Positions 1 to 64,000 of a DNA stretch of 64,000 nt are shown piece after piece. The stretch is from Candidatus Palauibacter sp. (GTDB lineage Bacteria; Gemmatimonadota; Gemmatimonadetes; Palauibacterales; Palauibacteraceae). The stretch lies in NCBI RefSeq assembly GCF_965221685.1, contig NZ_OZ244907.1. One strand, written 5' to 3'. The stretch's first letter is position 1; every line of letters begins with the position of its first letter. Both the position numbers and the translations under genes were made by a program. The notes under the pieces are model-generated. The model had not been told where the DNA came from. It did not search any database and saw only the letters and a program-made list of their open reading frames with translations.

Positions 1-212
1 ACTGCGGGAACCGGCTCGGACCGGCCTCGCCGGGACGTGCCCGCACCACCGCACACGACCTCGTCCCGCGCGCCGATGGGGGTGTCTTGACTTGCCGCTG
101 GCGACGACGTGGCACGGGCTGGAGGCGCTGCGAAACGTCCTGAAACGTTGTCGGACTGTGGGCGATTTTCCACAGGTTGACTGCCTTGCGGGAGGGTCTT
201 CAGCGTTCGGGC

Positions 213-512
213 ATGATGACGCTGGAAGATCAGTTCATTTCGCGGGTGAGCGCGTTTCTCGGACGCTCGGACTTGAGCCCGACCGCGTTCGGCCAAAAGG
301 CCGTGGGCGACCCGAATCTGATGCGCCAGATCGCCCGAGGCCGCTCGCCGAGACTGGCGACCGCAGACCGGATTCTCGCGTTCATCGCGGAGCGCGACGG
401 CGATCGCCGCAGCGCGCGGGATCCACCCTGCGCAACAGCGACACCGGCGACCGACCAGCAAGCAGAGCACAACGAGGAGGAGCAGGACGATGACCGAGAA
501 CCCGAGGAATGA
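213..512 (+). CDS. XRE/Cro-type helix-turn-helix regulator (mobile-element associated)
   Basis: ORF 177..512 (the tool start is TTG; ATG pair at 213). Segment LSPTAFGQKAVGDPNLMRQIARGRSPRLATADRILAFI reads as an XRE HTH with the G-x-x-P turn. It overlaps alpA by 23 nt. Confidence 0.45.
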   Translation: MMTLEDQFISRVSAFLGRSDLSPTAFGQKAVGDPNLMRQIARGRSPRLATADRILAFIAERDGDRRSARDPPCATATPATDQQAEHNEEEQDDDREPEE

Positions 513-798
513 GAGAACGAACCCGCCGATCCGCTTCCTGCGGCTGCCCGAGGTGATGAGGCGCACGGGCCTGTCGCGGAGCACGATCTATGTCCGGCTG
601 GCCGAGGGGCGGTTCCCCCGGCCCGTCGCCCTGGGCGGGCGCGCCGTGGGCTGGATCGAGGCCGAGATCGAGGAGTGGGTCGCCGAGCGGATCGCCGAGA
701 GCCGGTTCGCGGACGACCGGGCCGGTGAGCGCGTCGAGGCCGCGCACCGGATCCCCGAGGCCGGTTGGCGGGCGGCGGAGGCCCGCCCGGTCCGATGA
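490..798 (+). CDS. alpA: AlpA-family phage/ICE transcriptional regulator (excisionase-like HTH)
   Basis: LRLPEVMRRTGLSRSTIYVRLAEGRFPRPVALGGRAVGWIEAEIEEWV is the classic AlpA/MerR-like HTH signature. GAGGAGG RBS lies 8 nt upstream of the ATG. Confidence 0.8.
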   Translation: MTENPRNERTNPPIRFLRLPEVMRRTGLSRSTIYVRLAEGRFPRPVALGGRAVGWIEAEIEEWVAERIAESRFADDRAGERVEAAHRIPEAGWRAAEARPVR

Positions 799-835
799 TG
801 CGGCGCGCTCGAAGCGGCCGGGGAACGGCGTCCTG

Positions 836-883
836 GGCTTGCCTTGGGAAGGCAAGCCAGAGTACCCCGTGTAGGACACGGGG
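836..883 (+). promoter_or_regulatory. candidate oriT: two adjacent perfect inverted repeats between alpA and mobC
   Basis: GGCTTGCCTT-ggg-AAGGCAAGCC (10-bp arms, ~836-858) followed by CCCCGTG-tagga-CACGGGG (7-bp arms, ~865-883). These sit immediately upstream of mobC and the relaxase, the usual oriT position. Confidence 0.35.
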
Positions 884-994
884 CCTGGCGAGGGGATGGC
901 GCTGCCCCCCTTCGAACCCCACCAATATCCGCGCGCCGCTGGAGCGCGCGGGCGGGGGCTCCGCCCCCCGTCCCCCGTGTCGGCCGTCCGTCCG

Positions 995-1333
995 ATGAGC
1001 GGCCGCCGCCCCGCAACCGTCTCCGCCCGCGTGTCGGCGGCCGAACTCGCCGACTGGCGGGCCAAGGCCGCAGCCGCCGGCGTCCCGCTCTCGGCGCTCG
1101 TCCGGGAGGCCATGGCCCGCACGCGGACATGGACCGCCCCGGCAGCCGAGGTCGAGCGCGAGCGCACGAAGCAGGTCGCGCGCATCGGCAACAACCTGAA
1201 CCAGATCGCCCGGTGGGTGAACACCCACAAGGCGGCCATCGAGGCCGTCGAGGTGATCGTCCACCTGATCGCCATCGAGCGGGCGCTCCGCACGCTGGCT
1301 CCGGTCGAGAGCCCGGACGCCGATGCTCGTTAA
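995..1333 (+). CDS. mobC: MobC-family relaxosome accessory protein (RHH)
   Basis: Met at aa 34 of ORF 896..1333. VSARVSAAELADWRAKAAAAGVPLSALVREA ... ARIGNNLNQIARWVN matches the MobC/bacterial mobilisation protein signature. The stop overlaps the relaxase start. Confidence 0.75.
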   Translation: MSGRRPATVSARVSAAELADWRAKAAAAGVPLSALVREAMARTRTWTAPAAEVERERTKQVARIGNNLNQIARWVNTHKAAIEAVEVIVHLIAIERALRTLAPVESPDADAR

Positions 1334-2846
1334 GTTTCTCGCTCACGGAACCGGGTCGGCCCGCAAGGCGGCCAGGTACCTTCTCGGCGAGCTTGACGCG
1401 GCCGGGAGGGAGCGCGAAGGCGTCGAGGTGCTCAGGGGAGACCCCCACCAGGTGGCCGCCGTGGCCGATACGCTTCCCTTCGACCACAAGTACACCTCCG
1501 GCGTGATCGCGTGGGCGCCGGAGGACAAGCCCACCGAGGAGCAGATCGAAGCCGTTCTCGACGAGTTCGAGAAGACGGCGTGGGCGGGGCTCGAACCCGA
1601 CCGCTACGCATGGGCGGCGGTGCTGCACCGCGAGAGGGACGGCGGCGCGCACGTTCATGTCCTTGCCGCCCGATGCGACTTGGAGACCGACCGCAGCCTG
1701 AACATCGCCCCTCCCGGCTGGGAGAAGACATTCGGCGCGCTTCAGGACGCCTTCAACCACGAACACGGCTGGAGCCGTCCGGACGATCCGGCGCGGGCCA
1801 GGGTGCAGCAGCCCGGACACCGCGCCTACGTCGAGGCCGCCCAGCTGCGGGCAGGACTCCGGATCGAAGCCTCCCCCCGAGACCTGATCCGGGACTACCT
1901 GCTCCAGCGCGTCGAGCAGGGCGCGGTGCGCGATCGCCACGAGGTCGTCGCCGCGCTCCGGGAGGCGGGGCTTGAAGTGCCCCGCCAAGGCATGGACTAC
2001 CTGACCGCCATGGACCCCGAGACGGGGAAGCGGTGGCGGCTGAAAGGAGCACTGTACGGAGTTGATTTCCAACGCGAACGACTTGATGGAGCGGCTGCGG
2101 AAGAAGTTGGAGACCGAGCGCAGGGAGATCGAGGAGTTGACCGCCGACGAGCTCGAACGGCTCGCCGGGAACTCGCGGCGCGCCGCGAGGCACGCGCTGC
2201 GTACCATAAGGCGCGATACGGAGGAGGCGACCGGGCGGATGCGCGAGTTGCTCCTCAAGGCGTGGGCCAGGCCGCTGATCGTCGGCATGGCTCTCTGGCT
2301 CGGCATCTTCGGCGGAAGCTGGGCGACGATGCAGTGGTTGTCGAGGAGCATTCAGAACCGGATCGAGAAGCGGTCGATGGTGGACCTGGAAATCGCGGGT
2401 GGACGCGAGATGCTGGCCGAGATCGAGGAGACGACGTGGGGAGTGGGGCTGCGGGAAGTCAACGGGGTGAGGTACGTCACGCTGCCGACCGGCACGCCGG
2501 TCCTGACGGCCTTCACCGTGGACGGGCGGCCCTACGTAGAGCTGTCAAGAGAGTGAGGAAGCTGTATGACCGAGTTGGAGAGGCAGTTGACGGAGGCCTT
2601 GAAGAGGTTGTCCGGGCAGTACGAGAGGGAACGGCGGCGGCAATCCGAACAGGTCGAAGCCTTGCGGCGGCGTGTCGAGCGGCAGACCGAGGAGAACGAC
2701 ACCTTGAGGCGGCAAATCGAGCGGCTGAGCGGGCAGGTGACGCGCTTGACCGGTGGCTCCGGGACGCACGGCGTGACGTTGCGCGGCGGCGGTTGAAGAT
2801 AACCCCGCCGCGCGGGCCAGACCGAGATGCCGGTCCGAGCCGCTAG
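1323..2846 (+). CDS. MobA/VirD2-type conjugative relaxase (Relaxase/mobilisation nuclease domain); ORF extent given, but reliable coding signal only to ~2060
   Basis: The N-terminal ~245 aa carry relaxase motifs including the His triad HVHVLAARCD. Beyond ~2060 the frame turns R/A/G-rich with poor third-position GC and contains two better-coded ORFs in the +1 frame. Confidence 0.7.
   Translation: MLVKFLAHGTGSARKAARYLLGELDAAGREREGVEVLRGDPHQVAAVADTLPFDHKYTSGVIAWAPEDKPTEEQIEAVLDEFEKTAWAGLEPDRYAWAAVLHRERDGGAHVHVLAARCDLETDRSLNIAPPGWEKTFGALQDAFNHEHGWSRPDDPARARVQQPGHRAYVEAAQLRAGLRIEASPRDLIRDYLLQRVEQGAVRDRHEVVAALREAGLEVPRQGMDYLTAMDPETGKRWRLKGALYGVDFQRERLDGAAAEEVGDRAQGDRGVDRRRARTARRELAARREARAAYHKARYGGGDRADARVAPQGVGQAADRRHGSLARHLRRKLGDDAVVVEEHSEPDREAVDGGPGNRGWTRDAGRDRGDDVGSGAAGSQRGEVRHAADRHAGPDGLHRGRAALRRAVKRVRKLYDRVGEAVDGGLEEVVRAVREGTAAAIRTGRSLAAACRAADRGERHLEAANRAAERAGDALDRWLRDARRDVARRRLKITPPRGPDRDAGPSR
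2062..2556 (+). CDS. MobB-like small membrane-anchored mobilisation protein (embedded in relaxase ORF, alternative frame)
   Basis: Good GC3 codon bias in this frame, AAGGAG RBS upstream (TTG start at 2062, ATG at 2086). Coiled-coil N-terminus plus one TM segment LIVGMALWLGIFGGSWATMQWL. The arrangement parallels mobB inside mobA in RSF1010-type plasmids. Confidence 0.5.
   Translation: MISNANDLMERLRKKLETERREIEELTADELERLAGNSRRAARHALRTIRRDTEEATGRMRELLLKAWARPLIVGMALWLGIFGGSWATMQWLSRSIQNRIEKRSMVDLEIAGGREMLAEIEETTWGVGLREVNGVRYVTLPTGTPVLTAFTVDGRPYVELSRE
2566..2796 (+). CDS. small coiled-coil hypothetical protein
   Basis: ATG preceded by GAGGAAG RBS, same frame as 2062..2556 and separated by a stop. 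Heptad-like basic/acidic sequence, good codon bias. Confidence 0.4.
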   Translation: MTELERQLTEALKRLSGQYERERRRQSEQVEALRRRVERQTEENDTLRRQIERLSGQVTRLTGGSGTHGVTLRGGG

Positions 2847-3218
2847 ACTGACGGTGAAGGGGGGGCAGGATCGGCCGCACGGTCTTGAGGAGCCGCGCGG
2901 CACGAGGCTACGTGGTGTGGGATGCCGGGCGCTCGTTACCGAGGCCCCCGTTCGCCGCCGGGGTTGTCAACCGTCTGGACGAACGAGCATTATTCCTAGC
3001 AAGCACGTCAACGGAAGGGTCCACCGGAACGGCGAGGAGAGCTTCGGGACGATGTTGTTGAAGCGTGGATACCGCAGGGTATGCCACCGAGCGAGTCCTA
3101 CGCCTCTCCACCGCAATCCGAACGACGTGCCGGGTCGAGCCGCCTGCGATGCCAACTTGCCTTTGAACCTCCTCGACACCCAGGGAGTCGAACAGCCGTC
3201 ACTCGGGGAAGACAGATC

Positions 3219-4205
3219 GTGAACGGCTTCCGGTTCATCGACGTTTTCGCCGGGATCGGGGGTCTGAGGCGTCCCTTTGACGAGATCGGCGGTCGGTGCG
3301 TGTTCACGTCCGAGTGGGACAGGTTCTGCGAACAGACCTACTCGGCGAACTTCCCGTCGGGCGACAGCCACCAGTTCGTCGGCGACATCCGGCCCTACTC
3401 CTCGCTTCCCGAAATGATCCCCGAGCACGATGTCGTGCTGGCCGGCTTCCCGTGCCAGCCCTTTTCCATCGCCGGGGTCTCCAAGAAGAACGCGCTGGGT
3501 CGGCCCCACGGCTTTCTGTGCGACACGCAGGGAACGCTCTTCTACGATCTAGCGAAGATCATCGCCCACCATCGTCCCTCCGCCTTCCTGCTGGAGAACG
3601 TGAAGAATCTGAAGGGTCATGATCGGGGACGAACGTTCGCCACCATCATGCACGTTCTGGAGACGGAACTGGAGTACAACGTCAGCACGAGGATCGTGGA
3701 CGCCTCTCCGTGGGTGCCTCAGAGACGAGAACGGGTGTTCATCGTGGGCTTTGAGAGGGAAACCGACTTCGACTTCGGCGAACTGGAGATCCCCAGCGGC
3801 AATCACCCGACCCTCGGGAGCATTCTCGACAGCGACGTCGATCCCAAGTACACGCTGAGCGACCACCTCTGGAACTACCTTCAGGACTACAAGAGAAAGC
3901 ACCGCGCGGCCGGAAACGGGTTCGGCTACTCGGTGTTCGGGCCGGGGGACGTGGCGCGGACCCTCTCGGCCCGCTACTACAAGGACGGCTCCGAAATCCT
4001 CATCCGGCAAAACGGTCGTCCGCGTAGGCTGACCCCTCGAGAATGTGCGAGGCTGATGGGATTCGACGAGTCGGACGGGGCGAGGTTCAAGATCCCCGTG
4101 TCGGACACGCAGGCCTACCGCCAGTTCGGCAACGCGGTCGTGGTTCCCGTCGTCCGCGCCATCGCCCGGCTCATGGCTCCCCACATCGACGGTGCGGCCG
4201 CGTGA
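3219..4205 (+). CDS. DNA (cytosine-5)-methyltransferase, Dcm/M.EcoRII-like
   Basis: Motif I FIDVFAGIGG, motif IV GFPCQPFS, motif VI ENV. GTG start chosen just before motif I (the ORF frame opens at 3081 but the upstream aa are non-MTase-like). Stop overlaps the next gene (GTGA). Confidence 0.85.
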   Translation: MNGFRFIDVFAGIGGLRRPFDEIGGRCVFTSEWDRFCEQTYSANFPSGDSHQFVGDIRPYSSLPEMIPEHDVVLAGFPCQPFSIAGVSKKNALGRPHGFLCDTQGTLFYDLAKIIAHHRPSAFLLENVKNLKGHDRGRTFATIMHVLETELEYNVSTRIVDASPWVPQRRERVFIVGFERETDFDFGELEIPSGNHPTLGSILDSDVDPKYTLSDHLWNYLQDYKRKHRAAGNGFGYSVFGPGDVARTLSARYYKDGSEILIRQNGRPRRLTPRECARLMGFDESDGARFKIPVSDTQAYRQFGNAVVVPVVRAIARLMAPHIDGAAA

Positions 4206-5491
4206 GGCGCGGGAAACTCCGCGACTACTTCTCGGGAGTGGGCGCGAAACTCCTGTCGGCGGTTGATGCCGAACCCAAGAAGTCCAATCAGCATGAAATC
4301 GGCGTCACCAAGGACATGCGGCGGCAGGTTCTCGGGGAACGCAAGCGACACTTCAACGTTCGCTACGTCTGGCTGGGAAGGGAGCGGGACGGGTTGATCG
4401 CCGACGGGACGGCAACCGGCGAGAGCGGCCATTCGCGAGGCCGAGGCCACGACCACGGGGAAGGCGGCTTTACCGCCTACGCGCCCGCCACCTACTACGA
4501 CACGCGGGAGAATCAACCCCACCGCTCACCGGAATGGCGTCTATACTACTCGTCCAATCCCGTCACGGAAGCGATGAGCGGCGGCGATGCGCTGTTTCTG
4601 GCGCTGCACAACGATGGGCTCCTCTACTTCATCGTCACCCCGGCGGGATCCACCAGCGAGCAGCAGCTCTCATGGCTCTTCGGTGTCCGTCCCCAGCACT
4701 CATTCGACTCGCGCGAGATCGAGCCGGACGAACCGACGCTCGGCTTTGCGGCCCGCTTCATCTTCGACGAACTCGGCGTGGAGTTCGAGGAAGCGGATGA
4801 GGACAGACTGGATGGCATCGTTGAGCCGTTCGGCACGACGTTCCCAAGAACCGCCGAATTCTCAGACCTCGCACGCAAGACGCTGGCCGAGGACGTGAAT
4901 CCCAAGGACGATCCGGACGCCACCCTGCTCGCTTGGCTGGAGCACGAGGAGGCCCTGTTTCGGCGACTTGAGAGGAAGGTGGTCGCCGAGCGGCTCCAAG
5001 CCGGGTTCACAGACGAGCACGGCATCGATGTGGATGGATTCCTGCGGTTCTCGCTCAGCGTTCAGAACCGACGAAAGTCTCGAATGGGCCAGTCCCTTGA
5101 ACATCACGCCGAGGCCGTTTTCCGCGCCCATGAACTGTCGTATTCCCGGAGCCCGGTGACCGAACACAACCACCGGCCGGACTTCCTTTTCCCAAGCATC
5201 GAAGCATATCGGGAGGCACCCACGGGCTGGTGGTGCTTGGCCATGCTGGGTGCCAAATCGACCTGCAAGGACCGCTGGCGGCAGGTGCTCGTCGAGGCGG
5301 AGAAGATTCCGGAAAAGCACCTCCTGACGCTTGAACCCGGCATATCGGAGTCGCAGACTCGTCAAATGGCCGTTGCCAAGTTGCGACTGGTCGTTCCGCA
5401 CGCCCTCCACGTCACCTATACCGAAGCGCAGCGAGAGTGGCTATGGACCTTCGCCCGGTTCATCCGGGACGTGGGGGCGCGACAGGGGTAA
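4202..5491 (+). CDS. EcoRII-family type IIE restriction endonuclease (expected CCWGG specificity)
   Basis: The C-terminal half aligns residue-by-residue with the EcoRII catalytic domain: NRRKSR.G.SLE.H, KPDFLFPS..AY, K.TCKDRWRQ.L.EA.KI, LRLVVP. The N-terminus LLSAVDAEPKKSNQHEIGV matches the EcoRII-N B3-like effector domain (RLSANDTGATGGHQVGL). GTG start overlaps the MTase stop. Confidence 0.8.
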   Translation: MRRGKLRDYFSGVGAKLLSAVDAEPKKSNQHEIGVTKDMRRQVLGERKRHFNVRYVWLGRERDGLIADGTATGESGHSRGRGHDHGEGGFTAYAPATYYDTRENQPHRSPEWRLYYSSNPVTEAMSGGDALFLALHNDGLLYFIVTPAGSTSEQQLSWLFGVRPQHSFDSREIEPDEPTLGFAARFIFDELGVEFEEADEDRLDGIVEPFGTTFPRTAEFSDLARKTLAEDVNPKDDPDATLLAWLEHEEALFRRLERKVVAERLQAGFTDEHGIDVDGFLRFSLSVQNRRKSRMGQSLEHHAEAVFRAHELSYSRSPVTEHNHRPDFLFPSIEAYREAPTGWWCLAMLGAKSTCKDRWRQVLVEAEKIPEKHLLTLEPGISESQTRQMAVAKLRLVVPHALHVTYTEAQREWLWTFARFIRDVGARQG

Positions 5492-6045
5492 TGGGACTCG
5501 GCGCTGGCGTTGCGACGGCCTCCACCGACACGGCCCAGCAATGTGCCAAGGGTTCTCGTGGCGATGTCGTCAACGGAGTGCCGAGTTCGGGACTTCCGGC
5601 GGAAACGCGGCCGCAAGCGAATCGGCGGCCCGCTGCGGACCCGCTCACGGCCCGTCAACGTAGCGAGTTGATGAGCCGGATCCGCTCGAAGGACACCAAG
5701 CCCGAGATGCTGGTCCGGCGGCTCGTGCACGGCATGGGCTACCGCTATCGTCTTCACGCCAAGGAACTGCCGGGCCGTCCCGATCTGGTGTTCAGACCCC
5801 GCCGCAAGGCGATCTTCGTCCATGGATGCTTTTGGCACCGCCACGTCGGCTGTCCGGCAAACCGGCTGCCCACGACGCGGCGGGAGTTCTGGCGGAACAA
5901 GCTGGACGGCAACGTCCGGCGAGACAGGCGCAACGAGGCGGCTTTGGAAGAAATGGGCTGGCGCGTTCTCATCATATGGGAGTGCCAGACGAAGGACTTG
6001 GATCGTGTCGCCGAAGCCGTCAGGCGGTTTCTCGGTCCCCGCTGA
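5491..6045 (+). CDS. vsr: very-short-patch repair endonuclease Vsr
   Basis: RSELMSRIRSKDTKPE, FVHGCFWHRH, TRREFWRNKLDGNVRRDRR, WRVLIIWECQ. ATG overlaps the upstream stop (TAATG). The start could be later, at an alternative start no later than ATG 5671. Confidence 0.85.
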   Translation: MGLGAGVATASTDTAQQCAKGSRGDVVNGVPSSGLPAETRPQANRRPAADPLTARQRSELMSRIRSKDTKPEMLVRRLVHGMGYRYRLHAKELPGRPDLVFRPRRKAIFVHGCFWHRHVGCPANRLPTTRREFWRNKLDGNVRRDRRNEAALEEMGWRVLIIWECQTKDLDRVAEAVRRFLGPR

Positions 6046-6062
6046 CCGCTTGGGGTTGCGTC

Positions 6063-6105
6063 CCGGAACCTCCAGTACAATGCAGAGGGTTCCGGTTCAT
6101 ATTTG
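6063..6105 (+). terminator. candidate intrinsic terminator after vsr
   Basis: CCGGAACC ... GGTTCCGG 8-bp stem with 17-nt loop, followed by a T-rich stretch (TTCATATTTG) at the start of an AT-rich region. Confidence 0.35.
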
Positions 6106-6189
6106 CGTATTCAAAGTGATACACGGGACGATGTGGTAATATCGTAAGATGTTGTATAGCAGTAGTTTACTGTATTATCTGACCGGCGT

Positions 6190-6852
6190 ATGCCAGTTCC
6201 GCCCGAACTCGCCCAACTGAGCCGTCTTGAGGAGTTGAACCTCGCCTTCAACAACCTGACCGGACCGATTCCGACGGAGCTCGCAAGCCTGCGGAACCTC
6301 ACGGTTCTCGATATTGAGCAAAATGACCTGAGCGGCCCCATTCCACCGGATCTGGTCAACCTCTCCGATCTTGAGGTTCTCTCGCTTGCCGGCAATCGAA
6401 TCACCGGCACCATTCCTTCGGCGTTCGGAGACCTCTCCAATCTCCGCGACCTCAAGCTCCACATGAATCAACTGTCAGGACCGATCCCATCCAGCCTGGG
6501 GAAACTGCAACGCCTGGCTCGGTTGTCCCTGTGCTGCAATGCGTTGACGGGCCCGATTCCGCCCGAGTTGGGCAACCTCTCGTCAGTTGGGTTTCTCGGA
6601 CTTCAGGTAAACGAGCTGTCCGGGTCCGTACCCTCCGAGCTCGGGAGGCTTTCCGCGCTCCGGCACCTGTACCTTTTCACCAACGCGGACTTGCGCGGAC
6701 CGCTTCCGCAGGAGCTCGTGAATCTGAGACTCACCACGTTCGACTGGATACTCACCGGCTTGTGTTCTCCTCCCAACACGGAATTCCAGGACTGGCTCCA
6801 GAGCATTCCCCGCCACCAGGGTGGGGGCGTGTGCTCGAATTCTGCGCCGTGA
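6190..6852 (+). CDS. plant-specific-type leucine-rich repeat protein, N-terminally truncated fragment (possible pseudogene)
   Basis: About eight 24-residue repeats LxxLxxLxLxxNxL(T/S)GxIPxxLGxL. The ORF starts inside a repeat with no signal peptide, and lies after an AT-rich junction with GC lower than the flanks. Confidence 0.45.
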   Translation: MPVPPELAQLSRLEELNLAFNNLTGPIPTELASLRNLTVLDIEQNDLSGPIPPDLVNLSDLEVLSLAGNRITGTIPSAFGDLSNLRDLKLHMNQLSGPIPSSLGKLQRLARLSLCCNALTGPIPPELGNLSSVGFLGLQVNELSGSVPSELGRLSALRHLYLFTNADLRGPLPQELVNLRLTTFDWILTGLCSPPNTEFQDWLQSIPRHQGGGVCSNSAP

Positions 6853-6899
6853 CGCGAGAACCCGTCACTCCTTGACCGGGGAGCGGCGCCGAGCGCAGC

Positions 6900-7631
6900 G
6901 TGGGCACCCGGATTTCCCGTACCAAGGCCGGCCGAGTGAGCAAATTCGACGAGTTGCGCGCACACCTGCGAGCGATCCGCACGCTCACGAGGGGCGTGAC
7001 GCACGGCCTGCCGGCGCTCGAGGCGTCGGACGATCCCTACGCGCTGTTCGGCCGCTGGTTCGAGGACGCCAAAGCTTCCGGGCTGCTCCTGCCCGAGTCG
7101 ATGGCGCTCGCCACGGCGACGCCGGACGGGCGCTCGTCCGTGCGGATGGTCCTGCTCAAGGGCATCGCGCCCGACGGCCTCCGGTTTTTCACCAACTACG
7201 GCAGCCGGAAAGCCGAGGAACTGGACGACAATCCTCACGCCGCGCTCTGCTTCCACTGGTCGGTGCTCGAGCGGCAGGTGCGCGTCGAGGGCCGTGTCGA
7301 GCGCCTCTCGGCGGAAGACTCGGAGGCGTACTTCGCGACGCGCGATCGCGGGAGCCAGATCGGCGCGTGGGCGTCGGCACAGAGCCGGCCGATCGCCGAT
7401 CGCGCGGCGCTCGAGGCCCAGGTAGTGGAAGCCGAGGCGCGGTTCGAGGGGAGGGACGTTCGGCTCCCCGACTTCTGGGGCGGATACCTTCTCGTTCCGG
7501 ACCGCTTCGAGTTCTGGCAGGGCCGCGCCAACCGGCTGCACGACCGTCTCGAATACACGCCACGCGACCGGAGCGGCGACGGGAGCGGCGAAGCCGGCGG
7601 CGGCTGGGAGGTCACCCGCCTCCAACCCTGA
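6900..7631 (+). CDS. pdxH: pyridoxamine 5'-phosphate oxidase
   Basis: DPYALFGRWF, RMVLLKG, FFTNYGSRKAEEL, SQIGAWASAQSRPI, PDFWGGYLLVPDRFEFWQGRANRLHDRLEY. Co-linear with E. coli PdxH. Confidence 0.85.
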   Translation: MGTRISRTKAGRVSKFDELRAHLRAIRTLTRGVTHGLPALEASDDPYALFGRWFEDAKASGLLLPESMALATATPDGRSSVRMVLLKGIAPDGLRFFTNYGSRKAEELDDNPHAALCFHWSVLERQVRVEGRVERLSAEDSEAYFATRDRGSQIGAWASAQSRPIADRAALEAQVVEAEARFEGRDVRLPDFWGGYLLVPDRFEFWQGRANRLHDRLEYTPRDRSGDGSGEAGGGWEVTRLQP

Positions 7632-7677
7632 ACGAGCGGCCTGGCGATCGCCGCCCGAACGCAGCAGGGCTTTCGCG

Positions 7678-9027
7678 CTAGCTCAGGAGACCGAGTCCGG
7701 CGAGGACGACGAGCCCCACGGCGACCGGGACCAGGAAGCGCATCACCGGGCCCCAGGCCGCCGTCACGCGGAAGCGGCCCGCCCCGGCGTTCGTCTCCGC
7801 GCGGAAGCGTTCGAAGCCCCAGACGGTCGCGACGTAGAGGGAGATCGTGAGCCCGCTCACCGTGAGGAAGATGTTCCCCGACACGTAGTCGGCGAGCTCG
7901 AACAGGCCGCGGCCTCCAACCTGCACCGCGGCCCAGGGCCCGCCGCCGAGCGCGAGCGGGACCCCCGCGAGGATGGTGACGCCGAGCACGGTCCAGAGCG
8001 ATCGACGGCGGCCCCAGCCCAGCGAGTCCATGGCGCTCGCCGTCAGGGCTTCGAGCAGCGCGAGACACGACGTGAGTCCCGCAATGAACACGAAGAAGAA
8101 GAAGAACGCGGCGGCCACCTCGCCCGCCGGCAGACGGCCGAAGAGCCCCGCCATCGTGATGAAGAGGAGGCCCGCGCCCTGGTCGGGCTCCATGCCGAAG
8201 GCGAAGAGGGCGGGGAACATGACGAACCCGGCGAGGACGGCGGCGAGCGTGTCGCAGGCCACGATGGAGGCGGCGCTCCCGGGGATGTCGCTCCGGCGCG
8301 GATGCAGAAAGCTCCCGAACACGAACGCGCCCATCATCCCGACTCCGATGGAATAGAAGGCCTGCCCGAGCGCTGCGAGCCACGTCTCCGGACCGATGGC
8401 CGAGAAGTCGGGCGCGAGATACCAGCGAACGCCCTCCCACGCCCCGTCGAACTGGAGCGAGACGATCCCGAGTCCGACGAGGAAGAAGAAGAGGATGGGA
8501 ATCAGGAGTCGTGCCGCGCGCTCGATCCCCCGCCGCAACCCGCGGGTGATGATGAGGCCCGCCAGCAGCATCACGGGGACCGTGTACGCGAGGACCTCTC
8601 CCGGGCGCGCGGTGAAGGCCGCGAACGACTCTGCCGCCGCCTGCACGCTCCCGGTGTCGTAGCCCCCTCGGAAAGCGCGGACGAAGTAGGCCGCGATCCA
8701 GCCCATGATGAGCTGGTAGTAGGACATGATGAGGAAAGCGGCGCCCACGCCGAGCCAGCCGATCGCGCGGAAGGGGCTTCGTCCCGCGAGCTTTCGCATC
8801 CCGGCCAGCGGCGTCGCCTGCGCGCGGCGCCCGAGGCTGATCTCGGCGGTGAACAGCGGGATCCCGATCAGGACCGCGAGCACGACGTAGATGAGGAGGA
8901 ACGCGCCTCCCCCGTTCTCGCCCGCGAGGTAGGGGAACCTCCAGATGTTGCCGAGCCCCACCGAAAACCCGGTGGTGGCGAGGATGAAGCCCAGCGGGCT
9001 CCCCCAGCGTTCGCGCGGCGTGCTCAT
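7678..9027 (-). CDS. neurotransmitter:sodium symporter (NSS/SNF) family transporter
   Basis: GLGNIWRFPYLAGENGGGAFL signature; multi-TM protein. Confidence 0.85.
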   Translation of the reverse strand: MSTPRERWGSPLGFILATTGFSVGLGNIWRFPYLAGENGGGAFLLIYVVLAVLIGIPLFTAEISLGRRAQATPLAGMRKLAGRSPFRAIGWLGVGAAFLIMSYYQLIMGWIAAYFVRAFRGGYDTGSVQAAAESFAAFTARPGEVLAYTVPVMLLAGLIITRGLRRGIERAARLLIPILFFFLVGLGIVSLQFDGAWEGVRWYLAPDFSAIGPETWLAALGQAFYSIGVGMMGAFVFGSFLHPRRSDIPGSAASIVACDTLAAVLAGFVMFPALFAFGMEPDQGAGLLFITMAGLFGRLPAGEVAAAFFFFFVFIAGLTSCLALLEALTASAMDSLGWGRRRSLWTVLGVTILAGVPLALGGGPWAAVQVGGRGLFELADYVSGNIFLTVSGLTISLYVATVWGFERFRAETNAGAGRFRVTAAWGPVMRFLVPVAVGLVVLAGLGLLS

Positions 9028-9110
9028 CCTCCAACAGTTGCCGAGGGACGCAGCGCCGTCCAGAGTAGGGCACCGAGAGGGGAGGCGAGGATGCCGGAGC
9101 GGCCGAGTCA

Positions 9111-10727
9111 GTGAACTACGATCTCAGGACCTTCCGCGGCGACGTTTTCGGCGGCGTCACGTCGGCGGTCATAGCGCTCCCGGTCTCGCTGGCCTTTGGC
9201 GTGGCCTCGGGCCTCGGGGCCGAGGCCGGCCTGTACGGCGCGATCGCGGTCGGCTTTTTTGCCTCCGTATTCGGCGGCAACCGGTTCCAGATCTCCGGTC
9301 CCACGCCCGCCATGACCGTCGCCATGTCGGTCATCGTCACGACGCACGCCTCGACGCTGGGCGAAGCCTTCACGGTGGTCGTGCTGGCCGGGCTTCTGCA
9401 GATCGCGCTGGGCCTGTTGAGGACGGGCCGGTTCGTCGTGTACACGCCTTACGCCGTGATCTCGGGGTTCATGTCGGGGATCGGCGTCATCGTCATGTTG
9501 ATCCAGATCCTGCCCTTCCTCGGCGCGCCCGCGGCGGAGGGAGGCCCCATGGCTGCGATGCGGGCGGTCCCGCAAGCGATGGCGAACCTGAACGGCAGCG
9601 CCCTCGCCATCGGCGTGGCAACGCTCGCGGTGAGCATCTTCTGGCCGCAACGGCTGTCCCGGCTGCTCCCCGGTCCCCTCGTCGCCCTGATCGCCGGAAC
9701 CGCCCTGGGCATGTTCTGGCTGACCGACGCGCCGATCATCGGCGCGATCCCCGCCGGTCTGCCGGAACTGCAGCTGAGTCTGCCTTCCGCCAGCTTCCTC
9801 GCCCGCGCCTTCCATCCGGCGCTCGTTCTCGCCCTCCTCGGCTCCGTCGACAGCTTGCTCACGTCGCTCGTGGCCGACTCGCTGACGGGTACGCAGCACG
9901 ACTCGAACCGCGAACTCGTCGGCCAGGGCCTCGGCAACACGATTGCGGGCCTGTTCGGAGGGTTGCCGGGGGCGGGGGCGACGATGGGGACGGTCGTCAA
10001 CATCCGCGCCGGCGGTCTCACGCGGATGTCCGGCGCCCTGCGTGCGGTCCTGCTGCTGGGGGTCCTGCTCGGCCTGGGCCGGTACCTGGAGCCGATCCCC
10101 CATGCCGTGCTCGCGGGCATCCTGATCAAGGTCGGGTGGGACATCATCGACTGGCCCCTCCTGGCCCACCTTCACCGCATTCGGCGCGACCACCTGTTCG
10201 TGCTGGTGCTCACGCTCGCCCTCACGGTGTTCGTCGACCTCGTGACGGCCGTGGCCATCGGCCTCATCGTCGCGGGCATGGCGCACGCGCGGCAGATCGA
10301 GAGCCTCGAACTCGACAACGTGCTCTCGGTGCCGCTGCTGGACCGGGTATTCTTCGAGGGTGTCGAGGATACGGCCGCGATGGACGACTATTCGGCCCGG
10401 GTCGGGCTCGTCGCGCTCCGCGGGGCGTTCACCGTCGCGTCGTCCCACAAGCTGGTGAACGTGATCGGGAAGGACATCAAGGACCACGAAATCGTCATCT
10501 TCGATTTCTCCGACGCCACGTACCTGGACGACAGCGCCGCCATGCTCATCCGGCAACTCCTGGATGTCGCCGCGAAGAGCAGCACGCACGTCATCGTGAT
10601 GGCGGTATCCGGCTCCGTCGAGAAGACGCTGCTCACGCTCGACATCCTCGCCGGGCTGCCCGGGGACCATGTCGTCGAGACCATGGATCAGGCGCGAGAA
10701 GTTGCCCTGGACCTCCTGAAAGACTGA
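9111..10727 (+). CDS. SulP-family anion transporter with C-terminal STAS domain
   Basis: FQISGPTPAMTVAMSVIV and GLPGAGATMGTVVNIRAGG motifs. C-terminal STAS-like region, 538 aa. Confidence 0.85.
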   Translation: MNYDLRTFRGDVFGGVTSAVIALPVSLAFGVASGLGAEAGLYGAIAVGFFASVFGGNRFQISGPTPAMTVAMSVIVTTHASTLGEAFTVVVLAGLLQIALGLLRTGRFVVYTPYAVISGFMSGIGVIVMLIQILPFLGAPAAEGGPMAAMRAVPQAMANLNGSALAIGVATLAVSIFWPQRLSRLLPGPLVALIAGTALGMFWLTDAPIIGAIPAGLPELQLSLPSASFLARAFHPALVLALLGSVDSLLTSLVADSLTGTQHDSNRELVGQGLGNTIAGLFGGLPGAGATMGTVVNIRAGGLTRMSGALRAVLLLGVLLGLGRYLEPIPHAVLAGILIKVGWDIIDWPLLAHLHRIRRDHLFVLVLTLALTVFVDLVTAVAIGLIVAGMAHARQIESLELDNVLSVPLLDRVFFEGVEDTAAMDDYSARVGLVALRGAFTVASSHKLVNVIGKDIKDHEIVIFDFSDATYLDDSAAMLIRQLLDVAAKSSTHVIVMAVSGSVEKTLLTLDILAGLPGDHVVETMDQAREVALDLLKD

Positions 10728-10767
10728 CCGGGATGTCGAAGTTCGGTGAGGCGGAACGCGGGCCGGG

Positions 10768-11472
10768 TCAGCGGGGCGGGCCGACCCCGACGGAGAGCGT
10801 CACGGCGCTCGCGGAGTATCCGTAGTCGAGGAGGACGCCGGGAATCTCTTCCGTCCACTCGGTGAGGGAACGCGAGTAGCCGATGCGCACATCCACCCGC
10901 CATCCCCGCTGGAGCAGCAGCCCGAGGCCGACCGTCGCCGGCCGCCGGCTGCGCTGCTCTCGCCGCTCTCCGCGGTCGCCGTTGGCCGGGTTGACGCCGC
11001 TCGTCGCGAATTCGCTCCACATCCGACGGATCCCGCCGAACACATAGCCCTGCGTCGAGCCGCCTCCGGAATCAAGGCCGAGGAGCACGTTGACGCCGAT
11101 TCCGAACCGGTCGCGGAGGTCCCACTCGCCGGGCCACACGTCGTGCGGTTCGCCGTTCGGAGTGGGCTGGATCGTACCCTCGATCATTCCCCGATTGGCG
11201 AGCACCCCCTCGAATTCCACCCCCGCGAGCAGGCCGCCGAGGACGCGCGTGCGGAGCCCGAGGGAAGGGTTGACCGAGAAGGTCGGACCCGAGGCCGTCG
11301 TGGCGCTCTCGCTCGACCCTCCGCCCGCCGTCACTCGCTTGGAGTGTTCCGCCGAGAGCCAGCCCACCTCGGGCGTCAGCCAAAGGACCACCTCGGACTG
11401 GGCGCGGACCGGCGGCGCGGCCAGCAGGGAGAGGCAGACGGCGAGGGTTGTGGGTGCGGCAAACCGGATCAC
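10768..11472 (-). CDS. outer-membrane beta-barrel protein (OmpA/OmpW-like)
   Basis: GTG start placed at the signal peptide VIRFAAPTTLAVCLSLLAAPPVRAQ. Alternating beta-strand pattern and C-terminal aromatic residue. The upstream 140 aa of the ORF are R/G-rich noise. Confidence 0.5.
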   Translation of the reverse strand: MIRFAAPTTLAVCLSLLAAPPVRAQSEVVLWLTPEVGWLSAEHSKRVTAGGGSSESATTASGPTFSVNPSLGLRTRVLGGLLAGVEFEGVLANRGMIEGTIQPTPNGEPHDVWPGEWDLRDRFGIGVNVLLGLDSGGGSTQGYVFGGIRRMWSEFATSGVNPANGDRGERREQRSRRPATVGLGLLLQRGWRVDVRIGYSRSLTEWTEEIPGVLLDYGYSASAVTLSVGVGPPR

Positions 11473-11936
11473 CGAGGCGCCGATCCTCCGGTCGCCGCGA
11501 CCACGCCACAGTTCGTGAGCAGACGCTGCGCGTCCGCCTTGCCGGAGTCGGAGGGTCCGAGCTGGTTCTGGCCCTGTTCCTCGTCGTCGTCGAGTCCGGC
11601 GATCAGGCCGATGTCGTGGTCCGCGACCCTCGAGGCGACGACCCTGATGTGCGTGTTGCCCGTCGCGGGATTGTCGAACACGCTCGCCGTGAGGATGTCG
11701 TGATGGGCGGCCCCGGTGATGAGTTCCTGTACGACGCCGGAAGTCTGGCGGCGGCCCCGCACGAACCCGACCTCGAGGTTGCCGTCCTCGATCGTGTAGT
11801 CCATCAGGTTCAGCTGCGCGACCGCGCACTGGTAGGCGGTCTCCAGCCCGGGCGGCGCGACGCCCTGGAAAGAGATGGGAGCCGTGGAGCACCCGGCGAG
11901 CAGTACGGTGAGGACGACCGGTGTGATTCTGTTCAT
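11469..11936 (-). CDS. lipoprotein of unknown function
   Basis: MNRITPVVLTVLLAGCS lipobox. 155 aa; overlaps the next gene start by 4 nt. Confidence 0.45.
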   Translation of the reverse strand: MNRITPVVLTVLLAGCSTAPISFQGVAPPGLETAYQCAVAQLNLMDYTIEDGNLEVGFVRGRRQTSGVVQELITGAAHHDILTASVFDNPATGNTHIRVVASRVADHDIGLIAGLDDDEEQGQNQLGPSDSGKADAQRLLTNCGVVAATGGSAPR

Positions 11937-11991
11937 GTCATCCAATCTTCGGAGCTTGCGGGTCCGGCGCCAGTTGCTGAGCCTTCGTCCC

Positions 11992-12981
11992 ATGACCGAT
12001 CTCATGACGACTCGAATGCGCCCGCGGTCACGCGCGGTTCCGACCGCCCTGCTGCTGCCGCTGGTCTGCTTGATCGCGCTGGGCGGAGCGGCATGCTCGC
12101 CATCCCCCGACGCGATATCCGGCCGGAGCGGCGCCAAAGTGCTGCTGATCGGGATCGACGGGGTGCGTCCGGACGTGCTGGCGGAGGTGTCCACGCCGGT
12201 GATGGACTCGCTGGCCGCCGGCGGCTGGTACACCGCGGAGGCGCGGACGACGACGCCATCAGTGAGTGGTCCGTCCTGGTCCTCCATGCTGACGGGCGTC
12301 TGGCCCGCGAAGCACGGCGTAGTGGACAACAGCTTCGAGGGACGCCGGTACGCCGAGTATCCCGGTTTCCTCACGCTCGTCGAGCGCGAGCGTCCCGACC
12401 TCTCCACGTTCGCGGCGCTCGACTGGATGCCGCTCGCTTCGCTCGACGGCGGCGGCCCGGTGCTCTCGGGTGAAATCGACACACTCGTCGCGGTGGATGG
12501 CTACGAACTCGGGTGGGCGGAAGCCGACAGCGTTGTCGCGTCACGCGCGGCGCAACACCTGGCCTCGGCCGACGCGGACGCCGCCTTCGTGTACCTCGGG
12601 AATCCCGACGAAACGAGCCACCGGCACGCATCGATCGGGGTCGAATACCGCGACGCGATCGCCCTCTCGGATCGCCACGTCGGCTGGCTGGTGGACGCCC
12701 TCCGAGCGCGGTCCGCCTACGCCGAAGAAGACTGGCTCGTGCTCATCAGCACCGACCACGGACGGCGCGAGGACGGCGGGCACGGCGGAGACTCGCCAGA
12801 GGAGATGACGATCTTCATCCTCGCAAGCGGGCCGTCGACCGGAGGTTGGCCCGCCGCGGGATCCCGGCCCACGCACATCGTCGATGTGCCGGCCACGGCG
12901 CTCCATCACCTGGGCGTCCCGCCCGACCCCGGCGCGGGACTCGATGGGGAGCCGCTCGCCCGTGCCGGCGACGGCCCATAA
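11992..12981 (+). CDS. nucleotide pyrophosphatase/phosphodiesterase (alkaline-phosphatase superfamily) lipoprotein
   Basis: LLIGIDGVRPD and TTPSVSGPSWSSMLTG (nucleophile Thr region); ISTDHG metal ligands. Signal peptide with Cys. Confidence 0.7.
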   Translation: MTDLMTTRMRPRSRAVPTALLLPLVCLIALGGAACSPSPDAISGRSGAKVLLIGIDGVRPDVLAEVSTPVMDSLAAGGWYTAEARTTTPSVSGPSWSSMLTGVWPAKHGVVDNSFEGRRYAEYPGFLTLVERERPDLSTFAALDWMPLASLDGGGPVLSGEIDTLVAVDGYELGWAEADSVVASRAAQHLASADADAAFVYLGNPDETSHRHASIGVEYRDAIALSDRHVGWLVDALRARSAYAEEDWLVLISTDHGRREDGGHGGDSPEEMTIFILASGPSTGGWPAAGSRPTHIVDVPATALHHLGVPPDPGAGLDGEPLARAGDGP

Positions 12982-13102
12982 CCGAAGTCTTCCGCCCCCC
13001 GGCGCGGGCGTGCGAAGGGCACCCGCCCGAACGCTGGCGGGAGGTACCGATGTCGCGACAGTTTGGTGCGAGGAAGACTCACACCAGCCTACGGGGGTCG
13101 AG

Positions 13103-14314
13103 ATGTCCGAGATGAATCGTCGTGGTTTCATCGGTCGGGGACTGAGCCTGGGTGCTGCGGCGGCGGTTGCAGGCGCCGTGCCCGCGCGCGCTTCGGTCCG
13201 CGAGGAACGGCCGGCGCGGGCGTCGAGCGGGCGCGCGATGACGCCGATGATGATCACGAGCCACACGAACGACACGGGGCGCCGGGCGGCCACGGCGGCG
13301 TGGCAGATCCTGTCGGGCGGCGGCGCGGCGATGGACGCGGTCGAGCGCGGCGCGAACATCATCGAACTCGACCCGGACGGGACGAGCGTCGGCTGGGGCG
13401 GCCTGCCCAACGCCGACGGCGTCGTGCAACTCGACGCGTCCGTCATGGACGGAGCCACCTACAACGCCGGCTCGGTCGCCGGCATCGAGGGGATTCGCAC
13501 CCCCGCCTCGGTGGCCCGGCTCGTCATGGAGCGCACGGATCACGTGATGCTCGTCGGCAAGTACGCGCAGGAGTTTGCGATCGGCTTCGGCTTCGAGGTC
13601 CAGGATCTGATGACGCCGAAGTCGCGGGAGATCTGGCTGCGGTGGCGCGAGCGCCTGTCCGACACCGACGACTGGGGCCCCCCGGACCACCTGCGGCGCC
13701 CGCGCGGCGGCTCCGACGGCGGCTCCGACGGCGGCGGACTCTCCCGCGCCGGCTCCGGCGAAGACGCGATTTGGCGCGAAGCGGAGGAGTGGGCGGAACT
13801 CCTCGACCTGCCCGGCCGTGACGGCCCCGACCGCGACTACGTGCTGGCCGACGCCCTCATCCACCGCTACGGGACGACGAACGTGCTCGCGGTCGACGCG
13901 CAGGGGAACGTCTCGGGCATCACGACGACGAGCGGACTCGCCTGGAAGGTCCCCGGCCGCGTGGGCGACTCGCCGATCATCGGCGCCGGCCTGTACGTGG
14001 ACAACGACATCGGCGCGGCCGCGGTGACCGGACGGGGCGAGGACGTGATCAAGTCGTGCGCGGGGTACTACATCGTCTCGCGGATGGGCGCCGGGCGCAC
14101 GCCGCAGGAGGCCTGCGAAGACGCCGTGGGGATGATCCGCCACAAGTACCGGAACGTGGCGCCGGACTTCATCCCGTCCGAGAAGTTCGTTGCGATCAAC
14201 AAGGCCGGGGACCATGGCTGCGCCTGGATGCCCTTCCGCGACACCCCGCCCCGCATGACGGTGGCGAACGCGGATGGGATCCACACGTACGAGGGGGTGA
14301 GCGTCGCCGACTGA
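13103..14314 (+). CDS. isoaspartyl peptidase / L-asparaginase (Ntn hydrolase, Asparaginase_2) with Tat signal
   Basis: Twin-arginine signal MNRRGFIGRGLSLGAAAAVAGA. GTTNVLAVDAQGNVSGITTTSGLAWKVPGRVGDSPIIGAGLYVD is the Thr nucleophile block. Confidence 0.8.
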   Translation: MSEMNRRGFIGRGLSLGAAAAVAGAVPARASVREERPARASSGRAMTPMMITSHTNDTGRRAATAAWQILSGGGAAMDAVERGANIIELDPDGTSVGWGGLPNADGVVQLDASVMDGATYNAGSVAGIEGIRTPASVARLVMERTDHVMLVGKYAQEFAIGFGFEVQDLMTPKSREIWLRWRERLSDTDDWGPPDHLRRPRGGSDGGSDGGGLSRAGSGEDAIWREAEEWAELLDLPGRDGPDRDYVLADALIHRYGTTNVLAVDAQGNVSGITTTSGLAWKVPGRVGDSPIIGAGLYVDNDIGAAAVTGRGEDVIKSCAGYYIVSRMGAGRTPQEACEDAVGMIRHKYRNVAPDFIPSEKFVAINKAGDHGCAWMPFRDTPPRMTVANADGIHTYEGVSVAD

Positions 14315-14345
14315 CGGGGCGCCCGACCCGGACCTCGCGTCGGCC

Positions 14346-14801
14346 GTGTCCGAAGTGACCGTGATCGTCAGGGAAGCGGGTCTCGGGGATGTCGACCGCC
14401 TCGCGCCGCTGTTCGACGGGTACCGCCAGTTCTACCGCCAGTCGGCGGATCCGGAGGGGGCCCGCCGGTTCCTGGCCGCACGTCTCCGAGCCGGCGAATC
14501 GCGCGTGTTCGTGGCGGAGACCGAGGACGGATGGCCCCTGGGGTTCGTGCAGCTCTTCCCGTCCTTCTCCTCCGTATCGATGAGACGGCTCTGGATCCTC
14601 AACGACCTCTTCGTGGCGCCGGACGCCCGCCGGTCCGGGGTCGCGCGCGCCCTCATGGACCGCGCGCGGGAACTTGCGATCGAAACCGGCGCCAAGGGCC
14701 TCATCCTGGAGACCGAGACCCACAACGCGCCGGCAAAGAGACTGTACGAAGAGCTGGGCTGGGCGCTCGACGGCACCGACCACTACGAGTTGCTTGTGTG
14801 A
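14346..14801 (+). CDS. GNAT-family N-acetyltransferase
   Basis: RRSGVARALMDRARELA acetyl-CoA binding motif. 151 aa. Confidence 0.8.
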   Translation: MSEVTVIVREAGLGDVDRLAPLFDGYRQFYRQSADPEGARRFLAARLRAGESRVFVAETEDGWPLGFVQLFPSFSSVSMRRLWILNDLFVAPDARRSGVARALMDRARELAIETGAKGLILETETHNAPAKRLYEELGWALDGTDHYELLV

Positions 14802-15277
14802 GTCCCCTGGTGAACGCCGCGGTGCGCGCGGTGGCTCCGGTCGTGCTGCTGCCCGCGCTCGCGGCAGTCGCATGCGCGGCCGGATCGGCGGAGGGACCCG
14901 CGGCAGGGGAGCCCGACCGGGAGTTGCGGCTGTCGCTGTCGACCGGCCAAGCGTCGCCCGAGGCCGCCACGCCCGTCGTCCTCGAGCTGACCGGCACGAA
15001 CGACGGCCAGGCCACGCTCGTCCTCGATTTCCCCGACGGCCAGCGCTACGACTTCGAGGTGATCTCGGAGGATGGCGCCGTCGTCTGGCGTTGGGCGGAG
15101 GGCAGGTTCTTCGCCCAGGTTCTGGGACGCGAGACGCTCGAACCCGGCGCCTCGCAACGCTGGATCGGGAGGATCGAAGCCGGGCTGCCGGCCGGCGTCT
15201 ACCGCGTCATCGCCACACTCACCACGGTGGAGCCTCACGCCATCGAGGCCACCCTCACCGTCCTTCCCCGGAGCTAG
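14798..15277 (+). CDS. BsuPI-like (intracellular proteinase inhibitor fold) lipoprotein
   Basis: GTG start overlapping the GNAT stop (GTGA). Signal LLPALAAVACAAG. DFPDGQRYDFEVISEDGAVVWRWAEGRFFAQV matches the BsuPI domain pattern. Confidence 0.5.
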   Translation: MSPLVNAAVRAVAPVVLLPALAAVACAAGSAEGPAAGEPDRELRLSLSTGQASPEAATPVVLELTGTNDGQATLVLDFPDGQRYDFEVISEDGAVVWRWAEGRFFAQVLGRETLEPGASQRWIGRIEAGLPAGVYRVIATLTTVEPHAIEATLTVLPRS

Positions 15278-15283
15278 CGACCA

Positions 15284-17077
15284 TTGAACGACACGATGCC
15301 GGCGGGGCTCGCCACAGGCCCCGACGCCCTTGAACCCGACCTCCTGCGCGCCGTTTCCTTCGATGCCGGGTGGTCCCTGCTCGAACGCTTCTCGACGCTT
15401 GTACGCGAGTCCGGGAGCGACGACGAGCACGTCGCGGCCGAGTACATCGCCGCCGAACTGAGCCGGATGGGCGTGCCGTTCGAGATGCACGAGCCCGACC
15501 TCTACCTCTCGCTCCCCCGCGAGTCCTCGGTGGAGTGGAGCGGCGGGTCGATACGGGCCAAACCGCCGTCCTTCGCGGTACCGACGGCGGAGGGCGGGCT
15601 CGAAGGGGAACTCGTCTTCGTTCCGGCCGCGGCTGCGACGGGGCAGCGAGACCTGTTCGCGAGGCGGCTCGGCGACGACCTGCCCGACGTGGCCGGCAAG
15701 ATCGTGCTCAGCGAGGGATTCGCGATGCCGGGCATGGTTTCCGCCTTCGAGGCGGCGGGGGCGGCGGGACAGGTCTTCATCAACCCGGGAGAGAACATCC
15801 ACTGGGGGATCTGCACGTCGATCTGGGGCACGCCGACGACCGGGAACCTCGCCACGAAGCCCGGGACGCCCGTGGTCGCGGTCAACAACCCCGACGGCGA
15901 GCGGCTGAAGGAGGCGGTGGGCGAGTCCGTGCAGCTGGAAGTCCGGCTGGAGGAGGGCTGGTACCCGTGCAAGCTGCCCGTGGCACACATCGCCGGCGCG
16001 TCGGAGGAGTTCATGCTCGTGCACGGACACTACGACTCGTGGGATGTGGGGATCGGCGACAACGCGGTCGGCGACGCGACGCTGCTGGAACTGGCCCGGA
16101 TTTTCCATGCGGAGGCGGGGCGGCTGAAGCGTTCGCTGCGCATCGCCTGGTGGCCGGCGCACTCGACCGGGCGCTACGGCGGCTCCACCTGGTATGCCGA
16201 CACGCACGCGCTCGAACTCCGCCGGCGCTGCGTGGGCGCGATCAACATCGACTCGCCGGGTTGCTGGCACGCGACGGAGTACGACGACGTGATGTGGATG
16301 GCCGAGGCGGGGCCGCTCTGCGCGCGCGCGATCGCGGACGTCACGGGGAAGACCGCGAAGCGGCTGCGGCCGCTCCGGGCCGGCGACTATTCCTTCAATC
16401 AGATCGGGCTCACCTCGTTCTACATGCTGCTCTCAAACATCCCGGCGGACGAGCGCGCGGCGCTCGGCTTCTACGCCACGGGCGGCTGCGGAGGCAACAT
16501 CGCGTGGCACACCGAGGACGACGTCATGACCGTCGCCGAACGGGAGAACCTCGAGCGCGACCTGGGCGTCTACGTTGCCTCCATCGCGCGCGTGCTCAAC
16601 TCGCGCATCCTGCCGTACGACTTCCGCGAGACCGTCTCGGAACTCGCGGGATTCGTCGACGGTTACGTGGAGGCGGCCGGGGGTCTGCTCGACCTCGGCG
16701 CGGTCCGTGCCGAACTCGAAGCGCTGGGAGCCGCGCTGGACGAGCTGTACGCGGCGGTGGGACGGAGTCGCCCGGATGCGACGGCGGCCGGAGCCGTGAA
16801 CGAGTTGTTCCTCGAGTTGTCGCGGATCCTGGTGCCGATCGGCTACGCGGAGGGAGGGCCGTTCGACCACGACCCGGCGTTGCCCAGGACGCCGATCCCG
16901 CGGCTGGCCCGGGTGGCCGAGTTGCCGGGCCTCGCGGAAGCCGGCTCCGACGCGCTGCCCTTCCTCGTGAACGAAGTGCGCCGCGAGGCGAACCACGTGG
17001 CGAACGGGTTCCACGAGGCGGCCCGGGCGGTGCGACGCGTCCTGGCGCCGTTGACGGCTTCGGCGCCGGCGGGCTGA
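15284..17077 (+). CDS. M28-family zinc aminopeptidase with PA domain
   Basis: HGHYDSWDVGIGDNAVGDATLLELAR zinc-ligand block. 597 aa. Confidence 0.8.
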   Translation: MNDTMPAGLATGPDALEPDLLRAVSFDAGWSLLERFSTLVRESGSDDEHVAAEYIAAELSRMGVPFEMHEPDLYLSLPRESSVEWSGGSIRAKPPSFAVPTAEGGLEGELVFVPAAAATGQRDLFARRLGDDLPDVAGKIVLSEGFAMPGMVSAFEAAGAAGQVFINPGENIHWGICTSIWGTPTTGNLATKPGTPVVAVNNPDGERLKEAVGESVQLEVRLEEGWYPCKLPVAHIAGASEEFMLVHGHYDSWDVGIGDNAVGDATLLELARIFHAEAGRLKRSLRIAWWPAHSTGRYGGSTWYADTHALELRRRCVGAINIDSPGCWHATEYDDVMWMAEAGPLCARAIADVTGKTAKRLRPLRAGDYSFNQIGLTSFYMLLSNIPADERAALGFYATGGCGGNIAWHTEDDVMTVAERENLERDLGVYVASIARVLNSRILPYDFRETVSELAGFVDGYVEAAGGLLDLGAVRAELEALGAALDELYAAVGRSRPDATAAGAVNELFLELSRILVPIGYAEGGPFDHDPALPRTPIPRLARVAELPGLAEAGSDALPFLVNEVRREANHVANGFHEAARAVRRVLAPLTASAPAG

Positions 17078-17082
17078 CGCAG

Positions 17083-17787
17083 ATGCGCCGTGCGAGGGGA
17101 GCACCGGTGACTGCGTCCAGGCCGGCACTCGCGCTGCTGGCGGCGCTGGCGGGCCTGTCCGTCGCGGCGCCGGTGCAAGCGCAGACGACGGACACGGTGT
17201 TCGTCCGGCTGGACGCCGATGGCGCGGCGCACGTTCGACAGGGTCTCCTGCCGGAGGACGGCGCGATTCGGGCCTTCGCCATCCGGATCGAGCACCAGAC
17301 GCTGTCGCTGACGGAGACGGAGCGGGGCGGCGCGCCGCTGCCCGCCGCCGATGCCGCGCTGACCCCGGTCGACGGGGCGTACCGCATCGATGTGGGCTCC
17401 GACTCGCCGGTCGTCGTGTCCTACACCGTCCGGAATACGGTGCGCGGGCGGCTGGACCGAGTCCCCTTCTTCGTGGCCGGCCGAGAGGCCGAGGAGACCG
17501 TCGTCCAGGACGTCACGACGCCGTGGCTGATTCGGCTGGAAGGGGACCCGGACGTGCTCGATGGGCTGGACCTGTCGACCAGCCTGCCGCGCTTCGTCCG
17601 GGCCGGCGATGATGTCGTGACGGCCACCCTGTCGAGCGTGCCGGGGATGCTCCGGCTGTCCCGCGGAGGCGCGCTCTCATTCGCGCGCATCGCCGACTTC
17701 GCGGTCCTCGCGCTGCTGCTGACCGGCGCGATCTGGACGTGGCGGAACGCGCGAGTCCGCCGCGAGGGCGGGGAGACCGCCCCATGA
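17083..17787 (+). CDS. secreted protein with C-terminal membrane anchor, unknown function
   Basis: Signal MRRARGAPVTASRPALALLAALAGLSVAAPVQAQ. C-terminal TM FAVLALLLTGAIWTW. ATG immediately after the upstream stop. Confidence 0.45.
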   Translation: MRRARGAPVTASRPALALLAALAGLSVAAPVQAQTTDTVFVRLDADGAAHVRQGLLPEDGAIRAFAIRIEHQTLSLTETERGGAPLPAADAALTPVDGAYRIDVGSDSPVVVSYTVRNTVRGRLDRVPFFVAGREAEETVVQDVTTPWLIRLEGDPDVLDGLDLSTSLPRFVRAGDDVVTATLSSVPGMLRLSRGGALSFARIADFAVLALLLTGAIWTWRNARVRREGGETAP

Positions 17788-17999
17788 CACCGATGACGAT
17801 CATCCTGATCGCGGCGGGCTTCTTCGCCCTCGGCATCACCGTGATCCTCCTCTTCCGGAAGACGATCAGCGCCGACGACGAACTGGACCGCCGCTGGGCC
17901 GAGGTCGTCGCACAGCGCTCCGGGCGCGGTGCCTCGCCCTTCGCGTCCGAGGAGACCGCGGAGCCCGACAAGTCCGAACCACCCGGTGCGCGGACATGA
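17784..17999 (+). CDS. small membrane protein, probable symporter small subunit (DUF4212-like)
   Basis: 71 aa with one TM (IILIAAGFFALGITVILLF). ATGA overlaps on both sides; sits directly upstream of the SSS transporter. Confidence 0.5.
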   Translation: MTPMTIILIAAGFFALGITVILLFRKTISADDELDRRWAEVVAQRSGRGASPFASEETAEPDKSEPPGART

Positions 18000-19444
18000 G
18001 CGACGTCTTCTTCGTCGTGCTCGGCGTGTACGTGGCGATCATCATGGGCATCGCGATCTGGAGCTACTTCCGGACCGAGACCGAAGTCGACTTCCTCGCC
18101 GCCGGCCGCTCGATCGGCCCCATCGTCGGCGGCGCCGTCCTGGCCGCCACGCAGATCTCCGCCGGCACCTTCGTCGGCACTGCGGGCCGCCACTACCTCG
18201 CCGGCGTCTCCTGGGTCTTCCCGTGGCTCGGCCTGTGGACGGGGTGGCTCGTGTGCGCCTTCTTCGTCGCCCCGAAACTGCGGCGGCTCGGCGCGCTCAC
18301 CGTCCCCGACTACATCTCCGCCCGCTACGGCAGCCCCAAGGCCGGCGCGCTCGCGGGCATCCTCATCGTCGTCGCCTACACGATCTATCTCGTGGCGCAG
18401 TTCCAGGCGGGCGGCGAGATCGCGGAGGTCGTGTTCGGGATCCGCCCGCTCACGGCGATGCTCATCATCGTCGCCTCGACCGCGCTCTACACGCTTCTCG
18501 GCGGCGTCCGGTCCAGTTCCTACATCGATTTCCTGCAGACGCTGATCATGGTCGCGGCGCTGATCGTCGCGGTGCCCGTCCTCCTCAACCAGGTGGGCGG
18601 CGGCAGCCCGGTGGCGGCGGTCGAGCGGTCGCTCGACTTCCTCGACACGCTCGACGACCGTCTCGTGGGCTGGTACTACTCGCCGCGCGAACTCCTCGCC
18701 TTCGCGATCGCGTTCGGACTCTCCATCGCGGCGGCGCCGTACGAACTCACCCGCTTCTACTCGATGCGCGACGAGGGCACGGTGCGGAAGGCGATCTTCG
18801 TCGCGATCGGCTTCCAGGTCGTGATCGCGACGAGCATCATGTCCATCGGCATGCTCATGCGGGTGCTGTTCCCGAACCTTCCCTCACAGGATCAGGCCAC
18901 CGCCACCATGGCGCTGCACGTCCTGCCGCCCGTGGTCGGCGCGCTGCTGCTGGTCGCCATGCTGTCGGCGATCATGTCCACCGTGAACTCGATCCTCCTC
19001 GTCACCGGCGCGGGCGTGGCCCACGACCTGTACGGGAAGTTCATCCGGCCCGACGCGAGCCAGAAGCACCTCGTGAACGCGAACCGGGTGGCGATCGTCG
19101 TCCTCTCTCTCATCCCCCTCTTCTTCGCGCTGCAGAAGCTGGGGGATGTCCAGGGCATCGTCCTCGAGCAGGCGAAGTTCATCGCCTCCTTCTTCTTCGT
19201 CCCCATCGTCATCGGCCTCAACTGGCGGCGGGGGACGGCGAAGGGCGCGGTCGCCTCCATGATCGGGGGTTTCCTCGCCTGCCTCGTGTGGACGCTCTGG
19301 TTCCAGGAACACTATTTCCCTCTCTACGGGATAGATTCCGTCGAACTCGGCGTCGGTGCGAGCCTGATTCTCTTCATCATGGTTTCGCTGATGACGAAAC
19401 CGAATCCGGGCCAGACGCTGGAACCGTTCTTCGGGGACAAGTGA
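17996..19444 (+). CDS. sodium:solute symporter (SSS) family transporter
   Basis: Multi-TM protein with typical SSS blocks (GRSIGPIVGGAVLAATQISAGTFVG). 482 aa. Confidence 0.85.
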   Translation: MSDVFFVVLGVYVAIIMGIAIWSYFRTETEVDFLAAGRSIGPIVGGAVLAATQISAGTFVGTAGRHYLAGVSWVFPWLGLWTGWLVCAFFVAPKLRRLGALTVPDYISARYGSPKAGALAGILIVVAYTIYLVAQFQAGGEIAEVVFGIRPLTAMLIIVASTALYTLLGGVRSSSYIDFLQTLIMVAALIVAVPVLLNQVGGGSPVAAVERSLDFLDTLDDRLVGWYYSPRELLAFAIAFGLSIAAAPYELTRFYSMRDEGTVRKAIFVAIGFQVVIATSIMSIGMLMRVLFPNLPSQDQATATMALHVLPPVVGALLLVAMLSAIMSTVNSILLVTGAGVAHDLYGKFIRPDASQKHLVNANRVAIVVLSLIPLFFALQKLGDVQGIVLEQAKFIASFFFVPIVIGLNWRRGTAKGAVASMIGGFLACLVWTLWFQEHYFPLYGIDSVELGVGASLILFIMVSLMTKPNPGQTLEPFFGDK

Positions 19445-19496
19445 CCCGCGGACCGCGGCCTCGCCCGCGGGTCGACCAACGACAGGGAGACTTCGA

Positions 19497-20276
19497 ATGT
19501 CGGACGTACTGAACCGCCTCGTGGAGGAGTTGAACGAGGGCACCGTCCGGGTGGTGGATCTCACGATCCCTCTCGGCCCCGATACGGTCGTCATCGATCT
19601 CCCTCCGATGTTCGCGCCGTCGAAGGGAGTGACGATCGAGCAGATCTCGAGGTATGACGACGACGGGCCGGCCTGGTACTGGAACAACCTCACGCTCGGC
19701 GAGCACACCGGCACGCACTTCGACGCCCCGATCCACTGGGTGACGGGGAAGGATGTCCCCGACGGGACGACGGACACGATCCCGCCAGGGAAGTTCGTCG
19801 GCCCGGCGTGCGTCATCGACGTGGAGGCGGAGGTGAACGCGGATCCCGACTTCCTGCTCACTCCCGCCGGGCTCGAGGCGTGGGAGTCGGAGCACGGACG
19901 CGTGCCCGAGGGCGCCTGGGTCTTCCTGCGCACCGGGTGGAGCCGGAGGGAAGGCAAGGAGGCCTTTCTCAACGTGTCGGACGATGGCCCGCACTCGCCG
20001 GGCTTTCACCAGGAAACTTCGGCCCTGCTGGCCCACGACCGCGCGGTGCTCGGGGTCGGAGTGGAGACGGTCGGCACCGACGCGGGCCAGGCGGGAGGGT
20101 TCGATCCGCCGTTCCCGAACCACGGGATCATGCACGGGGCGGGGAGGTTCGGCCTCGCGAGCCTGTGCAACCTCGACCGGCTGCCCCCGACGGGCGCCAT
20201 CGCGATCGCCGCGCCGCTGAAGATCGTGGGCGGCAGCGGGAGCCCGCTGCGCGTGATCGCACTGGCTCCGGTGTAG
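19497..20276 (+). CDS. cyclase-family protein (kynurenine formamidase-like)
   Basis: GEHTGTHFDAPIHW metal-binding motif. 259 aa. Confidence 0.8.
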   Translation: MSDVLNRLVEELNEGTVRVVDLTIPLGPDTVVIDLPPMFAPSKGVTIEQISRYDDDGPAWYWNNLTLGEHTGTHFDAPIHWVTGKDVPDGTTDTIPPGKFVGPACVIDVEAEVNADPDFLLTPAGLEAWESEHGRVPEGAWVFLRTGWSRREGKEAFLNVSDDGPHSPGFHQETSALLAHDRAVLGVGVETVGTDAGQAGGFDPPFPNHGIMHGAGRFGLASLCNLDRLPPTGAIAIAAPLKIVGGSGSPLRVIALAPV

Positions 20277-20297
20277 CGGGCGGGGGAGGAATCCGCG

Positions 20298-21116
20298 ATG
20301 GACGCCGAGCGGCAGCGGTCCGCTTATCGAGAACTCCTGACCGCGCTGGACGAAGCGATCTTCTGGCTGGCGCGCGTGCCCGCCACCCCCCATGACTCCG
20401 GCGCCGAGCGGCAGGGGACGTTTCGGCTCGGAGAGGCGGGCGGGATCGCCTTCTCGGCCCACTTCCCGGGCATGGACTCGGAGGCGCTGTTCGACGACAT
20501 CTCCGATGCGGTGGAGACGGACGATCTGGACGCGGTGCGTCGAGTCCGGAGCCTGATCGAATCGAGGCTGCGGGGGGAAGACGACGGGACCGGGGGCGAG
20601 AAGACGGCGGGCGATGCGTTCGACTGGGACGCGGGCTACCTGCAGATCCTCGGCGTCGTGAACGAGACGCGGCGTGCCCGGGACGACGGAGACGCGCATC
20701 GATACTGGATCATGGCGGGTTTCCTGGCCGGCCTCCTGCATTGGGACGAGCGACCCGGGGAGCACGAGCCGGGAGAGCTCCACGACACCGTGATTTCCGC
20801 CACGAGCGACGGCTGGGGGGAGAACCTGTGGCTGGAGTGGGAGGCGCTCCGGGACGAGTGGCTGGCCCGCCACGCGCCGGAGGCGCCGGAGGATCCGGAA
20901 CTCCTCTTCAGCTGGGTGGGCCTCCGCCTCGCCGCCGCCGACGTGGTGACCGACTCGCTCTCTTCCCGCGGCGCCCGGCGGCCGAGCGACGAAGAGTCCG
21001 ACCCGGAGTCGGAAGAGGCTTGCTTCCTCCGGTGCGAACGCTCGACGTGGCGCGCACAGCACTTCGGCCGGAGACTCGCCGACCCTCGCGCCGGGGGAGG
21101 CGGTCGCGGGGCATGA
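20298..21116 (+). CDS. acidic hypothetical protein, paralog 1 of tandem pair
   Basis: Clear similarity to the next gene over ~150 aa: YRELLTALDEAI...FRLGEAGGIAFSAHFPGMDSEALFDDISDAVE vs YRKILKALDEAV...FHLGSAGGLAFADFLPGIESEALFDDISDAAE. Confidence 0.55.
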   Translation: MDAERQRSAYRELLTALDEAIFWLARVPATPHDSGAERQGTFRLGEAGGIAFSAHFPGMDSEALFDDISDAVETDDLDAVRRVRSLIESRLRGEDDGTGGEKTAGDAFDWDAGYLQILGVVNETRRARDDGDAHRYWIMAGFLAGLLHWDERPGEHEPGELHDTVISATSDGWGENLWLEWEALRDEWLARHAPEAPEDPELLFSWVGLRLAAADVVTDSLSSRGARRPSDEESDPESEEACFLRCERSTWRAQHFGRRLADPRAGGGGRGA

Positions 21117-22048
21117 ACGGATCGGGCGCGGCCGAGCGGCGGATGTCGACGTACCGAAAGATCCTGAAGGCGCTGGACGAAGCCGTCTCCCGGCTGGAGC
21201 GGATTCCCGCCGAGGGTCGCGACGAGGACGATGCCGAGCGCTCGGGAGCGTTCCACCTCGGGTCGGCCGGCGGGCTTGCTTTCGCCGATTTCCTGCCGGG
21301 AATCGAGTCCGAGGCCCTCTTCGATGACATCTCCGACGCCGCAGAGGAACGGGACTTGGGCCAGGTCGACCGGATCCGGCGGAGCGTTGCCGCGAGGCTT
21401 CGGTCGGACCGGCCGCCGAACGGAAGTGCGGGCGGCGAGGGCGGTCTCGGCTGGGAGGCCGGATTCCTTCAGATGCTCGCCGCCCTGAACGAAGCACGCC
21501 GGGCCTGGAGGGAGGGGGACCGGTTCCGCCACTCGCTCATGCTCGGTTTTCTCGCCGGTCACCTGCGCGGGTGTTGGCACAGGGAGTACAGGATGGGTCC
21601 CTTGAGCGACGCGGTGATCGCGGTCCATGACCGAGACCCGCGCAGGGCGGCGAGATGGGTGGAGGCGGAGTCGATCGACGAAGATCATCTCGTACTCGCC
21701 GTCACCGAGCGAGACACGGCCGAGACGGGGCGGGATGGGCCGGAAGCCGCTGACGCGCGGGCGCTCCTCCTGCGTTGGTTGGGGCATCGGCTGGCCGCCG
21801 CACACCGATTCAGCGAGCCGCTCTGGGTCAGGGTGGAGGGCGAGACCGAGGACCAACGCCGGAGGCGGGAGGCCAGCGAGAGGGCTTACTTCGAGCGGGA
21901 GGAGATCTCCATCCGGCGCGCCGGGAACTTCGGCAAGCGGATTCACGCCGAAGATACCGAGGAGATCTCCGTGCCGATGGGCTACGCCTTGAACCGTGCT
22001 CTGGTGCTCCGAAGTCACAAGGGAGGCGGTCTGGCCATCGACGGATGA
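21113..22048 (+). CDS. acidic hypothetical protein, paralog 2 of tandem pair
   Basis: ATGA overlap with paralog 1; shared conserved blocks (see the previous feature). 311 aa. Confidence 0.55.
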   Translation: MNGSGAAERRMSTYRKILKALDEAVSRLERIPAEGRDEDDAERSGAFHLGSAGGLAFADFLPGIESEALFDDISDAAEERDLGQVDRIRRSVAARLRSDRPPNGSAGGEGGLGWEAGFLQMLAALNEARRAWREGDRFRHSLMLGFLAGHLRGCWHREYRMGPLSDAVIAVHDRDPRRAARWVEAESIDEDHLVLAVTERDTAETGRDGPEAADARALLLRWLGHRLAAAHRFSEPLWVRVEGETEDQRRRREASERAYFEREEISIRRAGNFGKRIHAEDTEEISVPMGYALNRALVLRSHKGGGLAIDG

Positions 22049-22452
22049 GCGGCCAAGGTTCAGGAATCGGCCCGGGGCCGAACCACGTACTCCAACGCGA
22101 GGAGCCTCCAGTGGCGAACAACGGAAACGCAGGCAAGGCCGTCAAGGTGGCGTCGATTCTGCTCGCGCTGCTCTTCCTCCTGAACGGCGGGATGAAGGTC
22201 GCCGGGATGATGGTCGACCAGTTTGCGCTGTGGGGCTACCCGGCGTGGTTCCAGTACCTGATCGGCGTCGTGGAGGCGCTGGCGGGAGTCGGATTCCTGC
22301 TCGGCAGGACCCGATTCATGGCGGCCGTCGTCGTGATCCCGATCATGTTGGGCGCGATGTACACCCTCGTGAGGGCGGGTACGGCGCCCCAGGCCGCGGT
22401 GCCGACCGTGGCGATGCTCCTCGCGCTCTTCGTCGCGAAGAAGTCGCGGTAG
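22045..22452 (+). CDS. DoxX-family membrane protein
   Basis: ATGA overlap with the upstream gene. KVASILLALLFLLNGGMKVAG...GVVEALAGVGFLLG is the DoxX pattern. Confidence 0.65.
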   Translation: MSGQGSGIGPGPNHVLQREEPPVANNGNAGKAVKVASILLALLFLLNGGMKVAGMMVDQFALWGYPAWFQYLIGVVEALAGVGFLLGRTRFMAAVVVIPIMLGAMYTLVRAGTAPQAAVPTVAMLLALFVAKKSR

Positions 22453-22459
22453 GAGGAGG

Positions 22460-23800
22460 TCAGCCGCCTTCGGCGGTCTCCAGCAGCTGGTCGCCCACGA
22501 GGCGGACGACGCGGACGCGCTGGACGCCGAGTTCATCAGCGTCGATGTAGGCCAGCAGGCCGTGCGGGCCGAAGGCGGCGGGGATCCGGAGCGCGTCTGG
22601 GGCGATCGTGCCGAAATACTGGCCATCGGGGGTAAGGATGTCTGTCGGGCCGGGCTCGCCCGGCAGCGCGGAACGCTGGACCCAGATCCGGTCGCTCCAG
22701 TCCACGGCCAGATTCCTGATCACCGGCATCTCCTCCGGGAACATCAGGTCCTGGATCTGGTCCTCCTGCATCCTCCGCATGGCTTCCCGCATCGCCTCCG
22801 AGTCCATGGGGTTCCCGCGGCCGGCCGTTCCGCCGACCGAAACCGTGCTTGAGATGATGAAGCTGCCGCCCGCTCCTCCGCTTCCGCCTTCGGCCAGCGC
22901 CGCCAACCGGTGCTCGCGCTCGGCATCCCGGATCTCGTCGGTGACGGCGACCGGTGGGATGGGTCGCTCCAGCGTAGCGGTCACCTGCCCGGAGGCGTCG
23001 AGGATCTTGATGCGATAGCCCACGGAATCGGCCAGGGCGACGCGACCATCCCGGAGCACGCCGAAGCTCAGGGGGAGGGGGAACGCTTCCATGCCCGACA
23101 TGACCATTAGAACGTTGCCGGCCTGCGTCTCCGTCTCCGTCTCCTCGACGGATGGCCCCGGCCAGGCCGCGTGGAACACGTCGTGCGTCCCATCGAGCCG
23201 GTACCGGCGGATCGGGCGACCTTCCGGTTCGGCGTCGTCTCCACCGAGCAGGCGTGATAGCGACCCACCGATGAGTTCGGCCGAGAGGATCGTGCCGTCC
23301 GGCAACGCGTAGATCGGAGAGCCGGGAGCCCCGTCCGTCATGTTGAACGTGGCCGCCCCGAGGAACTCGCCGTCCCGGCCGAAGAACTGGATGCCCCTCG
23401 TGAGGTCGTTCACGCCGATGCCGCCGTCAGGGAATACCGCCATCCCGATCGGCTGGCTGAGTTCCCCGGGACCCTCGCCCTTGTTGGAGATCGTGCGGAC
23501 GAACTGGCCGGCACGGTCAACCGCCACGACGCGCCCGGCGTCCATGTCGAGAATGAACAGCGTGCCGTCCTCGCCGAAGGCGACACCGGCCACGCTGCCG
23601 AACATCTCCCACTCGGCCCCGTCCAGCACGCCGACGGTGTAGACCTCCTCCACGCCGGGCGCGAGGGAGATGTCGGGGCTGTCGAGTCCCGCGGCGGCCG
23701 ATCCGGCGTCTCCTGACCGGGCGTCTCCCCCGCATCCGGCGGCCATGAGAAGGAGGGCGAGCAGGACGAGGTGACGCGTACGGCAAGGAATCTTGCGCAT
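22460..23800 (-). CDS. beta-propeller (NHL/6-bladed-like) lipoprotein
   Basis: Lipobox LLLMAAGCGG; repeated G-rich propeller blades. The upstream part of the ORF is noise. Confidence 0.55.
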   Translation of the reverse strand: MRKIPCRTRHLVLLALLLMAAGCGGDARSGDAGSAAAGLDSPDISLAPGVEEVYTVGVLDGAEWEMFGSVAGVAFGEDGTLFILDMDAGRVVAVDRAGQFVRTISNKGEGPGELSQPIGMAVFPDGGIGVNDLTRGIQFFGRDGEFLGAATFNMTDGAPGSPIYALPDGTILSAELIGGSLSRLLGGDDAEPEGRPIRRYRLDGTHDVFHAAWPGPSVEETETETQAGNVLMVMSGMEAFPLPLSFGVLRDGRVALADSVGYRIKILDASGQVTATLERPIPPVAVTDEIRDAEREHRLAALAEGGSGGAGGSFIISSTVSVGGTAGRGNPMDSEAMREAMRRMQEDQIQDLMFPEEMPVIRNLAVDWSDRIWVQRSALPGEPGPTDILTPDGQYFGTIAPDALRIPAAFGPHGLLAYIDADELGVQRVRVVRLVGDQLLETAEGG

Positions 23801-23939
23801 GAGGTTCCCCCAGGGTGAAGCGGGCGACAGCGGCCACGCACCGGCCTGACGCCGCCTGTGACAGTGGAGAACGCGGCCAAGGTTGCCCGCCGGCCCCGGA
23901 GTCCCCCCGCAAGTCCGCAACCGATCCGGCCGCCAGCCG

Positions 23940-24782
23940 CTACCTCCCGAGGCGCAGTCCGGGGATGAGCGCGGGCGTGGTGGCCTGGTAGTCGCGATAC
24001 GCGGGGTACTTCGAGGCGGAGATCTTTTCGGTGAGGCGCATCGACGGAATGAGCAGCGCGGTGAGCAGGATGAACCCGAGCCCCGTCCAGTGGAGCCACA
24101 CCCCCGACGCTGCGACGCCGAAGAGATAGAACACCCACCACATGCCCAGTTCACAGAAGTAGTTGGGGTGGCGGGAGTACCGGTACAGTCCGGACGTGAG
24201 GAACGGCCGCGTGACCTCCTCCCCCGCCGCGATCCGGCGTTTCTTGTCCTGCTGGAAGCGCCACATCTGCTCGTCGGCCACGGTCTCGCCGGCGAGCAGC
24301 ACGAGGAACACGGCAGCGGTCGCGTAGTCCAGCCACCCGAGCGGGGCCGCGATCCACACGCTCGCCTGATGCACGGGCGACGTGAACAGCCAGATCAGCA
24401 GCATCTGCCCGAAGCTGATGAAGGTGAGGTTCATCACCTGCATGGCGAACGGTCCCGTCTTCTCCCGGACGGCGGTCCAGCGATAGTCCTCGCCGCCCGG
24501 CTGGTATCCTCCCTTGCGCGCGAAGTTGAAGGTCAGGCGCGCGCCCCAGAGGACGACGAGCGCCGTCATGAGGTTCACGCGAGGGGAGGCGAAGTCCGTC
24601 CCGGCGGCGACGATGAGACAGTAAACCCCCGGACAGATCGACCACAGGCGGTCGATCCACGAGTACTCGCGCGTGACGGCCCCCAGCAGCCATACCAGCG
24701 CCGCAAGGATCAGGCACAGATCGAGCGCCGTCCCGAAGGGCGTCCCCGCCAGCGGATGCGCGATGAGATTGATGTCGAACAT
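23940..24782 (-). CDS. DUF1295 / steroid-5-alpha-reductase-like membrane protein
   Basis: Multi-TM protein; C-terminal RHPNYFCE motif typical of the ICMT/DUF1295 family. Confidence 0.7.
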   Translation of the reverse strand: MFDINLIAHPLAGTPFGTALDLCLILAALVWLLGAVTREYSWIDRLWSICPGVYCLIVAAGTDFASPRVNLMTALVVLWGARLTFNFARKGGYQPGGEDYRWTAVREKTGPFAMQVMNLTFISFGQMLLIWLFTSPVHQASVWIAAPLGWLDYATAAVFLVLLAGETVADEQMWRFQQDKKRRIAAGEEVTRPFLTSGLYRYSRHPNYFCELGMWWVFYLFGVAASGVWLHWTGLGFILLTALLIPSMRLTEKISASKYPAYRDYQATTPALIPGLRLGR

Positions 24783-24790
24783 GCGCTACC

Positions 24791-27700
24791 TCAGGTCGCG
24801 GTCAGCCTCCTGACCAGGGTCTGCAACCAGTCGCCGACCTCCCTGACCTCCTCGCGGAGTTCCTCGTGGCGCTCGTATGCGTCGGCGCCCGGCGCCTGGT
24901 CGGCCCGCCCGGTCATGCCGGCGAGATAGTTGAGCTGGCTGAGGAGCATGGGGCGCGGATAGCTGCCCGCCGCGTCGTTCACGCGAGCGTCGAGTTCGGC
25001 GAGTTCCGCGGCGAGTTCGTCGAGCGTCTCGTTGCGGCCGCCGCCGGCGTCCGCGCGCGCCTCCCCGATCTGATCGCGCAGGTCGTCGATGCCGTCCGCG
25101 ACCTCACGGGCGTCCGCCATCGTCTCGCGCACGGCGAGGTTGAACCGGTACTGCTCCTCGAGGTCGGCGACGGTCACGCCCTCCGCCGCCACCCGCGGGT
25201 CGATCCGCAGTTCGAGCCCGGTCTCGGTCGTCACGTCGCCCGCCGAGAGGCGGACCGTATACTCGCCCGGCGGCACGATCGGCCCGCCGCGGCCCTCGCC
25301 CTGCGAACGCATGTCCCAGCGCAGCCGGTGCACGCCCGGCGCCGACGAGACGCCTCGCATGGGCCCGCCGCGCGGCGCCATGCGCTGCATCGCCGGTCCC
25401 CCCGCCCGAGCCGCACCGCCGCCCCCGCCGCTCGCGTAGGAGCGGATCACGTCGCCGCCCGCGTCGAGGATCTCGATCCGCACCGTCTCGTCGGGTCCCA
25501 GATCCGGCGAGATCCAGTAGTTGATGTCCGCACCCGCGCCGCGATAGTCCGGCCGCGCCGTATTCGAGGCCCATTCGAAGCCCGAGTTCCGTCCGGGCCG
25601 CGTGCGGTACTGCGGCCGTCCCTCGAACAGGTGGGCCCCGCCTCCCGCCGCGACCGACCCGTCCGCGCCGATCTCGTGCAACGGCGTGACATCGTCCAGC
25701 ACCCAGAACCCCCGGCCCATCGTCGAGAGCGCGAGATCCTGCCGGTACACCTCGATGTCCGTCACGGGCGTCAACGGGAGATCGAGTTGGAAGGACTGCC
25801 ACGTCGCCCCGTCGTCGAAGGAGATGAAGAGCCCGAACTCCGTCCCCGCATACAGGAGCCCCGCGCGGTCCGGATCCTCGCGCACGACCCGCACGGGCAC
25901 GTCCGCCGGGATCCCGTTCGTCCCGTCGGTGAGAAGCGTCCACGTCTCGCCCGCGTCATCCGTCCGGTAGACGTAGGGGCTGAAGTCGCCGAGCAGGAAG
26001 CGGTACCCCGCCACGTACACCCTGTCCGGATCGTGCCTGGAGATGTCGATCGAGTTGATGCGACCCTCCGGCGGCATGTCCGCCGGCGTCACGTTCTCCC
26101 AGGACGCCCCGCCATCCAGCGTGACGTACACCGGGCCATCGTTCGCCCCCGTCCAGATCACGTCGGGGTCGTGGGGCGAGGCCTCGATCACGTAGAGCGT
26201 GGAATAGTGCTCCTCGCCCGTCGCGTCGCGCGTGATCGGCGCGCCAGACACCATCTGCCGGTCCGGGCGGAACGCGGTCAGGTCCGGCGAGATCCGCTCC
26301 CACGTGCGACCCCCGTCGCTCGTGCGGTGCACGTACTGCGAGCCGTGATAGACGAGGTTCGGGTCGTGCGGCGAGACCTCGATGGGCACGACGCGCTGGA
26401 AGCGGTAGGGGAGGTTGGCGGGGTTCGTGCCGTACATGTTCACCGCGCCGACGTAGTACTGCTGCTCCTGCCCGGTGCGCTGGTTGTAGACGCCGAAGCG
26501 CCCCTTGCAGTTCGCGTACACGACGTCGGGATCGCCCGGCTTCGGCACGGCGGGACCCGTCTCGCACCCGCCCGGCGAGCGCCAGTACGCGTCCGGACCG
26601 CCCGGCGCGGAGACCGACGGCTGACGGCTCGGCACCGCGACCGTGAAGGCGTCATCCTGCTGTCCCGCATAGAGCCAGTACGGGAAGCGGTCGTCCACAT
26701 CGACCTGGTAGAGTTCGGCCGTGGGCTGGTTGTTGACCGGCGACCACGTCTGCCCGCCATCCAGCGTCACGACTCCGCCGCCGTCGCTCCCGTGTACCAT
26801 GATCCGCGAGTCGTCCGGGTTGATCCACAGATCGTGGTCATCCCCGTGGACATTCGGGATCGTGCTGAAGGTCCGCCCCCCGTCCGTCGACTTCCAGGTG
26901 GACAGATTGAGGACATAGACCACGTCCCCGTCCGTCGGGTCCGCGATCACGTTCGCGAAGTAGAAGGGCCGGTGCATGAGCTGATTCCGCGGGTCGTCGT
27001 TGATCAGCTCCCACGTCTCGCCCGCGTCGTCCGAGCGGTACAGGCCCTCGATCGGTTCGGGCGCCTCCACGAGCGCGTAGACCCGGTCGGGCATGTCCGC
27101 CGAGACGGAAAAGTCGACCTTGCCGATGAGACCATCCGGGAGCCCGGCCGTGATCCGCCGCCACGTGTCGCCCCCGTCCGTCGTCTTCCAGATCCCGTCT
27201 TCCTCGCTCGCCCCGGAGATGATCGACCAGGGACGCCGCTGCGCCCGCCACATCCCGGCGTAGATGACGTTGGGGTCCGCCGGATGAAACTCGAGATCCA
27301 CCGCCCCGACGGAGTCCGAGGTGAAGAGGATGCGCTCCCAGTCTAGGCCGCCGTTCGACGAGCGATAGACGCCCCGCGTCTCGTTGTTGATGAACGGGTT
27401 CCCCATCGCGGCCGCATAGACGAGGTCGGGATTGTCGGGGTGGGCCTTCACGGACGCGATCTGGCCCCCGTCCTCGAGTCCCACGTGGTCCCACGTTTCT
27501 CCCGCGTCCGTCGACTTATGGATGCCCTTCCCGATGATGATATTCGAGCGGATGCCGTCCGAGCCCGTCCCCACATAGATGATATTCGGGTCCGAGTCGG
27601 CCGCTTCGATATGTCCGATCGAGGGAGACCGGAAATATCCGTCGGAGATATTCTCCCACGTCATCCCGTAGTTCGTCGTCTTCCACACGCCGCCGCCGGT

Positions 27701-27970
27701 CGCTCCCTGGTAGAAGGTGTGGGGATGGGACCGATGGCCCTCGACGGCCGTGACCCGGCCGCCGCGCGAGGGGCCGACGAAGCGGAAGGAGAGGCCGCCG
27801 AAGAGACTTGGATCGACGGTGTCCGCAGCCGGGGCCGGGTTCCGGACGCCGGTGGGAAGTCCCCCCCCGCTCGCGCCATCCTGGGCGACGAGGGGCCCCG
27901 CGAGGGCCGCGACGGCGGCCAGAGGGGCGAGGACAGTTCGTGTTCTCGGCATCGGTGCGGGGAATCGCAT
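24791..27970 (-). CDS. BNR/sortilin (VPS10)-repeat secreted protein, glycosyl-hydrolase-like beta-propellers
   Basis: Signal MRFPAPMPRTRTVLAPLAAVAALAGPLVAQ. Many SxDxGxTW BNR motifs (STDAGETW, TTDGGDTW, SDDAGETW, STDGGRTF, TSDGGRTW, TLDGGASW). ~1059 aa. Confidence 0.75.
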   Translation of the reverse strand: MRFPAPMPRTRTVLAPLAAVAALAGPLVAQDGASGGGLPTGVRNPAPAADTVDPSLFGGLSFRFVGPSRGGRVTAVEGHRSHPHTFYQGATGGGVWKTTNYGMTWENISDGYFRSPSIGHIEAADSDPNIIYVGTGSDGIRSNIIIGKGIHKSTDAGETWDHVGLEDGGQIASVKAHPDNPDLVYAAAMGNPFINNETRGVYRSSNGGLDWERILFTSDSVGAVDLEFHPADPNVIYAGMWRAQRRPWSIISGASEEDGIWKTTDGGDTWRRITAGLPDGLIGKVDFSVSADMPDRVYALVEAPEPIEGLYRSDDAGETWELINDDPRNQLMHRPFYFANVIADPTDGDVVYVLNLSTWKSTDGGRTFSTIPNVHGDDHDLWINPDDSRIMVHGSDGGGVVTLDGGQTWSPVNNQPTAELYQVDVDDRFPYWLYAGQQDDAFTVAVPSRQPSVSAPGGPDAYWRSPGGCETGPAVPKPGDPDVVYANCKGRFGVYNQRTGQEQQYYVGAVNMYGTNPANLPYRFQRVVPIEVSPHDPNLVYHGSQYVHRTSDGGRTWERISPDLTAFRPDRQMVSGAPITRDATGEEHYSTLYVIEASPHDPDVIWTGANDGPVYVTLDGGASWENVTPADMPPEGRINSIDISRHDPDRVYVAGYRFLLGDFSPYVYRTDDAGETWTLLTDGTNGIPADVPVRVVREDPDRAGLLYAGTEFGLFISFDDGATWQSFQLDLPLTPVTDIEVYRQDLALSTMGRGFWVLDDVTPLHEIGADGSVAAGGGAHLFEGRPQYRTRPGRNSGFEWASNTARPDYRGAGADINYWISPDLGPDETVRIEILDAGGDVIRSYASGGGGGAARAGGPAMQRMAPRGGPMRGVSSAPGVHRLRWDMRSQGEGRGGPIVPPGEYTVRLSAGDVTTETGLELRIDPRVAAEGVTVADLEEQYRFNLAVRETMADAREVADGIDDLRDQIGEARADAGGGRNETLDELAAELAELDARVNDAAGSYPRPMLLSQLNYLAGMTGRADQAPGADAYERHEELREEVREVGDWLQTLVRRLTAT

Positions 27971-27983
27971 GCCTGCTCCTGAG

Positions 27984-29600
27984 TTATCGTGCCTTGACGA
28001 GAGCTTCGCCTGCGAGGGCGTCCGTGAAGCGGCCCTCGTCGATCGCGAGCGTACCATTGACGAGGGAGTACTCGACCCCCTCGGCGAGACCGTGCGGGTC
28101 GTCGTATTCGGCGGTGTCGCGGAACCGTTCGAGGTCCACGACGATGACGTCGGCGACCGCGCCTGTTTCGAGCACGCCGCGACCTTCGATCCCGTACACG
28201 CGGGCCGGGAGCGCCGTCATGGCGTGAATCGCCTGTTCGAGCGAGGTGACGCCTTCCTCCATCACGTACTTGCGGATCCGCCGTGGAAAGGCGCCGAAGC
28301 CACGCGGGTGCGGGTGTCCTTCGCCCGGCACCCAGAGCGAACCGTCGGACGCGGTCATCATCCAGGGCTGCGCCATGAAGCGCTCGATGTCCTCGTCGTT
28401 CATGTTGAAGGAGGTCAGGCCGGTGCCGCCGCCGCCTCCACGCGCTTCCACGAGCAGGGCGAGCGCGGTCTCGATCGCGTCGACCCCGCGCTCCTCCGCG
28501 ACATCGGCCAGCGTCCGGCCCCCGTGCGGACCGCCCTGGAGCATGAGCCGGTCGGCCCCGCCCCGGCGATCGAGGTTCTCCCACATCTCCGGCACGAGCC
28601 GGGCGCGCTCGCCGGGGTTCTCGATGCGCTCGTACAGGTCGCCGCCCTCGCCCGCGAGCGCCCAGCGCGGGACCAGGGCCCCGATGATGCTCGTGCCGGA
28701 GGCCCCGTAGGGATACTGGTCGGCGTAGACCGCGAGACCCTCCGCCCGGGCGGCCTCGATGCGGCGGACGACCTCCACGGACTCGCCCCAAACGCGGGGG
28801 CCGAGCGCCTTGATGTGCGTGACGACGCCGGTGATCCCGGAGCCCCGCGAGATCTCGATGACCTCGTCCACGGCCCCGAGCAGGCCGATCGAATAGTCCG
28901 ACTCGTCGCGGATGTGGCTCTGGTACACGCCGCCGTGTCCGGCGGCGATCTTCGCGAGTTCGACGACCTCGCCGGTGGGGGCGTAGGACCCCGGCGAATA
29001 GTAGAGGCCGGAGGAGAGCCCGAACGCGCCCCCGTCCATCCCGTCGCGCACGAAAGTCCGCATGCGGTCGAGTTCCTCGGGCGTGGCCTCGCGCGCCTGC
29101 ATCCCGAGCACCGCGCGGCGGACGCTCCCGTGCCCGATGAGCTGCCCCACGTTCACGCCGACGCCGGGGTCCCGGATCCGCGCCCGCTGGTCGGCGAGGT
29201 CGACGGTGCCGCCGCCGTCGGGGTTCGCGAAGATCGTCGTGATCCCCTGCGCGAGGAGGGGACGCGCCGTCCGCAGTTGGTCGCGCAGCAGCGCCGGCAT
29301 GGCATGGGAGTGCGTGTCGATGAAGCCGGGGAAGACGTGCAGGCCGTTCGCGTCGATGACCCGGCCGGCGGTGGCCGCGCCCAGGTCGCCCACGGCGGCG
29401 ATCCGGTCACCGTCGACCGCGACGTCGCCCGCGCGCGCTGGCCCACCCGAACCGTCCACGAGGGTGCCGCCGCGGATGATGAGGTCGTAACTCTGCGCCA
29501 CGGCGGGTCGGGCGGCGGACGTCCCGGCAAGCAGGCCCGCCGCGGCGAGGAGGGCCGGGAGCGCCCGTCCGGCGTGGCGGCGCGGGGTTGGGGAAAGCAT
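27984..29600 (-). CDS. N-acyl-D-amino-acid deacylase (D-aminoacylase), amidohydrolase superfamily
   Basis: Signal peptide, then GFIDTHSHAMP metal-binding motif and co-linear D-aminoacylase blocks. Start at the Met before the signal; 29612 is an alternative. Confidence 0.8.
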   Translation of the reverse strand: MLSPTPRRHAGRALPALLAAAGLLAGTSAARPAVAQSYDLIIRGGTLVDGSGGPARAGDVAVDGDRIAAVGDLGAATAGRVIDANGLHVFPGFIDTHSHAMPALLRDQLRTARPLLAQGITTIFANPDGGGTVDLADQRARIRDPGVGVNVGQLIGHGSVRRAVLGMQAREATPEELDRMRTFVRDGMDGGAFGLSSGLYYSPGSYAPTGEVVELAKIAAGHGGVYQSHIRDESDYSIGLLGAVDEVIEISRGSGITGVVTHIKALGPRVWGESVEVVRRIEAARAEGLAVYADQYPYGASGTSIIGALVPRWALAGEGGDLYERIENPGERARLVPEMWENLDRRGGADRLMLQGGPHGGRTLADVAEERGVDAIETALALLVEARGGGGGTGLTSFNMNDEDIERFMAQPWMMTASDGSLWVPGEGHPHPRGFGAFPRRIRKYVMEEGVTSLEQAIHAMTALPARVYGIEGRGVLETGAVADVIVVDLERFRDTAEYDDPHGLAEGVEYSLVNGTLAIDEGRFTDALAGEALVKAR

Positions 29601-29715
29601 GTTGTCGTCCATGCGCTCGAATCTGTCGGATCGCACGCGACCCGCACAAGAAAGCGGTGCCCGCAGCGGGCCCGCACGGAGAAGGTTCCCGCAGGCACCC
29701 TCATCGGAGGCACTC

Positions 29716-31128
29716 ATGCGCCGGTATCGTTTTCCGCTCTCGCTCTCCCTCTCGGCCGGCCTCCCGCTGGCCGGGTTCGCGGCCGCCGTCTTCTTCGCGG
29801 CCGGAGTCTCCCTCGCGAAACCGGTCTCGCTCGAAGCGCAGGCGTTCGAGGACGCGCGCGGGGACATGTCCATCGCCCTCGCGGGCGACGCGATCATCTC
29901 GCGGAAGATGTCTCCCTACCGGGAGCCCGAGTTCCTCGCGCTGCGCGACATCATCCAGAGCGCGACCACCGCGTTCGTGAACCTCGAGATCCTGTTCCAC
30001 GACTACGAGGACGACGTGATCCCGGCGGCGGCGAGCGGCGGCACGTACATGCGCGCGGAGCCGGAGATCGCGCACGAACTCGCCTGGTTCGGGTTCGACA
30101 TGGTGAGCCTGGCGAACAACCACACGATGGACTTCGGCGCCGGCGGAGCGAGGCGCACCGTGGCGGCGGCCGAGGCGGCGGGACTCGCCGTTGCCGGCTT
30201 CGGCGAGAACCTCGCGCGGGCGCGAGCCCCGGCCTACGTGGACACGCCCGGCGGACGGGTCGCGCTGATCTCGATCGCCTCGACCTTCGCCGACGCGATG
30301 CGGGCCGGCCACCAGCGGCCCGACGTGCGGGGGCGGCCGGGGCTGAGCCCGATCCGCTACGAGCGGCACGTGACCGTGACGGCGGAGCAGATGGCGGGAC
30401 TCCGTGACGCGCTCTCGGTGGCGGGACGGGGCGGCGGCTCCGGCCCGAGGATGAACTTCGGCGGCATGACGTTCATGGTGGGCGACAAGCCGGGCGTGAA
30501 GACGGTGCCGCACGCCGGGGACCTGGCGGAGATCATCGAAGTCGTGAAGGAAGCGCAGCGTCAGGCCGAGTGGGTCATCGTCACGAGCCACTCGCACGAA
30601 GGCGCGGACCGCCGCGAGGTACCGGCGGACTTCCTCGTCGACGTCGCCCGGGCGACCGTCGACGCGGGCGCGGACATGTTCGTGGGCCACGGCCCCCACA
30701 TCCTGCGGGCGGTCGAGATGTACCAGGGCAAGCCGATCTTCTACTCGCTGGCGAACTTCGCCATGCAGAACGAGACGATCGAGTTCCAGCCGCAGGACAA
30801 CTACGAAGCCCAGGGTCTGGGGTACGAGGACCTTCCGGGCCGGTTCCAGGATGTGCGGATCGAGCGGGCCGGCGCCTCCTCCTTCCCGGCGGGGAAGGGG
30901 TTCTGGGAGAGCGTCGTTCCCGTCGTGGAGTACGAGGGCGGGAAGCTGAAGGAGGTCCAGCTCCACCCGATCACGATGGGCTGGCAGCTGCCGCGGCCGG
31001 TGCGCGGGCGGCCGATGATGGCCGACGACGCACACGGGCAGGAGATTCTCGAGGGTCTCGCGAAGCTCTCCGCCGAGTACGGGACGACGATGACGATCGA
31101 AAACGGCGTCGGCGTCATCCGACCCTGA
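29716..31128 (+). CDS. CapA-family (PGA_cap) metallophosphatase-fold protein
   Basis: Signal MRRYRFPLSLSLSAGLPLAGFAAA. DMVSLANNHTMDFG and TSHSHEGAD blocks typical of CapA. Confidence 0.75.
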   Translation: MRRYRFPLSLSLSAGLPLAGFAAAVFFAAGVSLAKPVSLEAQAFEDARGDMSIALAGDAIISRKMSPYREPEFLALRDIIQSATTAFVNLEILFHDYEDDVIPAAASGGTYMRAEPEIAHELAWFGFDMVSLANNHTMDFGAGGARRTVAAAEAAGLAVAGFGENLARARAPAYVDTPGGRVALISIASTFADAMRAGHQRPDVRGRPGLSPIRYERHVTVTAEQMAGLRDALSVAGRGGGSGPRMNFGGMTFMVGDKPGVKTVPHAGDLAEIIEVVKEAQRQAEWVIVTSHSHEGADRREVPADFLVDVARATVDAGADMFVGHGPHILRAVEMYQGKPIFYSLANFAMQNETIEFQPQDNYEAQGLGYEDLPGRFQDVRIERAGASSFPAGKGFWESVVPVVEYEGGKLKEVQLHPITMGWQLPRPVRGRPMMADDAHGQEILEGLAKLSAEYGTTMTIENGVGVIRP

Positions 31129-31156
31129 CGCCGGCTGTCGACCGGACGGGCGCTGG

Positions 31157-31891
31157 CTAGACCGGGGCGGGCGCGATCCTCTTGCGGGGCGGCGGATAGG
31201 CGCGTGCGGACGGCCGGAGGCCCGTCGCGGCGAACGACTCCGCCGCCTTGAGCGCGGCGAGGACGGGGTTGATGACGGGCACGCCGAGGCGCTCGGAGAG
31301 CTTCCGCGCCACGTCGAGGAATCCCATCGTCATGCAGCCCAGCACGAGCGTGTCGGCGCCGGCGCGCAGCGCCGCGTGAGCCTCCGTTTCGAGCGTTTCG
31401 AGCACCTGGTCCGCGCGCTGCCGCAGTTCGAGCACCGGGACGTCCACCGCCCGGATGTCCGCAACCAGTCCTTCGAGGCCGTAACCCCGCATCTGGCGAC
31501 GGATCGCCGGCACGACCTCCTCGACCACCGTGATGATCGCGAAGCGCTGCCCCATCTGCGCCGCGGCGAGCGCGCCGGCCTGGCCCGGGCCGATGACGGG
31601 GAAATCGACGAGTTCACGGGCCGGCGCGAGGCCGGGGTCGCCGAAACACCCGATGATCATCGCGTCGAACCCCTCCGCCTCGAGATGCGGCGCCGCCTTG
31701 AGGATGCCGGGTACCGAGAGATACTCCTCCGCGGACGACTCCACCGAGGCGGGGCCGTTCTCCGTCTCGCGAACGACGGCTTCCGTCCCGTGAAACGCAT
31801 GCTCGTTGAGGAAGGCCTGGCGCCGGACGAGTTCCTCCGGCCCGAGAGGGCCGCGGGACATCGGTCCGGGAAGAAAGTAGACAATGCGCAT
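31157..31891 (-). CDS. Asp/Glu/hydantoin racemase-family protein
   Basis: MIIGCFGDPGL and LVLGCMTMG, the paired catalytic Cys-region motifs of the Asp/Glu racemase superfamily. Confidence 0.75.
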   Translation of the reverse strand: MRIVYFLPGPMSRGPLGPEELVRRQAFLNEHAFHGTEAVVRETENGPASVESSAEEYLSVPGILKAAPHLEAEGFDAMIIGCFGDPGLAPARELVDFPVIGPGQAGALAAAQMGQRFAIITVVEEVVPAIRRQMRGYGLEGLVADIRAVDVPVLELRQRADQVLETLETEAHAALRAGADTLVLGCMTMGFLDVARKLSERLGVPVINPVLAALKAAESFAATGLRPSARAYPPPRKRIAPAPV

Positions 31892-31971
31892 GGTCGGATC
31901 CGTGGGGTTCAGGCTGCTGGATTGATTGGACGGAAGATGGGATGGAACCCGGCCGGATGGAACACGGCCGG

Positions 31972-33252
31972 ATGACGGGCGTCCGCCTCGAATCGAGAGA
32001 CCTCGCGCTCCTGGGGGGAGATGAGGGGGAGGGCGCGCGGCTCGCGATGTCGATCCTCGTGCGCATGGCCGACGTGGTCGGGGCGCGGGAACTGCTCGAC
32101 ATCACCGCGGCGCACATCGATTCGTCGCTCTATCAGGGACCCGCGACGCTCGAGTTCGCGGAACGGCTGGCCGACGGCGGGGCGCGGGTGCGGGTGCCGA
32201 CGACGCTCAACGTGTCGGGCGTGGACGAACACGGCTGGCGCGAGTGGGATGTGTCCGAATCCTGGGCGGCACCGGCGCGGCGCCAGATGGAGGCGTACGA
32301 GGCGATGGGCTGCGAACCCACCTGGACGTGCGCGCCGTACCAGACGCAGGCGCGTCCGGGGGTCGGAGAGCAGGTCGCGTGGGGCGAGTCGAGCGCGATC
32401 GTGTTCGCGAACTCGGTGCTGGGCGCGCGCACGGAGCGCTATCCGGACCTGCTGGACATCTGTTGCGCGGTCACGGGCCGGGCACCGGCCGCGGGACTCC
32501 ATTTGACCGGGAATCGGGCGGGGCAGGTGTTCGTCGACCTCTCCGGCGTCCCGCGGCGGCTCGCGGAGGAGCCCGCGCTGTATCCGGTGCTGGGACACTG
32601 GATCGGCCTGCGCGTGGAAGGGCGGATTCCGGTACTCGACGGACTCCCTGTCCGGCCGGGAGAGGACGACCTGAAGGCGCTTGGAGCCGCCATGGCTTCT
32701 TCAGGCGCCGTGGGCCTGTTCCACTGGGTCGGCCTCACGCCCGAAGCGCCGGATCTGGACGCGGCGTTTCAGGGGAGGGAACCGGCGACTCGCCTGCGGC
32801 CGGGGCCCGCGGCACTGCGGACGGCGCGGGACGAACTCGGCTCGGGACTTTCCGACGCGGAGGGCCTCGACCTCGTCGTGCTGGGGAGCCCGCACTTTTC
32901 GCTGTCCGAGTTCGCGGCGCTCGCGCGGCTCGTGAAGGGTCGCCGGCGTCACGCCGGTGTACGGATGCTGATCACGACGGGCCGCGCGGTGCGCGCGCTC
33001 GCGCGGGAGGCGGGATACCTCGACGCGATCGAATCGTTCGGAGGGGAACTGACCGTCGACACCTGCATCCTGACAACGCCGATGCTGCCGGAGAGCATCC
33101 GGCGGCTCATGACCAACTCCGCCAAGTACGCCTGGTATACGCCCGGCCTGCTCGAGCGCGCCGTCGCCTTCGGAAGCCTGGCGGACTGTGTGGAGTCGGC
33201 CGTCGCGGGTCGCGTCACGCGGGACGACGGCGCGTGGACCTCCGAGCCGTGA
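31972..33252 (+). CDS. aconitase X catalytic (large) subunit, AcnX/DUF521
   Basis: Co-linear AcnX blocks (DITAAHIDSSLYQG, TCAPYQ, ESSAIVFANSVLGARTERY). Earlier in-frame ATGs at 31942 and 31957 are also possible. Confidence 0.75.
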   Translation: MTGVRLESRDLALLGGDEGEGARLAMSILVRMADVVGARELLDITAAHIDSSLYQGPATLEFAERLADGGARVRVPTTLNVSGVDEHGWREWDVSESWAAPARRQMEAYEAMGCEPTWTCAPYQTQARPGVGEQVAWGESSAIVFANSVLGARTERYPDLLDICCAVTGRAPAAGLHLTGNRAGQVFVDLSGVPRRLAEEPALYPVLGHWIGLRVEGRIPVLDGLPVRPGEDDLKALGAAMASSGAVGLFHWVGLTPEAPDLDAAFQGREPATRLRPGPAALRTARDELGSGLSDAEGLDLVVLGSPHFSLSEFAALARLVKGRRRHAGVRMLITTGRAVRALAREAGYLDAIESFGGELTVDTCILTTPMLPESIRRLMTNSAKYAWYTPGLLERAVAFGSLADCVESAVAGRVTRDDGAWTSEP

Positions 33253-33689
33253 GCGATCGGTCGGCCGCGTCGGGCTCCGGTCCGCTGACCGGTCGCGCGC
33301 TCGTCGCGGGGACCGCGGAAGGCGCCGTGCTCTACTCGTCCGAGCCGCTCAGCTTCTGGGGCGGCTACGACGCGGAGACGGGGGAGATCATCGATCGGCG
33401 CCATCCGCTGGCCGGCCAGGTCGGCGCCGACCGCATCATGGCCATTCCGGCGACCCGCGGCTCCAGCACGACCACCGCCGTCCTCCTCGAGGCCATCCGT
33501 CGCGGCACCGCACCGGCCGCATTCCTGACCCGCGGCCCCGACACCTTCCTCGCGCTCGCCGCCATCGTCGCCGCTCAGCTCTACAACCGCGCTCCCCCCG
33601 TCATCGCCCTCGCCCCGGGAGATTTCGATGCCCTGCGGCGGATCCCTCGCGCCCGCGTCGAGCCGGCGGGCACGGTGCTGGCCCGCTGA
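33249..33689 (+). CDS. aconitase X swivel (small) subunit, DUF126
   Basis: GTG overlaps the large-subunit stop (GTGA). ALVAGTAEGAVLYSSEPLSFWGGYDAETGEI...IMAIPATRGSSTTTAVLLE is typical DUF126. Confidence 0.7.
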   Translation: MSDRSAASGSGPLTGRALVAGTAEGAVLYSSEPLSFWGGYDAETGEIIDRRHPLAGQVGADRIMAIPATRGSSTTTAVLLEAIRRGTAPAAFLTRGPDTFLALAAIVAAQLYNRAPPVIALAPGDFDALRRIPRARVEPAGTVLAR

Positions 33690-33821
33690 GGGCCTCCGGA
33701 AGCCGCCTTCCGGCGCTCCGGACCGTTGCCGGGCGGGGCGTCAGTCTGGTGGCATGGGCTCATGCTCATCATTCTAATTGTCCGGCGGCCCGGCCGGGGG
33801 CCGCCCCCCCGAACGGAGGGA

Positions 33822-34502
33822 ATGGAAATGGACTGGGACGCGATACTGCTCGAGCCGATCCGCGCTTTACTCGATCAACTGGTCGGGTTTCTGCCCAACC
33901 TGCTGGCCGTCCTGGCGATTCTGATCGGTGGCTGGATCGTCGCCAAGCTCATCAAGACGGGGCTCGTCCGGCTTCTCGGGGCGGTGAAGGCGGACAGCGT
34001 GGCCGAGAGGATCCAGTTGGCGGAGATGTTGGCCAGGGGAGGCATCGAACGCACGTTCTCCCAGTTGGTCGGAGCCCTGGCCTACTGGATCGTCATGCTC
34101 GTTGTGCTGGTGGCGGCGCTGAACGCCCTGCAGCTCACCGCGACCGCCGAGTTGCTCCAGCGGCTCGTCGGCTTCCTGCCCACGATCGTGACGGCCATCG
34201 TCGTCTTGATTCTCGGAATCCTGGCTGCCGGTTTTCTGGGGGCGACGGTCCGCGCCGTGGCCAGCAACGCGGGCATCGCGCAAGCTCAGGTGCTGGGGCA
34301 GTTCGCACAGGTCGTCGTCATCATCTTCGCCGTCGTGGTGGCCCTGCAGCAGGTGCAGGTCCAGTTCGTGGGCGACGCCTTCCTGATCATCCTCGCGGCC
34401 ATCGGCTTCGGCCTGGCTCTCGCGTTCGGGCTTGGATGCAAGGATCTGGCGGGCCGCTGGATGAGCGACCTGGTCGACCGCCTCTCGCCGCGAAAGGACT
34501 AG
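33822..34502 (+). CDS. membrane protein with conserved TM-helix repeats (MscS-N-terminal-like)
   Basis: Four to five TM helices with repeated LxxLVGFLPxxxxAxxILIxG blocks; no obvious channel domain. Confidence 0.45.
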   Translation: MEMDWDAILLEPIRALLDQLVGFLPNLLAVLAILIGGWIVAKLIKTGLVRLLGAVKADSVAERIQLAEMLARGGIERTFSQLVGALAYWIVMLVVLVAALNALQLTATAELLQRLVGFLPTIVTAIVVLILGILAAGFLGATVRAVASNAGIAQAQVLGQFAQVVVIIFAVVVALQQVQVQFVGDAFLIILAAIGFGLALAFGLGCKDLAGRWMSDLVDRLSPRKD

Positions 34503-34542
34503 CTGGTTCGGAGCTCGCCCGGCCGGTTCCGATCCGTCGCGT

Positions 34543-35985
34543 TTAGCGGCGGTAGTCGAGGGGCGGCGGGCGGTCGCCCAGCAGCGCCGAATACTCGAAG
34601 TCCTCGCCCCGGTGCGCCCGGAGTTCCTCCCACGCGGCGGCGATCACGTCGGGTGACTGAAAGAGTTCGATCGTCGTCAGGGCGAGCGTCTTCGCCGCGA
34701 CGATCATCCCCTTCGTCCCGATATCGGTGCCGCCGGCCGCGACCGCCTGCCAGCTGTGGGCCGAGGTCCCCGGCACCCAGGTGGCCGTCGACAGCCCTGT
34801 CGTCGGTACGACCCAGCTGACGTCGCCGACATCGGTCGATCCGCCGCCCGCGGGGTCGACCCCGAACTCCGCGATCTCGGCCTCCGAGCCCAGCGGCCAG
34901 GCCGAGCCGCCCACGAACGAGTCCTGGATCTTCATGGCGAAGGCCCGCTCGGCCTCCGTGTACTCCACGCCCCCGACCTTGCGCAGGTTGGCGTCCATCA
35001 CCTGTCCGAGAGCGACGTTGGGCACGAGGTCGTACAGCCCGTGGATGACCTCGTACTCCATCCCCGTCCCGGTACCCATCGCCGCGCCCTCGGCCGCGCG
35101 CGCCACGCGCTCGAACAGTCTGAGCACCGTGGGAGCGTCCGGGTGCCGCACGTAGTAGTAGACCTCCGCGAAGTCCGGCACGACGTTGGGCGCGAAGCCG
35201 CCCTGCGTGATCACGTAGTGGATGCGCGTCTCCTGCGGGACGTGCTCGCGCATGAGGTTCACCATGTGATTCATGGCCTCGACGCCGTCGAGCGCACTCC
35301 GTCCCCGCTCCGGCGCGCCCGCCGCGTGCGCGGAATAGCCCCGGAACCGGAACTTGGCCGACTTGTTGGCCAGCGAGCGCCCCACACGCGCGCTGTTCCG
35401 CGCCCCGGGATGCCAGTGCAGCGCCACGGCCACGTCGTCGAACAGGCCCGCGCGCACCATGTACACCTTCCCCGCGCCCCCTTCCTCGGCGGGCGTGCCG
35501 TAGAGCCGGATCGTCCCCTCATGGCCGGTCTCTTCCAGCCACTCCTTTACCGCGATGGCCGCCGCGACGGAGCCCGCGCCGAACAGGTGGTGTCCGCACG
35601 CGTGGCCCGCGCCTCCGATGATGATGGGGGAGCGTTCGGGCACCGCGTCCTGCGAGATGCCCGGCAGGGCGTCGTACTCGGCCAGGATCCCGATGATCGG
35701 GCCTCCGGAGCCGTAGCTCGCCACGAACGCCGTGGGCATGTCGGCGACCCCCGATTCGATGGAGAACCCGGCCGCCTCGAGTTCACCCTTGAGCAGTTCG
35801 GAACTCTTCTCCTCCTGGTAGCCGACCTCGGCCCACTCCCAGATCTGACGCGCCACGCTCCCGTAGTGGTCGCTGCGCGCCTCGATCGCAGCGATCTGCG
35901 TCTCCTGGGCCGCCGCGAGCGGCAGCGGGAATACGGCCACGAAGGCGCCGGCGAGGAGTCGGCGACGGCGGAGCTTCCTGTTCAT
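34543..35985 (-). CDS. M20D-family amidohydrolase (AbgB-like) with signal peptide
   Basis: GHACGHH metal-binding motif and M20 dimerisation region. Signal MNRKLRRRRLLAGAFVAVFPLPLAAAQ. Confidence 0.8.
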   Translation of the reverse strand: MNRKLRRRRLLAGAFVAVFPLPLAAAQETQIAAIEARSDHYGSVARQIWEWAEVGYQEEKSSELLKGELEAAGFSIESGVADMPTAFVASYGSGGPIIGILAEYDALPGISQDAVPERSPIIIGGAGHACGHHLFGAGSVAAAIAVKEWLEETGHEGTIRLYGTPAEEGGAGKVYMVRAGLFDDVAVALHWHPGARNSARVGRSLANKSAKFRFRGYSAHAAGAPERGRSALDGVEAMNHMVNLMREHVPQETRIHYVITQGGFAPNVVPDFAEVYYYVRHPDAPTVLRLFERVARAAEGAAMGTGTGMEYEVIHGLYDLVPNVALGQVMDANLRKVGGVEYTEAERAFAMKIQDSFVGGSAWPLGSEAEIAEFGVDPAGGGSTDVGDVSWVVPTTGLSTATWVPGTSAHSWQAVAAGGTDIGTKGMIVAAKTLALTTIELFQSPDVIAAAWEELRAHRGEDFEYSALLGDRPPPLDYRR

Positions 35986-36134
35986 GACGGGGGACCTGGC
36001 TGACATGGACATGCTCTGGAACTCCTCGAAGAGGGACGGATAGAACGGTCTGTAGAAGCTGGCCCGGCGAACCGCGTCTGGCTAGCCTTGGTCGCCATTT
36101 CTCGTACCGGTCACGGGGGTTGGGGGTGGAGAAG

Positions 36135-36998
36135 ATGAAGTCGTGGATCGTGCTTGCCCTGGCTGCGGCGCTGACCGCCGCGCCCGTCGCGTCGCTCCAG
36201 GAAGAAGTCCAGGAAGAAGCGGAAACCATCTGGTCCTACAACGCCGAGCTGAGCCTGCTCTTCACCTCGGGGAACTCCACGGTGCGCACGTTCGGCCTCG
36301 GCGGCGGAGCCCGGCGCGAGTGGGGCGGCGGAGAACTGTCGCTGAGCGCGGGAGGTCTTCGAACCGAGTCCGGCACGACCCGGCGCGTCGCCGTGGGGAC
36401 TCCCGACAACTTCACCGTGGCGAGCGACTCCGATCCCGAGCCGACGGCCGAGAACTACTTCGCGCGGGGCGAATTCCAGCGTTCGTTCTCGGATCACGTC
36501 CACCTCACGGCCGGCGCCGGCTGGGAGCGGAATACCTTCGCCGGGTACGAGAGCAAGCTCTCCCTGGTCGGCGGCATCGGAAACACGTGGATCGACGACG
36601 AGAGGACCCGGCTCAAGAGCGACTACGGGGTCACGCTCACCGCCCAGAACGATGTCGTCGACGACCCGGGCAAGAGTTCGACGTTCGGCGGCATCCGCGT
36701 TTCCACGAACTTCCGGCGCCAATTGACGGAGACGGCCAACCTCGAGAGCACGCTGACGCTGGACGAGAACCTCACGGATGCCACGGACATCCGTGCCGAC
36801 CTCGCCAACTCGCTCGCGGTCGACATCAACAGTTCGCTGGCCGTGAAGACGGGCCTCCGGCTCGCCTGGGACAACGCGCCGGCGCTGACGCGGGCGCCGC
36901 TGGAAGAGCCCGGGGGGACTCCGACCGGGGAGACAGTCCTCGTCCCGCGCCACAAGCTCGACTCCACGCTGACGATCGCGCTCGTCGCGAACTTCTAG
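36135..36998 (+). CDS. DUF481 (YdiY-like) outer-membrane beta-barrel protein
   Basis: Signal MKSWIVLALAAALTAAPVAS. Alternating-strand pattern, C-terminal ...LVANF. Confidence 0.6.
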   Translation: MKSWIVLALAAALTAAPVASLQEEVQEEAETIWSYNAELSLLFTSGNSTVRTFGLGGGARREWGGGELSLSAGGLRTESGTTRRVAVGTPDNFTVASDSDPEPTAENYFARGEFQRSFSDHVHLTAGAGWERNTFAGYESKLSLVGGIGNTWIDDERTRLKSDYGVTLTAQNDVVDDPGKSSTFGGIRVSTNFRRQLTETANLESTLTLDENLTDATDIRADLANSLAVDINSSLAVKTGLRLAWDNAPALTRAPLEEPGGTPTGETVLVPRHKLDSTLTIALVANF

Positions 36999-37037
36999 GG
37001 GCAACGCGGCAGGGGTTTCGCCACGGACTGCCAAGCG

Positions 37038-37778
37038 TCAGAAGAGGCCGAGCTGGTCGGGGGACGCGTCGCCCACCGGGGGGCGGTCGCGCCAGCCCGA
37101 CGCTCCCCGGATCGGGGCGCTCCGCGGCTCCGCGCAGTCCGCATCGTCGACGGCCACGCGATTCACCCGTCGGCTGACCGCGAACACCTCGAGCGCCTCC
37201 GCGTCGAACGGTTCAAGCGGTTCCATGGTGCGCTCGGAGATGTCGAGGTCGAGCCACACCTGCGCGCCCTCGCCCTCGAGGATGACGGGCATGCGACCGT
37301 GCAGCGGTTCGAGCAGCTCGTTCGCGTCCGTCGTGATGATCGTGCAGGAGGGGATCCGGCCGTCCGGTCCCCGCCACACGTCCCACAGGCCCGCGAGCGC
37401 CATCGGTCTCCGGTCGCGGCGCCGGATGAAGTACGGCTGCTTCAGGCCGCCCTCCTTCCGCCATTCGTAGAAGCCGTCGGCGAGAACGGCGCAGCGGCGG
37501 TCGATGACGAGGTCTCGAAACGCACGCCGGGTTTCGAGCGACTCGGAGCGGGCGTTGATCATCGGCGGGAGCGAAGTGCGATCCTCGATCCAGTTCGGGA
37601 TCAGTCCCCAGCGAAGGGGAACGAGTTCGCGTCCGCCGGTGCTCCGGCGTAGCGCGATGACTTCGTCCGTCGGCGCCACGTTGTAGCGGGCGGACCATTC
37701 CTCGAGCCGCGAAGGATCGGCCTCGAAGAGTTCGGCCAGGTCCGGAACCGGGGTCTGAAGGCTGAAGCGTCCGCACAT
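37038..37778 (-). CDS. SOS-response-associated peptidase (SRAP/YedK, abasic-site crosslinking)
   Basis: N-terminal MCGRF catalytic Cys2; DGFYEW, PMALAGLW blocks. Confidence 0.85.
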   Translation of the reverse strand: MCGRFSLQTPVPDLAELFEADPSRLEEWSARYNVAPTDEVIALRRSTGGRELVPLRWGLIPNWIEDRTSLPPMINARSESLETRRAFRDLVIDRRCAVLADGFYEWRKEGGLKQPYFIRRRDRRPMALAGLWDVWRGPDGRIPSCTIITTDANELLEPLHGRMPVILEGEGAQVWLDLDISERTMEPLEPFDAEALEVFAVSRRVNRVAVDDADCAEPRSAPIRGASGWRDRPPVGDASPDQLGLF

Positions 37779-37854
37779 GGGAGCAACCTAACGACGCCGG
37801 CGCGATCCGCGGACCCCCGTTGCGGGTCCCGGCGCCCGCGCCGACAATCCTCCG

Positions 37855-38709
37855 ATGAAGATCGCACTTGTTCAGCAATCCGCCGGACCCGACCGGATCC
37901 GCAACCTCGAACGCGCGCTCGACGCGATGGGGCGCGCCGCGTCGGAGAGCGCCGATCTCGTGGCGTTCCCCGAACTCGCGATCGACCGCTTCTTCCCGCA
38001 GCGGCCGGACGACCCCGGCGCCGCGGAGCTCGCGGAACCGATCCCCGGTCCGACCTGCGACCGAATCGCCGCGCGCGCCGCCGAACTCGGGCTCGTCACG
38101 GTGTTCAACCAGTACGAACTCGGGCCCGACGGGCAGTGTTACGACAGCACGCCTGTCTTCGACGCGGACGGCTCGCTGCTCGGGGTCACGCGGATGATGC
38201 ACATCACCGAGTACGCGTGCTTCCACGAGCAGCACTACTACGCGAAGGGCGACACCGACGCGCTCGTCTACGACACCGCCGTCGGACGCGTGGGCGTCGC
38301 GATCTGCTACGACCGACACTATCCCGAGTACATGCGGCGTCTGGGAGAACGGGGGGCGCAACTCGTCGTCATCCCGCAGGCGGGTGCGGTCGGGGAGTGG
38401 CCCGAGGGGCTCTTCGAGGCCGAGTTGCGCGTGGCGGCGTTCCAGAACGGCTACTTCGCGGCGCTGGCCAACCGCGTCGGCGCGGAGCCCCGCCTCACCT
38501 TCGCCGGGGAATCCTTCGTCGTCGATCCCGAGGGCGTTGTCCTCGCGCGGGCGCCGGAAGGAGAAGAGACGATTCTCTACGCCGACGCGGACCTCTCACG
38601 CTGTGCGACATCCACCGCGCGCCGGCTGTTCTGGCGCGACCGCCGCCCCGACGTGTACGCGCGCTGGGCCGAGCGCCTCGCCACGGCGTCGTCCGTGCCC
38701 GGCCGCTGA
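37855..38709 (+). CDS. carbon-nitrogen hydrolase (nitrilase superfamily)
   Basis: Catalytic triad blocks FPEL (Glu), K-containing region, VGVAICYD (Cys). 284 aa. Confidence 0.8.
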   Translation: MKIALVQQSAGPDRIRNLERALDAMGRAASESADLVAFPELAIDRFFPQRPDDPGAAELAEPIPGPTCDRIAARAAELGLVTVFNQYELGPDGQCYDSTPVFDADGSLLGVTRMMHITEYACFHEQHYYAKGDTDALVYDTAVGRVGVAICYDRHYPEYMRRLGERGAQLVVIPQAGAVGEWPEGLFEAELRVAAFQNGYFAALANRVGAEPRLTFAGESFVVDPEGVVLARAPEGEETILYADADLSRCATSTARRLFWRDRRPDVYARWAERLATASSVPGR

Positions 38710-38738
38710 CTCCGACCGACCGCCGCCGCCGCCCGCCC

Positions 38739-39611
38739 GTGGAACTCCTCATCGTCGTGGTCGCTTTCGTCGGCCTGATGGCCGTCGTCCGTCTCCTCAT
38801 GCCGCGGGTCGTACCCTTCTTCGTCTTCTATCCGGAAACGCTGCAGCCGCACGAGACACACCCGCGATACTGGGGGTTCCCGCGGGCCACCGAGGTCCGC
38901 ATCCCGACCGAAGACGGCGTCGAACTGCACGCGTGGTGGTTTCCCGCGGACCCGCCGGAGTCCAGGCGCGGGACCGCGATTTACTTCCATGGCAACGCCG
39001 GGCACCTCGGAGACCGCGGGACGGTGGCGGCGGCGCTCTCGAACCTCGGACTCGACGTCCTCCTGCCCGACTATCGAGGCTACGGAGCGAGCGAGGGGAA
39101 GCCCTCGGAGGAGGGTCTCTACGCGGACGCGAGAGCGGCCTACCGGTGGCTGGTGGACGAGCGGGGCGTCGATCCCGGGCGGCTCCTCCCCCTCGGGAAC
39201 TCCCTCGGAAGCTCCGTCGCGGCGGAACTGGCGGTGAGTCGGCCGGTGGCCGGCGTCGTCCTCCTCGGGCCGTTCACGGATACCGTGGCCATCGCAAGGC
39301 ACCGCCTGTCATGGCTCCCCGACTGGTATCTCGACTGGCTGCACAACCGCTTCGACACGCTGGACCGCGCGGCGCGCATCGAGGTGCCGACCTTCGTCGC
39401 CGCCGGCGAGGAGGACCAGGTCATTCCGCCCGGACAGAGCCGGGAGGTCTTCGAGGCGCTACGCGGACCGCGCCGGTGGCTCGAAATCCCGGGGGCGGGG
39501 CACAACGACATCTTCTCGCACGAACTGCTCTGGCGGGAACTCCACCGCTTCACCCGCGATGTCCTGGCCGACGGCGCCGCGGACCTCGCCCGGGGAGATC
39601 AAAGGGGTTGA
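38739..39611 (+). CDS. alpha/beta-fold hydrolase
   Basis: GNSLGSS nucleophile elbow; HGNAGH and C-terminal GAGHNDIF. GTG start (the ATG at 38778 is an alternative); N-terminal TM segment. Confidence 0.7.
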   Translation: MELLIVVVAFVGLMAVVRLLMPRVVPFFVFYPETLQPHETHPRYWGFPRATEVRIPTEDGVELHAWWFPADPPESRRGTAIYFHGNAGHLGDRGTVAAALSNLGLDVLLPDYRGYGASEGKPSEEGLYADARAAYRWLVDERGVDPGRLLPLGNSLGSSVAAELAVSRPVAGVVLLGPFTDTVAIARHRLSWLPDWYLDWLHNRFDTLDRAARIEVPTFVAAGEEDQVIPPGQSREVFEALRGPRRWLEIPGAGHNDIFSHELLWRELHRFTRDVLADGAADLARGDQRG

Positions 39612-39623
39612 CGGGCGGCTGGC

Positions 39624-40034
39624 CTATCGAGGTCGGAGAATCGTGGCCCCCGCCGCCTCGCTCGCCCGGCGCAGCCGACGATCGAGCGATGCAAGCGGCA
39701 ACGAACGCCGAAGGGCAGTCTCCAGGTAGGCGGCGTCATAGGCGGAGAGTCCGTACTCCGCCGCCAAGTGAAGGATCGCGCCGTCGCTGTGATCGTCATC
39801 GACCAGAATCCGCATTCCCTTCAGATCCGCGAGCGTGGCTGAAGCATCGGCCGCGGTCAAGCGTCCCCTGCGCCGATTGACCGCGAGACCGTTCAGGACT
39901 TCGTACCACCAGATCCGGGGGACGACGGCGAAGTGTTCCAGCGTCAGTCGTACCGCCGACTCCGCCAACGGATCGTCTTCATCCGCAAGACACCAGGAAA
40001 GTGCAACCGACGCATCGACCACGAGCGACATCAA
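39624..40034 (-). CDS. vapC: PIN-domain toxin VapC
   Basis: VVDASVALSW...D...D acidic PIN residues. 136 aa; 4-nt overlap with the upstream antitoxin. Confidence 0.8.
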   Translation of the reverse strand: MMSLVVDASVALSWCLADEDDPLAESAVRLTLEHFAVVPRIWWYEVLNGLAVNRRRGRLTAADASATLADLKGMRILVDDDHSDGAILHLAAEYGLSAYDAAYLETALRRSLPLASLDRRLRRASEAAGATILRPR

Positions 40035-40282
40035 TACCTGTGCCCCTCGTGGATCGTTTCGATGAGTTCGGAGATTGACACGCGCTGCGGCAGGCGCTTC
40101 CGGCGTTCGCGGATACGGCGGGCCGCCGCGTAAGCGCGAGCGCGATCGTCCTCGTCTACGGGGACCAGCCGGGCGACCGGACGGCCGTGTCGGGTGATCG
40201 TGAGGCTCTCGCCGTCGGCCACACGGTCCAGAAGCCGCGGCAGGTGGGTCTTGGCTTCGTACGCTCCGATGCGATCCATCAC
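40031..40282 (-). CDS. vapB: Phd/YefM-type antitoxin (VapB)
   Basis: MMDRIGAYEAKTHLPRLLDRVADGESLTITRHGRPVARLVP is the classic Phd/YefM N-terminus. Confidence 0.75.
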   Translation of the reverse strand: MMDRIGAYEAKTHLPRLLDRVADGESLTITRHGRPVARLVPVDEDDRARAYAAARRIRERRKRLPQRVSISELIETIHEGHRY

Positions 40283-40369
40283 ACTCTCACATGGTTAGAC
40301 CAGACGATACGACCAGTCTGATTCTAGGCGATGGTCGACCTCCCGGAAAGTATCGGGGCCGGTCCCGCG

Positions 40370-41062
40370 TTACGCCCGAGCGAGGAGCCAGGTTGCGGCG
40401 GCGGCGAGATCGGGGGCGATGTGCACGGGGGCGGCGTCGTCTGGTCGGGGCTCGGCCTTGCGGTTGACCCACAGGACCGGGATCGCGAGCGACGTGGCGG
40501 GGACGACGTCGTGGAAGAGGCTCTGAGCAACGTGCAGCCAGCGGTCGAAGCCGGCGGCCCACTCCCGCCCGCGCTCGAAGTGCGGCGCGGCCGGCTTGTA
40601 GCTGCGCAGCCGCTGGGCCGTGCCGAGGAGGCCGAATTCGACGTCGAAGTGCCTCAGCGTCCCGGCGAGCAGGTCGTCGTCGATGTTCGACAGGATGCCG
40701 AGCGTGACCCCGCCGTCTGCGAGGCGTGAGAGCGCCGGGTTCGTGTCCGGGAAGGGCTGCCAGGAGGGGATGCTCGCGGGGACGCCGGCCGCAAGCTCCT
40801 CCGACGTGTCCCAGCCGTTCACGCGCGCGACCTCCATCGCGGTCTCGGTGAGCAACTGCCGGTAGGGACGGTAGTCGCTCGTCTTGAGGCGGTTCTGGGC
40901 CGCATGGAATTTACCCAGGAGCAACTCATCGTCCACGGCGGCCGCCTCCGCGTACGCGGTTCGGAGCGCCGCGAGAATCCCGCCCTCCCAGTCGATCAGC
41001 GTGCCGTAACAATCGAACGTGAGAAGGGTGCCCCGTCCCGCCGTTCCCTCGAAACTGTGCAT
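40370..41062 (-). CDS. HAD-superfamily hydrolase (2-haloacid dehalogenase-like)
   Basis: Motif I LLTFDCYGTLID, motif II ILSN, and SYKPAAP (Ser/Lys). Confidence 0.75.
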   Translation of the reverse strand: MHSFEGTAGRGTLLTFDCYGTLIDWEGGILAALRTAYAEAAAVDDELLLGKFHAAQNRLKTSDYRPYRQLLTETAMEVARVNGWDTSEELAAGVPASIPSWQPFPDTNPALSRLADGGVTLGILSNIDDDLLAGTLRHFDVEFGLLGTAQRLRSYKPAAPHFERGREWAAGFDRWLHVAQSLFHDVVPATSLAIPVLWVNRKAEPRPDDAAPVHIAPDLAAAATWLLARA

Positions 41063-41092
41063 GTTCTCCCTCGAAACCGCTACGTTTCCCCC

Positions 41093-42112
41093 ATGTCGGC
41101 CGGCGAGATCTTATCGGGCGTGGCAGGGGACGGCCACCGGAGAGCGAACCCCTTCGCGGGCGGCGGCCTCGACCGCGCCACGCACCTGCGTGCCGATGCC
41201 GCGTGGCTCGCCGACCGGCTGTCCGATCCGGCCTCGCGCGTCGTCCCCGTGTGGCGCGAGCACAGCCTGGTGTCCCAGCTGGCGCGGGACGTCGCGACAA
41301 AAGCGGACGACTCGACCTATGAGCCGGTACTGCTCCCGCCCGCGGTCGCAGCCTCCGCCTCGGAAGCACCTGAGGACTGGATCTTTCTTGGACTCGACGG
41401 GGGACAGGACGGAGGCCGCGCACTGTTCGCGGCCGACCTGTTCGGGCAAGGGGGTGTGTCCGGGGAAGAGGAGAGAGAGGAGCCACCGTCCGCTGTCACG
41501 CTCGACGGAGCGGGGGAGTTCCTCGATCTCCGCGGGGTGGGGGCGATGCTGGGGCAGGGCGACGGTGCGCTCCTGGCCTACGCCCGGGCGATCGTCACCT
41601 GGAGTCGCCGGCACCGCTTCTGCGGCACGTGCGGCTATCGGACCCGCGCCGAGCAGGGAGGGCACGTCCGGCGCTGCGCCGACGAAACGTGCGGGGCGGA
41701 GCATTTTCCCCGCACGGACCCGGCGATCATCGTCCTCGTGACCGATGGGGACCGCTGTCTGCTCGGGCGGAAGGACATCTGGCCGGAGGGCGTCTACTCC
41801 ACGCTGGCGGGCTTCGTGGAGCCGGGCGAGAGCCTCTCCGAAGCCGTCATCCGGGAGGTCCGCGAGGAGTCGGGGATCGAGGTGGGCTCCGTGCGCTACC
41901 GTTCGTCGCAGCCCTGGCCCTTCCCCGCGTCACTCATGCTTGGGTTCCGGGCCGAACGCGTGGGCGGGGAGTTGAGCGTCGCGCGCCAGGAGCTCGTCGA
42001 CGCGCGCTGGTTCGACCGCGCCGACTTCGCCCGCCGCCGGGAGATCGGCCTTCGGCTCCCGGGCCGCGTCTCGATCTCGCGCCGCCTGATCGAGGACTGG
42101 CTCGCCGGATAG
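41093..42112 (+). CDS. nudC: NAD+ diphosphatase NudC (Nudix with zinc ribbon)
   Basis: CGTCGYRTRAEQGGHVRRCADETC zinc ribbon followed by Nudix box GFVEPGESLSEAVIREVREESGIEV. Confidence 0.8.
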   Translation: MSAGEILSGVAGDGHRRANPFAGGGLDRATHLRADAAWLADRLSDPASRVVPVWREHSLVSQLARDVATKADDSTYEPVLLPPAVAASASEAPEDWIFLGLDGGQDGGRALFAADLFGQGGVSGEEEREEPPSAVTLDGAGEFLDLRGVGAMLGQGDGALLAYARAIVTWSRRHRFCGTCGYRTRAEQGGHVRRCADETCGAEHFPRTDPAIIVLVTDGDRCLLGRKDIWPEGVYSTLAGFVEPGESLSEAVIREVREESGIEVGSVRYRSSQPWPFPASLMLGFRAERVGGELSVARQELVDARWFDRADFARRREIGLRLPGRVSISRRLIEDWLAG

Positions 42113-42113
42113 C

Positions 42114-43946
42114 CTACCGCGGGTTGGCGCCGGTGGTCCCGGCGCCGAGCGCGACGACCTCGATGGCGGCCTCGCGTATCGTCACGGCGAGCGTGCGTCC
42201 GTCGGGGCTCACGCTCGGTTGGAGCGCGCCGAGCGCACCGGTCGTCACCTGTTCCGTCGCTCCGGTGGCGATATCCACCCGCCACACCTGGAAGGGCCCG
42301 GAGGCGTCGTTGCGCGAGTAGAAGAGCGACGCGCCGTCGGCGCTCCACTCGGGCGCGCTGTACGGTTCGCCATTGACGAAGGAGAGGACCGCCGTCGGGG
42401 TCCCTCCCGCGGCCGCCACCGTGTAGACGGTGACGCGTCCGTCCTCGAAAGAGCGTCCGTAGAACGCCAGCCGCTCGCCGTCCGGCGAGAAACGGCCTCC
42501 CATGGCGTAGCCCTCGAACCCGTCGAGCGGGACTCGGAAGGGGTCGGCGGCCGCGGACCCCGTCACGGGATCGACGGCCACCGTGTAGACGGACCCCGGG
42601 TTCCCCTCGGACGGCGGGCCGTGACTGCTGAAGGCGAGCGCCCGCCCGTCCGGGCTCCAATCCGGCTCGCCCGTGTCCGCGCCCGGTCCGAACCGCGTGA
42701 GTCGCGTGGGTCGCTCGCTCCCGTCCACCGGGACGAGCCATATGTCGTCGCTCTGCTCCAGGTGCCCGTGGAAGGCGAGCCACCGGCCGTCGGGCGACCA
42801 CGCGGCTCCGTAGTCCTCGTGTTCCTCCGAGAGCAGCACTCGGGGTGCGCCGGCCGGTGCCCCATCGGCGTCGAGGTCAAGGACGCCCAGGTCGAAGTCG
42901 ATGGGCATGCGGACGCGTCGCCAGGAGAAGGTGATGAACCCCAGTGCCCGTCCGGCTGGGTGCCAGGACGGCAGGAAGGCGCTCGTGGAAGCGGCCGGCA
43001 TCGCATCGGTGGGTTCCCCGCCGGTCACCGGCACGAGGCCCACGGTAGTGCGATGTTGGTACACGCTGAGGGCGACGCGGCCATCGGCGAGCGGCGTGAC
43101 CGCGAGGACGTCACGGCCGTCGGGCTCCAGCGCTACGCCCGGGCTTCCGTCCAGCGGCAGGCGCCAAGCGGCGAAGCGCGAGTTGTCGAGTCCCGCTGCC
43201 GCGAGATGGAGCGCGTCGCCGGTGGGGGACCACTCCACGCGGCGGTCCCATCCGACCTGGAGGTCGTCGGCGAGCGTGCGCGTCTCGCCCGTCGCGATCT
43301 CCGTCACGGCGAGGTCCGAGCGTCCGCCCGCGGCGCGAAGGTACGCGACCGTGCGCCCGTCGGGAGATTGCACGGGCGCCACCCATCCCCCGGCGCGGTC
43401 GACAACCACGGATGCCGCGCGGCCGGAGCCCGGCGCATACGAGACCCACGCGGTATCGGCACCTGAGTAGCGGAGCGCGGTCACGGTCCCGTCGGGCCGC
43501 AGACGCGGATAGTCGATCCGTGCGTCCCCGGGATCCACGATGCGGGACTCCCGGCCGGTCGTCGGGTCCAGCGTCCAGACCCCGTGACGGTCGGACTGGC
43601 GGTCGACGTAGACGACGCGCGAACCGTCGGGCGACCAGGTCACGCGCGTCCGTCCCCCCGGGGTACTCGTCATCGCGCGGCCGACCCCGGTCGCCACGTC
43701 GTAGACCGTCAGCGATCTCTTGTCCGCGGCATAGTCGGCGAAAACGACCTGATCGCCGGCAGGCGACGGAATGCCCGGGTAGGCGTCGTAGAAGTCTGTA
43801 GGCACGTGTCGCGCGAGCACGCCGTCCGAGAACTCTCCGACGCGGTTTTCGCACGCCGCCGCCGTGAGCAGCGGAACTGCCACGAATACAAGCCTGAACC
43901 TGACGCCACGCCGTCGATTCGACGGAGACTTCATCATCGTCTTCAT
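42114..43946 (-). CDS. TolB-like WD40/PD40 beta-propeller lipoprotein
   Basis: Lipobox LLTAAACE. Repeated WSPDGxxxAF PD40 motifs (WSPDGSRV, QSPDGRTV, WSPDGRWLAF, WSPDGRALAF, FSPDGERLAF, VSPDGRTLAV). Confidence 0.7.
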   Translation of the reverse strand: MKTMMKSPSNRRRGVRFRLVFVAVPLLTAAACENRVGEFSDGVLARHVPTDFYDAYPGIPSPAGDQVVFADYAADKRSLTVYDVATGVGRAMTSTPGGRTRVTWSPDGSRVVYVDRQSDRHGVWTLDPTTGRESRIVDPGDARIDYPRLRPDGTVTALRYSGADTAWVSYAPGSGRAASVVVDRAGGWVAPVQSPDGRTVAYLRAAGGRSDLAVTEIATGETRTLADDLQVGWDRRVEWSPTGDALHLAAAGLDNSRFAAWRLPLDGSPGVALEPDGRDVLAVTPLADGRVALSVYQHRTTVGLVPVTGGEPTDAMPAASTSAFLPSWHPAGRALGFITFSWRRVRMPIDFDLGVLDLDADGAPAGAPRVLLSEEHEDYGAAWSPDGRWLAFHGHLEQSDDIWLVPVDGSERPTRLTRFGPGADTGEPDWSPDGRALAFSSHGPPSEGNPGSVYTVAVDPVTGSAAADPFRVPLDGFEGYAMGGRFSPDGERLAFYGRSFEDGRVTVYTVAAAGGTPTAVLSFVNGEPYSAPEWSADGASLFYSRNDASGPFQVWRVDIATGATEQVTTGALGALQPSVSPDGRTLAVTIREAAIEVVALGAGTTGANPR

Positions 43947-44019
43947 CGGGTGTGGGACGATATTCTTCGTGAGTCGCGACCGTCAACGGACATCACGCGT
44001 TCCCGGAGCCTCATGCACC

Positions 44020-44454
44020 ATGGCCGGCAATTCGACTTCACCTGATGCGATCGACCGAACGATCGAGCTGAACGCCTCGCCCGCCCGCGTGTGGGTGGCG
44101 CTCGCCGACCCCGATGGACTTGCCTCGTGGTTCCCCGACCGGGTCGAGGGACTCGCGCCGGAAGAGGGGGCGACGGGCTGGCTCGTGTGGGACAGGCACG
44201 GCCGGTACGCGATCGCAGTCGAGTGGATCGAGGCCGGCCGGCGGCTCGTGTGGCGCTGGGCCCGGAAGCCCGAGACCCCGCTCGAAGGCGGCTACAACAC
44301 GACCGTCGAGTGGACGCTCACCGAACGCGAGGGCGGCGGCACGATCCTGCGCCTCGTCGAGAGCGGCTTCCGGACCGAGAGCGACCGCAAGGACAACGTC
44401 GGCGGCTGGGAGCACGAACTCGGCGAACTCGTCGACCACCTCGCGACCGTCTGA
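44020..44454 (+). CDS. SRPBCC-superfamily protein (AHSA1/polyketide-cyclase-like)
   Basis: IELNASPARVWVALADPDGLASWF is the typical START/AHSA1 N-terminus. 144 aa. Confidence 0.65.
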   Translation: MAGNSTSPDAIDRTIELNASPARVWVALADPDGLASWFPDRVEGLAPEEGATGWLVWDRHGRYAIAVEWIEAGRRLVWRWARKPETPLEGGYNTTVEWTLTEREGGGTILRLVESGFRTESDRKDNVGGWEHELGELVDHLATV

Positions 44455-44487
44455 CCGCGCAGCCGGCCGACCCGGCTCCGCTCCCCT

Positions 44488-45636
44488 CTACGACTTCGGG
44501 ATGTCCTTGCCGGGATCCACGAAGGGGCGGGGCACGACCGTGGCGTCGCGTTCTCCGTCCGGCGTCGTCACGCTCAACCGCGTGCCCAACTCTCCGGAGG
44601 CGGTCGGCACCAGGACGTAGCCGATGTTCCGCCCGAGACGGGGCGAGTGGACGGCGGAGGTCACGAAGCCGATCTCCTCTCCGTCCCGGTGCACGGGCCA
44701 GCGGTCCATGTTCAGGTCGAGCGGGGCGCCCGAGATTTCGATTCCGGCGAGGAGCCGCCGCGGCCCCTCCTCGGCGATCCGGGCCAGCGCCTCGCGGCCG
44801 ATGAAGTCGCCCTCCTGGTCGAAGTCGACCTGCCAGCCGAGCCCGACCTCATAGGGGTTCGTGTCCAGCGTCATGTCGATGCCGTAGTTGAGGATGCCGG
44901 CTTCGATGCGGCGGATGTCCGACGGACCCGTGGGAGAGATGCCCAGGTCTCGGCCCGCCTCCATCACGCGATCCCAGAGTTCGACGCCCCGGCTCCCGTC
45001 CCTGAGATAGATCTCGTAGCCGACCTCGCCGCTCCATCCGGTGCGGGTCACGACCACCGGGATGCCGTCCAGATCCGTCTCCAGGAACCAGTAGTAGCGG
45101 AGTTCGAGCACTTCCTCCCCGAAGAGCCGGCGCACGACCTCCTTCGACTTCGGACCCTGCACCTGCATCGGCGAGACGTCCGGCTCGCAGATCTCCACAT
45201 CGAGACCGGCGTTGAGCGCGATGCCCTTCGCGTAGAGCAGGACGTCGCTGTCCGCGAGCGCGAGCCAGAAGTGGTTCTCACCGAGGCGCAGCAGCACGGG
45301 ATCGTTCACGATCCCGCCGTCCTCGGCGCCGATGAGGACGTATTTCCCCTGCCCGACGGCGCACTTCGACAGATCCCTGGGGGTGAGCAGGTTCGTGAAC
45401 TCGAAGGCGTCCGGCCCGGTGATCTCCACCTGCCGCTCGACGCTCACGTCCCACACCGTGACGCCGGTCAGGAGCTTCTCGTACTCCGCGTGCAGATCGT
45501 CGTATCGGGTGGGCAGGAACATGTGGTTGTAGACCGTATAGCTCCGGCACCCGTCCCGGAGGGTGGCCTCGAAGTAGGGGGAGCGCCGAAGCCGGGCCCC
45601 ACGCTGGATCAAAGCCATGTCGAACGTCTCGGTCAT
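44488..45636 (-). CDS. GcvT-family aminomethyltransferase (possibly DmdA-like demethylase)
   Basis: Co-linear glycine-cleavage T-protein folate-binding blocks. The N-terminal 95 aa of the ORF are excluded as noise. Confidence 0.75.
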   Translation of the reverse strand: MTETFDMALIQRGARLRRSPYFEATLRDGCRSYTVYNHMFLPTRYDDLHAEYEKLLTGVTVWDVSVERQVEITGPDAFEFTNLLTPRDLSKCAVGQGKYVLIGAEDGGIVNDPVLLRLGENHFWLALADSDVLLYAKGIALNAGLDVEICEPDVSPMQVQGPKSKEVVRRLFGEEVLELRYYWFLETDLDGIPVVVTRTGWSGEVGYEIYLRDGSRGVELWDRVMEAGRDLGISPTGPSDIRRIEAGILNYGIDMTLDTNPYEVGLGWQVDFDQEGDFIGREALARIAEEGPRRLLAGIEISGAPLDLNMDRWPVHRDGEEIGFVTSAVHSPRLGRNIGYVLVPTASGELGTRLSVTTPDGERDATVVPRPFVDPGKDIPKS

Positions 45637-45775
45637 CGGGATCTCCCGTTGGTCCAGTGCTGGGTGGGTCGTAGTGAGCGGAACCGGCGCGGAATTCACG
45701 CCCGGATCCAGGGCGCGCGCATGATAGGTGCCGACCCGAACGGACGGCCAGTCTACCTCACAGCCGCGCTGTGGC

Positions 45776-47260
45776 TCACCTTGGCATGTGCAGCCGCTTG
45801 CCCTCGATTTCTGCTTCGCCCGAATCGAGGAAGGCGTTACACGCTTCGAGCTGCCGTTGGGTCTCGGCAATCGATGCCCAGTCGACCGCGATCGTCCAGC
45901 GCTGCGCATAATCGAGTGCACGAATCAGAGGTTCCGTGCGTTGGGTTCGCGACAACGCCCGTAGCGCGGCCAAGTAGTCGTCGCGGAAGACCGTCGGGAT
46001 GACGATCCGCTCTTCCCCTCCGGCCACGAGTTCCGCGTTCATCATCACCCGCGCCACACGTCCGTTGCCGTCCTCAAAGGGGTGAACCTCGCTGACGAGG
46101 AACATCATGTAGGCCGCGCGCTCAAAGGGCGATTCCAGACTGTGGTACAGGTCGAAGCCCTGCTCCAGTGTCCCGGGTACCAGTTCGGGAGCGACGAAGA
46201 TGGTTTGTCCAGCACGGTTCTGTCTTTCCTTGAACTCGCTAGGGCGCATCTCGGGGCGTCCCGCCATGATCTTCGCGTTGCGCTCACGCAGGAGACCGAG
46301 TAACGCCTCAAAATCCTTCGGCGTCCGACTCATTTCTTCTCTGTCCGAGACGAGACGCCAAGTACCGATCACATCCCTCGCGTCGGCTGGCCGGTGTCGC
46401 GGGATCGCGCCCTCGAAGACGATTTGGACCGCTTCATCGACCAGGAACTCCGTACCCTCGACGAAGTTCGAGAAGTACGCCTCAAAAAACGCCAGCGTCA
46501 CAGGCCCTGGAGCCTTGCGGTGAGGAGCTGGACGGTCGGTAGGAGGACGATCGCGAAGCGACTGATGCAGCCCGTGGAACAACTCCAGCCGATGGGGATC
46601 GTAGGCCCGCCCCCGACTGCGGGACCGCCCGACTCGCGAATCGAGTCGACTCTCCCGGGTGCCCAGCATAGCGCCGATCAGAGCCTGGAGGTCTGCGGCC
46701 TCCGTTTCCATATCGAGTTCAGAGGCTACTGCTCGGGCCTCGTCGCGGAGCCGGTTGGCGGCTTCTTCGCCCGAGACACGAATGAGACGATCAAGGTGCT
46801 CCTCAAGCTCCGTGCGCGTGAGAGTACGCGCGACACGGCCGCCCCGGGCTCGGGATGGACGAAGGTTCTCGAGATAAGCCCTGGGCCTGGAACTGAGGTA
46901 TAGCCCGTTGACAAAAGGTGTATCCGACGCAATTGACCCTGGCCCACGGCGAGGACGTAGCACGACTCCGGGCAATTCGGTCGTCCTCCCTCGCTCGCTG
47001 ACAAGGCAAACCGATCCATCGCTGGCGGGATCCGCTTCCAAAGCAGTGCGATCCGCGACCAGAGCACCTGGAAAGTACCCTGCGACGATTCCCCACAGGT
47101 TGCGCTTCACGATATCTTCGGGGTCATCGTCCAGGTTCTTGGTGTAGAGGCGAGACGCCAGTTTCCGGAGTTTCCCGGCCTTCATGGCCCGTGATACATC
47201 CCGGCTGATCGCCGTATGGGACACGAAGGCATCGGGCAATTCATCTAGTACACGGTTCAT
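45776..47260 (-). CDS. Fic-family protein (AMPylation/phosphocholination fold)
   Basis: Canonical Fic motif HPFEDGNGRVARVMMN. 494 aa with an extended N-terminal domain. Confidence 0.8.
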   Translation of the reverse strand: MNRVLDELPDAFVSHTAISRDVSRAMKAGKLRKLASRLYTKNLDDDPEDIVKRNLWGIVAGYFPGALVADRTALEADPASDGSVCLVSERGRTTELPGVVLRPRRGPGSIASDTPFVNGLYLSSRPRAYLENLRPSRARGGRVARTLTRTELEEHLDRLIRVSGEEAANRLRDEARAVASELDMETEAADLQALIGAMLGTRESRLDSRVGRSRSRGRAYDPHRLELFHGLHQSLRDRPPTDRPAPHRKAPGPVTLAFFEAYFSNFVEGTEFLVDEAVQIVFEGAIPRHRPADARDVIGTWRLVSDREEMSRTPKDFEALLGLLRERNAKIMAGRPEMRPSEFKERQNRAGQTIFVAPELVPGTLEQGFDLYHSLESPFERAAYMMFLVSEVHPFEDGNGRVARVMMNAELVAGGEERIVIPTVFRDDYLAALRALSRTQRTEPLIRALDYAQRWTIAVDWASIAETQRQLEACNAFLDSGEAEIEGKRLHMPR

Positions 47261-47829
47261 GGAATTATCTGCACGTTAAGGAGTCTGCCAAGCCTCGAAA
47301 TGAGAATTATCGTAACATAAGGAACCCAAAAAGCGAAAAAACCGGAGTTAACAGGAGCAAACGTTCCCGCGGGAACGTCGGATCGCCTAGGGCCTGAATC
47401 ACGGCAGGGAATCGTCTAACTACGTACAGGGCTGCACGATCTGCGTTTCCTGCCGTTGTACTGGACCTTGCTGGACCGTGCCGTGAAAGCGGGGAAAACC
47501 GGACCTGAATGGCGGGACTCCCACCCGCGTTGTCCTCGCCACCAAGGGTCCCAGAATGCTGTATGTGGACGCCCCCAGTTGGGCAAGCGCGGATTCAGAA
47601 CCGAGTTGGTGGCAGTGGGCCAGGTACTGTCGTATGTCCGGCCTCTTGATGCAGCGCTTGTTTGGCTGCGGGCCCGTATGGTGTGCGTGAGATCGGATCC
47701 AAATCGGCTTGGCGGGCTCATGAGGCCCTTCAGCATACACTGGTTTTTTCGATCCCGTCTTGTCGACCGTTTGCCCTTACCCGTTTCTCGTCCTGCTGCC
47801 CACACCTCCCCGACAGCGTCTTTGCTTTT

Positions 47830-48990
47830 CGGCTTTTTCTCCTTTCTCCGCCCGATCAGGCGGCAGTGCGAACCCGGTAGGTCTCCTTCTTCGTGGCCAG
47901 CGCCCAGACCGTCCGCGCCATCTTGTTGGCGAGCGCCACCGCCACCAGCTTCTTCGGCTTGCGTGCCAACATCCCGGCCAGCCACGGATCCGTGACGTCG
48001 CCGCGCCGGACCGCATGCGTGACAACGGTCATCGCTCCGGAGACCAGGAGCCGCCTGAGATCGCGTTGGCCCATTTTTGAGATCCGGCCCAGCCTCGGCT
48101 TGCCTCCGGTCGTGTGTTGCCGGGGCACGAGGCCGAGCTAGGCCGAGAAGTCGCGGCCGCGCCGGAAGCTCTCCATCGGCGGCGCGAAGGCCTGGATGGC
48201 CATCGCGGTGACCGGCCCGATGCCCGGGATCGTCATCAGGCAAGCCGTCTCTTCGTCCTCCCGTGCCCTCCGCAGGAATTCACGGTCGAGTCCGTCGATC
48301 TTCTCATCGAGCTCGTCGATCCGCCCAAACAGCAGCCAGCCCAGCTCGACGACCGCCTCCGGCAGGCCCGAGTCCCCGTCTTCGAGCACTGCGGCCAGTT
48401 GCCCGACCCGGGCTCTGCCTTTTGGAGCGACGATGCCGTACTCGACCAGGTGACCCCGAAGCGCGTTGATCGTCTGCGTGCGCTGGCGCGCCAGCAGGTC
48501 ACGCGTGTGAAAGAGCATCGGCTTGCTGCGCCTCCGTCTTGACCGCCACGAAGTGCATGGTCGGCCGCTCGGCCGCTTCCGTGATCGCCTCCGCGTCCGC
48601 CGCGTCGTTCTTCTGCCGCTTGACGAACGGCTTCACGTAGATCGGCGGAACCAGCCGCACCTCGTGGCCGAGCGCGGCGATCTCCCGGCCCCAGTAGTGG
48701 GCACCAGCGCACGCCTCCATCGCCACCGTGCAAGGCGGCTGCGAGGCGAGAAAGCTCAGCACCTTCCCGCGGCTCAGCTTCCGGCGGAAGGCAACCGACC
48801 CATCCGCCTTCGCCCCGTGCACCTGAAAGCTGCGCTTTGCCAGATCGATCCCGATGACGCTAACCTCTTCCATGTGGATGCCTCCTCCCTCAGATGGTCC
48901 GATTAAATCGCTCAGTACCATCTTGGCACATCGCGATGCCGTCGAGAGGGGGCGTCCACTCCATCGGCTTGTCTCCCATAATCATGCAGA
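47830..48990 (-). mobile_element. degraded IS110-family insertion sequence (boundaries approximate; this family has no terminal inverted repeats)
   Basis: Extent of the transposase remnants plus short flanks. Flanked by ~600-bp non-coding, lower-GC stretches on both sides. Confidence 0.4.
47856..48921 (-). pseudogene. IS110-family transposase, disrupted (one frameshift near 48499-48518 and one in-frame TAG at ~48138-48140)
   Basis: N-terminal DEDD_Tnp_IS110 block VIGIDLAKRSFQVHG...CTVAMEACAGAHYWGRE...KNDAADAEAI in ORF 48499..48921. Middle part MTIPGIGPVTAMAI in ORF 48138..48518 in another frame. C-terminal ORF 47856..48128 is in the same frame as the middle ORF but separated by an amber codon. 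Confidence 0.7.
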
Positions 48991-49543
48991 TTCCTGCGTG
49001 ATTTGCATGACCGGGTCGCGGGGAAGGCCCGGGCTTTTGAGCGCCCGCAGAGGCGAGCGTAGCGAGCCGGAGCGGGGCCAGCGGCGGGATGGAGGCCACC
49101 GATGCCGGGCCGTCCATGTACCCCTGAAGCCGGAGCGGCGACTGATTCCGCCAGCGCCCGCGGGGATCGACACGGGCATCAGTTCGGCTGTCGGTTGGAT
49201 CAACCTGACTACGCTTCTCCTCCGTCGTTTCGCCTCGTTTGGTCGTGCTGCCCTTCACGCTTCGGTGACCCGAAGGGCGACATCCTACGGATCTCATCCG
49301 CCGTAGGTTTCATTTTCGCTGGCCGACCAGTTGGAGTCCGAGGCACGGCGTTGCGAAGGAAATCGACTTGGCGGCGGGCAGTGGCGATCCCGGCGATACC
49401 AACGAAGGGCCGGTATGAGCATGCGACCGGGCGAGGGTAAGGGGACCCGACCGGCCTGCGGGCGGGACGCCGGGTTGCCAGAGAGCGACGGATTCTGTCC
49501 TACCTCATGGCGTTGTTCAGCGAGTTGGCCCATCTTTGTGGAC

Positions 49544-50776
49544 ATGTTCCCCCGGCAAGCCGGTCCATCGATTCCTGACGCCGCCGCGACCATAGCGGGT
49601 GTAGCCGATCGCCCACTGGTCGGCGCGGGCATTTATCTCGATTACGCCGCGACTACGCCTGTGGATCCGGCGGTCGCACGGGCGATGAGCGGTTTCCTCA
49701 CGATGGATGGCACCTTCGGGAACCCAGCCTCAGTGACTCACGGCTTCGGCCAGGCCGCAGCGGACGCGGTGGAGAATGCTCGACGGGAGGTCGCGGCCCT
49801 GGTTTCCTCAAGACCCGAAGAGATCATCTGGACCTCCGGGGCGACCGAGGCAATCAACCTTGCCCTGAAAGGATCGGCCCTAGCCCGTCGCGAGCGTGGC
49901 AGGCACATCGTTACCTCGCCCTTGGAGCATAGGGCAGTCCTCGATTCTGCGGAGTGGCTTGAGTCGCTGGGGTTCGAGATCGGCTATGTCGAGCTAGACG
50001 ATCACGGCAGAGTGACCCGGAAGGCTCTCTCGCGAGCGCTTCGACCAGACACCGTGCTCGTGTCTCTGATGCTCGTCAACAACGAGACGGGTACGATCAC
50101 CGACACCGCAGCGCTTGGCCCACTGATTCGTGAGCGGGGAGCACTCTTCCATGTGGACGCCGTGCAGGGCGCGGCGCGGCTACGCATGGACGACATCGCC
50201 ACTGCGGCGGATCTCGTCTCAATCAGCGGACACAAGATGTACGGACCGAAGGGGATTGGCGCGATCCGGGTTCGTATGCCTCTCCTAGGTGAGTTGGTTC
50301 CTCAAATGCACGGTGGCGGGCACGAGCTTGGGCTACGTTCAGGAACGCTGCCGACCCACCAGGTCGTCGGTATGGGCGAGGCCGCCAAGCTCGCTCGCGA
50401 GCACGGTGAGGCTGACGCGAAACACGTCACCTCCCTCGACCGAAAGCTGCGCGCACACCTAGACCGGATCAGGGGAGCGTCTTTGAACGGCAGCACTCCG
50501 CGACGCGTCCCCGGCATTCTCAACGTACACTTTGCGGATGTGGCGGCGGAGGCGCTGATGATCGGTCTCGGAAACGTCGCGATCTCATCCGGCTCAGCGT
50601 GCACCGCCGCAGAAGTACTGCCCTCTCATGTCTTGCTCGCACTCGGCCTTGGCGAAGAGAGAGCCCACTCTTCGGTCAGATTCAGCTTCGGTCGCTTTAC
50701 GACAATGGACGAAATCGATCACGTCGGATGGCTGCTGGCTGAGATCGTACCCGCGTTGCGGAAGCTATCGCGATGA
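49544..50776 (+). CDS. cysteine desulfurase, IscS/NifS class (DndA/SspA-like)
   Basis: IYLDYAATTP N-terminal block, SGHKMYGPKGIGA (PLP lysine), SSGSACTAAEV (active-site Cys). Stop overlaps the next start (ATGA). Confidence 0.8.
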   Translation: MFPRQAGPSIPDAAATIAGVADRPLVGAGIYLDYAATTPVDPAVARAMSGFLTMDGTFGNPASVTHGFGQAAADAVENARREVAALVSSRPEEIIWTSGATEAINLALKGSALARRERGRHIVTSPLEHRAVLDSAEWLESLGFEIGYVELDDHGRVTRKALSRALRPDTVLVSLMLVNNETGTITDTAALGPLIRERGALFHVDAVQGAARLRMDDIATAADLVSISGHKMYGPKGIGAIRVRMPLLGELVPQMHGGGHELGLRSGTLPTHQVVGMGEAAKLAREHGEADAKHVTSLDRKLRAHLDRIRGASLNGSTPRRVPGILNVHFADVAAEALMIGLGNVAISSGSACTAAEVLPSHVLLALGLGEERAHSSVRFSFGRFTTMDEIDHVGWLLAEIVPALRKLSR

Positions 50777-51963
50777 GCGTGTCCGCAACCTCGCCTACCA
50801 GTGTGGGGACCCTGCCGAACCGCATCGAGGCTGTCAAGGACGTGATTCGCTCGGAATACCAGGAGACGCACCGCTATCCATGGCTCGTCGCCTACTCCGG
50901 TGGGAAGGATTCCACCTTGCTCCTACAGTTGGTGTGGGAGGTAATTGCCGATCTCCCGCCCGACGCGCGACAGCGCCGCGTGCTGGTCGTTGGCAACGAC
51001 ACACTCGTCGAATCCCCCCTAGTCATCGAGCATCTCCGCGATTCGCTCAAGGAGATTGGGTCCGCCGCAGGGGAGCAGGGACTTCCCATCGAGACGAAGA
51101 TCACCGTACCGTGTATCGACCAGACATTCTGGGTGAGCGTCATCGGTCGCGGGTACATCCCTCCCACGCGCAATTTTCGCTGGTGTACCGACCGGATGAA
51201 AATTCTGCCCACTACCCGCTTGCTCAAACGTATCACTCGCAGCGCCAAAGGGTCGGTGCTCCTGATCGGAACGCGACGGGCGGAGTCGCAAAACCGTCAG
51301 CGTGCGATGAACAAACGAGAAGTGTCCGCTAGTCAGTTGAACCCGCACGGCAAGGTGGACGGCTGCTGGATGTTCGCACCTCTTGCGGACCTAAAGGACA
51401 ACGACGTGTGGATGATGCTCATGCAACACCCGGCACCCTGGGGTAAATCCCACCGTCGGCTGATCACCCTCTACCGTAACGCTGGCGGCGGCGAGTGTCC
51501 GCTGGTCATCACGAAGGAACAGGCTCCGTCTTGCGGGAGTTCGTCGCCGCGCTTTGGATGTTGGACGTGCACGGTTGTCCAGAAGGACCGCAGCCTCCGT
51601 GGGCTCATCGACTCCGGATATGCGGATACGGCACGAATGGAAGCGCTGTTCGATTTCCGCGAGTGGTTAATTGAAATGCGGGAGAGCGACACGAACCGTC
51701 TCCCCGTGCGTCGGGACGGCAACGTCAAGCGCCGGAAGGACGGGTCTCGCATCTATGGCCCGTTTACGCTCGCTGTGCGGAAGGAAATACTCAACAGGCT
51801 CCACAGACTCGAAGAGCGAATCGGCAAACGGCTCATTCTCCCAGCAGAGATTGACTCCATCGAAGATGTCTGGTGGCGCGACGAAATCCGCGAAGACGCG
51901 CGGCTCGCGCTTGAGCGCAGCATCGTGAACGAGGATCCCGAACCGGTCTTGGAGACGGCGTGA
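50773..51963 (+). CDS. PAPS-reductase-family ATP pyrophosphatase, DndC/SspD-like (putative DNA sulfur-modification enzyme)
   Basis: PP-loop VAYSGGKDST. Cys cluster GGGECPLV...SCGSSSPRFGCWTCT as in DndC-type proteins. 396 aa; ATGA overlap upstream, GTGA overlap downstream. Confidence 0.65.
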   Translation: MSVSATSPTSVGTLPNRIEAVKDVIRSEYQETHRYPWLVAYSGGKDSTLLLQLVWEVIADLPPDARQRRVLVVGNDTLVESPLVIEHLRDSLKEIGSAAGEQGLPIETKITVPCIDQTFWVSVIGRGYIPPTRNFRWCTDRMKILPTTRLLKRITRSAKGSVLLIGTRRAESQNRQRAMNKREVSASQLNPHGKVDGCWMFAPLADLKDNDVWMMLMQHPAPWGKSHRRLITLYRNAGGGECPLVITKEQAPSCGSSSPRFGCWTCTVVQKDRSLRGLIDSGYADTARMEALFDFREWLIEMRESDTNRLPVRRDGNVKRRKDGSRIYGPFTLAVRKEILNRLHRLEERIGKRLILPAEIDSIEDVWWRDEIREDARLALERSIVNEDPEPVLETA

Positions 51964-53735
51964 CTAGAATTCAATCGGAAGTAAGACTCCTCTTTCGCGT
52001 TCTGTGCTCGGCTCACTTCGAGGTGCCTTGGCACCAGCGCCACTACGACTGGACGGTGCAGGAGGTCGGCGATCTTCTCGAGGATCTGATGGACGCGCTC
52101 GATTCCGACAAGACTTGTTACTTCCTCGGCTCCATCATGCTACTCAAGCCAACCGGTGCCGCGCCGTGGAGGATCAACGACGGACAGCAACGGCTGATCA
52201 CATTCTCTCTGCTCATGGCGGCCTTCTGCCGCCGCTTCTCCGAAGAAGAGCCCCGTGATACTTGGCGCGAGACATCGGCGCTCCGCGCCCTGTTCGACCG
52301 CAACGAGAACGAAATCTCTCGCTTGGACGATGCGCACCAATATACGCATCGGATCGCGCCTCCGAAGGACAATAGGCGCATGTACACCCAGCTCCTCCAC
52401 GGTCACGACATCGGCAGCAACGGACTTATGACAGCTGCCTGGAACAAGATCGATGACTTTGTCGACTGCATGGACAGAGAGACGAGAGAGGCATTCTTCG
52501 ACTTTCTGCTGACGAAGTTGGAAGTCTCGGTTCTAACCGTTCCCGGAGATGTGGACGCTAACAGCGTGTTTGAGACGCTCAACGCCCGCGGTAAATCGCT
52601 GAGCGATGTCGACCTTATTCGGAACCTGCTGTACTCGTGTTTTTCGGAAATCGATGACACCGCGCGGCGAAACGCCGTGCACGCCAACCTCCAGAGCACG
52701 AGTGTCATCCTCAACACGAAACCGAAGGTCTCAGAGTACTTCCGCTGTTACCTGCAATGCCGCTATGGCTTCTTGCGAAAGAAGCGATTCTACCGCGAGT
52801 TCTGGAAGAAAACGCAGCACACGATACGCGGTGCCGCGTCCACCGACTACGCCTACAGCCTCGTAGCCGGCTTGGGGCGCCCGGAGAGTACATGGCTGTT
52901 CCAGACGATCATCTCTGCGAAACCGAGCCAAGCCCTTGAAGGGCGATTGCCGACGGTCTCCGGTAAACGCGATCTCGCCGTACTCCTCCGCGAACTCCAG
53001 GGATACAAGGTCTCGCATCCGCTCTGCTTCGCCTTGCTCCACCGGTTCATGGCCGAGAGCAGTGCAGCGAAGAAGAGAGCAGTGGGAAGGGTGGTCGGGC
53101 GCAGCTTGAAGAATCTTACATCATACATCATGAGAGCGGCCTTTGTGACCTCGACATTCCGGCCATCGAGAATCGAGGAACCCTTGGCGATGTGCGCCCA
53201 GAACGTGTTCGTGGGCACCGATTTCCGGTCGCTCGACATCATGGCCGAGTTGGAAGGAAACGACCCATTCGGTGTCGTTGACGACGCGAGCTTCATCCGG
53301 CGCATGACCGACATGGAACTACGCAGCAACAACCGATCCAGCAATCAGAAGGCGCTACGGTATCTGTTCGGCATCAATGCCCAACAGCAGAGAGGATCCG
53401 ATGCTCTGCAAATCGGCGGCTGTAGTGTCGAGCATGTGTTACCGCAGTCGGAAATGTACTGGCCGAGTTGGACTGGATTCAAAGGCGAGAATCCAGCAGC
53501 GTGGGTCCACCGGACAGGCAACTTCGTAGTTGTATCTCGCCGGGAGAATCGGGGTGGGTTCGAGTTCAACGCCAACTTCGCCGCCAAAAGGCGAGCCCTT
53601 GCGGAGAGTCCGCTGTTGATGGCAAGGAACGTAGCAGAAGACCACGAAGAGTGGACCCCTGCGGCCATCGAGAAACGCTCGGAACAGCTTGCTGTAGCGG
53701 CCGCTGGGATATGGACATTCCGCCGTGGGAACTGA
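51960..53735 (+). CDS. DUF262-DUF1524 two-domain nuclease (SspE/GmrSD-like, probable modification-sensing NTPase + His-Me finger nickase)
   Basis: N-terminus VPWHQRHYDWTVQEVGDLLEDL and the INDGQQRLITF (DGQQR) DUF262 signature. C-terminus GGCSVEHVLPQS...GNFVVVSRRENRGG...FNANFAAKR DUF1524 HNH-like motif. 591 aa. Confidence 0.75.
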   Translation: MTRIQSEVRLLFRVLCSAHFEVPWHQRHYDWTVQEVGDLLEDLMDALDSDKTCYFLGSIMLLKPTGAAPWRINDGQQRLITFSLLMAAFCRRFSEEEPRDTWRETSALRALFDRNENEISRLDDAHQYTHRIAPPKDNRRMYTQLLHGHDIGSNGLMTAAWNKIDDFVDCMDRETREAFFDFLLTKLEVSVLTVPGDVDANSVFETLNARGKSLSDVDLIRNLLYSCFSEIDDTARRNAVHANLQSTSVILNTKPKVSEYFRCYLQCRYGFLRKKRFYREFWKKTQHTIRGAASTDYAYSLVAGLGRPESTWLFQTIISAKPSQALEGRLPTVSGKRDLAVLLRELQGYKVSHPLCFALLHRFMAESSAAKKRAVGRVVGRSLKNLTSYIMRAAFVTSTFRPSRIEEPLAMCAQNVFVGTDFRSLDIMAELEGNDPFGVVDDASFIRRMTDMELRSNNRSSNQKALRYLFGINAQQQRGSDALQIGGCSVEHVLPQSEMYWPSWTGFKGENPAAWVHRTGNFVVVSRRENRGGFEFNANFAAKRRALAESPLLMARNVAEDHEEWTPAAIEKRSEQLAVAAAGIWTFRRGN

Positions 53736-55161
53736 ACGCAAAGCGCACGCGGCTGAACTGCGCCGGCATGCCGAAGACATGCTCGGAGTTCCTGCACGAT
53801 TGCACGACTATCAGTGGGAGGGGGTCTCCTTCCTTTATCGGAATCGCGCGGCCCTGCTCGCGGATGAGATGGGGTTGGGGAAGACGGTGCAAACCGCTGT
53901 CGCGCTTGCGCTCACTCTGAGCACGCGGCGCGAGATGAGCCGCGCACTCATTGTTGCACCGGCGTCACTGAAGATGAACTGGATGTCCGAGCTTGCGAAG
54001 TGGGCTCCGTCGTTGACGGTTCGCAGCTTGGTGGGTGGTGCGCGCGAGCGCGAGGCGTTCTATCTGTTGCCAATACCGGTTCTTGTCAGTTCGTATGAAC
54101 AGATTCGGCAAGACGGATTGAACCGGATTCCGTCCAACACCTTTGACATCGTTATCCTCGATGAGGCGCAACGGATCAAGAATCCGAATTCGGCAACAGC
54201 CCTGTCTTGCAGACTGCTCTCTCGGAAGTGCTCGTGGGCGTTGTCGGCCACGCCATTGGAGAACGATGCCCGGGACGTGGCTTCGATCCTTGCTTTTCTT
54301 GATCCCATGCAGCCCTTCGATATGTCAGCCCGGCAGCTATCGGCTCGGCTCAGTTCGATGATGCTTCGCCGCCGCAAATCGGAGGTGCGGGGTGAACTGC
54401 CTCCGGTAATCGTTCAGGACTTGAGCCTCGAACTCGCCGGGCCTCAACGAACGCGATACGACGAGCTATGGACGAAACGCTATGAAGCCGTATCAGAGGG
54501 TATTGGCGACACCGCTATCGCCCTATTGGCGACGATTACTCGGTTGAAGATCATCTGTAACTTTGATTCGGACTCAGGAGCATCCACCAAATTCGCCGCC
54601 TTGGGTGAAATCTGCGCCGGTGCCGGTCCAGATGCGCGGATCCTCGTCTTCTCCCAGTTCGTCGAGACTCTCAAGTGGGTCGCCAACCGCCTCGGCGTGG
54701 CGTGTGATCTCCTCACAGGATCTATGTCGTCGGGCGCCCGCGAAGCCGCGATTGAGCGATTCAAGACGGCGGGCACCCCAAGAGTGCTTTTTACGTCGCT
54801 ACGCGCGGGAGGCGTCGGTCTGAATCTAGGCGAGGCCACCCATGTCGTAATGTATGATCGCTGGTGGAATCCGGCTGTCGAGATGCAGGCGGTGTATCGC
54901 GCGCATCGCTTTACCCGGGAGACGCCGCTACACGTCGTACGCTTCACGTTGACCGGTACTATCGAAGAACGAATCGCGTCAATTCTGGACGCCAAGCAGA
55001 GGCTCTTTGAAGATGTCGTAGAATCCACGGAAACCACGGCTCAAGATTTCTCGGTCGAAGAGCTAATGCACATTCTCGAAATCTCCATTGGAGATCAGCA
55101 CTCACTGACGAAGGGAACAGAGGACGGTCGCAATCATGGCGAAAATCTTGGAATATCGTGA
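53725..55161 (+). CDS. minimal SNF2-family DNA-dependent ATPase/helicase
   Basis: Walker A ADEMGLGKTVQT, DExx box ILDEAQRIKN, helicase-C motifs (GGVGLNL, QAVYRAHR). GTG start overlaps the upstream stop; 478 aa with no extra domains. Confidence 0.8.
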   Translation: MGTERKAHAAELRRHAEDMLGVPARLHDYQWEGVSFLYRNRAALLADEMGLGKTVQTAVALALTLSTRREMSRALIVAPASLKMNWMSELAKWAPSLTVRSLVGGAREREAFYLLPIPVLVSSYEQIRQDGLNRIPSNTFDIVILDEAQRIKNPNSATALSCRLLSRKCSWALSATPLENDARDVASILAFLDPMQPFDMSARQLSARLSSMMLRRRKSEVRGELPPVIVQDLSLELAGPQRTRYDELWTKRYEAVSEGIGDTAIALLATITRLKIICNFDSDSGASTKFAALGEICAGAGPDARILVFSQFVETLKWVANRLGVACDLLTGSMSSGAREAAIERFKTAGTPRVLFTSLRAGGVGLNLGEATHVVMYDRWWNPAVEMQAVYRAHRFTRETPLHVVRFTLTGTIEERIASILDAKQRLFEDVVESTETTAQDFSVEELMHILEISIGDQHSLTKGTEDGRNHGENLGIS

Positions 55162-55960
55162 CATCCCCCTCGACGAGTTGGTCATCGGCATGGGGCAAGT
55201 CCGGACTCAGAGTCCTGGCAAGGGAATCGACGACCTAGTGAGGAGCATCGAGGCCCAAGGGCTGCTACAGCCCATTGTCGTGTGCCCCGCGAGGGACGAG
55301 GGCAAGTGGGAGATCCTCGTCGGACAGCGCCGTTTCCTCGCGCACAGACTGCTGGAAAGGGAGTCGATTGCCGCAGCCGTTCTGGACGAACGGGTAAGCA
55401 GCGGCGAGGCCAAGGCCATCTCCATCACGGAAAACCTGATTCGACGGCAACTCTCCGGGACGGAGCTGAAGGACGGCATTCTCTATCTCTACAACCTGTA
55501 CGGGAGCTTGAAGGATGTGGTGGAGGCCACTGGCCTGCCGTACAGCAAGGTGCGAGACAACGTAAAGTATCCCCGCCTTATCCCGGAGTTGAAGACACTT
55601 GTCGACGATGGTAAGGTCGATGTCAATGCGGCCGTAAAGGCGCAGGACGCAGCTAGCGATGACCACGGTAATGTCAAGTCGGGCGATGCCATCATCCTAG
55701 CACAGGCGATGGTACCCATGTCAGGGGTCCAGAGGAAGAAGGTAACCAAGGAGCGGAAGGAACGCCCGGAGAGGCCGGTGGAGGATGTGATCGAGGACGC
55801 TACAACCGGATCGAGGGTCACTCAGATCGTCGTGACGGTAACCCAGGACACACGCGCGGCCCTACAGAGGTTTGCAAGGGAGGAAGGAACAAACCAGGAC
55901 GAGGCAGCCGCAACACTCATTGAGGAGGCTCTGACGGGGCGCGGCCTTCTCGATGACTAG
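55136..55960 (+). CDS. ParB-like protein (ParB N-terminal nuclease/CTPase fold + HTH)
   Basis: LQPIVVCPARDEGKWEILVGQRRFLAHRLL (GxRR box II region) and ISITENLIRRQL. HTH LKDVVEATGLPYSKVRDNVKY. Basic/acidic C-terminal tail. Overlaps the SNF2 gene by 26 nt. Confidence 0.7.
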   Translation: MAKILEYRDIPLDELVIGMGQVRTQSPGKGIDDLVRSIEAQGLLQPIVVCPARDEGKWEILVGQRRFLAHRLLERESIAAAVLDERVSSGEAKAISITENLIRRQLSGTELKDGILYLYNLYGSLKDVVEATGLPYSKVRDNVKYPRLIPELKTLVDDGKVDVNAAVKAQDAASDDHGNVKSGDAIILAQAMVPMSGVQRKKVTKERKERPERPVEDVIEDATTGSRVTQIVVTVTQDTRAALQRFAREEGTNQDEAAATLIEEALTGRGLLDD

Positions 55961-56678
55961 TCTGGCCGGTCTGAACGCGTTGGAATTGGGGCGCTTGCGG
56001 ATGTCCGTAGGATATGGGACGCACAGAAGCGGGCGGCCCCTGTCACCAGTGGAAGTCGGTGCGCTTCTTCATAACGCCCGGAAGAACGGAGCCTCGCTAA
56101 CGGACTGTGCAGAGGCAGCGCAGCTTCATAGCACGGGTATTCGTCGCTTTCTGCGTATTCTGGACCTCCCGTCTGATCTTCTGCATTTGATCGATTGGGG
56201 TTCCGGCAAGGACTTTGTCGGGTTCTCCGCTGCGGTGGAAACCACGAAGCTGACAGACTCCGACGATCAGCGTGCGGTCGCCGCTGCGATACTGGCAAGC
56301 AACCTCAGTAGCAAAGAGGTCAGGCAGGTTACTCAACTGCGGCAGCGGTCAGGACGCCTCATCGAGGAGTGTGTACAGGAAGTTCTTAGGATGCGCCCAA
56401 CAGTTGTAAGGCGCTATGTTTTCATTGGCTCCGTTGCATCCGAAAACATGGAAGAGCTGCGGGCGCTTGCGCAGTCGGCTAGGGATTCGATGTTGGCGAC
56501 AGGTATCGAGAAGATTGGCCTTGAGAGCGCGACTGGTCGGTTGGGAGTGAGGTTCTTCACGCTCGTTGGTGACGAGCGGTTCAACGCCTCTTTGCGTGAA
56601 ATCGGCAAGGAAGCGATTGAGGCACAGCTTCGGACTCACGTTTCGCGGGCCGTGATCGATGCCACATCGGACGGTTGA
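55953..56678 (+). CDS. ParB-type HTH domain protein lacking the N-terminal ParB box (paralogous partner of the preceding gene)
   Basis: LSPVEVGALLHNARKNGASLTDCAEAAQLHSTGIRRFLRILDLPSDLLHLIDWG resembles the ParB/KorB central HTH region. Overlapping start/stop on both sides. Confidence 0.45.
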   Translation: MTSLAGLNALELGRLRMSVGYGTHRSGRPLSPVEVGALLHNARKNGASLTDCAEAAQLHSTGIRRFLRILDLPSDLLHLIDWGSGKDFVGFSAAVETTKLTDSDDQRAVAAAILASNLSSKEVRQVTQLRQRSGRLIEECVQEVLRMRPTVVRRYVFIGSVASENMEELRALAQSARDSMLATGIEKIGLESATGRLGVRFFTLVGDERFNASLREIGKEAIEAQLRTHVSRAVIDATSDG

Positions 56679-57681
56679 CGTATTCGATAACGGTGCCGTG
56701 CGCCTCGGAGCGAACACGGTGTGCGACGGCTATGCGATGGGCTATGCCTTCCGGGTTCAGTCGCACCTGCACGATGACCACATGGCCGAGTTCGACAAGA
56801 GCAAAGGCGAGCAGGATCTGTTCATGAGTCCAGAGACCCGCCGACTGCTGATTGCCGAGCGGAACGACGATCTTGAGTATCGGGACAACCTCATTCCGCT
56901 GGGACGTGGTATACAGAGAGAACTCAACGATGGTTCCAAGCTTACGCTCCTTCCCTCGGGCCACATGCTCGGATCGTGCCAGGTAGCCCTCGAATTGTCT
57001 AGCGGTATCCGTTGCGGCTATTCGGGCGATTTCGCTTGGCCACTGGACGATGTGATGCAGGTTGACGAGCTGGTCGTGGACAGCACCTACGGAAGCCCTG
57101 CGAGCGTCCGACGTTACACACAAGATGAGGCCGAAAGCTGTCTTTTGGAGGTGGTGTGCCAAGCTCTTCGCCGCGGGTCTGTGCATGTCAAGGCTCACAG
57201 AGGAACCATTGAGCGCGTGCTGCAAGTTGTCGCTGGCAATGTCGGCGTTCCGGTCTTGGCTAGTGCGCGTTTGATCGCCGAAGTCGAGGTATATCGGGAT
57301 CATGGGTTCGGAGCGGAGGAATTGGTAGCGTTGGACTCGGACATAGGGCGCGCCGTGCTGGAGGAGCGGTCCTATGTCCGCCTTTACTCTAAGGGAGACT
57401 CCTTCGGCAACGAGCTGATCGAAGGCACGAGCATTACGTGCAGCGCGTACATGGTGAACACCGACCATCCGCTGCTCCAGTTTTCGGAACGGGCATACCG
57501 GGTGGCTCTATCGAACCACGCGGACTTCGAGGGGACCTTGGCGTATGTGGAGGCTACGGGAGCCCAAAGGGTTGTGACTGACAACACAAGAAGCCACGGA
57601 GTAGACCTGGCCATTGCGATCAACAACCGCTTTCCGGACATCCGCGCCGAACCGTCTACGAACGGCCCTGTGCCGTCCTGA
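56659..57681 (+). CDS. metallo-beta-lactamase-fold hydrolase (putative nuclease)
   Basis: HLHDDHM (HxHxDH) motif plus downstream His/Asp ligands. 340 aa; overlaps the upstream gene by 20 nt. Confidence 0.7.
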   Translation: MPHRTVDVFDNGAVRLGANTVCDGYAMGYAFRVQSHLHDDHMAEFDKSKGEQDLFMSPETRRLLIAERNDDLEYRDNLIPLGRGIQRELNDGSKLTLLPSGHMLGSCQVALELSSGIRCGYSGDFAWPLDDVMQVDELVVDSTYGSPASVRRYTQDEAESCLLEVVCQALRRGSVHVKAHRGTIERVLQVVAGNVGVPVLASARLIAEVEVYRDHGFGAEELVALDSDIGRAVLEERSYVRLYSKGDSFGNELIEGTSITCSAYMVNTDHPLLQFSERAYRVALSNHADFEGTLAYVEATGAQRVVTDNTRSHGVDLAIAINNRFPDIRAEPSTNGPVPS

Positions 57682-58651
57682 GCCCCCCTGCTTCGTGGAA
57701 AGAAACAGGGTCTTCTAGCCCAGCATCGCGTTGCCGTGAGGCGTGGCCTGAAGCGGAGAGCGATTCCCGCAAATTGAGGCGGTTTCCCCGCTGTTCCAGC
57801 GCTGCGGGAAGAGATACGGTTCAAGGGCAAGAAACGCGGATCCGCGTCCGAACTCGAATCCCAGGCCCGTACCCACGATCAGGCGGTCATCGATCCAGAT
57901 GAGATTGTGGACCACGGCACCCACGTCTTCCGGTCGGCCGGAGAGTCCCGCGACCCTAGGCGACATCGAGCGCTTGTTCCTTGACTCCGAGTTGAGGAGG
58001 CACCGGTTCCAGCCCCACGCCACGGTCTCGGACGCCTACTGGCTTCGCTCCGTCCCGGACGCGCGCGCGGTCACCTTCAAGCCGGCCGTGTTCGAACGTC
58101 ACCCGTCCACGGTGGAGCTACTCACCTACGGGAACCCCACCTTCAACGATCTGTTGCTCGAAGTCGCCGAGCCGGACGGCGACGACTCCTCTGACACCGC
58201 GGCCGCTGAAGCCGGAGCGGCTCTCGTGCTGCACGATCCCGGACCTCCGCCCGTCGCCGTCTGCGTTGTCAAGGAAGAATGCCGATCTCTCCACCGTCGC
58301 AAGTGTTGCCGATTACCGGACGGCGGCGCAGCAGGGGGATGTCGCTTGGTCCGATTCGGACAGGAAACGCGCGTTCGCCGTGCTTCGCGAAGCGCGCGCC
58401 CGCGTGGAGGAGGAGGCCGCTACGGTCTCGCGTCGAATGCGGGGGCCAAGCTGCGCGGCCTGCGCGAGGAGGCTCGCCGGATTCTCATCGAGAGCGCGCA
58501 CATCGTCGAGGCCCGGGATGGGTTGTTCGCCGGCAACGGCTTCGACCGCCTCTTGAAGCGGGGAGTGCCGTATCCCGGCCTCATCACGGTGGCCAGCGGC
58601 AGCATGCCCTCCATGATTGCCACGGATACCCCATTGGGTTACCATGATTCC

Positions 58652-58990
58652 ATGCAGACCGTTGCCGAGACACCCACCTTCTCCCGTCAAGCCGACAAGC
58701 TCTTCAACGAGGACGAGAGACGCGAACTGATCGACTACCTGGCCGAGCATCCCTTGGCAGGGGACGAGATCCCCGGCACCGGCGGGGTCCGAAAAATGCG
58801 ATTCGGAGCGTCGGGGCGCGGTAAGCGAGGTGGTGCCCGCGTGATCTATTTGTTCGGGGGCGAAGGAATGCCGATCTACGCGCTTCTCGCCTACGCGAAG
58901 TCCGACAAGACCGACCTGACTCCCGGCGAGCGCCGAGCGGTGGCCGCGCTCGCAGCCGCCATCAAACTCCACGGAAGGCAGAGGAAATGA
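58652..58990 (+). CDS. HigB-2/Gp49-family (RelE/ParE-superfamily) toxin
   Basis: GTGGVRKMRFGASGRGKRGGARVIYLFGGEGMPIYALLAYAKSDKTDLT matches the Gp49/HigB-2 pattern. ATGA overlap with the downstream HTH gene (toxin-first order). Confidence 0.7.
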   Translation: MQTVAETPTFSRQADKLFNEDERRELIDYLAEHPLAGDEIPGTGGVRKMRFGASGRGKRGGARVIYLFGGEGMPIYALLAYAKSDKTDLTPGERRAVAALAAAIKLHGRQRK

Positions 58991-59271
58991 GCACGTTCGG
59001 AGAAGACCTGATCCAGTCCTTGAACGAGGCCTTGGACCATGCCAAGGGGGAGGGTCCCGCCATCGTTCACGCCCCGATCTCCCCCCGCGAGGTTCGGATA
59101 GAGGCGAGGCTGACGCAGATTCAAATGGCGGCCCTGATGGGAATGAGCCTGTCTGGCTACCGAAAGTGGGAGCAGGGGAGACGACGTGTCAGCGGCCCGG
59201 CAGCGGCGCTTCTGCGCATCATCAAGCACGATCCCAACGCTGTGAGGCATGCATTGGTGCCGTCGCCATGA
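58987..59271 (+). CDS. XRE-family HTH antitoxin (HigA-2-like)
   Basis: EVRIEARLTQIQMAALMGMSLSGYRKWEQGRRRVSGPAAALLRII is an XRE HTH. 94 aa. Confidence 0.7.
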   Translation: MSTFGEDLIQSLNEALDHAKGEGPAIVHAPISPREVRIEARLTQIQMAALMGMSLSGYRKWEQGRRRVSGPAAALLRIIKHDPNAVRHALVPSP

Positions 59272-59498
59272 GCAGGAGAATGCTCTGGCAGGCGCGGTTG
59301 AGGAAGAGGATGCGCCGACGGACGCGGCGGAGCGCCTGTCGGCCTCGCCGGTGGGGGAAGCGTGAGCCCAGCGGGTGAGCCCGCCGCATCTTGGGACCGG
59401 ATGCCGGGTCCGAGTACGGAGTCGCAGGTGGATGCGTACCGCACGGCTTGAACGAGCGCGCCGACGACCTCGAATGACCTCGAAATCGACCGCTTGGA

Positions 59499-59618
59499 TT
59501 CCCGCCGTTAACCACTGCATTCCGGCCATTCGAGACGGTCGAATCCGATTGGGCTTCAACGGCAGAAGTGGCGGATCGTTGTAGCCCTAGTTAGACTTAC
59601 GTGATCTCCTACCGTGAT
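59499..59618. repeat. ~120-bp imperfect direct repeat, copy A
   Basis: Shares with copy B a conserved 5' block TTCCCGC.G.TTA.AACC.CTGCATTCCGGCCATT.GA and a 3' block AGTGGCGGATC...TTAGACTT.CGTGAT.TCCT..CGTGAT around a ~32-nt variable core. Contains hairpin ATTCGA-gacgg-TCGAAT. Confidence 0.5.
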
Positions 59619-59682
59619 TCGTCGCCTTGGCATTCTGCGTTTCCACTTGGCTCCCCCCCTGAAGCTGGCCCCTTTCAACGAG

Positions 59683-59976
59683 TCAGTAATGACCCCGAGC
59701 TCGGAGGAACTTGACTTCCCCGTTCGTAGCTTTGTAAAGCAGGCGATTCTTCTGGTCGATCCTCCGCGACCACTGACCGGACCGATCACCAGAGAGGGCT
59801 TCGGGTTTCCCCCTACCGGTGGCTAGGTCTCGGCACGCTTCCGAGATCAGCTTCAGGATGTGATTGCACTTCTTGGGGTCCTTCTTCGACCAGTACAGCA
59901 GATCCTTCAAGCAGTGCTTATGGAAGAGGGAGTCCCTAGGTTTTTCTGTGACCACTCCGCTTTCTTCTGTGGTCAC
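59683..59976 (-). CDS. yoeB: YoeB/Txe-family toxin
   Basis: KDLLYWSKKDPKKCNHILKLISEACRDLATGRGKPEALSGDRSGQWSRRIDQKNRLLYKATNGEVKFLRARGHY is co-linear with YoeB, including the C-terminal HY. Confidence 0.8.
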   Translation of the reverse strand: MTTEESGVVTEKPRDSLFHKHCLKDLLYWSKKDPKKCNHILKLISEACRDLATGRGKPEALSGDRSGQWSRRIDQKNRLLYKATNGEVKFLRARGHY

Positions 59977-60257
59977 TCCTCAGCAAGACCGAGAAAATCT
60001 CGGAGCTCATCAACGCTCATTCGTACATACGACTCGCGATCTTCGATCGCCTCTCGCAAGGCATTAGCGTTCTCCGGATACGAGAGACAAAGTGTCTCTC
60101 GCGAGCCTGAGTCTAGCTCGGCGGGTACGGCGACCGGCCCGCCTGCTTCGGTGCCATCAGCGCGCCACTCGCCTTCTGGTGCAGTCCCGGCGACCGAGCC
60201 AAGCACGAATCCTACAACGCTGGCCGTGGCGGCCGAGCTGCAGTTGAACGTAGTCAT
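59973..60257 (-). CDS. YefM-like antitoxin with atypical/possibly disrupted N-terminus
   Basis: C-terminus ETLCLSYPENANALREAIEDRESYVRMSVDELRDFLGL matches the YefM C-terminal toxin-binding region. The N-terminal 50 aa do not resemble the Phd/YefM fold. 4-nt overlap with yoeB. Confidence 0.45.
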   Translation of the reverse strand: MTTFNCSSAATASVVGFVLGSVAGTAPEGEWRADGTEAGGPVAVPAELDSGSRETLCLSYPENANALREAIEDRESYVRMSVDELRDFLGLAEE

Positions 60258-60258
60258 G

Positions 60259-60669
60259 TCACCAACCCTCCTGTGACGCCCGCTCGTTTAGCATGGCGAT
60301 AAGGCTACGCAGCGCCGACTCCTGTAGGACGAATCGACCCCGCACATGAACGGGGACGGTCCCCATCTTTTCAACCTCCGCACGCTGCTCCTTAGGCGTT
60401 CCTAAGACGAGAGGAAAGGGAGCGTGTCCAATCACCAGCTGGAACTGGTTATCGACACGCTGCAGGATGAACTGGTCAGCGGCAACAGCGGGTGAGCCAT
60501 CGTCGTTCCATCGCAAGCCGACTTGGATGGTTGCTTCTTCGTGCTCGCGCGGCTTGTCGTTCTTGCGTGGCATGTAAGAACCGCTTGCTTTGAGGTGTGG
60601 TTTGGTATTCTCGTCCCCCCATCCACCGGTGTTCACAACATCGGGGAACGATAGCGAGCCGCGTTCCAT
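60259..60669 (-). CDS. hypothetical protein
   Basis: ORF 60259..60729, internal Met chosen. No recognisable motifs; moderate codon bias. Confidence 0.3.
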   Translation of the reverse strand: MERGSLSFPDVVNTGGWGDENTKPHLKASGSYMPRKNDKPREHEEATIQVGLRWNDDGSPAVAADQFILQRVDNQFQLVIGHAPFPLVLGTPKEQRAEVEKMGTVPVHVRGRFVLQESALRSLIAMLNERASQEGW

Positions 60670-61305
60670 GCGGCAACATCCCGGCACAAGCCAATACGAG
60701 CCTAGCGCGCGGCTAGTTCCAGCCCACACCTAGGCCAGAACGTAGCCAGTACGTAGCGCCCAGTCGCCATCTCGGAGACGCCGCCGGTCGATCCCGGCGA
60801 ACGACCGTATCTTGGCCAAGGGATCCGCGGGCTTCCGCTCGGCGGTCTCCAGCGCCGCTAGATACTTGTTCCTTCTGAGCCCTCCCCCGGATCGCCCTCG
60901 GACGCGTCCCCCGCTCGCGATAAGCTCGCGTCGCCTCACGAGCCGCCGGGAAATGGCGGGTGCATCTGGTTCGCCCGTCTTCAGGCGGATCGGTGCATTC
61001 AGATTTGATGGACGCACAGACCGGCCGCCCTCCGTTCGGCGTAACGATATCGTCGGACACCCGATGCGCTAGGGAGATCGATAGCCGGGATTCTTCGGCA
61101 GGTATCGCCGAGTCCGCGCCTTTCCTGCACGGCCAGATGGCGAGCGCATGGGGGGCATCGGTGGAGCAGCGGGTCGAGTACCGTGGCGGCCAAGAGGTCA
61201 TGGCCACCACGGTACTCGACGGCTTCTAGCAGCTAGTCGCTCCATGTAACCTCCATGAAGGCCGATGGTCGGCCTCACCGGGCGTCCACAGAGACTGGGT
61301 AGAAA

Positions 61306-61425
61306 TTCCCGCTGCTTATAACCGCATTCCGGCCATTTGACGATGATTGAGTCGGATACATGTACAACAGCAATAGTGGCGGATCATGCAGTCCTGATTA
61401 GACTTGCGTGATTTCCTGTCGTGAT
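61306..61425. repeat. ~120-bp imperfect direct repeat, copy B
   Basis: See copy A. The same orientation, 1.8 kb downstream, bracketing the yoeB/yefM-like module and the hypothetical ORF. Confidence 0.5.
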
Positions 61426-61471
61426 ATGAGCGTCAGGTGATCCGCATACTCCTTGTACATGTACCGATACT

Positions 61472-61903
61472 TTAGTCGACAGGTGTCCGTTTCTCGAGGG
61501 CAAGTTCGGCGAGTAAGGTGGATGCTCGTGCAATGATTCGGAGGGCTGCCGTCGATACCTCGTCAGATATTCCTCCTCTGTGCGTGACGAACCATAAGAA
61601 GCTGCGATCCTTTGCACTCCACGTTCCTTCCAGCTCTTTTTCGGCAATCCGCTTGAGTAGACGCGCCGCTTGCTCCTTTTCGGTAGATGCAATCCTGTCC
61701 GCTGCAATCAACTTGATCAGCCGCTCCTTGATCCAATCGAGCACTTCCTCATCGTTCGGGGTAGCCACGCCTCCTCCAGGTTGACCTTCCGTAGTCACTT
61801 CGATCTTCTCGTTGCCCATCGGGTGCAATCCGTCCTCACCATGTCCCTGCCATCCCTCTTCGATGGTTACCTCAATAGCCGGCGGCATCTGTGCGTCGTC
61901 CAT
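61472..61903 (-). CDS. hypothetical acidic protein
   Basis: Internal Met of ORF 61472..62038; no recognisable motifs; lower-GC region. Confidence 0.3.
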   Translation of the reverse strand: MDDAQMPPAIEVTIEEGWQGHGEDGLHPMGNEKIEVTTEGQPGGGVATPNDEEVLDWIKERLIKLIAADRIASTEKEQAARLLKRIAEKELEGTWSAKDRSFLWFVTHRGGISDEVSTAALRIIARASTLLAELALEKRTPVD

Positions 61904-62434
61904 CGTCGGATCCCTCCGTACTTCTATCAGACAAAGCTTGTTCCGTTTTTTCAGTGTTCCATCGTAATGCGGGCGGTGCCGGATGTCACCCGGCACCGGT
62001 AACCGGTTGGTACGCTTCGGCAAGCCGACGGGCACCAAACAGGAGGGGATTCGGCGGCCACCCGTCCGCGGCGATCTGTCAACCGAAACCGAAGATGTGG
62101 CGGGTCCGCAACTGCTGCGGGATAGGTGAAGTGCCGTCGTCGAGACGGGTCCTCAGTTGACACAGATGAGGCGGTGTCGGCGGCGTTTCGCAGCAAGTCG
62201 GACGCTGATAGTCCTGTGATGTCCGGTGTCGTCTATTAGCAGTTCGTAACATCCTTTATCCTCAACGCTTTAGGTAGGAATCCTCCTACCTCCTCCGTCC
62301 AGCGACGGTCCTTGCCATCCCGCTCCATCCCAGATACAATTAGGGGATAGATAATGTGAACAGAAACCCCACGAAACGCCCGCGAGGCACAGCCCAGCGG
62401 CCGCCATCCCTACAAGCGGCTCTCGGCCCCCTTC

Positions 62435-63571
62435 GTGCGCTCCGCTCCGCCCGGTCGGCACTGCGACGGGAACGGACTTTACCTCTACGTCCAGAAGACC
62501 GGAACCCGAAGCTGGATTCAACGGCTCGTCATCCGGGGCCGCAAGCGCGAGCTCGGACTCGGCAGCGTCGAACTGGTCTCTTTGGCCGAAGCCAGGGAGC
62601 AGGCGCTCGCCAACCGCAAGCTCGCCCGTTCGGGCGGCGATCCCTTGGCCGAGAAACGGCGGCTGGTCGGCATCCCCACCTTTGCCGAGGCCGCCAAGCG
62701 TGTCGTCGAGCAGAAGCGGGCCGGGTGGCGGAGCGCGGCCTACGCCAAGGAGTGGTTCCGTAACTTGGAGATTCACGCCTTCCCCCGCATCGGGGATGTG
62801 GCCGTCTCGGAGGTCACGAGCGGCGACGTGTTGGACATCCTCACCCCCATCTGGCACACCAAGGCTCCCACGGCCCGGTTCGTCCACATGCGGGTCCGGG
62901 CGGTCTTGGAATGGGCCATCGCCATGGAATGGAGGACCGACAACCCCTGCGACTGGATCCTTCACCTGCTCGGCCCGCAGCACGATGTCGTCACCCACCA
63001 CAAGGCCCTGCCTCACGGCGAGGTCGCCGACGCCATCGGGAAGGTGCGGGCTGGGGAGCCGGAGAGGGTGGACACGTTGGCCTTCGAGTTCCTCGTGTTG
63101 ACGGCGGCGCGGGGCGCCGAGGTCCGTGGCGCGGTGTGGAGCGAGATGGATGAACGCTCGGGTGTTTGGACGATCCCCGCAAGGAGGATGAAGACCGGGC
63201 GCGAGCAGCGGGTGCCGCTGTGCGGGCGGGCGCTGGTGATTCTGGAGGCGGCCCGGAAGCTGGAGGGCGGGAAGAACCCGGTCGTGTTCGTGAACGAGCG
63301 CGGGAGGGCGTTGGACGGGAAGCGGCTGAACCGGCTGTTGAGGAAGCACGGGATCGCGGCGGTGCCGCACGGGTTCCGGTCGTCGTTCCGGGACTGGGCG
63401 GCGGAGAGGACGGATCATCCACGGGAGGTGGTCGAGGCGGCGCTGGCGCATGTGGTCAAGAGCAAGGTCGAGGCCGCCGACCGGCGCACGGACCTGTTCG
63501 AGCGGCGTCGTCGGCTCATGGCCGACTGGGAAGCGTATCTCGCGGGCCGGAGAGCGGGCACCGGAACCTGA
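62435..63571 (+). CDS. int: P4/CP4-57-type tyrosine integrase (Arm DNA-binding domain DUF4102-like + catalytic core)
   Basis: HCDGNGLYLYVQKTGTRSWIQRL Arm-type N-terminal motif. Catalytic R...HxxR...Y region (LTAARGAEV, HGFRSSFRDWAAE, AHVVKSKVEAAY-like). First usable start is a GTG inside the conserved N-terminal motif. Confidence 0.85.
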   Translation: MRSAPPGRHCDGNGLYLYVQKTGTRSWIQRLVIRGRKRELGLGSVELVSLAEAREQALANRKLARSGGDPLAEKRRLVGIPTFAEAAKRVVEQKRAGWRSAAYAKEWFRNLEIHAFPRIGDVAVSEVTSGDVLDILTPIWHTKAPTARFVHMRVRAVLEWAIAMEWRTDNPCDWILHLLGPQHDVVTHHKALPHGEVADAIGKVRAGEPERVDTLAFEFLVLTAARGAEVRGAVWSEMDERSGVWTIPARRMKTGREQRVPLCGRALVILEAARKLEGGKNPVVFVNERGRALDGKRLNRLLRKHGIAAVPHGFRSSFRDWAAERTDHPREVVEAALAHVVKSKVEAADRRTDLFERRRRLMADWEAYLAGRRAGTGT

Positions 63572-63599
63572 AACCCCCGCGACCGGCGTGCGACTGCCC

Positions 63600-63965
63600 T
63601 CACTCCAGCGGCCCCTCCCACGGGTGAAGTTCGACTTCCAGCCATAGAGCCTCCGCGGGGTAGTTGCGGGCCGACTCTTCGATCACGAACCGTTTGATGA
63701 CCCGGCACCAAGGGTAATAGCACTTGGGGTTTTCGGGCGTACCGTCCATGCCCCACACGTAGGGAGAACGGCTGACGCGAAGTGTCCAAATCGCGTCACG
63801 GGCGAGGGCCCAGCTCACGCGGCCTTCGGCCACGACCCCATCCTGCCGAAGGCGGACATGTACATGGATTGACCCTGATTCCGGCACGTCGATGATCGGA
63901 CCCTTCCCGTTCGCATCAAAGTCGGTTGCGCTTACGGTCAGGCCCGTCCCGCCGGAGACCTGCAA
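63600..63965 (-). CDS. hypothetical protein
   Basis: 121-aa ORF with reasonable codon bias, no motif recognised. Confidence 0.3.
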   Translation of the reverse strand: MQVSGGTGLTVSATDFDANGKGPIIDVPESGSIHVHVRLRQDGVVAEGRVSWALARDAIWTLRVSRSPYVWGMDGTPENPKCYYPWCRVIKRFVIEESARNYPAEALWLEVELHPWEGPLE

Positions 63966-64000
63966 CTCAAGACCGGCGAGGCCGGACGGGTCGGCGGGCG

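Follow-up and report, generated by a model that had tools for sequence, protein, structure and literature searches.

Probable layering of foreign DNA at a recombination hot spot beside gcvT in a sponge-associated Palauibacter-like bacterium

The window analysed here, a stretch of 64,000 nucleotides from a sponge-associated, Palauibacter-like member of the Gemmatimonadota, contains a low-GC block that starts at 45.64 kb and runs beyond 64 kb. We think it probable that this block consists of foreign DNA laid down in layers at a recombination hot spot between an aminotransferase class V gene and gcvT. The block is a mosaic of a Fic gene, a dead IS110 element, an 8.2-kb cassette, a RelE/XRE pair, a unit composed of h156, a YefM-like gene and yoeB, the gene h188, the remnant of an integrase, and ORF121. 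Unrelated, horizontally acquired modules would have piled up at the site. The first layer would be a lone Fic gene under a promoter of its own, and the second, from 47380 onward and itself a mosaic, would have joined exactly at the outer edge of the first, carrying the IS element, an autonomous cassette, two type II toxin-antitoxin units, orphan genes and the decayed integrase.

Results

Gene identities were checked with Pfam, PADLOC and NCBIfam, and the gene calls of the block are backed by HMMs, the YefM-like gene excepted. Measured in 1-kb windows, GC content is 0.608 ± 0.028 in the block (45.64-62.6 kb, n = 17) and 0.699 ± 0.018 in the core between 7 and 45 kb (n = 38; p = 5e-9, Mann-Whitney). 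GC3 runs from 0.60 to 0.76 in the cargo genes versus 0.84 to 0.92 in six core genes, about 20 points lower. These GC and GC3 values refute uniformity with the core and bear out the AT-richer island with reduced third-position GC that had been proposed in the initial annotation. Its compositional break stands, but its limits, placed at 45776 and 63571, do not: the foreign-like composition already begins at the gcvT start codon (45637), and low GC persists past 63571, with a GC of 0.646 at 63588-64000 and a GC3 of 0.74 in ORF121. Within the block, host-like GC3 values are found in the integrase (0.88) and in the IS110 element (0.81-0.85). Intact open reading frames cover 73% of the block, or 81% with the IS included, and the five long non-coding stretches described earlier hold up, the two largest giving no match in six-frame Pfam scans.

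The left flank is a conserved core gene, a gcvT-like aminomethyltransferase (44488..45636, minus strand; Pfam GCV_T and GCV_T_C; GC3 0.91), which is collinear with two close relatives, L081 (92% nucleotide identity up to 45636) and L093 (89%). These are the only two close relatives that define the site, and positions 4408-7885 of L093 match 6362-9853 of L081 at 87%. In L081 the site is empty, with the aminotransferase class V gene, about 95 nt and then gcvT, whereas L093 carries only a 1.7-kb Fic module at the same place. The window has the Fic module plus at least 16.6 kb of extra DNA, joined at 47379|47380. At base level, all three have ...CCCGCCTGACGkT at the junction; the window and L093 share sequence from GACGTT onward, and the window departs at 47380. 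A 20-nt palindrome, AACGTTCCCGCGGGAACGTT, ends at 47379 and marks the outer edge of layer 1. The block, which is rich in defence, toxin-antitoxin and mobile-element genes, is accessory, and its absence from the same site in the closest relatives refutes conservation of the whole. The idea that two islands are stacked here survives in altered form, in that at least two layers meet at one nucleotide, but the split runs between Fic and the rest and not between the operon and a toxin-antitoxin/integrase module. The window does not contain the aminotransferase gene, the expected right flank. The right junction must accordingly be sought past 64 kb, and for this reason everything from 47380 onward may also have come in a single composite delivery. 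There is no tRNA or tmRNA gene in the window. No att-like direct repeat above chance was found between the left junction and the integrase flanks or six candidate regions of the window, and the search for att repeats came up empty for every layer. At this site L082 and L083 have other content, which indicates a generally fluid neighbourhood.

Layer 1 (45690..47379, minus strand) is 77% identical at the nucleotide level to L093 and absent from L081. The Fic gene (45776-47260, minus strand) encodes a protein with a Pfam Fic match of 1.4e-13 and the motif HPFEDGNGR, which bears out the initial call, and a promoter-like site is predicted at 47264-47291 on the same strand. In PADLOC the protein matches SoFic (1.7e-14) over model positions 58-237 of 361 only, as well as PDC-S04; its N-terminal 250 residues have no assignment. 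More than 549 full-length relatives have no conserved neighbour gene, and the gene is solitary in 80 loci. Fic had been taken as the left edge marker of the same island as its neighbours, a role that does not fit a separate, older module common to L093; we infer that it arrived before the DNA now next to it.

The largest component of layer 2 is the 8.2-kb cassette (49494..57686, plus strand), whose seven genes are translationally coupled with overlaps of 4 to 26 nt. The operon was recognised in the initial annotation, and all of its gene classes (desulfurase, DndC, GmrSD-type DUF262/DUF1524, SNF2, ParB and beta-CASP/MBL) are supported by HMMs. The first gene, dndA (49544-50776), encodes a DndA-type cysteine desulfurase (PADLOC DndA/SspA, about 1e-138). 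It is followed by dndC (50773-51963), with 346 bits to TIGR03183 against a cutoff of 290, a PADLOC DndC match of 9e-113 and the PP-loop SGGKDS. The third gene (51960-53735) encodes a DndI/SspE-like DUF262-DUF1524 nuclease (Pfam GmrSD_N and GmrSD_C) with the motifs DGQQR and VEHVLPQ (EHxxP); judged by its sequence, it has the domain architecture of the phosphorothioate-sensing SspE/DndI nucleases. It matches PADLOC Orf5 (5.9e-45), which we take to be DndI, an equation of ours and not of PADLOC, and its sole PDB match, 9JFL, is DndI (PMC11662687). The remaining genes encode a compact SNF2 helicase with intact GxGKT and DEAQ motifs (53725-55161), a ParB protein with a GxRR motif (55136-55960), a ParB-HTH protein (gene 6; 55953-56678) and a beta-CASP/MBL nuclease with the motif HxHxDH (56659-57681).

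This cassette recurs intact and sharply delimited in six full, unrelated contexts, a seventh being partial, and no integrase or IS lies nearby. In these places it is a sharply bounded low-GC insert, 68-80% identical at the nucleotide level, in unrelated high-GC surroundings. Homology starts about 50-100 nt before dndA and ends at the last stop codon, and there are no terminal repeats at the edges. It has no mobility genes of its own and occurs in Gemmatimonadota and in at least one Bacteroidota MAG. The last gene alone has more than 1,200 homologues; the beta-CASP protein has no relatives in viral collections, which gives no link to a phage or satellite.

Two toxin-antitoxin units lie to the right of the cassette. 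The HigB-like/XRE pair proposed initially is confirmed as a toxin-first pair (58652..59271, plus strand), with a RelE/HigB-like toxin (58652-58990; Pfam RelE, PF06296), an XRE/NadS-like antitoxin (58987-59271; Pfam HTH_3, and NCBIfam NadS at 9e-10, below the cutoff) and a predicted promoter-like site at 58617-58645. The second is a three-gene unit on the minus strand (59683..60729), of which the YoeB toxin (59683-59976) is firm, with a Pfam match of 6.8e-25 and 75 bits to TIGR02116 against a cutoff of 51.8. Its proposed YefM-like partner, of 94 amino acids (59973-60257), has no HMM match; it is a candidate antitoxin, recognised by its position upstream of yoeB, with a 4-nt overlap, and by a YefM-like C-terminal motif. 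A frameshifted YefM was considered and rejected, as no alternative frame gives a better N-terminus. The third gene, h156 (60259-60729), has no match in any library searched. Further on, the hypothetical gene h188 (61472..62038, minus strand; GC3 0.61) has no family match in Pfam, PADLOC, NCBIfam or PHROGs. The inverted repeat I1 hinted at a second degraded integrase at 60.7-61.2 kb, for which tblastn and six-frame Pfam searches give no support.

The IS110-family element (47558..49076, minus strand) was correctly described as degraded. DEDD_Tnp_IS110 (PF01548) and Transposase_20 (PF02371) are both present, spread over three ORF pieces. Compared with an intact, 93%-identical copy in L020, its ends are sharp and its transposase gene is inactivated by a 5-nt deletion at about 48520 that shifts the frame, a further split giving the third piece. 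The 245 nt at 49068-49312 are similar to the sequence that precedes mobC in L034. Layer 2 also contains three copies of a repeat of about 150 nt with a conserved hairpin. The first, rep47 (47380..47533, minus strand), is the first element of the layer; rep59 (59498..59618, plus strand) and rep61 (61305..61425, plus strand) have the opposite orientation, and rep59, in which the hairpin is also present, is 74% identical to 61305-61425, the copy recognised by alignment and hairpin. Rfam gave no match to the repeat at the gathering threshold or at E<=1. As the hairpin repeat is found beside the multi-copy integrase, it may serve that enzyme as an arm or recombination site. A shorter box, GGNATYCCCGCC, was discarded as an att core or arm site, as its 16 matches (7.5 expected) are scattered through the core.

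These repeats bear on the most serious alternative, which we hold to be possible at a rather low probability: layer 2 could be the decayed inner part of a large integrative mobilizable element that belongs to the family of the one at 1-6.1 kb, with the repeats as the leftover arm or attL of tandem elements whose integrases were deleted. In its favour, the repeat stands directly upstream of the integrase in seven loci. Integrases in tandem are present in L005, L007, L010 and L052, and MobC and a relaxase go with the integrase in 20 of 80 loci; in L004, among others, MobC and an MbeA-like relaxase follow it. The mobC-upstream-like stretch fits as well. Against this, no integrase remnant was detected beside rep47, rep59 or rep61, rep47 points the other way from the remaining two, and the repeat is also found away from any integrase. 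Integrative mobilizable elements combine integrase, MobC, relaxase and cargo, whereas the block at 45.6-64 kb has neither relaxase nor MobC and at most those 245 nt of resemblance. Layering of unrelated modules is the reading that we keep.

The integrase module (62189..63587, plus strand; residual ORF 62435-63571) belongs to a multi-copy Gemmatimonadota family and contains Arm-DNA-bind_3, Phage_int_M and Phage_integrase domains. It has a predicted promoter-like site at 62312-62340 and three lesions. The start codon is changed from ATG to ATA (62347-62349), an extra C at about 62390 causes a 1-nt frameshift that puts the first 29 residues out of frame, and the catalytic tyrosine, present in 92 of 92 relatives, is replaced by aspartate (TAC to GAC, 63479-63481); the catalytic R, H and R are conserved. 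The frameshift could be an assembly error; the two substitutions are independent of it. From its sequence, the protein is a P4-type tyrosine recombinase by descent and not by function. The P4-type integrase noted initially at the right thus exists, and has all three domains, but it is dead and is not the boundary of the island: foreign-like DNA continues behind it, the expected flank gene is absent and there is no att repeat. Among tRNA-associated islands with P4-type integrases are two of E. coli, CP4-57, located at ssrA, and P4, located at leuX. The domain arrangement is the same here, and in L004 and L021 the integrase stands directly downstream of a tRNA gene in the same direction, reading away from it into the element, with no att repeats of >=14 nt within 10 kb. 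Different from such islands, the integrase of the window is embedded in foreign DNA with no tRNA or att duplication, lacks its start codon and catalytic tyrosine, and comes from a family with six or more copies per genome.

A single classical genomic island, delivered by this integrase reading outward at the right end and with its att partner just beyond 64 kb, would explain the three domains, the low GC throughout the block and the one clean left junction of layer 2, and outward-reading copies do exist: the copy in L055 faces a tRNA gene 1.1 kb away. Polarity is not uniform in the family, as MobC and relaxase genes, too, are found on either side of the integrase and on either strand. We nevertheless consider such an island quite improbable. 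Fic belongs to another, older module, the cassette and IS110 are independently mobile units, and the window offers the scheme no tRNA, att repeat or flank gene. Foreign-like composition, in addition, goes on after the integrase. Among its 206 relatives, DNA homology is confined to 62189-63587, and neither Fic, the toxin-antitoxin genes, h156, h188 nor any other left-hand cargo gene occurs in 80 integrase loci. The 3' end of the aminotransferase gene was rejected as a recurrent target, being found in 0 of the 80, and viral collections contain no relatives of the integrase and thus do not connect it to a phage or satellite. When a low-GC block has an integrase gene at its edge, that gene should therefore not be taken for the boundary or the vehicle, and here nothing ties it to the left-hand cargo. 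That the block is ancestral and was deleted in L081 and L093 is very improbable, since only the small number of close relatives and the fluid neighbourhood speak for it, and the block lies 9 GC points and about 20 GC3 points below the core, contains IS, integrase and toxin-antitoxin genes and a cassette inserted elsewhere with sharp bounds, and is represented in L081 by a compact intergenic region of 95 nt with no scar.

With layering as the favoured account, the integrase would probably have delivered one later module, most likely the rightward one with ORF121, and its later decay would have left the region fixed in place. In 38 of 55 loci the DNA that follows the integrase has a lower GC than the DNA that precedes it (p = 0.002). 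ORF121 (63600..63965, minus strand), a hypothetical gene with no family match in Pfam, NCBIfam or PHROGs and no relatives in a metagenome scan, has homologues just downstream of the integrase in two loci, L025 and L066. For the integrase, as for DndC, no identical protein is on record.

Discussion

As the initial annotation proposed, the architecture is that of an ordinary defence island, with a cassette, toxin-antitoxin pairs, an IS and an integrase. As in other defence islands and hot spots between core genes, foreign DNA with restriction-modification-type, toxin-antitoxin, IS and integrase genes lies between conserved genes, and its content varies among relatives. What differs is that the layers meet at one nucleotide with no detectable att repeats, and that the integrase and the IS residing here have both been inactivated. 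The region is also unusually well resolved, as empty, one-module and many-module sites are joined at the same nucleotide. As a defence hot spot the island adds little to those already known; its interest lies in the cassette.

We tentatively suggest that the cassette may represent an uncharacterised fifth architecture for immunity based on DNA phosphorothioation, a self-contained operon that spreads across phyla. It fits none of the four established phosphorothioate systems, and we found no literature on this gene combination beyond a mention of uncharacterised neighbourhoods of dndC, a P-loop gene and DUF262. In the scheme that we envisage, DndA would hand sulfur to DndC for thiolation of the backbone, ParB, the ParB-HTH protein and the SNF2 motor would perform the targeting in place of DndD/DndE or SspB/SspC, and unmodified DNA would be attacked by two nucleases, the DndI-like HNH enzyme and the beta-CASP protein. 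An analogy is offered by the Dpd 7-deazaguanine system, in which a DNA-modifying enzyme works with a ParB-like NTPase (DpdB) and an SNF2-type helicase (DpdE). The cassette likewise pairs a modifying enzyme with ParB and SNF2, and its SNF2 protein matches the PADLOC DpdE models at 1e-57. The likeness is one of analogy only: the chemistry differs, the cassette lacks a TGT-like DpdA, and its ParB matches no PADLOC Dpd model.

Among the phosphorothioate systems, Dnd (DndABCDE with DndFGH or DndI; PMC11662687, PMC10853773) shares the DndA-type desulfurase, a DndC above the NCBIfam cutoff and a DndI-related nuclease. The cassette, however, has no DndB, DndD, DndE or DndFGH and has SNF2, ParB, ParB-HTH and beta-CASP proteins instead. 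DndD, an ABC/SMC-like ATPase, and DndE form the co-evolving core of Dnd (PMC10853773), and no cassette protein matches either of them in PADLOC, NCBIfam or Pfam; the cassette lacks any DndD- or SspC-type ATPase for DNA scanning. The closest plasmid DndC genes adjoin DndD/DndE. With Ssp, BREX type 4 and Tdp (PMC12914056, PMC12839542) the cassette has in common a sulfur inserter of the PAPS reductase family, an NTPase and a putative effector that would sense or be blocked by phosphorothioate. Unlike Ssp and BREX type 4, it has no SspB or SspC and no BrxC, PglZ or BrxL according to PADLOC, in which the matches to SspD (2.5e-5) and to BrxP (2.7e-13, versus 9e-113 for DndC) are weak and the N-terminal match to SspE is 6.7e-12. 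In Tdp a lone DndC-like enzyme can suffice for modification (PMC12914056, PMC12839542).

The cassette is strictly conserved and widely distributed, and it combines the sulfur-insertion enzymes of Dnd with entirely different partners. If it makes phosphorothioate DNA, it would widen the known ways of targeting that modification, and as a compact operon that moves as a unit it is readily testable. Another low-GC patch, outside the finding of the initial annotation, lies at 1-6.1 kb of the window and contains the backbone of an integrative mobilizable element with an EcoRII-type restriction-modification system and Vsr as cargo.

Results and discussion

The block that begins at 45.64 kb is a genuine accessory region that can be classed as a defence island or hot spot, and its left side is well delimited. 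In 1-kb windows, its GC content is 0.608 +/- 0.028 (45.64-62.6 kb) versus 0.699 +/- 0.018 in the core (7-45 kb; Mann-Whitney p=5e-9), and third-position GC is 0.60-0.76 in the cargo genes versus 0.84-0.92 in six core genes. The shift at ~45.7 kb described in the initial annotation is thus real and strong. Host-like GC3 is seen in the integrase (0.88) and the IS110 pieces (0.81-0.85). All gene calls of that annotation were checked against Pfam, PADLOC, and NCBIfam. Fic, the IS110 transposase (in three pieces), the seven-gene operon, the RelE-like and XRE genes, YoeB, and a three-domain P4-type integrase are HMM supported, and the YefM-like call is an ORF without such support. Six-frame Pfam scans of the two largest noncoding stretches of the block found no recognizable gene remnants, and no tRNA, tmRNA, or Rfam family was found in the 64-kb window. 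The island itself is ordinary; its interest lies in the seven-gene cassette.

The block is built in at least two layers out of independently mobile modules, as can be followed in two close relatives. The locus L081, with a gcvT product 98% identical at the amino acid level, is collinear with window 34589-45636 (92% nucleotide identity), and the match ends at the gcvT start codon. The locus L093, which was reached via its Fic gene, has core DNA that is 89% identical, carries gcvT and then Fic, and matches the window up to 47379 and not beyond; the identity between L093 4408-7885 and L081 6362-9853 is 87%. Based on these alignments, the arrangement in L081, with an aminotransferase class-V gene separated from gcvT by about 95 nt, appears to be ancestral, and in L093 a 1.7-kb Fic module (window 45690-47379, minus strand) appears to have been inserted at this interval. 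At the same interval, the window carries not only the Fic module but also all of the DNA from 47380 on. L081 and L093 agree in the stop region of the aminotransferase gene, ...CCCGCCTGACG(G/T)T; the window shares the Fic module with L093 from GACGTT on, and this module starts with the palindrome AACGTTCCCGCGGGAACGTT. On the far side of this boundary, a hairpin repeat that we call rep47 stands in the window where L093 has the aminotransferase gene. These base-level junctions indicate that the second layer was added precisely where the first one ends on its outer side. The proposal of two stacked islands, an operon next to IS110 and a toxin-antitoxin/integrase module, therefore holds as far as stacking is concerned, but the layers differ in form, being the Fic module and everything from 47380 on. 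The aminotransferase gene has no DNA-level or protein-level match anywhere in the window, which places the right junction past 64 kb. L082 and L083, which are more distantly related, again have different content beside gcvT. Homologues of the gcvT-like flank gene on metagenome contigs are 98% and 90% identical, and more distant ones (75-83%) are labelled Gemmatimonadetes in their sources.

A perfect palindrome, ACGTTCCCGCGGGAACGT, occurs at window 47360-47379, at L093 7882-7901, and at 2521-2540 of the integrase locus L001. No other exact copy occurs in 2.46 Mb, and reversed-sequence controls contain none. At two unrelated sites, it lies directly behind the stop codon that ends a high-GC core gene, at the onset of foreign DNA: in L093 it follows the aminotransferase gene (the window keeps the palindrome, but rep47 replaces the gene), and in L001 it follows a gene for an 829-amino-acid protein, with the closest integrase relative 1.4 kb away.

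The integrase belongs to a large family, with 206 relatives in GTDB species representatives, mostly labelled Gemmatimonadota, Longimicrobiales, or Candidatus Palauibacter, with other labels on a few MAGs. The family is multicopy (single Longimicrobiales genomes have six or more copies), and L005, L007, L010, and L052 contain tandem pairs. The 80 integrase loci match the window at the DNA level only over 62189/62310-63530/63587, a stretch comprising the integrase gene and the 120-245 nt before it. This 1.4-kb module is 90-92% identical between species at the DNA level, and the surroundings all differ. In the canonical arrangement, a tRNA is followed by the integrase, and the island lies downstream of the integrase. 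A tRNA directly upstream in the same direction is present only in L004 and L021, and the opposite is seen in L055. In 38 of 55 loci, the DNA downstream of the integrase has a modestly lower GC content than the DNA upstream (p=0.002). L025 and L066 have homologues of the hypothetical protein ORF121 immediately behind the integrase. Fic, the toxin-antitoxin genes, and the genes for the hypothetical proteins h156 and h188 are absent from all 80 loci. No att-like repeat joining the left junction to either integrase flank was found, and the low-GC, island-like composition persists past the integrase up to the window end. Taken together, these results indicate that the integrase is neither the boundary nor a demonstrable vehicle of the left-hand block. 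With the aminotransferase gene also absent from the window, the part of the initial interpretation in which the integrase bounds the island on the right is not supported, while stacking is supported in its different form.

The window copy of the integrase carries three lesions. In 33 relatives the protein starts at ATGGATAATGTG (MDNVNRNPTKRPRGKPRG...), mostly giving a product of about 400-410 residues; in the window, ATA at 62347-62349 replaces the ATG of the relatives, and an extra C near 62390 shifts the frame. The third lesion is EAADRRTDL (GAC codon, 63479-63481) where relatives have EAAYRRTDL. The catalytic tyrosine is present in 92/92 aligned relatives, and the catalytic R, H, and R are kept in the window. 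Judged by these changes, this copy is predicted to be incapable of catalysing recombination. The IS110 element (47558-49076) has sharp ends and is inserted beside rep47. A 93% identical copy in the integrase locus L020 has a single intact ORF of about 340 amino acids, and the window copy has a 5-nt deletion at ~48520 and a transposase broken into three ORF pieces. Through decay of its integrase and IS, the block now appears to be immobilised. The spacer between IS110 and the cassette (49068-49312) is 79% identical to the mobC-upstream region of the integrase locus L034 (16941-17187) and may be left over from the backbone or oriT region of a mobilizable element.

The cassette (49494-57686, plus strand) consists of seven translationally coupled genes with overlaps of 4-26 nt. 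The first encodes a DndA/SspA-type cysteine desulfurase (PADLOC, ~1e-138) and the second DndC (TIGR03183, 346 bits versus a cutoff of 290), with the PP-loop SGGKDS and a Cys-rich C-terminal region. The DUF262-DUF1524 nuclease has DGQQR and EHxxP motifs and matches PADLOC Orf5 and HEC-06; its sole solved relative is 9JFL, the phosphorothioate-sensing DndI (PMC11662687). A compact SNF2 helicase (478 amino acids; GxGKT and DEAQ) is followed by a ParB protein with a GxRR motif (Noc/Spo0J match, 1.5e-12) and ParB2, one homologue of which is named from a Bacteroidota MAG. The last gene encodes a beta-CASP/MBL protein of 340 amino acids (HLHDDH; TIGR04122, 9.6e-15; PDB CPSF/FttA, ~1e-6) with 1,259 homologues at E<=1e-5, the best 120 being 67-93% identical. 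The complete gene order and sizes are repeated in six cassette loci (L084-L086 and L089-L091), and L092 has a partial copy. Their DNA matches the window only between 49494/49628 and 57682/57686, and the edges carry no terminal repeats; the flanks of these seven loci are unrelated and have no integrase or IS. LRR genes adjoin the cassette in L089 and L090.

Four phosphorothioate systems are established: dnd, ssp, tdp, and brxPCZL; for modification, tdpC alone suffices, and neighbourhoods with dndC, a P-loop gene, and DUF262 have been mentioned as uncharacterised (PMC12914056). In the literature searched, we found no description of the seven-gene architecture. PADLOC and NCBIfam profile searches found no DndB, DndD, DndE, SspB, SspC, BrxC, PglZ, or BrxL in the cassette. 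The closest plasmid DndC genes (45-48% identity) adjoin DndD and DndE, whereas the window cassette lacks these two as well as DndB. From the domain content, we propose that DndA and DndC would install the mark, that, in analogy to DpdB and DpdE of the Dpd system, SNF2 and the two ParB-type proteins would provide targeting and translocation, and that the DndI-like and beta-CASP nucleases would restrict unmarked DNA.

Among the remaining cargo, Fic (HPFEDGNGR motif) is one of a widespread family of full-length proteins (>549 relatives) whose genes share no conserved neighbour, and it matches the SoFic model only partially. In the RelE-like/XRE pair the toxin gene comes first, and a promoter-like site marks the start of the pair. 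YoeB scores above the curated cutoff and forms one unit with the YefM-like ORF and h156. No family match to h156, h188, or ORF121 was found in the libraries searched.

The repeat to which rep47 belongs is ~120-150 nt long and has three window copies, at 47380-47533 (-), 59498-59618 (+), and 61305-61425 (+). Other copies are in L033, L035, L041, L046, L052, L055 (~9643-9763), L015 (6384-6480), and L004 (13175-13318). The TCCCGC box is invariant and the hairpin ACGGCAGG...CCTGCCGT is conserved, with one pair covarying GC/AU 6:6 and a second showing compensatory changes; comparison with Rfam gave zero matches. The repeat lies directly upstream of the integrase module in seven loci and also upstream of the cassette in L090. 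Possible roles are those of an integrase arm region, an operator, or a small RNA. Between h156 and the 61305-61425 copy, a noncoding stretch holds a 48-nt near-perfect palindrome (61173-61220; 23-nt arms, 91% complementary, 2-nt spacer).

A second low-GC patch, window 1-6100, resembles one end of an integrative mobilizable element and contains a small ORF (177-512), a MobC-like gene (896-1333), an MbeA-like relaxase (1323-2846), a Dcm-type C5 methylase (3081-4205), an EcoRII-C nuclease ORF (4043-5491), and Vsr (5437-6045). In L004 and other loci, homologues of this MobC and this relaxase directly follow integrases of the family described above; the integrase of this element may therefore sit just left of the window. 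A leucine-rich-repeat protein gene (6190-6852) adjoins this left-end island, and LRR genes also flank gcvT in L081 and L083; this placement fits the clustering of eukaryote-like proteins of sponge symbionts in variable regions. In the core, a direct duplication of about 440 nt (20304-20739 and 21131-21566; 66% identical) probably represents paralogous gene segments.

Follow-up and report, generated by a model that had tools for sequence, protein, structure and literature searches.

A mobile seven-gene cassette in Candidatus Palauibacter combines a Dnd-type sulfur pair with GmrSD-like, SNF2, ParB and β-CASP genes

The window analysed here, a 64-kb stretch of DNA from Candidatus Palauibacter sp., carries seven plus-strand ORFs (g1–g7) between positions 49544 and 57681, with successive junctions overlapping by 4 nt (ATGA), 4 nt (GTGA), 11, 26, 8 and 20 nt. 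Coordinates and overlaps bear out the co-directional, overlapping arrangement described in the initial annotation, and profile, PDB-sequence and Foldseek matches do the same for all seven of its domain calls. Proteins identical to g2–g7 are among the public gene calls for Candidatus Palauibacter sp., which supports the starts chosen for them; the start of g1 alone is uncertain, because its ORF is open upstream to 49331. The basis of the whole analysis is computational.

The operon has a GC content of 0.586, against 0.679 for the remaining window, in agreement with its reported low GC, and the GC profile reveals an island spanning ~46–63.6 kb. The core gene gcvT (44488–45921, minus strand) marks the left edge, and Fic (45776–47260, minus) and an IS110-family transposase fragment (48499..48921, minus; 140-aa ORF, PF01548, E 1.5e-9) occupy the left side. 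A RelE-like C terminus (within 57899–58990), YoeB (59683–59976, minus) and, near the right end, a tyrosine integrase (62435..63571, plus; Arm-DNA-bind_3, Phage_int_M and Phage_integrase) complete the IS110, toxin–antitoxin and integrase surroundings noted at the outset. The minus-strand ORF in this place was rejected as the integrase, the integrase domains lying on the plus-strand ORF.

The first two genes form a sulfur pair. g1 (49544..50776, plus) is an IscS/NifS-class cysteine desulfurase in the DndA/SspA role, matching Pfam Aminotran_5 (258 bits) and the PADLOC SspA and DndA families (464 and 459 bits); its score against TIGR03235 DndA is 386 bits, under the cut-off of 480. g2 (50773..51963, plus) is a C-terminally truncated DndC, a PP-loop/Fe–S sulfurtransferase named ‘DndC’ in RefSeq (WP_420616405.1), scoring 346 bits against TIGR03183 (cut-off 290) over profile positions 5–349 of 447. 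Of the proposed DndC/SspD-like identity, the DndC part stands and the SspD part falls (only 22 bits), as does a BrxP-type assignment (47 bits). Compared with a 474-aa DndC linked to DndD/E, the protein shares 40% identity and stops ~85 aa earlier. Across 64 loci, conservation of its motifs SGGKDS, FRWCT, GECPLV, PSCG and RFGCWTCTV is at least 95%. Such a pair, with g1 as the presumed sulfur donor for g2, makes it likely that the mark is sulfur, placed as phosphorothioate (PT). The lack of the canonical tail and the presence of small insertions close to the Cys cluster would fit a sulfur modification other than PT, as would the fact that PP-loop thiolases act on bases too, but g2 scores above the equivalog threshold for DndC and retains every DndC-specific cysteine; even taken together with the adjacency reading discussed below, this alternative is very improbable.

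g3 (51960..53735, plus) combines DUF262 (a ParB-like NTPase) with DUF1524 (HNH/His-Me) in the manner of the GmrSD family (GmrSD_N 89.7 bits, GmrSD_C 61.2 bits; PADLOC family HEC-06, 204 bits). Both catalytic centres are conserved, the motifs VPWHQR.YDW, NDGQQR, EH.lP and R.GN...N being at least 95% conserved across 53 loci.

The remaining genes encode a motor, two ParB-type proteins and a nuclease fold. g4 (53725..55161, plus) is a minimal SNF2-family ATPase/translocase (SNF2-rel_dom 144 bits, Helicase_C 73 bits) with motifs I–VI all conserved and no accessory domains; its PADLOC match to ZorD and DpdE is limited to the C-terminal motor halves. g5 (55136..55960, plus) is of the ParB/Noc/Spo0J type, pairing an N-terminal CTPase-type domain with an HTH domain (ParB_N 49.7 bits, TIGR00180 60.5 bits). 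Its PDB phmmer matches to Noc, Spo0J and ParB (E 1e-12 to 1e-6, residues 6–213) span both domains, and across 68 loci the motifs GQRRFLA (GxxRxxA box) and TENL.RR (ENLxRR box) show at least 95% conservation. g6 (55953..56678, plus) has only the ParB-type HTH, followed by an uncharacterised C-terminal α/β domain. g7 (56659..57681, plus) has zero matches in a Pfam search, and its AF2 model (pLDDT 87, pTM 0.86) identifies it by predicted fold as a β-CASP metallo-β-lactamase (MBL) nuclease, a putative effector; Foldseek matches in the PDB include CPSF, FttA, CPSF73, Artemis, SNM1A, Apollo, RNase J and Cas14 (E 4e-16 to 1e-12), and its length is comparable to SNM1A, Apollo and Artemis. The MBL metal ligands and the HxHxDH motif (H36, H38, D40 and H41) are conserved, as are HMLG, GYSGDF, DSTYG and NHADF (72 loci), in a small family of 525 representatives (E<=1e-3) among 1.84 billion proteins. 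A natural g6–g7 fusion suggests that the two proteins form a complex, and g6 probably targets its partner g7 to DNA. None of g4–g7 contains a recognisable PT-reading (SBD) domain.

Using g7 as query against GTDB species genomes returned 73 loci; our comparison set, made up entirely of MAGs, comprises 69 non-redundant related loci from ~13 phyla. Many derive from sponge holobionts, and the cassette is common among marine-sponge bacteria. Constant among these loci is the order ParB, ParB-HTH protein, β-CASP nuclease, usually with the bare SNF2 ATPase ahead. ORF clustering finds the seven cassette genes alone in common, with flanks differing everywhere, and in 59 of 65 loci the operon has a lower GC content than its flanks. 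Within the window's own clade (53 loci), the intact, colinear gene order recurs in 44, the window included, which argues against chance association and extends the synteny to other taxa; g1 adjoins DndC on the upstream side in 34 of these 44 and is missing from the remainder. Identity between phyla is as high as 92% (window versus L007). The cassette is real, intact, seven-gene and mobile, in line with its first description as a horizontally acquired, non-canonical, Dnd-derived candidate modification/defence cassette. Its parts list is flexible: SNF2 is missing from L019 and L023 within the clade, as from L087 and L088, and L064 has DndC and the four-gene block but lacks both DndD/E and GmrSD. 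Sporadic PT-linked neighbours of the clade's loci include DndB (PF14072) and HNH_2 proteins, one of the latter with a precomputed match to the ScoMcrA sulfur-binding domain; restriction-type neighbours of related loci include Mrr, PLD-helicase and HNH proteins.

Deeper-branching relatives (10–11 loci) differ in their writer genes. Here the SNF2–ParB–HTH–MBL block abuts full-length DndC (565 bits, TIGR03183), DndD (551 bits) and DndE (92 bits), a set frequently joined by DndB. An example of the block's placement is the order DndC-DndD-DndE-SNF2-ParB-HTH-MBL of L073. More distant g7 homologues, at 27–33% identity, still occur in ParB-HTH-MBL trios, adjoining DndE-SNF2, DndBCDE (once within a P2-like prophage) or, in one case, a ParB+N6/N4-methyltransferase fusion. 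We provisionally regard the DndBCDE-linked form as ancestral from a midpoint-rooted NJ tree and six sampled distant contexts. Because distant trios still adjoin such varied writers, the trio is, judged by its gene neighbourhoods, a portable partner of DNA-modification writers. Since the block also stands beside complete DndB-C-D-E sets and once beside a methyltransferase, it behaves like an add-on, most simply an effector, an assignment that we favour modestly for g4–g7. That two unrelated systems merely lie adjacent in a defence island, where such genes cluster and shuffle, sits poorly with a trio–Dnd linkage that holds from 27% to 93% identity, over ~13 phyla and amid unrelated flanks, and with genes that, in the window, overlap where the two modules meet.

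Spearman correlation of pairwise distances separates two modules. Values are 0.75–0.82 within {DndA, DndC, GmrSD-like}, 0.47–0.76 within {SNF2, ParB, HTH, β-CASP MBL} and 0.27–0.54 between them; inversions in L057 and L059 leave DndA-DndC-GmrSD together. Such correlations reflect common recombination history, and physical or functional partnership is a further step. The g3 distance matrix correlates with DndC (0.82) and DndA (0.75) and less with g4–g7 (0.29–0.47). In the window's clade, DndD and DndE are absent, the ~85-aa DndC tail is gone and g3 sits exactly at the DndD–DndE position. The pattern is complementary, g3-type genes with short DndC occurring in 53 loci and DndD with long DndC in 11, with zero overlap. 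We consider it almost an even call whether g3 replaces DndD/E; its homology to restriction enzymes (GmrSD, BrxU and SspE), and to no known writer subunit, counts against a writer role.

These observations bear on the division of labour first proposed, in which the SNF2, two ParB-type and MBL proteins supply the writer's DNA handling in place of DndD/E and g3 is the restriction arm. The local absence of DndD and DndE on which it drew is upheld by tblastn of the 64-kb window, all seven window genes are translationally coupled, and writing in Dnd, Ssp and BREX type 4 depends on an NTPase plus a DNA-binding or nicking partner (PMC12707154, PMC12914056). However, the four-gene block accompanies DndBCDE and methyltransferase writers that need no DndD/E substitute, evolves as a unit apart from DndA, DndC and g3, and can lack SNF2 (L019 and L023); g3, for its part, holds the DndD–DndE slot and has co-evolved with DndA and DndC. 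That role assignment is probably wrong, and as a whole the model is quite unlikely. Somewhat less doubtful, yet still unlikely, is an SspE-like arrangement in which DndA and short DndC form a self-sufficient, Tdp-like writer, g3 is a PT-sensing nuclease against invaders and the SNF2–ParB–HTH–β-CASP block is a second effector arm. TdpC by itself suffices for PT synthesis (PMC12914056), SspE is a DUF262-DUF1524 protein of a PT system and GmrSD-type enzymes are often embedded in other modification-based loci, such as BrxU (PMC12707154); g3 has the domain layout of SspE/GmrSD, its NTPase and HNH motifs both intact, and co-inherited cognate restriction and modification genes would yield the same correlations. 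This arrangement leaves unexplained why DndD/E are lost exactly where g3 appears, in the identical position, and why the DndC tail goes concurrently; it needs two restriction arms against one in DndBCDE-linked loci, and the g3–SspE match is weak (PADLOC 42 bits, N terminus only; PDB E 0.05).

We tentatively propose, at slightly under an even chance and from sequence comparison, that the cassette is a horizontally mobile system of two modules that tells self from non-self by PT marking. TdpC and SspE, introduced above, serve as precedents for this reading too. In the g1–g3 writer (DndA, short DndC and DUF262-HNH), g1 would load sulfur onto g2, whose PP-loop would adenylate the DNA backbone before g2 inserts the sulfur; g3 would assume the NTPase and DNA-binding/nicking roles and probably also determine site choice. 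The g4–g7 module would be a portable effector that senses the modification: g5, a putative ParB-type NTP-gated clamp, would load on DNA and scan together with g6, the bare SNF2 motor g4 would translocate and g7 would cut or degrade unmarked DNA, PT on host DNA stalling or disarming the complex. The ParB/ParB-HTH/β-CASP (+SNF2) module thereby probably attacks unmarked foreign DNA, and defence is the likely function of the cassette. Alternatively, PT or another sulfur mark could serve symbionts epigenetically or as redox protection, with the ParB, SNF2 and β-CASP proteins regulating, turning over or repairing modified DNA. The concentration in sponge holobionts would suit this, as would a weak NCBIfam match of g7 to a ligase-associated DNA-damage-response exonuclease (54 bits, far under cut-off) and the further PT roles proposed for dnd systems, most of which are without DndFGH (PMC10853773). 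We give it little weight against a mobile low-GC island with toxin–antitoxin, integrase or prophage neighbours, restriction-type neighbours, writer swapping typical of restriction-modification systems and between-phylum identity indicative of selfish/defence-type spread.

The seven-gene set is apparently undescribed, as first supposed: it has no entry in PADLOC v2, PHROGs, the plasmid and phage collections or the open literature searched. DndD/E or SspB/C could be encoded outside our view of 64 kb here and ±10 kb around each related locus. Under the two-module proposal, the roles that g3 would take are those held by DndD and DndE in canonical Dnd and by SspC and SspB in Ssp.

The operon comprises seven co-directional ORFs on the plus strand, g1 (49544–50776, DndA), g2 (50773–51963, DndC), g3 (51960–53735, a GmrSD-like DUF262–HNH protein), g4 (53725–55161, SNF2), g5 (55136–55960, ParB), g6 (55953–56678, a ParB-HTH protein, hereafter HTH) and g7 (56659–57681, a β-CASP metallo-β-lactamase-fold protein, hereafter MBL). 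Coordinates and start codons, checked directly on the sequence, place all seven as initially annotated, with junction overlaps of 4, 4, 11, 26, 8 and 20 nt from g1 to g7. Public gene calls in the 3.73-Mb Candidatus Palauibacter sp. contig match g2–g7 exactly; the RefSeq names are DndC, DUF262 domain-containing protein, DEAD/DEAH box helicase and ParB/RepB/Spo0J family partition protein, with g6 unnamed and g7 a 299-aa call labelled hypothetical protein. The domain calls of the initial annotation are all borne out where profiles match (g1–g5; Pfam, PADLOC and NCBIfam), and the MBL fold of g7 is recovered by a structure model.

Operon GC is low (0.586 against 0.679 in the surroundings), and the mobile-island setting first suggested for it also holds, with an IS110 fragment, RelE- and YoeB-type toxins, a tyrosine integrase (62435–63571, +) and a Fic protein around the operon, and the core gene gcvT as the left island edge. 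The minus-strand ORF at 62270–63451, considered as the integrase, has no Pfam match and was set aside for the plus-strand ORF. Members of the same low-GC island are the Fic-domain protein (45776–47260, −), an ORF with a RelE-like C terminus (57899–58990, +) and the YoeB toxin with an upstream 94-aa partner ORF (59683–60257, −). No tRNA attachment site lies within the window, and a promoter and terminator scan gave counts at shuffle level. A second mobile-element trace is found far to the left, an ORF (1323–2846, +) with a MobA/VirD2 relaxase nuclease domain (PF03432, E 2e-6). A 295-aa antisense ORF within g6 and g7 (56581–57468, −) is most likely a high-GC artefact, given that more than 60 loci conserve the plus-strand genes.

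g1 is an IscS/DndA/SspA-class desulfurase (Pfam Aminotran_5 258 bits, PADLOC DndA 459 bits) that falls below the TIGR03235 DndA equivalog cut-off (386 versus 480), so its assignment as DndA rests on class and context; a g1-type gene is optional among related loci. g2 had been read as DndC/SspD-like, of which the DndC half stands: it scores above the curated DndC equivalog cut-off (TIGR03183, 346 versus 290 bits) with PP-loop and Cys motifs conserved, and the PADLOC scores are 376 bits for DndC, 22 bits for SspD and 47 bits for BrxP. On these profile scores (PADLOC, NCBIfam), SspD, BrxP and CysH were rejected as identities for g2, which covers only positions 5–349 of the 447 in TIGR03183 because the C-terminal tail is absent. 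A sequence search of g2 against the PDB gave no match. g3 (591 aa) carries GmrSD_N and GmrSD_C, both above Pfam gathering scores, and in PADLOC it matches HEC-06 best (204 bits); the DGQQR, EH and N...N motifs are conserved in 53 homologues, and a role as modification-dependent nuclease is putative. An origin of g3 from DndB was rejected, there being no DGQHR or DndB match.

g4 is a bare SNF2 core, whose similarity to PADLOC DpdE (194 bits) is generic and lies in the helicase half. g5 matches ParB_N (49.7 bits versus 26.3) and TIGR00180 (60.5 versus 58.45), its PDB matches (Noc, Spo0J and ParB) span residues 6–213, through the HTH domain, and the GxxRxxA and ENLxR boxes are conserved; a CTPase clamp role is predicted. 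The operon contains no ParA, and in PADLOC and PHROGs g5 has only a marginal match, to PD-Lambda-5_A. No Pfam, PADLOC or PHROG model matches g6 or g7, so both were structure-modelled. g6 has the ParB DNA-binding fold, followed by a C-terminal domain with no meaningful structural neighbour. The g7 model (pLDDT 87) is a β-CASP metallo-β-lactamase nuclease fold, with Foldseek matches to CPSF/FttA, CPSF73, Artemis/SNM1A/Apollo, RNase J and Cas14 (E 4e-16 to 1e-12, top probability 1.0, TMq about 0.7); the HxHxDH motif and downstream His/Asp metal ligands are invariant among homologues, and the match to NCBIfam TIGR04122 (54 bits) is far under the cut-off of 325. Exhaustive phmmer against 1.84 billion proteins shows the g7 family to be small and self-contained, with 525 representatives at E ≤ 1e-3, nearly all of about 340 aa. 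tblastn with g7 found none in 72,556 plasmids and none in 50,697 phage records, and there was no match among IMG/VR viral contigs.

Alignment of g7 homologues gave 73 loci on GTDB contigs (one genome per species, all MAGs) that span about 13 phyla, drawn from Gemmatimonadota, Bacteroidota (Rhodothermales), Acidobacteriota, Gamma- and Alphaproteobacteria, Thermodesulfobacteriota, Binatia, Latescibacterota, Dadabacteria, Poribacteria, Planctomycetota, Verrucomicrobiota, Actinomycetota and Myxococcota. A GmrSD-like gene is present in 53 non-redundant loci, the window counted (tblastn with the seven proteins). The gene grouping of the initial annotation recurs there: 44 of the 53 carry an intact, colinear DndC-GmrSD-SNF2-ParB-HTH-MBL run within 8 kb, and 34 of those 44 have DndA directly upstream; three DndC-anchored look-ups, independent of g7, return the same context. 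Clustering of ORFs adds no further common gene, flanks are unrelated between loci, 59 of 65 loci have a lower GC in the operon than in its flanks, and between-phylum identity is as high as 92% (ParB) and 89% (MBL) for the window and a Rhodothermales MAG. Together, the recurrence, unrelated flanks, low GC and between-phylum identity show a horizontally mobile cassette, and chance adjacency was rejected on the recurrent order, the unrelated flanks and the distant loci described below. Many taxon and bin names (Poribacteria, Poriferihabitaceae, Porisulfidus, Palauibacter) point to a marine-sponge holobiont origin, a link backed by sponge genome notes and the Palauibacterales paper, and the cassette appears common to at least 8 phyla of sponge-holobiont bacteria.

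Several copies depart from this plan. In an Alphaproteobacteria MAG (L004, on OZ251539.1, a record shared with L025), an inserted 569-aa gene with ankyrin repeats and SH3 (13865–15574) separates the GmrSD-like gene from SNF2; after this operon stands an HNH_2 gene for which precomputed annotation gives a ScoMcrA-type SBD, a weak clue since hmmscan confirms HNH_2 only. Decayed copies retain part of ParB plus HTH-MBL (L012, L024 and L052), or have a best SNF2 match over 57% of g4 with GmrSD matches of 80% and 93% (L007 and L027). At four loci (L051, 11420–13211; also L053, L058 and L076) the opposite strand carries, downstream, a DndB gene (PF14072) and a conserved 177-aa ORF; the first three fall in the GmrSD-linked clade, whereas L076 is one of the DndBCDE-linked loci.

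In more distant loci, the SNF2-ParB-HTH-MBL block adjoins a canonical, full-length Dnd set (Poribacteria, Planctomycetota, Gemmatimonadaceae, Solirubrobacterales, Myxococcales and an unclassified Proteobacteria MAG), with DndC at 565 bits over the whole TIGR03183 profile, DndD at 551 bits and DndE at 92 bits, often also with DndB-like DGQHR proteins and IscS; one such locus (L073) has the order DndC-DndD-DndE-SNF2-ParB-HTH-MBL. At 27–33% identity to g7, a ParB_N gene and an HTH gene of roughly 230–240 aa still precede MBL. This trio stands beside DndE-SNF2 at L083, beside DndB-C-D-E at L088 and, at L087 (CP104208.1, GCA_026230175.1; 8474–16222), convergent with DndB-DndC-DndD-DndE, with all of these genes carried inside a P2-like prophage (integrase, CI repressor, tail fibre, baseplate) of a complete genome. 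At L085 (574–5183) and L086 (840–5449), a 645-aa fusion of ParB_N to an N6/N4 methyltransferase is directly upstream of ParB-HTH_ParB-MBL, and the predicted writer is a methylase, not Dnd. A Terrimicrobiaceae MAG (L074, 2163–10996) carries, in this order, Mrr_cat, a PLD plus SF2 helicase protein, a 694-aa SMC/AAA_23 ABC ATPase, a 145-aa ORF and the trio, and neither SNF2 nor DndC within 10 kb; it resembles a core of CxC/Pbe type joined to the trio. Two of the loci at 27–33% identity have no writer within view. A Verrucomicrobiota MAG (L064, 6992–12185) has SNF2-ParB-HTH-MBL and a convergent 407-aa DndC, with DndD/E and the GmrSD-like gene both absent. g6-like HTH and g7-like β-CASP domains occur as a natural 582-aa fusion at L089 (656–2404, protein P0363; possibly a frameshift or assembly artefact), which adjoins a 250-aa PAPS_reduct ORF.

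SNF2 is thus frequent yet optional (it is also missing at L019 and L023), and since the trio is kept in distant loci, the invariant core is ParB, ParB-HTH and β-CASP, whose partner, as judged from gene content, is a DNA-modification writer, usually Dnd. These loci bear on the model of the initial annotation, in which SNF2, ParB and MBL would be the DNA-handling machinery of the writer and substitute for DndD/E. The local absences that it built on are real: tblastn with DndD or DndE of L073 finds no match in the 64-kb window, DndD has none within ±10 kb in any locus of the window's clade, no PADLOC or NCBIfam DndD model matches g1–g7, and DndE matches among the g7-related loci fall only in DndBCDE-linked loci and L039. 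The model is nonetheless disfavoured, because the same block is also found with complete DndBCDE sets and, in one case, with a methyltransferase.

The two forms of the system are complementary in distribution. Every GmrSD-like locus has a short DndC (385–419 aa) that is without the conserved C-terminal tail of about 85 aa, and is devoid of DndD/E; every DndD/E locus has a long DndC (454–533 aa) and no GmrSD-like gene; no locus combines the two, and the position of the GmrSD-like gene is exactly the DndD-DndE slot. Correlating pairwise distances for the seven proteins yields two blocks, {DndA, DndC, GmrSD} at 0.75–0.82 and {SNF2, ParB, HTH, MBL} at 0.47–0.76, with between-block values of 0.27–0.54. 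DndA-DndC-GmrSD is also the inverted unit at L057 and L059; at L008 the inversion takes in SNF2 as well. In an NJ tree of ParB, HTH and MBL, DndBCDE-linked loci are basal and GmrSD-linked loci form a derived clade, with the DndE-bearing L039 nested inside it, a branching order that is only indicative as the tree is midpoint-rooted. Catalytic and NTP-binding motifs are at least 95% conserved in all proteins; g3 and g6 are the most divergent (mean pairwise identity 0.47 and 0.53), compared with 0.56 for DndA and 0.62–0.64 for DndC, SNF2, ParB and MBL.

This computational, largely MAG-based comparison shows that the architecture is modular and that its writers are swapped. We favour a two-module system built on phosphorothioate (PT) marking. 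The writer would consist of DndA, the tail-less DndC and the DUF262–HNH protein g3, which would provide the NTPase and DNA-binding or nicking functions of DndD/E; in the effector, a ParB-type NTP-gated clamp and its HTH partner would target the β-CASP nuclease, assisted by the SNF2 translocase, to attack unmarked DNA. We infer by analogy with Dnd–DndFGH, Ssp–SspE and Tdp (PMC12707154, PMC12914056) what the mark is chemically, that the system serves defence and in which direction it discriminates. In the main rival reading both modules are retained, but it makes g3 an SspE-like PT-sensing nuclease, with the short DndC as solo writer. It would suit the conserved nuclease motifs of g3, set against which are the SspE comparisons (PADLOC 42 bits, over residues 17–104 only; PDB 6jiv, E 0.05) and the tie of g3 to the DndD-DndE slot. 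The boldest reading joins two proposals: that the trio (with or without SNF2) is an unrecognised, widespread restriction module in which a ParB-type NTP-gated clamp surveys DNA for PT or base modification, a possible missing partner of some 'solitary' dnd systems, and that the sponge-symbiont clade writes PT with only two dedicated proteins, tail-less DndC and DUF262–HNH. We offer this combination tentatively, as possible and on balance unlikely to hold in full; if true, it would mean a new minimal writer chemistry and a GmrSD-type 'restriction' fold recruited to modification.

As the initial annotation supposed, the gene set is not already catalogued, being absent from PADLOC v2.0.0, PHROGs v4 and NCBIfam. 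A search of the open literature (subscription-only papers being outside its scope) returned no paper with DndC plus GmrSD, SNF2, ParB and MBL. The most detailed Dnd neighbourhood survey (PMC10853773) lists HKD, HNH, REase, URI, HEPN and PIN nucleases near Dnd and has no MBL, SNF2 or ParB module; nor is the gene set described in a BREX survey, a restriction–modification review or a 2026 DndC neighbourhood study. The nearest description comes from that 2026 study (PMC12914056), where a single line notes, without validation, small 'dndC + P-loop NTPase + DUF262' clusters in Sulfurimonas, which may overlap this system. What is new here is the accessory module and the writer composition, within PT-type modification–restriction. 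Of 3416 taxa whose Dnd neighbourhoods are nuclease-linked, only 806 carry DndFGH (PMC10853773), and most dnd modification clusters are without a known restriction partner; the portable ParB-HTH-β-CASP(+SNF2) module, which follows Dnd writers over identities of 27% to 93%, offers a concrete candidate. A writer devoid of DndD/E would amount to compact PT installation, of interest for the contribution of DndD/E and as a tool, and a ParB CTP-switch protein in immunity would widen the known roles of ParB clamps. In sponge metagenomes, a study of 2016 (PMC5099237) found phosphorothioation genes enriched "even though not functionally complete", a remark that a DndD/E-less cassette would explain.

Among known systems, the cassette shares with DndABCDE (+DndFGH) a DndC-family sulfurtransferase and adjacent cysteine desulfurase, relatives of its effector block adjoin complete DndB-C-D-E operons, and Dnd–DndFGH likewise pairs a writer with a separate multi-protein ATPase/nuclease restriction module. 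It differs in having no DndD, DndE or DndB, in a DndC minus the C-terminal ~85 aa, in a DUF262–HNH gene filling the DndD/E slot and in an accessory module of SNF2, ParB, ParB-HTH and β-CASP rather than DndF/G/H. SspABCD–SspE also unites a cysteine desulfurase, a PAPS-reductase-fold sulfurtransferase and DUF262–DUF1524 in one PT-type locus, but g2 is DndC-type, no SspB (DUF4007) or SspC model matches g1–g7 (PADLOC), and g3 is a generic GmrSD-type protein of 591 aa that resembles the ~770-aa SspE only weakly, in the N-terminal part. TdpABC (2025, Nat Chem Biol) reportedly has a translocating ATPase–nuclease effector inhibited by PT. It sets a precedent for writing PT in the absence of partners of the DndD/E type, although the cassette's partner proteins come from different families; tdpC alone suffices for PT writing, according to PMC12914056. 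PbeABCD and CxC-ABC-ATPase are alternative accessory modules on Dnd-type cores, but the window has no ABC ATPase, no HKD nuclease and no DndE-like protein. For BREX type 4, the BrxP score is under that of DndC and no BrxC, PglZ or BrxL matches g1–g7; for Dpd, no DpdA, DpdB or DpdC matches (both PADLOC), and membership of Dpd or DISARM was rejected, the similarity being generic SNF2 only. g3 has the two-domain architecture and conserved motifs of GmrSD/BrxU (PADLOC HEC-06), yet GmrSD/BrxU enzymes target hypermodified phage DNA by themselves, whereas g3 is strictly linked to truncated DndC and never found with DndD/E. g5 resembles the ParB/Noc/KorB clamps in its boxes and its layout of ParB N-domain plus HTH, as does g6 in its DNA-binding fold, but in the cassette neither a ParA partner nor a partition context accompanies them. 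Finally, g7 shares the β-CASP fold and metal ligands of SNM1, Artemis, CPSF73 and Cas14, but forms a separate clade of ~340-aa proteins that is always beside the two ParB-type genes.

Follow-up and report, generated by a model that had tools for sequence, protein, structure and literature searches.

The two imperfect direct repeats that bracket a yoeB/yefM-like toxin-antitoxin (TA) module in Candidatus Palauibacter sp. (contig NZ_OZ244907.1, of which a stretch of 64,000 nucleotides was analysed, hereafter the window) belong to a widespread family of elements, here called E. We consider it probable, at roughly 60%, that E is a cis-acting recombination arm with one core half-site, belonging to integrative and often mobilisable islands of Gemmatimonadota, and that the two repeats (copies A and B) are old, diverged copies of it. 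As A and B would then be copies of an island-border element, the setting of the TA genes would be a stack of island fragments, not an integron.

An earlier note on this DNA had described a pair of approximately 120-bp repeats with conserved 5' and 3' blocks flanking a variable core. A blastn search with positions 59498-59621 as query against the window recovered the pair where it had been placed, with 73.8% identity over 122 nt (E-value 4e-8; matching segments 59498-59620 in A and 61305-61425 in B), and the MAFFT alignment of A and B confirmed the conserved blocks and the variable core. The length and the copy number had to be revised: searches with a family HMM (nhmmer) gave a true length of approximately 150 nt per copy and four copies in the window, not two. 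Copies A (59495-59644, E-value 1.9e-29) and B (61302-61452, E-value 7.1e-30) are full length, diverged and on the plus strand, while copy C (47372-47523, E-value 2.2e-30) is full length and inverted relative to them, on the minus strand. Copy D (57761-57842, plus strand, E-value 1.9e-9) comprises the 5' half only (model positions 5-87). A and B are each only 63-72% identical to their nearest relatives, whereas C shares 90% identity with copies from other organisms. A and B are thus independently diverged members of a family of hundreds of copies; they are not duplicates of each other, nor are they the pair of products that one small insertion would leave.

Further copies are plentiful. The family HMM matched 192 times in 1.35 Mb of fetched loci, of which 136 are distinct near-full copies, and chance or low-complexity similarity of A and B was rejected by both the blastn and the family-HMM scores. 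Gemmatimonadota genomes contributed 46 E loci, with a maximum of 3 in one genome, and metagenomes yielded at least 120; plasmid, phage and IMG/VR collections returned no matches to copy A, the family consensus or two patterns. Both orientations of E were present in the window and in seven other loci, direct arrays were common among the loci, and convergent pairs surrounded small modules in L003, L075, L057, L127, L045 and L080. In agreement with the earlier statement that no cloverleaf can be drawn in the repeat, ARAGORN found no tRNA or tmRNA anywhere in the window; across 166 loci, it found none overlapping any family copy and no intact tRNA adjoining any copy. A tRNA or tmRNA remnant within the repeat was rejected on these results; real tRNA fragments adjoin other family members and do not lie inside E.

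The internal anatomy of E is shared across the family. Its 5' half contains 2-4 direct TTCCCGC(C/T) repeats, spaced by 11-22 nt in the family alignment and helically phased, and its 3' half contains a covarying 9-bp inverted repeat, between the arms of which lies a 16-mer, GCAGATCGTGCAGYCC, composed of two direct copies of GCAG(A)TC; the tail ends in ..(G/A)TC(C)GCC. Furthermore, the hexamer YCYGCC/GGCRGR occurs 3.2 times per element versus 0.5 in shuffles, at five fixed positions. Copy A carries TTCCCGCC at 59499-59506 and a degenerate TTCCGGCC at 59520-59527, inverted-repeat arms ACGGCAGAAG (59559-59568) and CTCCTACCGT (59606-59615), a degenerate 16-mer within 59570-59587, GTTAGAC at 59590-59596, and a tail end near ..ATTCTGCG (59632-59639). 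In copy B, the corresponding features are TTCCCGCT (61306-61313), TTCCGGCC (61327-61334), arms ACAGCAATAG (61367-61376) and TTCCTGTCGT (61413-61422), a 16-mer with two mismatches (61379-61394), and a tail ending ..GATCCGCA (61439-61446). The twin CGTGAT sites reported previously were located in both copies, at 59600-59605 and 59613-59618 in A and at 61407-61412 and 61420-61425 in B. The ATTCGA/TCGAAT pair is likewise present in A (59528-59533/59539-59544), but it falls in the variable core and is not conserved in B or the family; the resemblance of GGTCGAATCC (59537-59546) to a tRNA T-loop is a chance feature of the same core, absent from B and the family.

Copy C represents a second 3' subtype, ending ..GTTAGACGATTCCCTGCCGTGAT, with one Y-position variant in its 16-mer (47429-47444) and its tail directed left, toward a Fic gene. 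A perfect 18-bp palindrome, ACGTTCCCGCGGGAACGT (47361-47378), overlaps the final bases of this tail and is possibly a core-type site; other tails also precede comparable palindromes. Copy D stops after ..AAACGCGGATC, and five bases on, the C-terminal part of a gene begins, whose full-length homologue precedes a complete element in loci L044 and L157 (L044 4473-5237 versus window 57847-58609, 75% match). Neither A nor B has an intact 16-mer, and the copies in the window may be relics without function.

The two edges of E differ sharply. The 3' tail edge is sharp, and the 5' side is soft and faces defence or cargo genes. Of the downstream open frames with coding-type GC3, 50 of 123 ran into the tail, versus 3 of 112 on the 5' side. 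Genes upstream of E lie on either strand and at variable distances, and E was on this account rejected as the constant 3' element of a same-strand gene. Tails are fused to truncated relaxase genes (same strand, about aa 126 and aa 324; opposite strand, aa 430) and to mobC truncated at aa 66. They are also fused to fragments of P4-type integrases and to a second integrase type (387 aa), truncated at about aa 43, 44-55 and 115, intact copies of which occur elsewhere in loci with tail-truncated copies. Past other tails lie the 3' parts of tRNA genes, beginning in the anticodon loop (Arg-CCT, Ile-GAT, Val-TAC, Pro and Ala-TGC), or tRNA 5' parts in reverse complement; these tRNA junctions belong to other family members, not to A and B. 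Of 156 tails, 8 have a tRNA T-arm motif after them, where about 0.25 would be expected. The 5' part in L126/L086 and the 3' part in L052/L087 are two halves of one tRNA-Arg(CCT), with matching acceptor strands (GTCCCCG/CGGGGAC) and the loop CTCCTAA at both junctions, the two junction types coming from different contigs. The final tail bases mimic the 5' strand of the anticodon stem. The suggestion of att-like sites in the earlier note gains from this sharp outer edge at tRNA anticodon-loop fragments and truncated mobile genes, with integrases just beyond. In the window, the island is not flanked by identical direct repeats (crossover cores), and no core is shared past the tails of C, A and B; outside the window, we saw neither circular junctions nor empty sites, nor any complete island with its two ends and flanks.

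Junctions of this kind might also be left by a transposon. E would then be a terminal inverted repeat, either of a tyrosine-recombinase transposon (strand-biased or Tn554-like) or of a transposon served by a trans-acting transposase, with the subterminal repeats as transposase-binding sites and the repeated anticodon loop as a target-site duplication. This would account for inverted, tails-outward copies that split tRNA genes without restoration and for tails joined to many different truncated genes, as in insertions with adjacent deletions or inversions; the terminal ..TCCGCC is also similar to the internal TTCCCGCC repeats, in line with the hexamer excess described above. The tails-outward inversion itself is seen for C versus A/B and is otherwise deduced from the matched tRNA halves, the 7-nt loop being duplicated across contigs. 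However, no transposase recurs near E, the C-to-A island encodes none, and no target duplication was found flanking C...A or C...B in the window, whereas anticodon-loop junctions, stem-mimicking tails and integrases past the tail are hallmarks of integrases. We therefore regard a transposon end as rather unlikely. A frameshifted gene of the IS110 family, the only transposase type seen near E, lies upstream of copy C (about 47860-48921, minus strand). It is an incidental insertion, because IS110-type homologues lie near only 3 of about 190 copies and their arrangements are inconsistent; an IS110/IS1111 bridge-RNA-like end was rejected on this account.

Genes on the two sides of E are also unequal. 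Wherever a P4-type integrase gene lay within 3 kb of E (13 cases), it was past the tail, and none was on the 5' side. Genes for mobC and the relaxase are likewise past the tail, and defence genes are on the 5' side. The backbone past E tails, which recurs at the left end of the window, consists of alpA, an inverted repeat with a CTGG/C nic-like motif, mobC and a relaxase gene. All-against-all clustering of ORFs within 4-5 kb of E revealed no conserved candidate enzyme; the 5' side had only defence operons of varied kinds, the region past the tail only backbone genes, and no common family was apparent by eye among the ORFs beside tRNA-junction copies. In the window, a tyrosine integrase gene of the P4/CP4-57 type (62435-63571, plus strand; Arm-DNA-bind_3, Phage_int_M and Phage_integrase domains) starts 983 nt past the tail of copy B on the same strand. 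Its sole NCBIfam match, PRK09692 (integrase domain), is below the cut-off of that model. The homologue in L044 is 68% identical and lies 379 nt beyond the element, and no TTCCCGC repeats were found between B, or the L044 element, and the integrase. The gene that is truncated beside copy D is contiguous with E (and the integrase) in L044 and L157, and the same interval in the window holds TA modules and extra E copies. One of these modules, between A and B, consists of yoeB (59683-59976, minus strand; Pfam YoeB_toxin, 6.8e-25; TIGR02116) and a 94-aa ORF upstream of it in the yefM position (59973-60257, minus strand), which is assigned by position and has no family match. This module is cargo, outside the repeat itself; it was looked for next to E in other loci and not found. 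A phosphorothioation-like defence cluster lies beside the stacked segments with yoeB/yefM.

The 16-mer is shared by E and the leader of an integrase gene. In the 1.35 Mb, it occurs 174 times inside E, and its only other occurrences (12, in 9 distinct contexts) precede the start codon of the 387-aa tyrosine integrase by 20-26 nt and the Shine-Dalgarno sequence by 8-12 nt, as a perfectly conserved 16-17-nt match. Judged by its sequence, this pattern is what would be expected of a site for Int or an excisionase, present in both the att arm and the int promoter. The same match could instead mean that E encodes a small RNA, whose minus-strand transcript would display the complement of the 16-mer in a hairpin loop, pair with the integrase mRNA leader and repress it, or whose plus-strand transcript would serve as a decoy for a leader-binding factor. 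The 9-bp inverted repeat, which would form such a hairpin, does covary, with 970 Watson-Crick pairs versus 909 +/- 6.6 in shuffles and at least two pair types at 5 of 9 pairs, and on the minus strand its non-canonical pairs are mostly G-U (94 versus 48). However, the inner stem prefers the opposite strand (216 G-T versus 10 A-C), so no single strand folds consistently. Single copies also fold no better than shuffles (z of +0.46, -0.83, +0.26 and -0.29 for A and B on both strands), the helically phased direct repeats of the 5' half are typical of protein-binding DNA, and an RNA gene would leave the hard tail junction unexplained. Rfam 15 gave no match for the whole window at gathering thresholds, and with E-values of up to 10 allowed it still gave none that overlapped A or B. 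Sites resembling promoters or terminators were likewise not found at A and B; together with the wobble asymmetry toward opposite strands, these searches lend no positive support to the small RNA or regulatory element proposed earlier. An RNA product is thus unlikely.

A role in conjugative transfer is distinctly unlikely as well. E could be an extended accessory region of an oriT, or a leading-region hairpin acting in single-stranded DNA as a priming site or promoter; joining by the relaxase at nic or close to it would then account for the tail junctions. Within 15-35 nt, 16 of 153 distinct tails are followed by an inverted repeat with CTGGCGAGGGG and then by mobC and a gene for an MbeA-like relaxase; the same-strand tail fusions inside the relaxase gene resemble deletions from a fixed point beside an oriT, and in the transferred single strand, the covarying inverted repeat could adopt a fold. 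Nevertheless, the left end of the window has an alpA, oriT-like, mobC and relaxase module (490-2846) whose inverted repeat with CTGGCGAGGGG (830-900) occurs without any E, which indicates that E is unnecessary for this oriT-like structure. The majority of E copies are not beside a mob module (no mob genes were found near A or B), and anticodon-loop junctions with the loop on both sides are no relaxase signature. E as the oriT of the MobC/MbeA-type module itself was rejected, the inverted repeat and nic motif being a separate sequence past the tail in 16 of 153 copies.

The view of E as an integron attC-type site, with the TA genes as integron cassettes, is very improbable and was rejected. In its favour, a repeat whose ends are conserved and whose core varies comes after TA and defence modules, the integrase beside direct arrays reads away from the array, and GTTAGAC, carried by the family consensus, fits the R' consensus GTTRRRY, but the complementary R'' box (GTCTAAC at the opposite end) and an end-to-end imperfect hairpin are both absent, the covarying inverted repeat is confined to the 3' half, E occurs in both orientations, the P4/CP4-57-like integrase has an arm-binding domain and matches no integron-integrase model, the tRNA-half and truncated-gene junctions are unlike cassette boundaries, and a lone GTTRRRY match is expected about 0.3 times by chance when both strands of 150 bp are counted. 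As a description, a cassette-like order of module and then repeat is partly apt. Integron arrays share with E loci a repeat with conserved ends after modules, TA or defence cargo and an integrase at one side; they differ in the R''/L''-L'/R' hairpin, which E lacks, and E has no attI or Pc context.

We thus return to E as a recombination arm and propose the following course of events. A tyrosine integrase and a directionality factor of the AlpA/Xis kind would assemble on E, and strand exchange would take place at the tail end, the tail forming one half of the crossover core. Partner sites would be palindromic or stem-loop-like, with tRNA anticodon stem-loops preferred and many secondary sites used too. 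The circular form would have the core between two E copies in inverted orientation, facing each other, and after integration, E copies would lie at both island ends with tails outward. Repeated integration, insertion into resident sites and adjacent deletions could then produce arrays of E separated by gene modules. In the window, C and A/B, tails outward, would bound a defence island of 12-14 kb, and A and B would be successive right-hand ends with the yoeB/yefM segment between them, upstream of the integrase gene. Several points count against this reading. The symmetric-site model would join junctions that come from different contigs, and the tRNA is not restored at the junctions seen, unlike in classical tRNA-targeting islands. 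For attP arms, it is also unusual that 150 bp should be conserved among islands that differ in target and have two integrase types. Each of these integrase types is itself among the genes truncated by E tails, and a folded single strand would explain the covariation of the inverted repeat no less well than a protein site would.

Among known systems, E resembles the attP/attL/attR arms of lambda/P4-type elements with their Int and Xis/Vis/AlpA sites. It has clusters of direct repeats beside the crossover point, junctions in the anticodon loop with a stem-mimicking tail, an integrase gene just across the core, and a 16-mer common to the arm and the int promoter region, as in the autoregulation of P4 by Int and Vis. 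The E arrays also recall the tandem accretion of islands at tRNA genes by successive integrations. In contrast to lambda/P4-type att sites, inverted copies of the same 150-bp arm stand at the two ends of an island, the tRNA is unrestored, the arm is kept across different targets and two integrase types, and there are many secondary junctions within genes. SEs share with E-bounded islands the tyrosine recombinases, joined ends that are imperfect inverted repeats around a short spacer, a few bases carried along or duplicated at junctions, and insertion that is more transposition-like than prophage-like. However, SE ends are short C and C' motifs around a 6-bp spacer, whereas E is a 150-bp multi-site arm; the SE core operon intA-tfp-intB-srap is fixed at one end, whereas no such operon is linked to E; and SEs are found mainly in Gammaproteobacteria. 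The backbone past E tails and at the left end of the window is like that of integrative mobilisable elements (MobC/NikA with MbeA-like MOB-HEN relaxases, and AlpA), although E lies outside the minimal oriT and also far from any mob module. SSV-type integrases of archaeal viruses have their att site inside the int gene. E tails are similarly fused to the gene of the 387-aa integrase within its coding sequence, at about codon 43 and about codon 115, and the tail end CGATCCGCTGG is similar to int codons 40-43, CGGTCGCTCGG; unlike in the SSV type, there are several breakpoints in both orientations and intact gene copies in the same loci, and these joins look more like secondary-site recombination than a designed partition.

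We also raise, tentatively and with more doubt than confidence, the prospect that E-bounded islands form an undescribed class of bacterial mobile element, in which a tyrosine recombinase inserts cargo that is enclosed by two inverted 150-bp multi-site arms, the tRNA stays unrepaired and resident E copies serve as landing pads. The insertion targets may be anticodon stem-loops and look-alike palindromes, and the cargo defence and TA genes. Resident landing pads may give an integron-like cassette economy with a non-integron recombinase, and the 16-mer of E, as a DNA site or an antisense RNA, might shut down the integrases of related incoming elements.

Gemmatimonadota are poorly studied and mostly uncultured, and they include sponge symbionts; to our knowledge, no mobile-element ends have been annotated in this phylum. 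The E family would explain the local anatomy of the window, with the yoeB/yefM module placed in a stack of island fragments beside a phosphorothioation-like defence cluster, and the sequence of E, used as an HMM or a pattern, would be a marker for the borders of defence and TA islands in Gemmatimonadota. If the symmetric-arm, tRNA-splitting behaviour is true, it would represent a new style of tyrosine-recombinase mobility and a testable route for the shuffling of defence modules outside Proteobacteria.

The two imperfect repeats that bracket the yoeB/yefM module, A and B, aligned by blastn within the 64-kb window over 122 nt (59498-59620 against 61305-61425) with 73.8% identity (E 4e-8). The alignment bore out the conserved end blocks and variable middle described in an earlier note, and twin CGTGAT was found in A as well as B. 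The ATTCGA/TCGAAT pair and the tRNA T-loop-like GGTCGAATCC pointed out there do exist in A, but both are confined to its variable middle; ARAGORN found no tRNA in the window. Further copies do exist. An HMM made from A and B detected a third, inverted copy, and HMM and pattern scans then recovered a whole family of an element of about 150 nt, here termed E. With the family HMM, four copies were located in the window: A (59495-59644), B (61302-61452), C (47372-47523, minus strand; E 2e-30) and D, a 5' half only (57761-57842; E 2e-9). C has 90% identity to copies from other organisms; A and B belong to the most diverged part of the family, sharing 63-72% identity with any other copy, each other included. 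Both lack an intact form of a 16-mer, GCAGATCGTGCAGYCC, that lies between the inverted-repeat arms of E, and they are probably decayed sites. D breaks off in mid-element, where it is fused to an internal part of a gene; in two of the fetched loci (L044 and L157), an intact homologue of that gene lies before E. About 80 nt upstream of B there is a near-perfect hairpin (61173-61220; 23-nt arms, 91% complementary, 2-nt loop), for which Rfam gave spurious miRNA matches only.

Scanning a genome collection with the pattern TTAGACTTNCGTGATNTCCTNNCGTGAT yielded 46 loci, nearly all in Gemmatimonadota MAGs (Longimicrobiales and Candidatus Palauibacter) and with at most three matches per genome, and the pattern GCAGATCGTGCAGYCC N3-10 TTAGAC was found in at least 120 metagenome stretches. 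Plasmid, phage and IMG/VR collections contained no match to E. This distribution, taken with the window's G+C of 67%, points to a Gemmatimonadota genome as the window's origin. In the 1.35 Mb of fetched loci the family HMM made 192 matches, 136 of which are distinct near-full copies. Typical copies were also seen on contigs labelled outside Gemmatimonadota, in 'Gammaproteobacteria' MAGs (L026, L027, L033, L039) and a 'Bryobacterales' MAG (L019, L031), reflecting either mis-binning from the same sponge/marine samples or transfer between phyla. The family appears undescribed, since Rfam gave no match at gathering or permissive thresholds and no account of it was found in the literature searched. 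From 5' to 3', E comprises two direct TTCCCGC(C/T) repeats about 22 nt apart (four at 11-13-nt spacing in some divergent copies), a variable stretch, a 9-10-bp inverted repeat, ACGGCAGGA(G) ... (C)TCCTGCCGT, with arms about 40 nt apart, and a tail of about 25-30 nt ending in ..(G/A)TC(C)GC(C/T). The inverted repeat encloses a nearly invariant GGCAGATCGTGCAGTCC plus TTAGAC and then one or two CGTGAT, although parts of this 3' half were set by the search patterns and its invariance partly reflects how copies were collected. The 3' part has two subtypes, and the 16-mer consists of two direct GCAG(A)TC repeats.

The 5' side of E is soft: it is intergenic DNA that follows genes of various kinds, many of them for defence, such as a DUF499-type four-gene operon or GmrSD-like genes ending about 20-30 nt upstream. 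The 3' tail, in contrast, forms a hard junction, which coding-type open frames enter in 50 of 123 cases; at the 5' side the figure is 3 of 112. Homology between copies ceases a few bases from ..TCCGCC. Four kinds of sequence lie past tails, namely tRNA fragments, truncated mobile-element genes, an inverted repeat with mobC and relaxase, and short palindromes. Some of the tRNA fragments are 3' parts that begin with the anticodon loop (Arg-CCT, Ile-GAT, Val-TAC, Pro, Ala-TGC); others are 5' parts in reverse complement, which end at that loop. The T-arm motif was seen after 8 of the 156 tails (0.25 expected). One tRNA-Arg(CCT) is split between loci, its 5' half being found in L126/L086 and its 3' half in L052/L087, with complementary acceptor strands and the loop CTCCTAA at both junctions. 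The final tail bases mimic the 5' strand of the anticodon stem, and ARAGORN found no intact tRNA beside any copy. In L142, a second tRNA-like 5' fragment (..GCTAGCTCAGTTGGCGGGAGTC..) follows a tRNA-Ile 5' fragment about 100 nt beyond it, as though integration had occurred repeatedly at this site. Genes truncated at tails, in either orientation, include those for relaxase (about aa 126, 324 and 430), MobC (aa 66), P4-type integrase and a second-type, 387-aa integrase (about aa 43, 44-55 and 115). Tail ends form short palindromes with their flanks, e.g., CCGCC-GA-GGCGG and GTCTGCC-AAAAT-GGCAGAC. A perfect 18-bp palindrome, ACGTTCCCGCGGGAACGT (47361-47378), overlaps the end of C's tail, and palindromes after other tails differ from it. 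The L125 tail is followed by ACCCTGACGT-A-ACGTCAGGGT, with related sequence in L040, L047 and L095, and the tails of one subfamily enter TCTGCCAAAATGGCAGA-type palindrome arrays (two to three repeats; L093, L099, the 3278-3422 copy of L118, L119, L123), which look like operators or iterons.

Integrase genes within 3 kb of E lie past the tail in 13 of 13 cases. Further, of the occurrences of the 16-mer in the 1.35 Mb, 174 lie inside E and 12 outside it; the latter represent nine distinct sequence contexts, in all of which the 387-aa tyrosine integrase has its start codon 20-26 nt downstream of the 16-mer and its ribosome-binding site just after it. This sole location outside E is a conserved leader, GCGCAGATCGTGCAGTCCATC..GGAGGAATCGAACG-ATG (L007, L012, L014, L016, L018, L048, L051, L079, L147 and others). 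In P4-type systems, Int and excisionase autoregulation typically shows one site present both in an att arm and in the promoter or leader of int, and the E family is similar in that its 16-mer is common to an arm-like element and an int leader. The window contains an AlpA-family gene (490-795) and an integrase with an arm-binding domain, and lacks the 387-aa integrase.

We favour, at a probability of about 0.6, the reading that E is a cis-acting recombination end, i.e., the arm and core half-site of islands driven by a tyrosine recombinase. Unlike a textbook att site, however, one and the same arm is found at both ends, tRNAs are not restored at the junctions, and secondary junctions are many; these features leave some probability to transposon-like, RNA and transfer-related explanations. 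A transposon-like variant, for which strand-biased circularizing elements (PMC10214605) are the nearest comparison, is unlikely. That E acts as RNA seems distinctly improbable. Its inverted repeat covaries (970 Watson-Crick cells, compared with 909 +/- 6.6 when columns were shuffled), with at least two pair types at five of nine pairs. Non-canonical pairs there favour the minus strand (94 A-C against 48 G-T in plus-strand reading), whereas those of a candidate inner stem favour the plus strand (216 G-T against 10 A-C), and therefore no single transcript folds consistently; neither strand of A or B folded better than shuffled sequence (z -0.83 to +0.46). A transfer-related role is very doubtful. 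Past the tail of 16 of 153 copies, an inverted repeat with CTGGCGAGGGG precedes mobC and an MbeA-like relaxase gene. Another mobile patch, which occupies the window's left end (213-5491, plus strand), holds no E copy; it comprises an HTH ORF and alpA, two hairpins with CTGGCGAGGGG that are oriT-like (about 830-900), and plus-strand genes for NikA/MobC (1007-1330), an MbeA-like relaxase (1323-2846), a Dcm methylase (3081-4205) and an EcoRII-type endonuclease (4043-5491). The integron-attC-like boundaries proposed earlier were rejected as having almost no chance of being correct.

The region at 46-63.6 kb has a G+C of 56-66%, against about 70% in the rest of the window (67% overall). It carries, in order, a Fic gene, C, an IS110-family transposase gene, a defence cluster, D with its gene fragment, a relE-like/HTH pair, A, yoeB, a yefM-position gene, two unknown ORFs, B, an unknown ORF and a P4-type integrase gene. 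The Fic-domain protein (494 aa; 45776-47260, minus strand) starts about 110 nt past C's tail on C's strand, and since its gene falls within the low-G+C zone the island may reach further left than C. The IS110-family (DEDD) transposase gene upstream of C (about 47860-48921, minus strand), which is split by a frameshift, was rejected as E-linked and is probably an incidental insertion, because homologues occur near just three family copies. Between C and D, the defence cluster (49331-57681, plus strand) encodes a cysteine desulfurase (Aminotran_5), a PAPS-reductase-like protein, GmrSD (DUF262/DUF1524), an SNF2 helicase, a ParB_N protein, an unknown ORF and a beta-CASP/metallo-beta-lactamase nuclease, a predicted gene set that resembles a Dnd/Ssp-type phosphorothioation system. 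In the relative L044, gene, E and integrase are contiguous, E and its flank are closest to A, and the integrase is 68% identical to that of the window. The 2.7-kb segment from yoeB through B to the following ORF is thus extra DNA between an island end and the integrase.

Under the recombination-end reading, the arrangements of E can be considered together. Convergent pairs, with tails inward, surround small modules such as oriT-mobC-relaxase (L003, L075, L057, L127, L045, L080), direct arrays are common (spacing 0.15-13 kb), and half-copies occur (D, L035, L137). A tails-outward pair is formed in the window by C against A and B, and putative pairs of this kind elsewhere are implied by the matched tRNA halves. 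The convergent, direct and tails-outward arrangements fit one model, in which a core flanked by two E arms in inverted orientation would make up the recombination site. Integration would part the arms to the island ends, insertion into a resident site would create convergent pairs, and successive events with adjacent deletions may have given rise to the arrays and half-copies.
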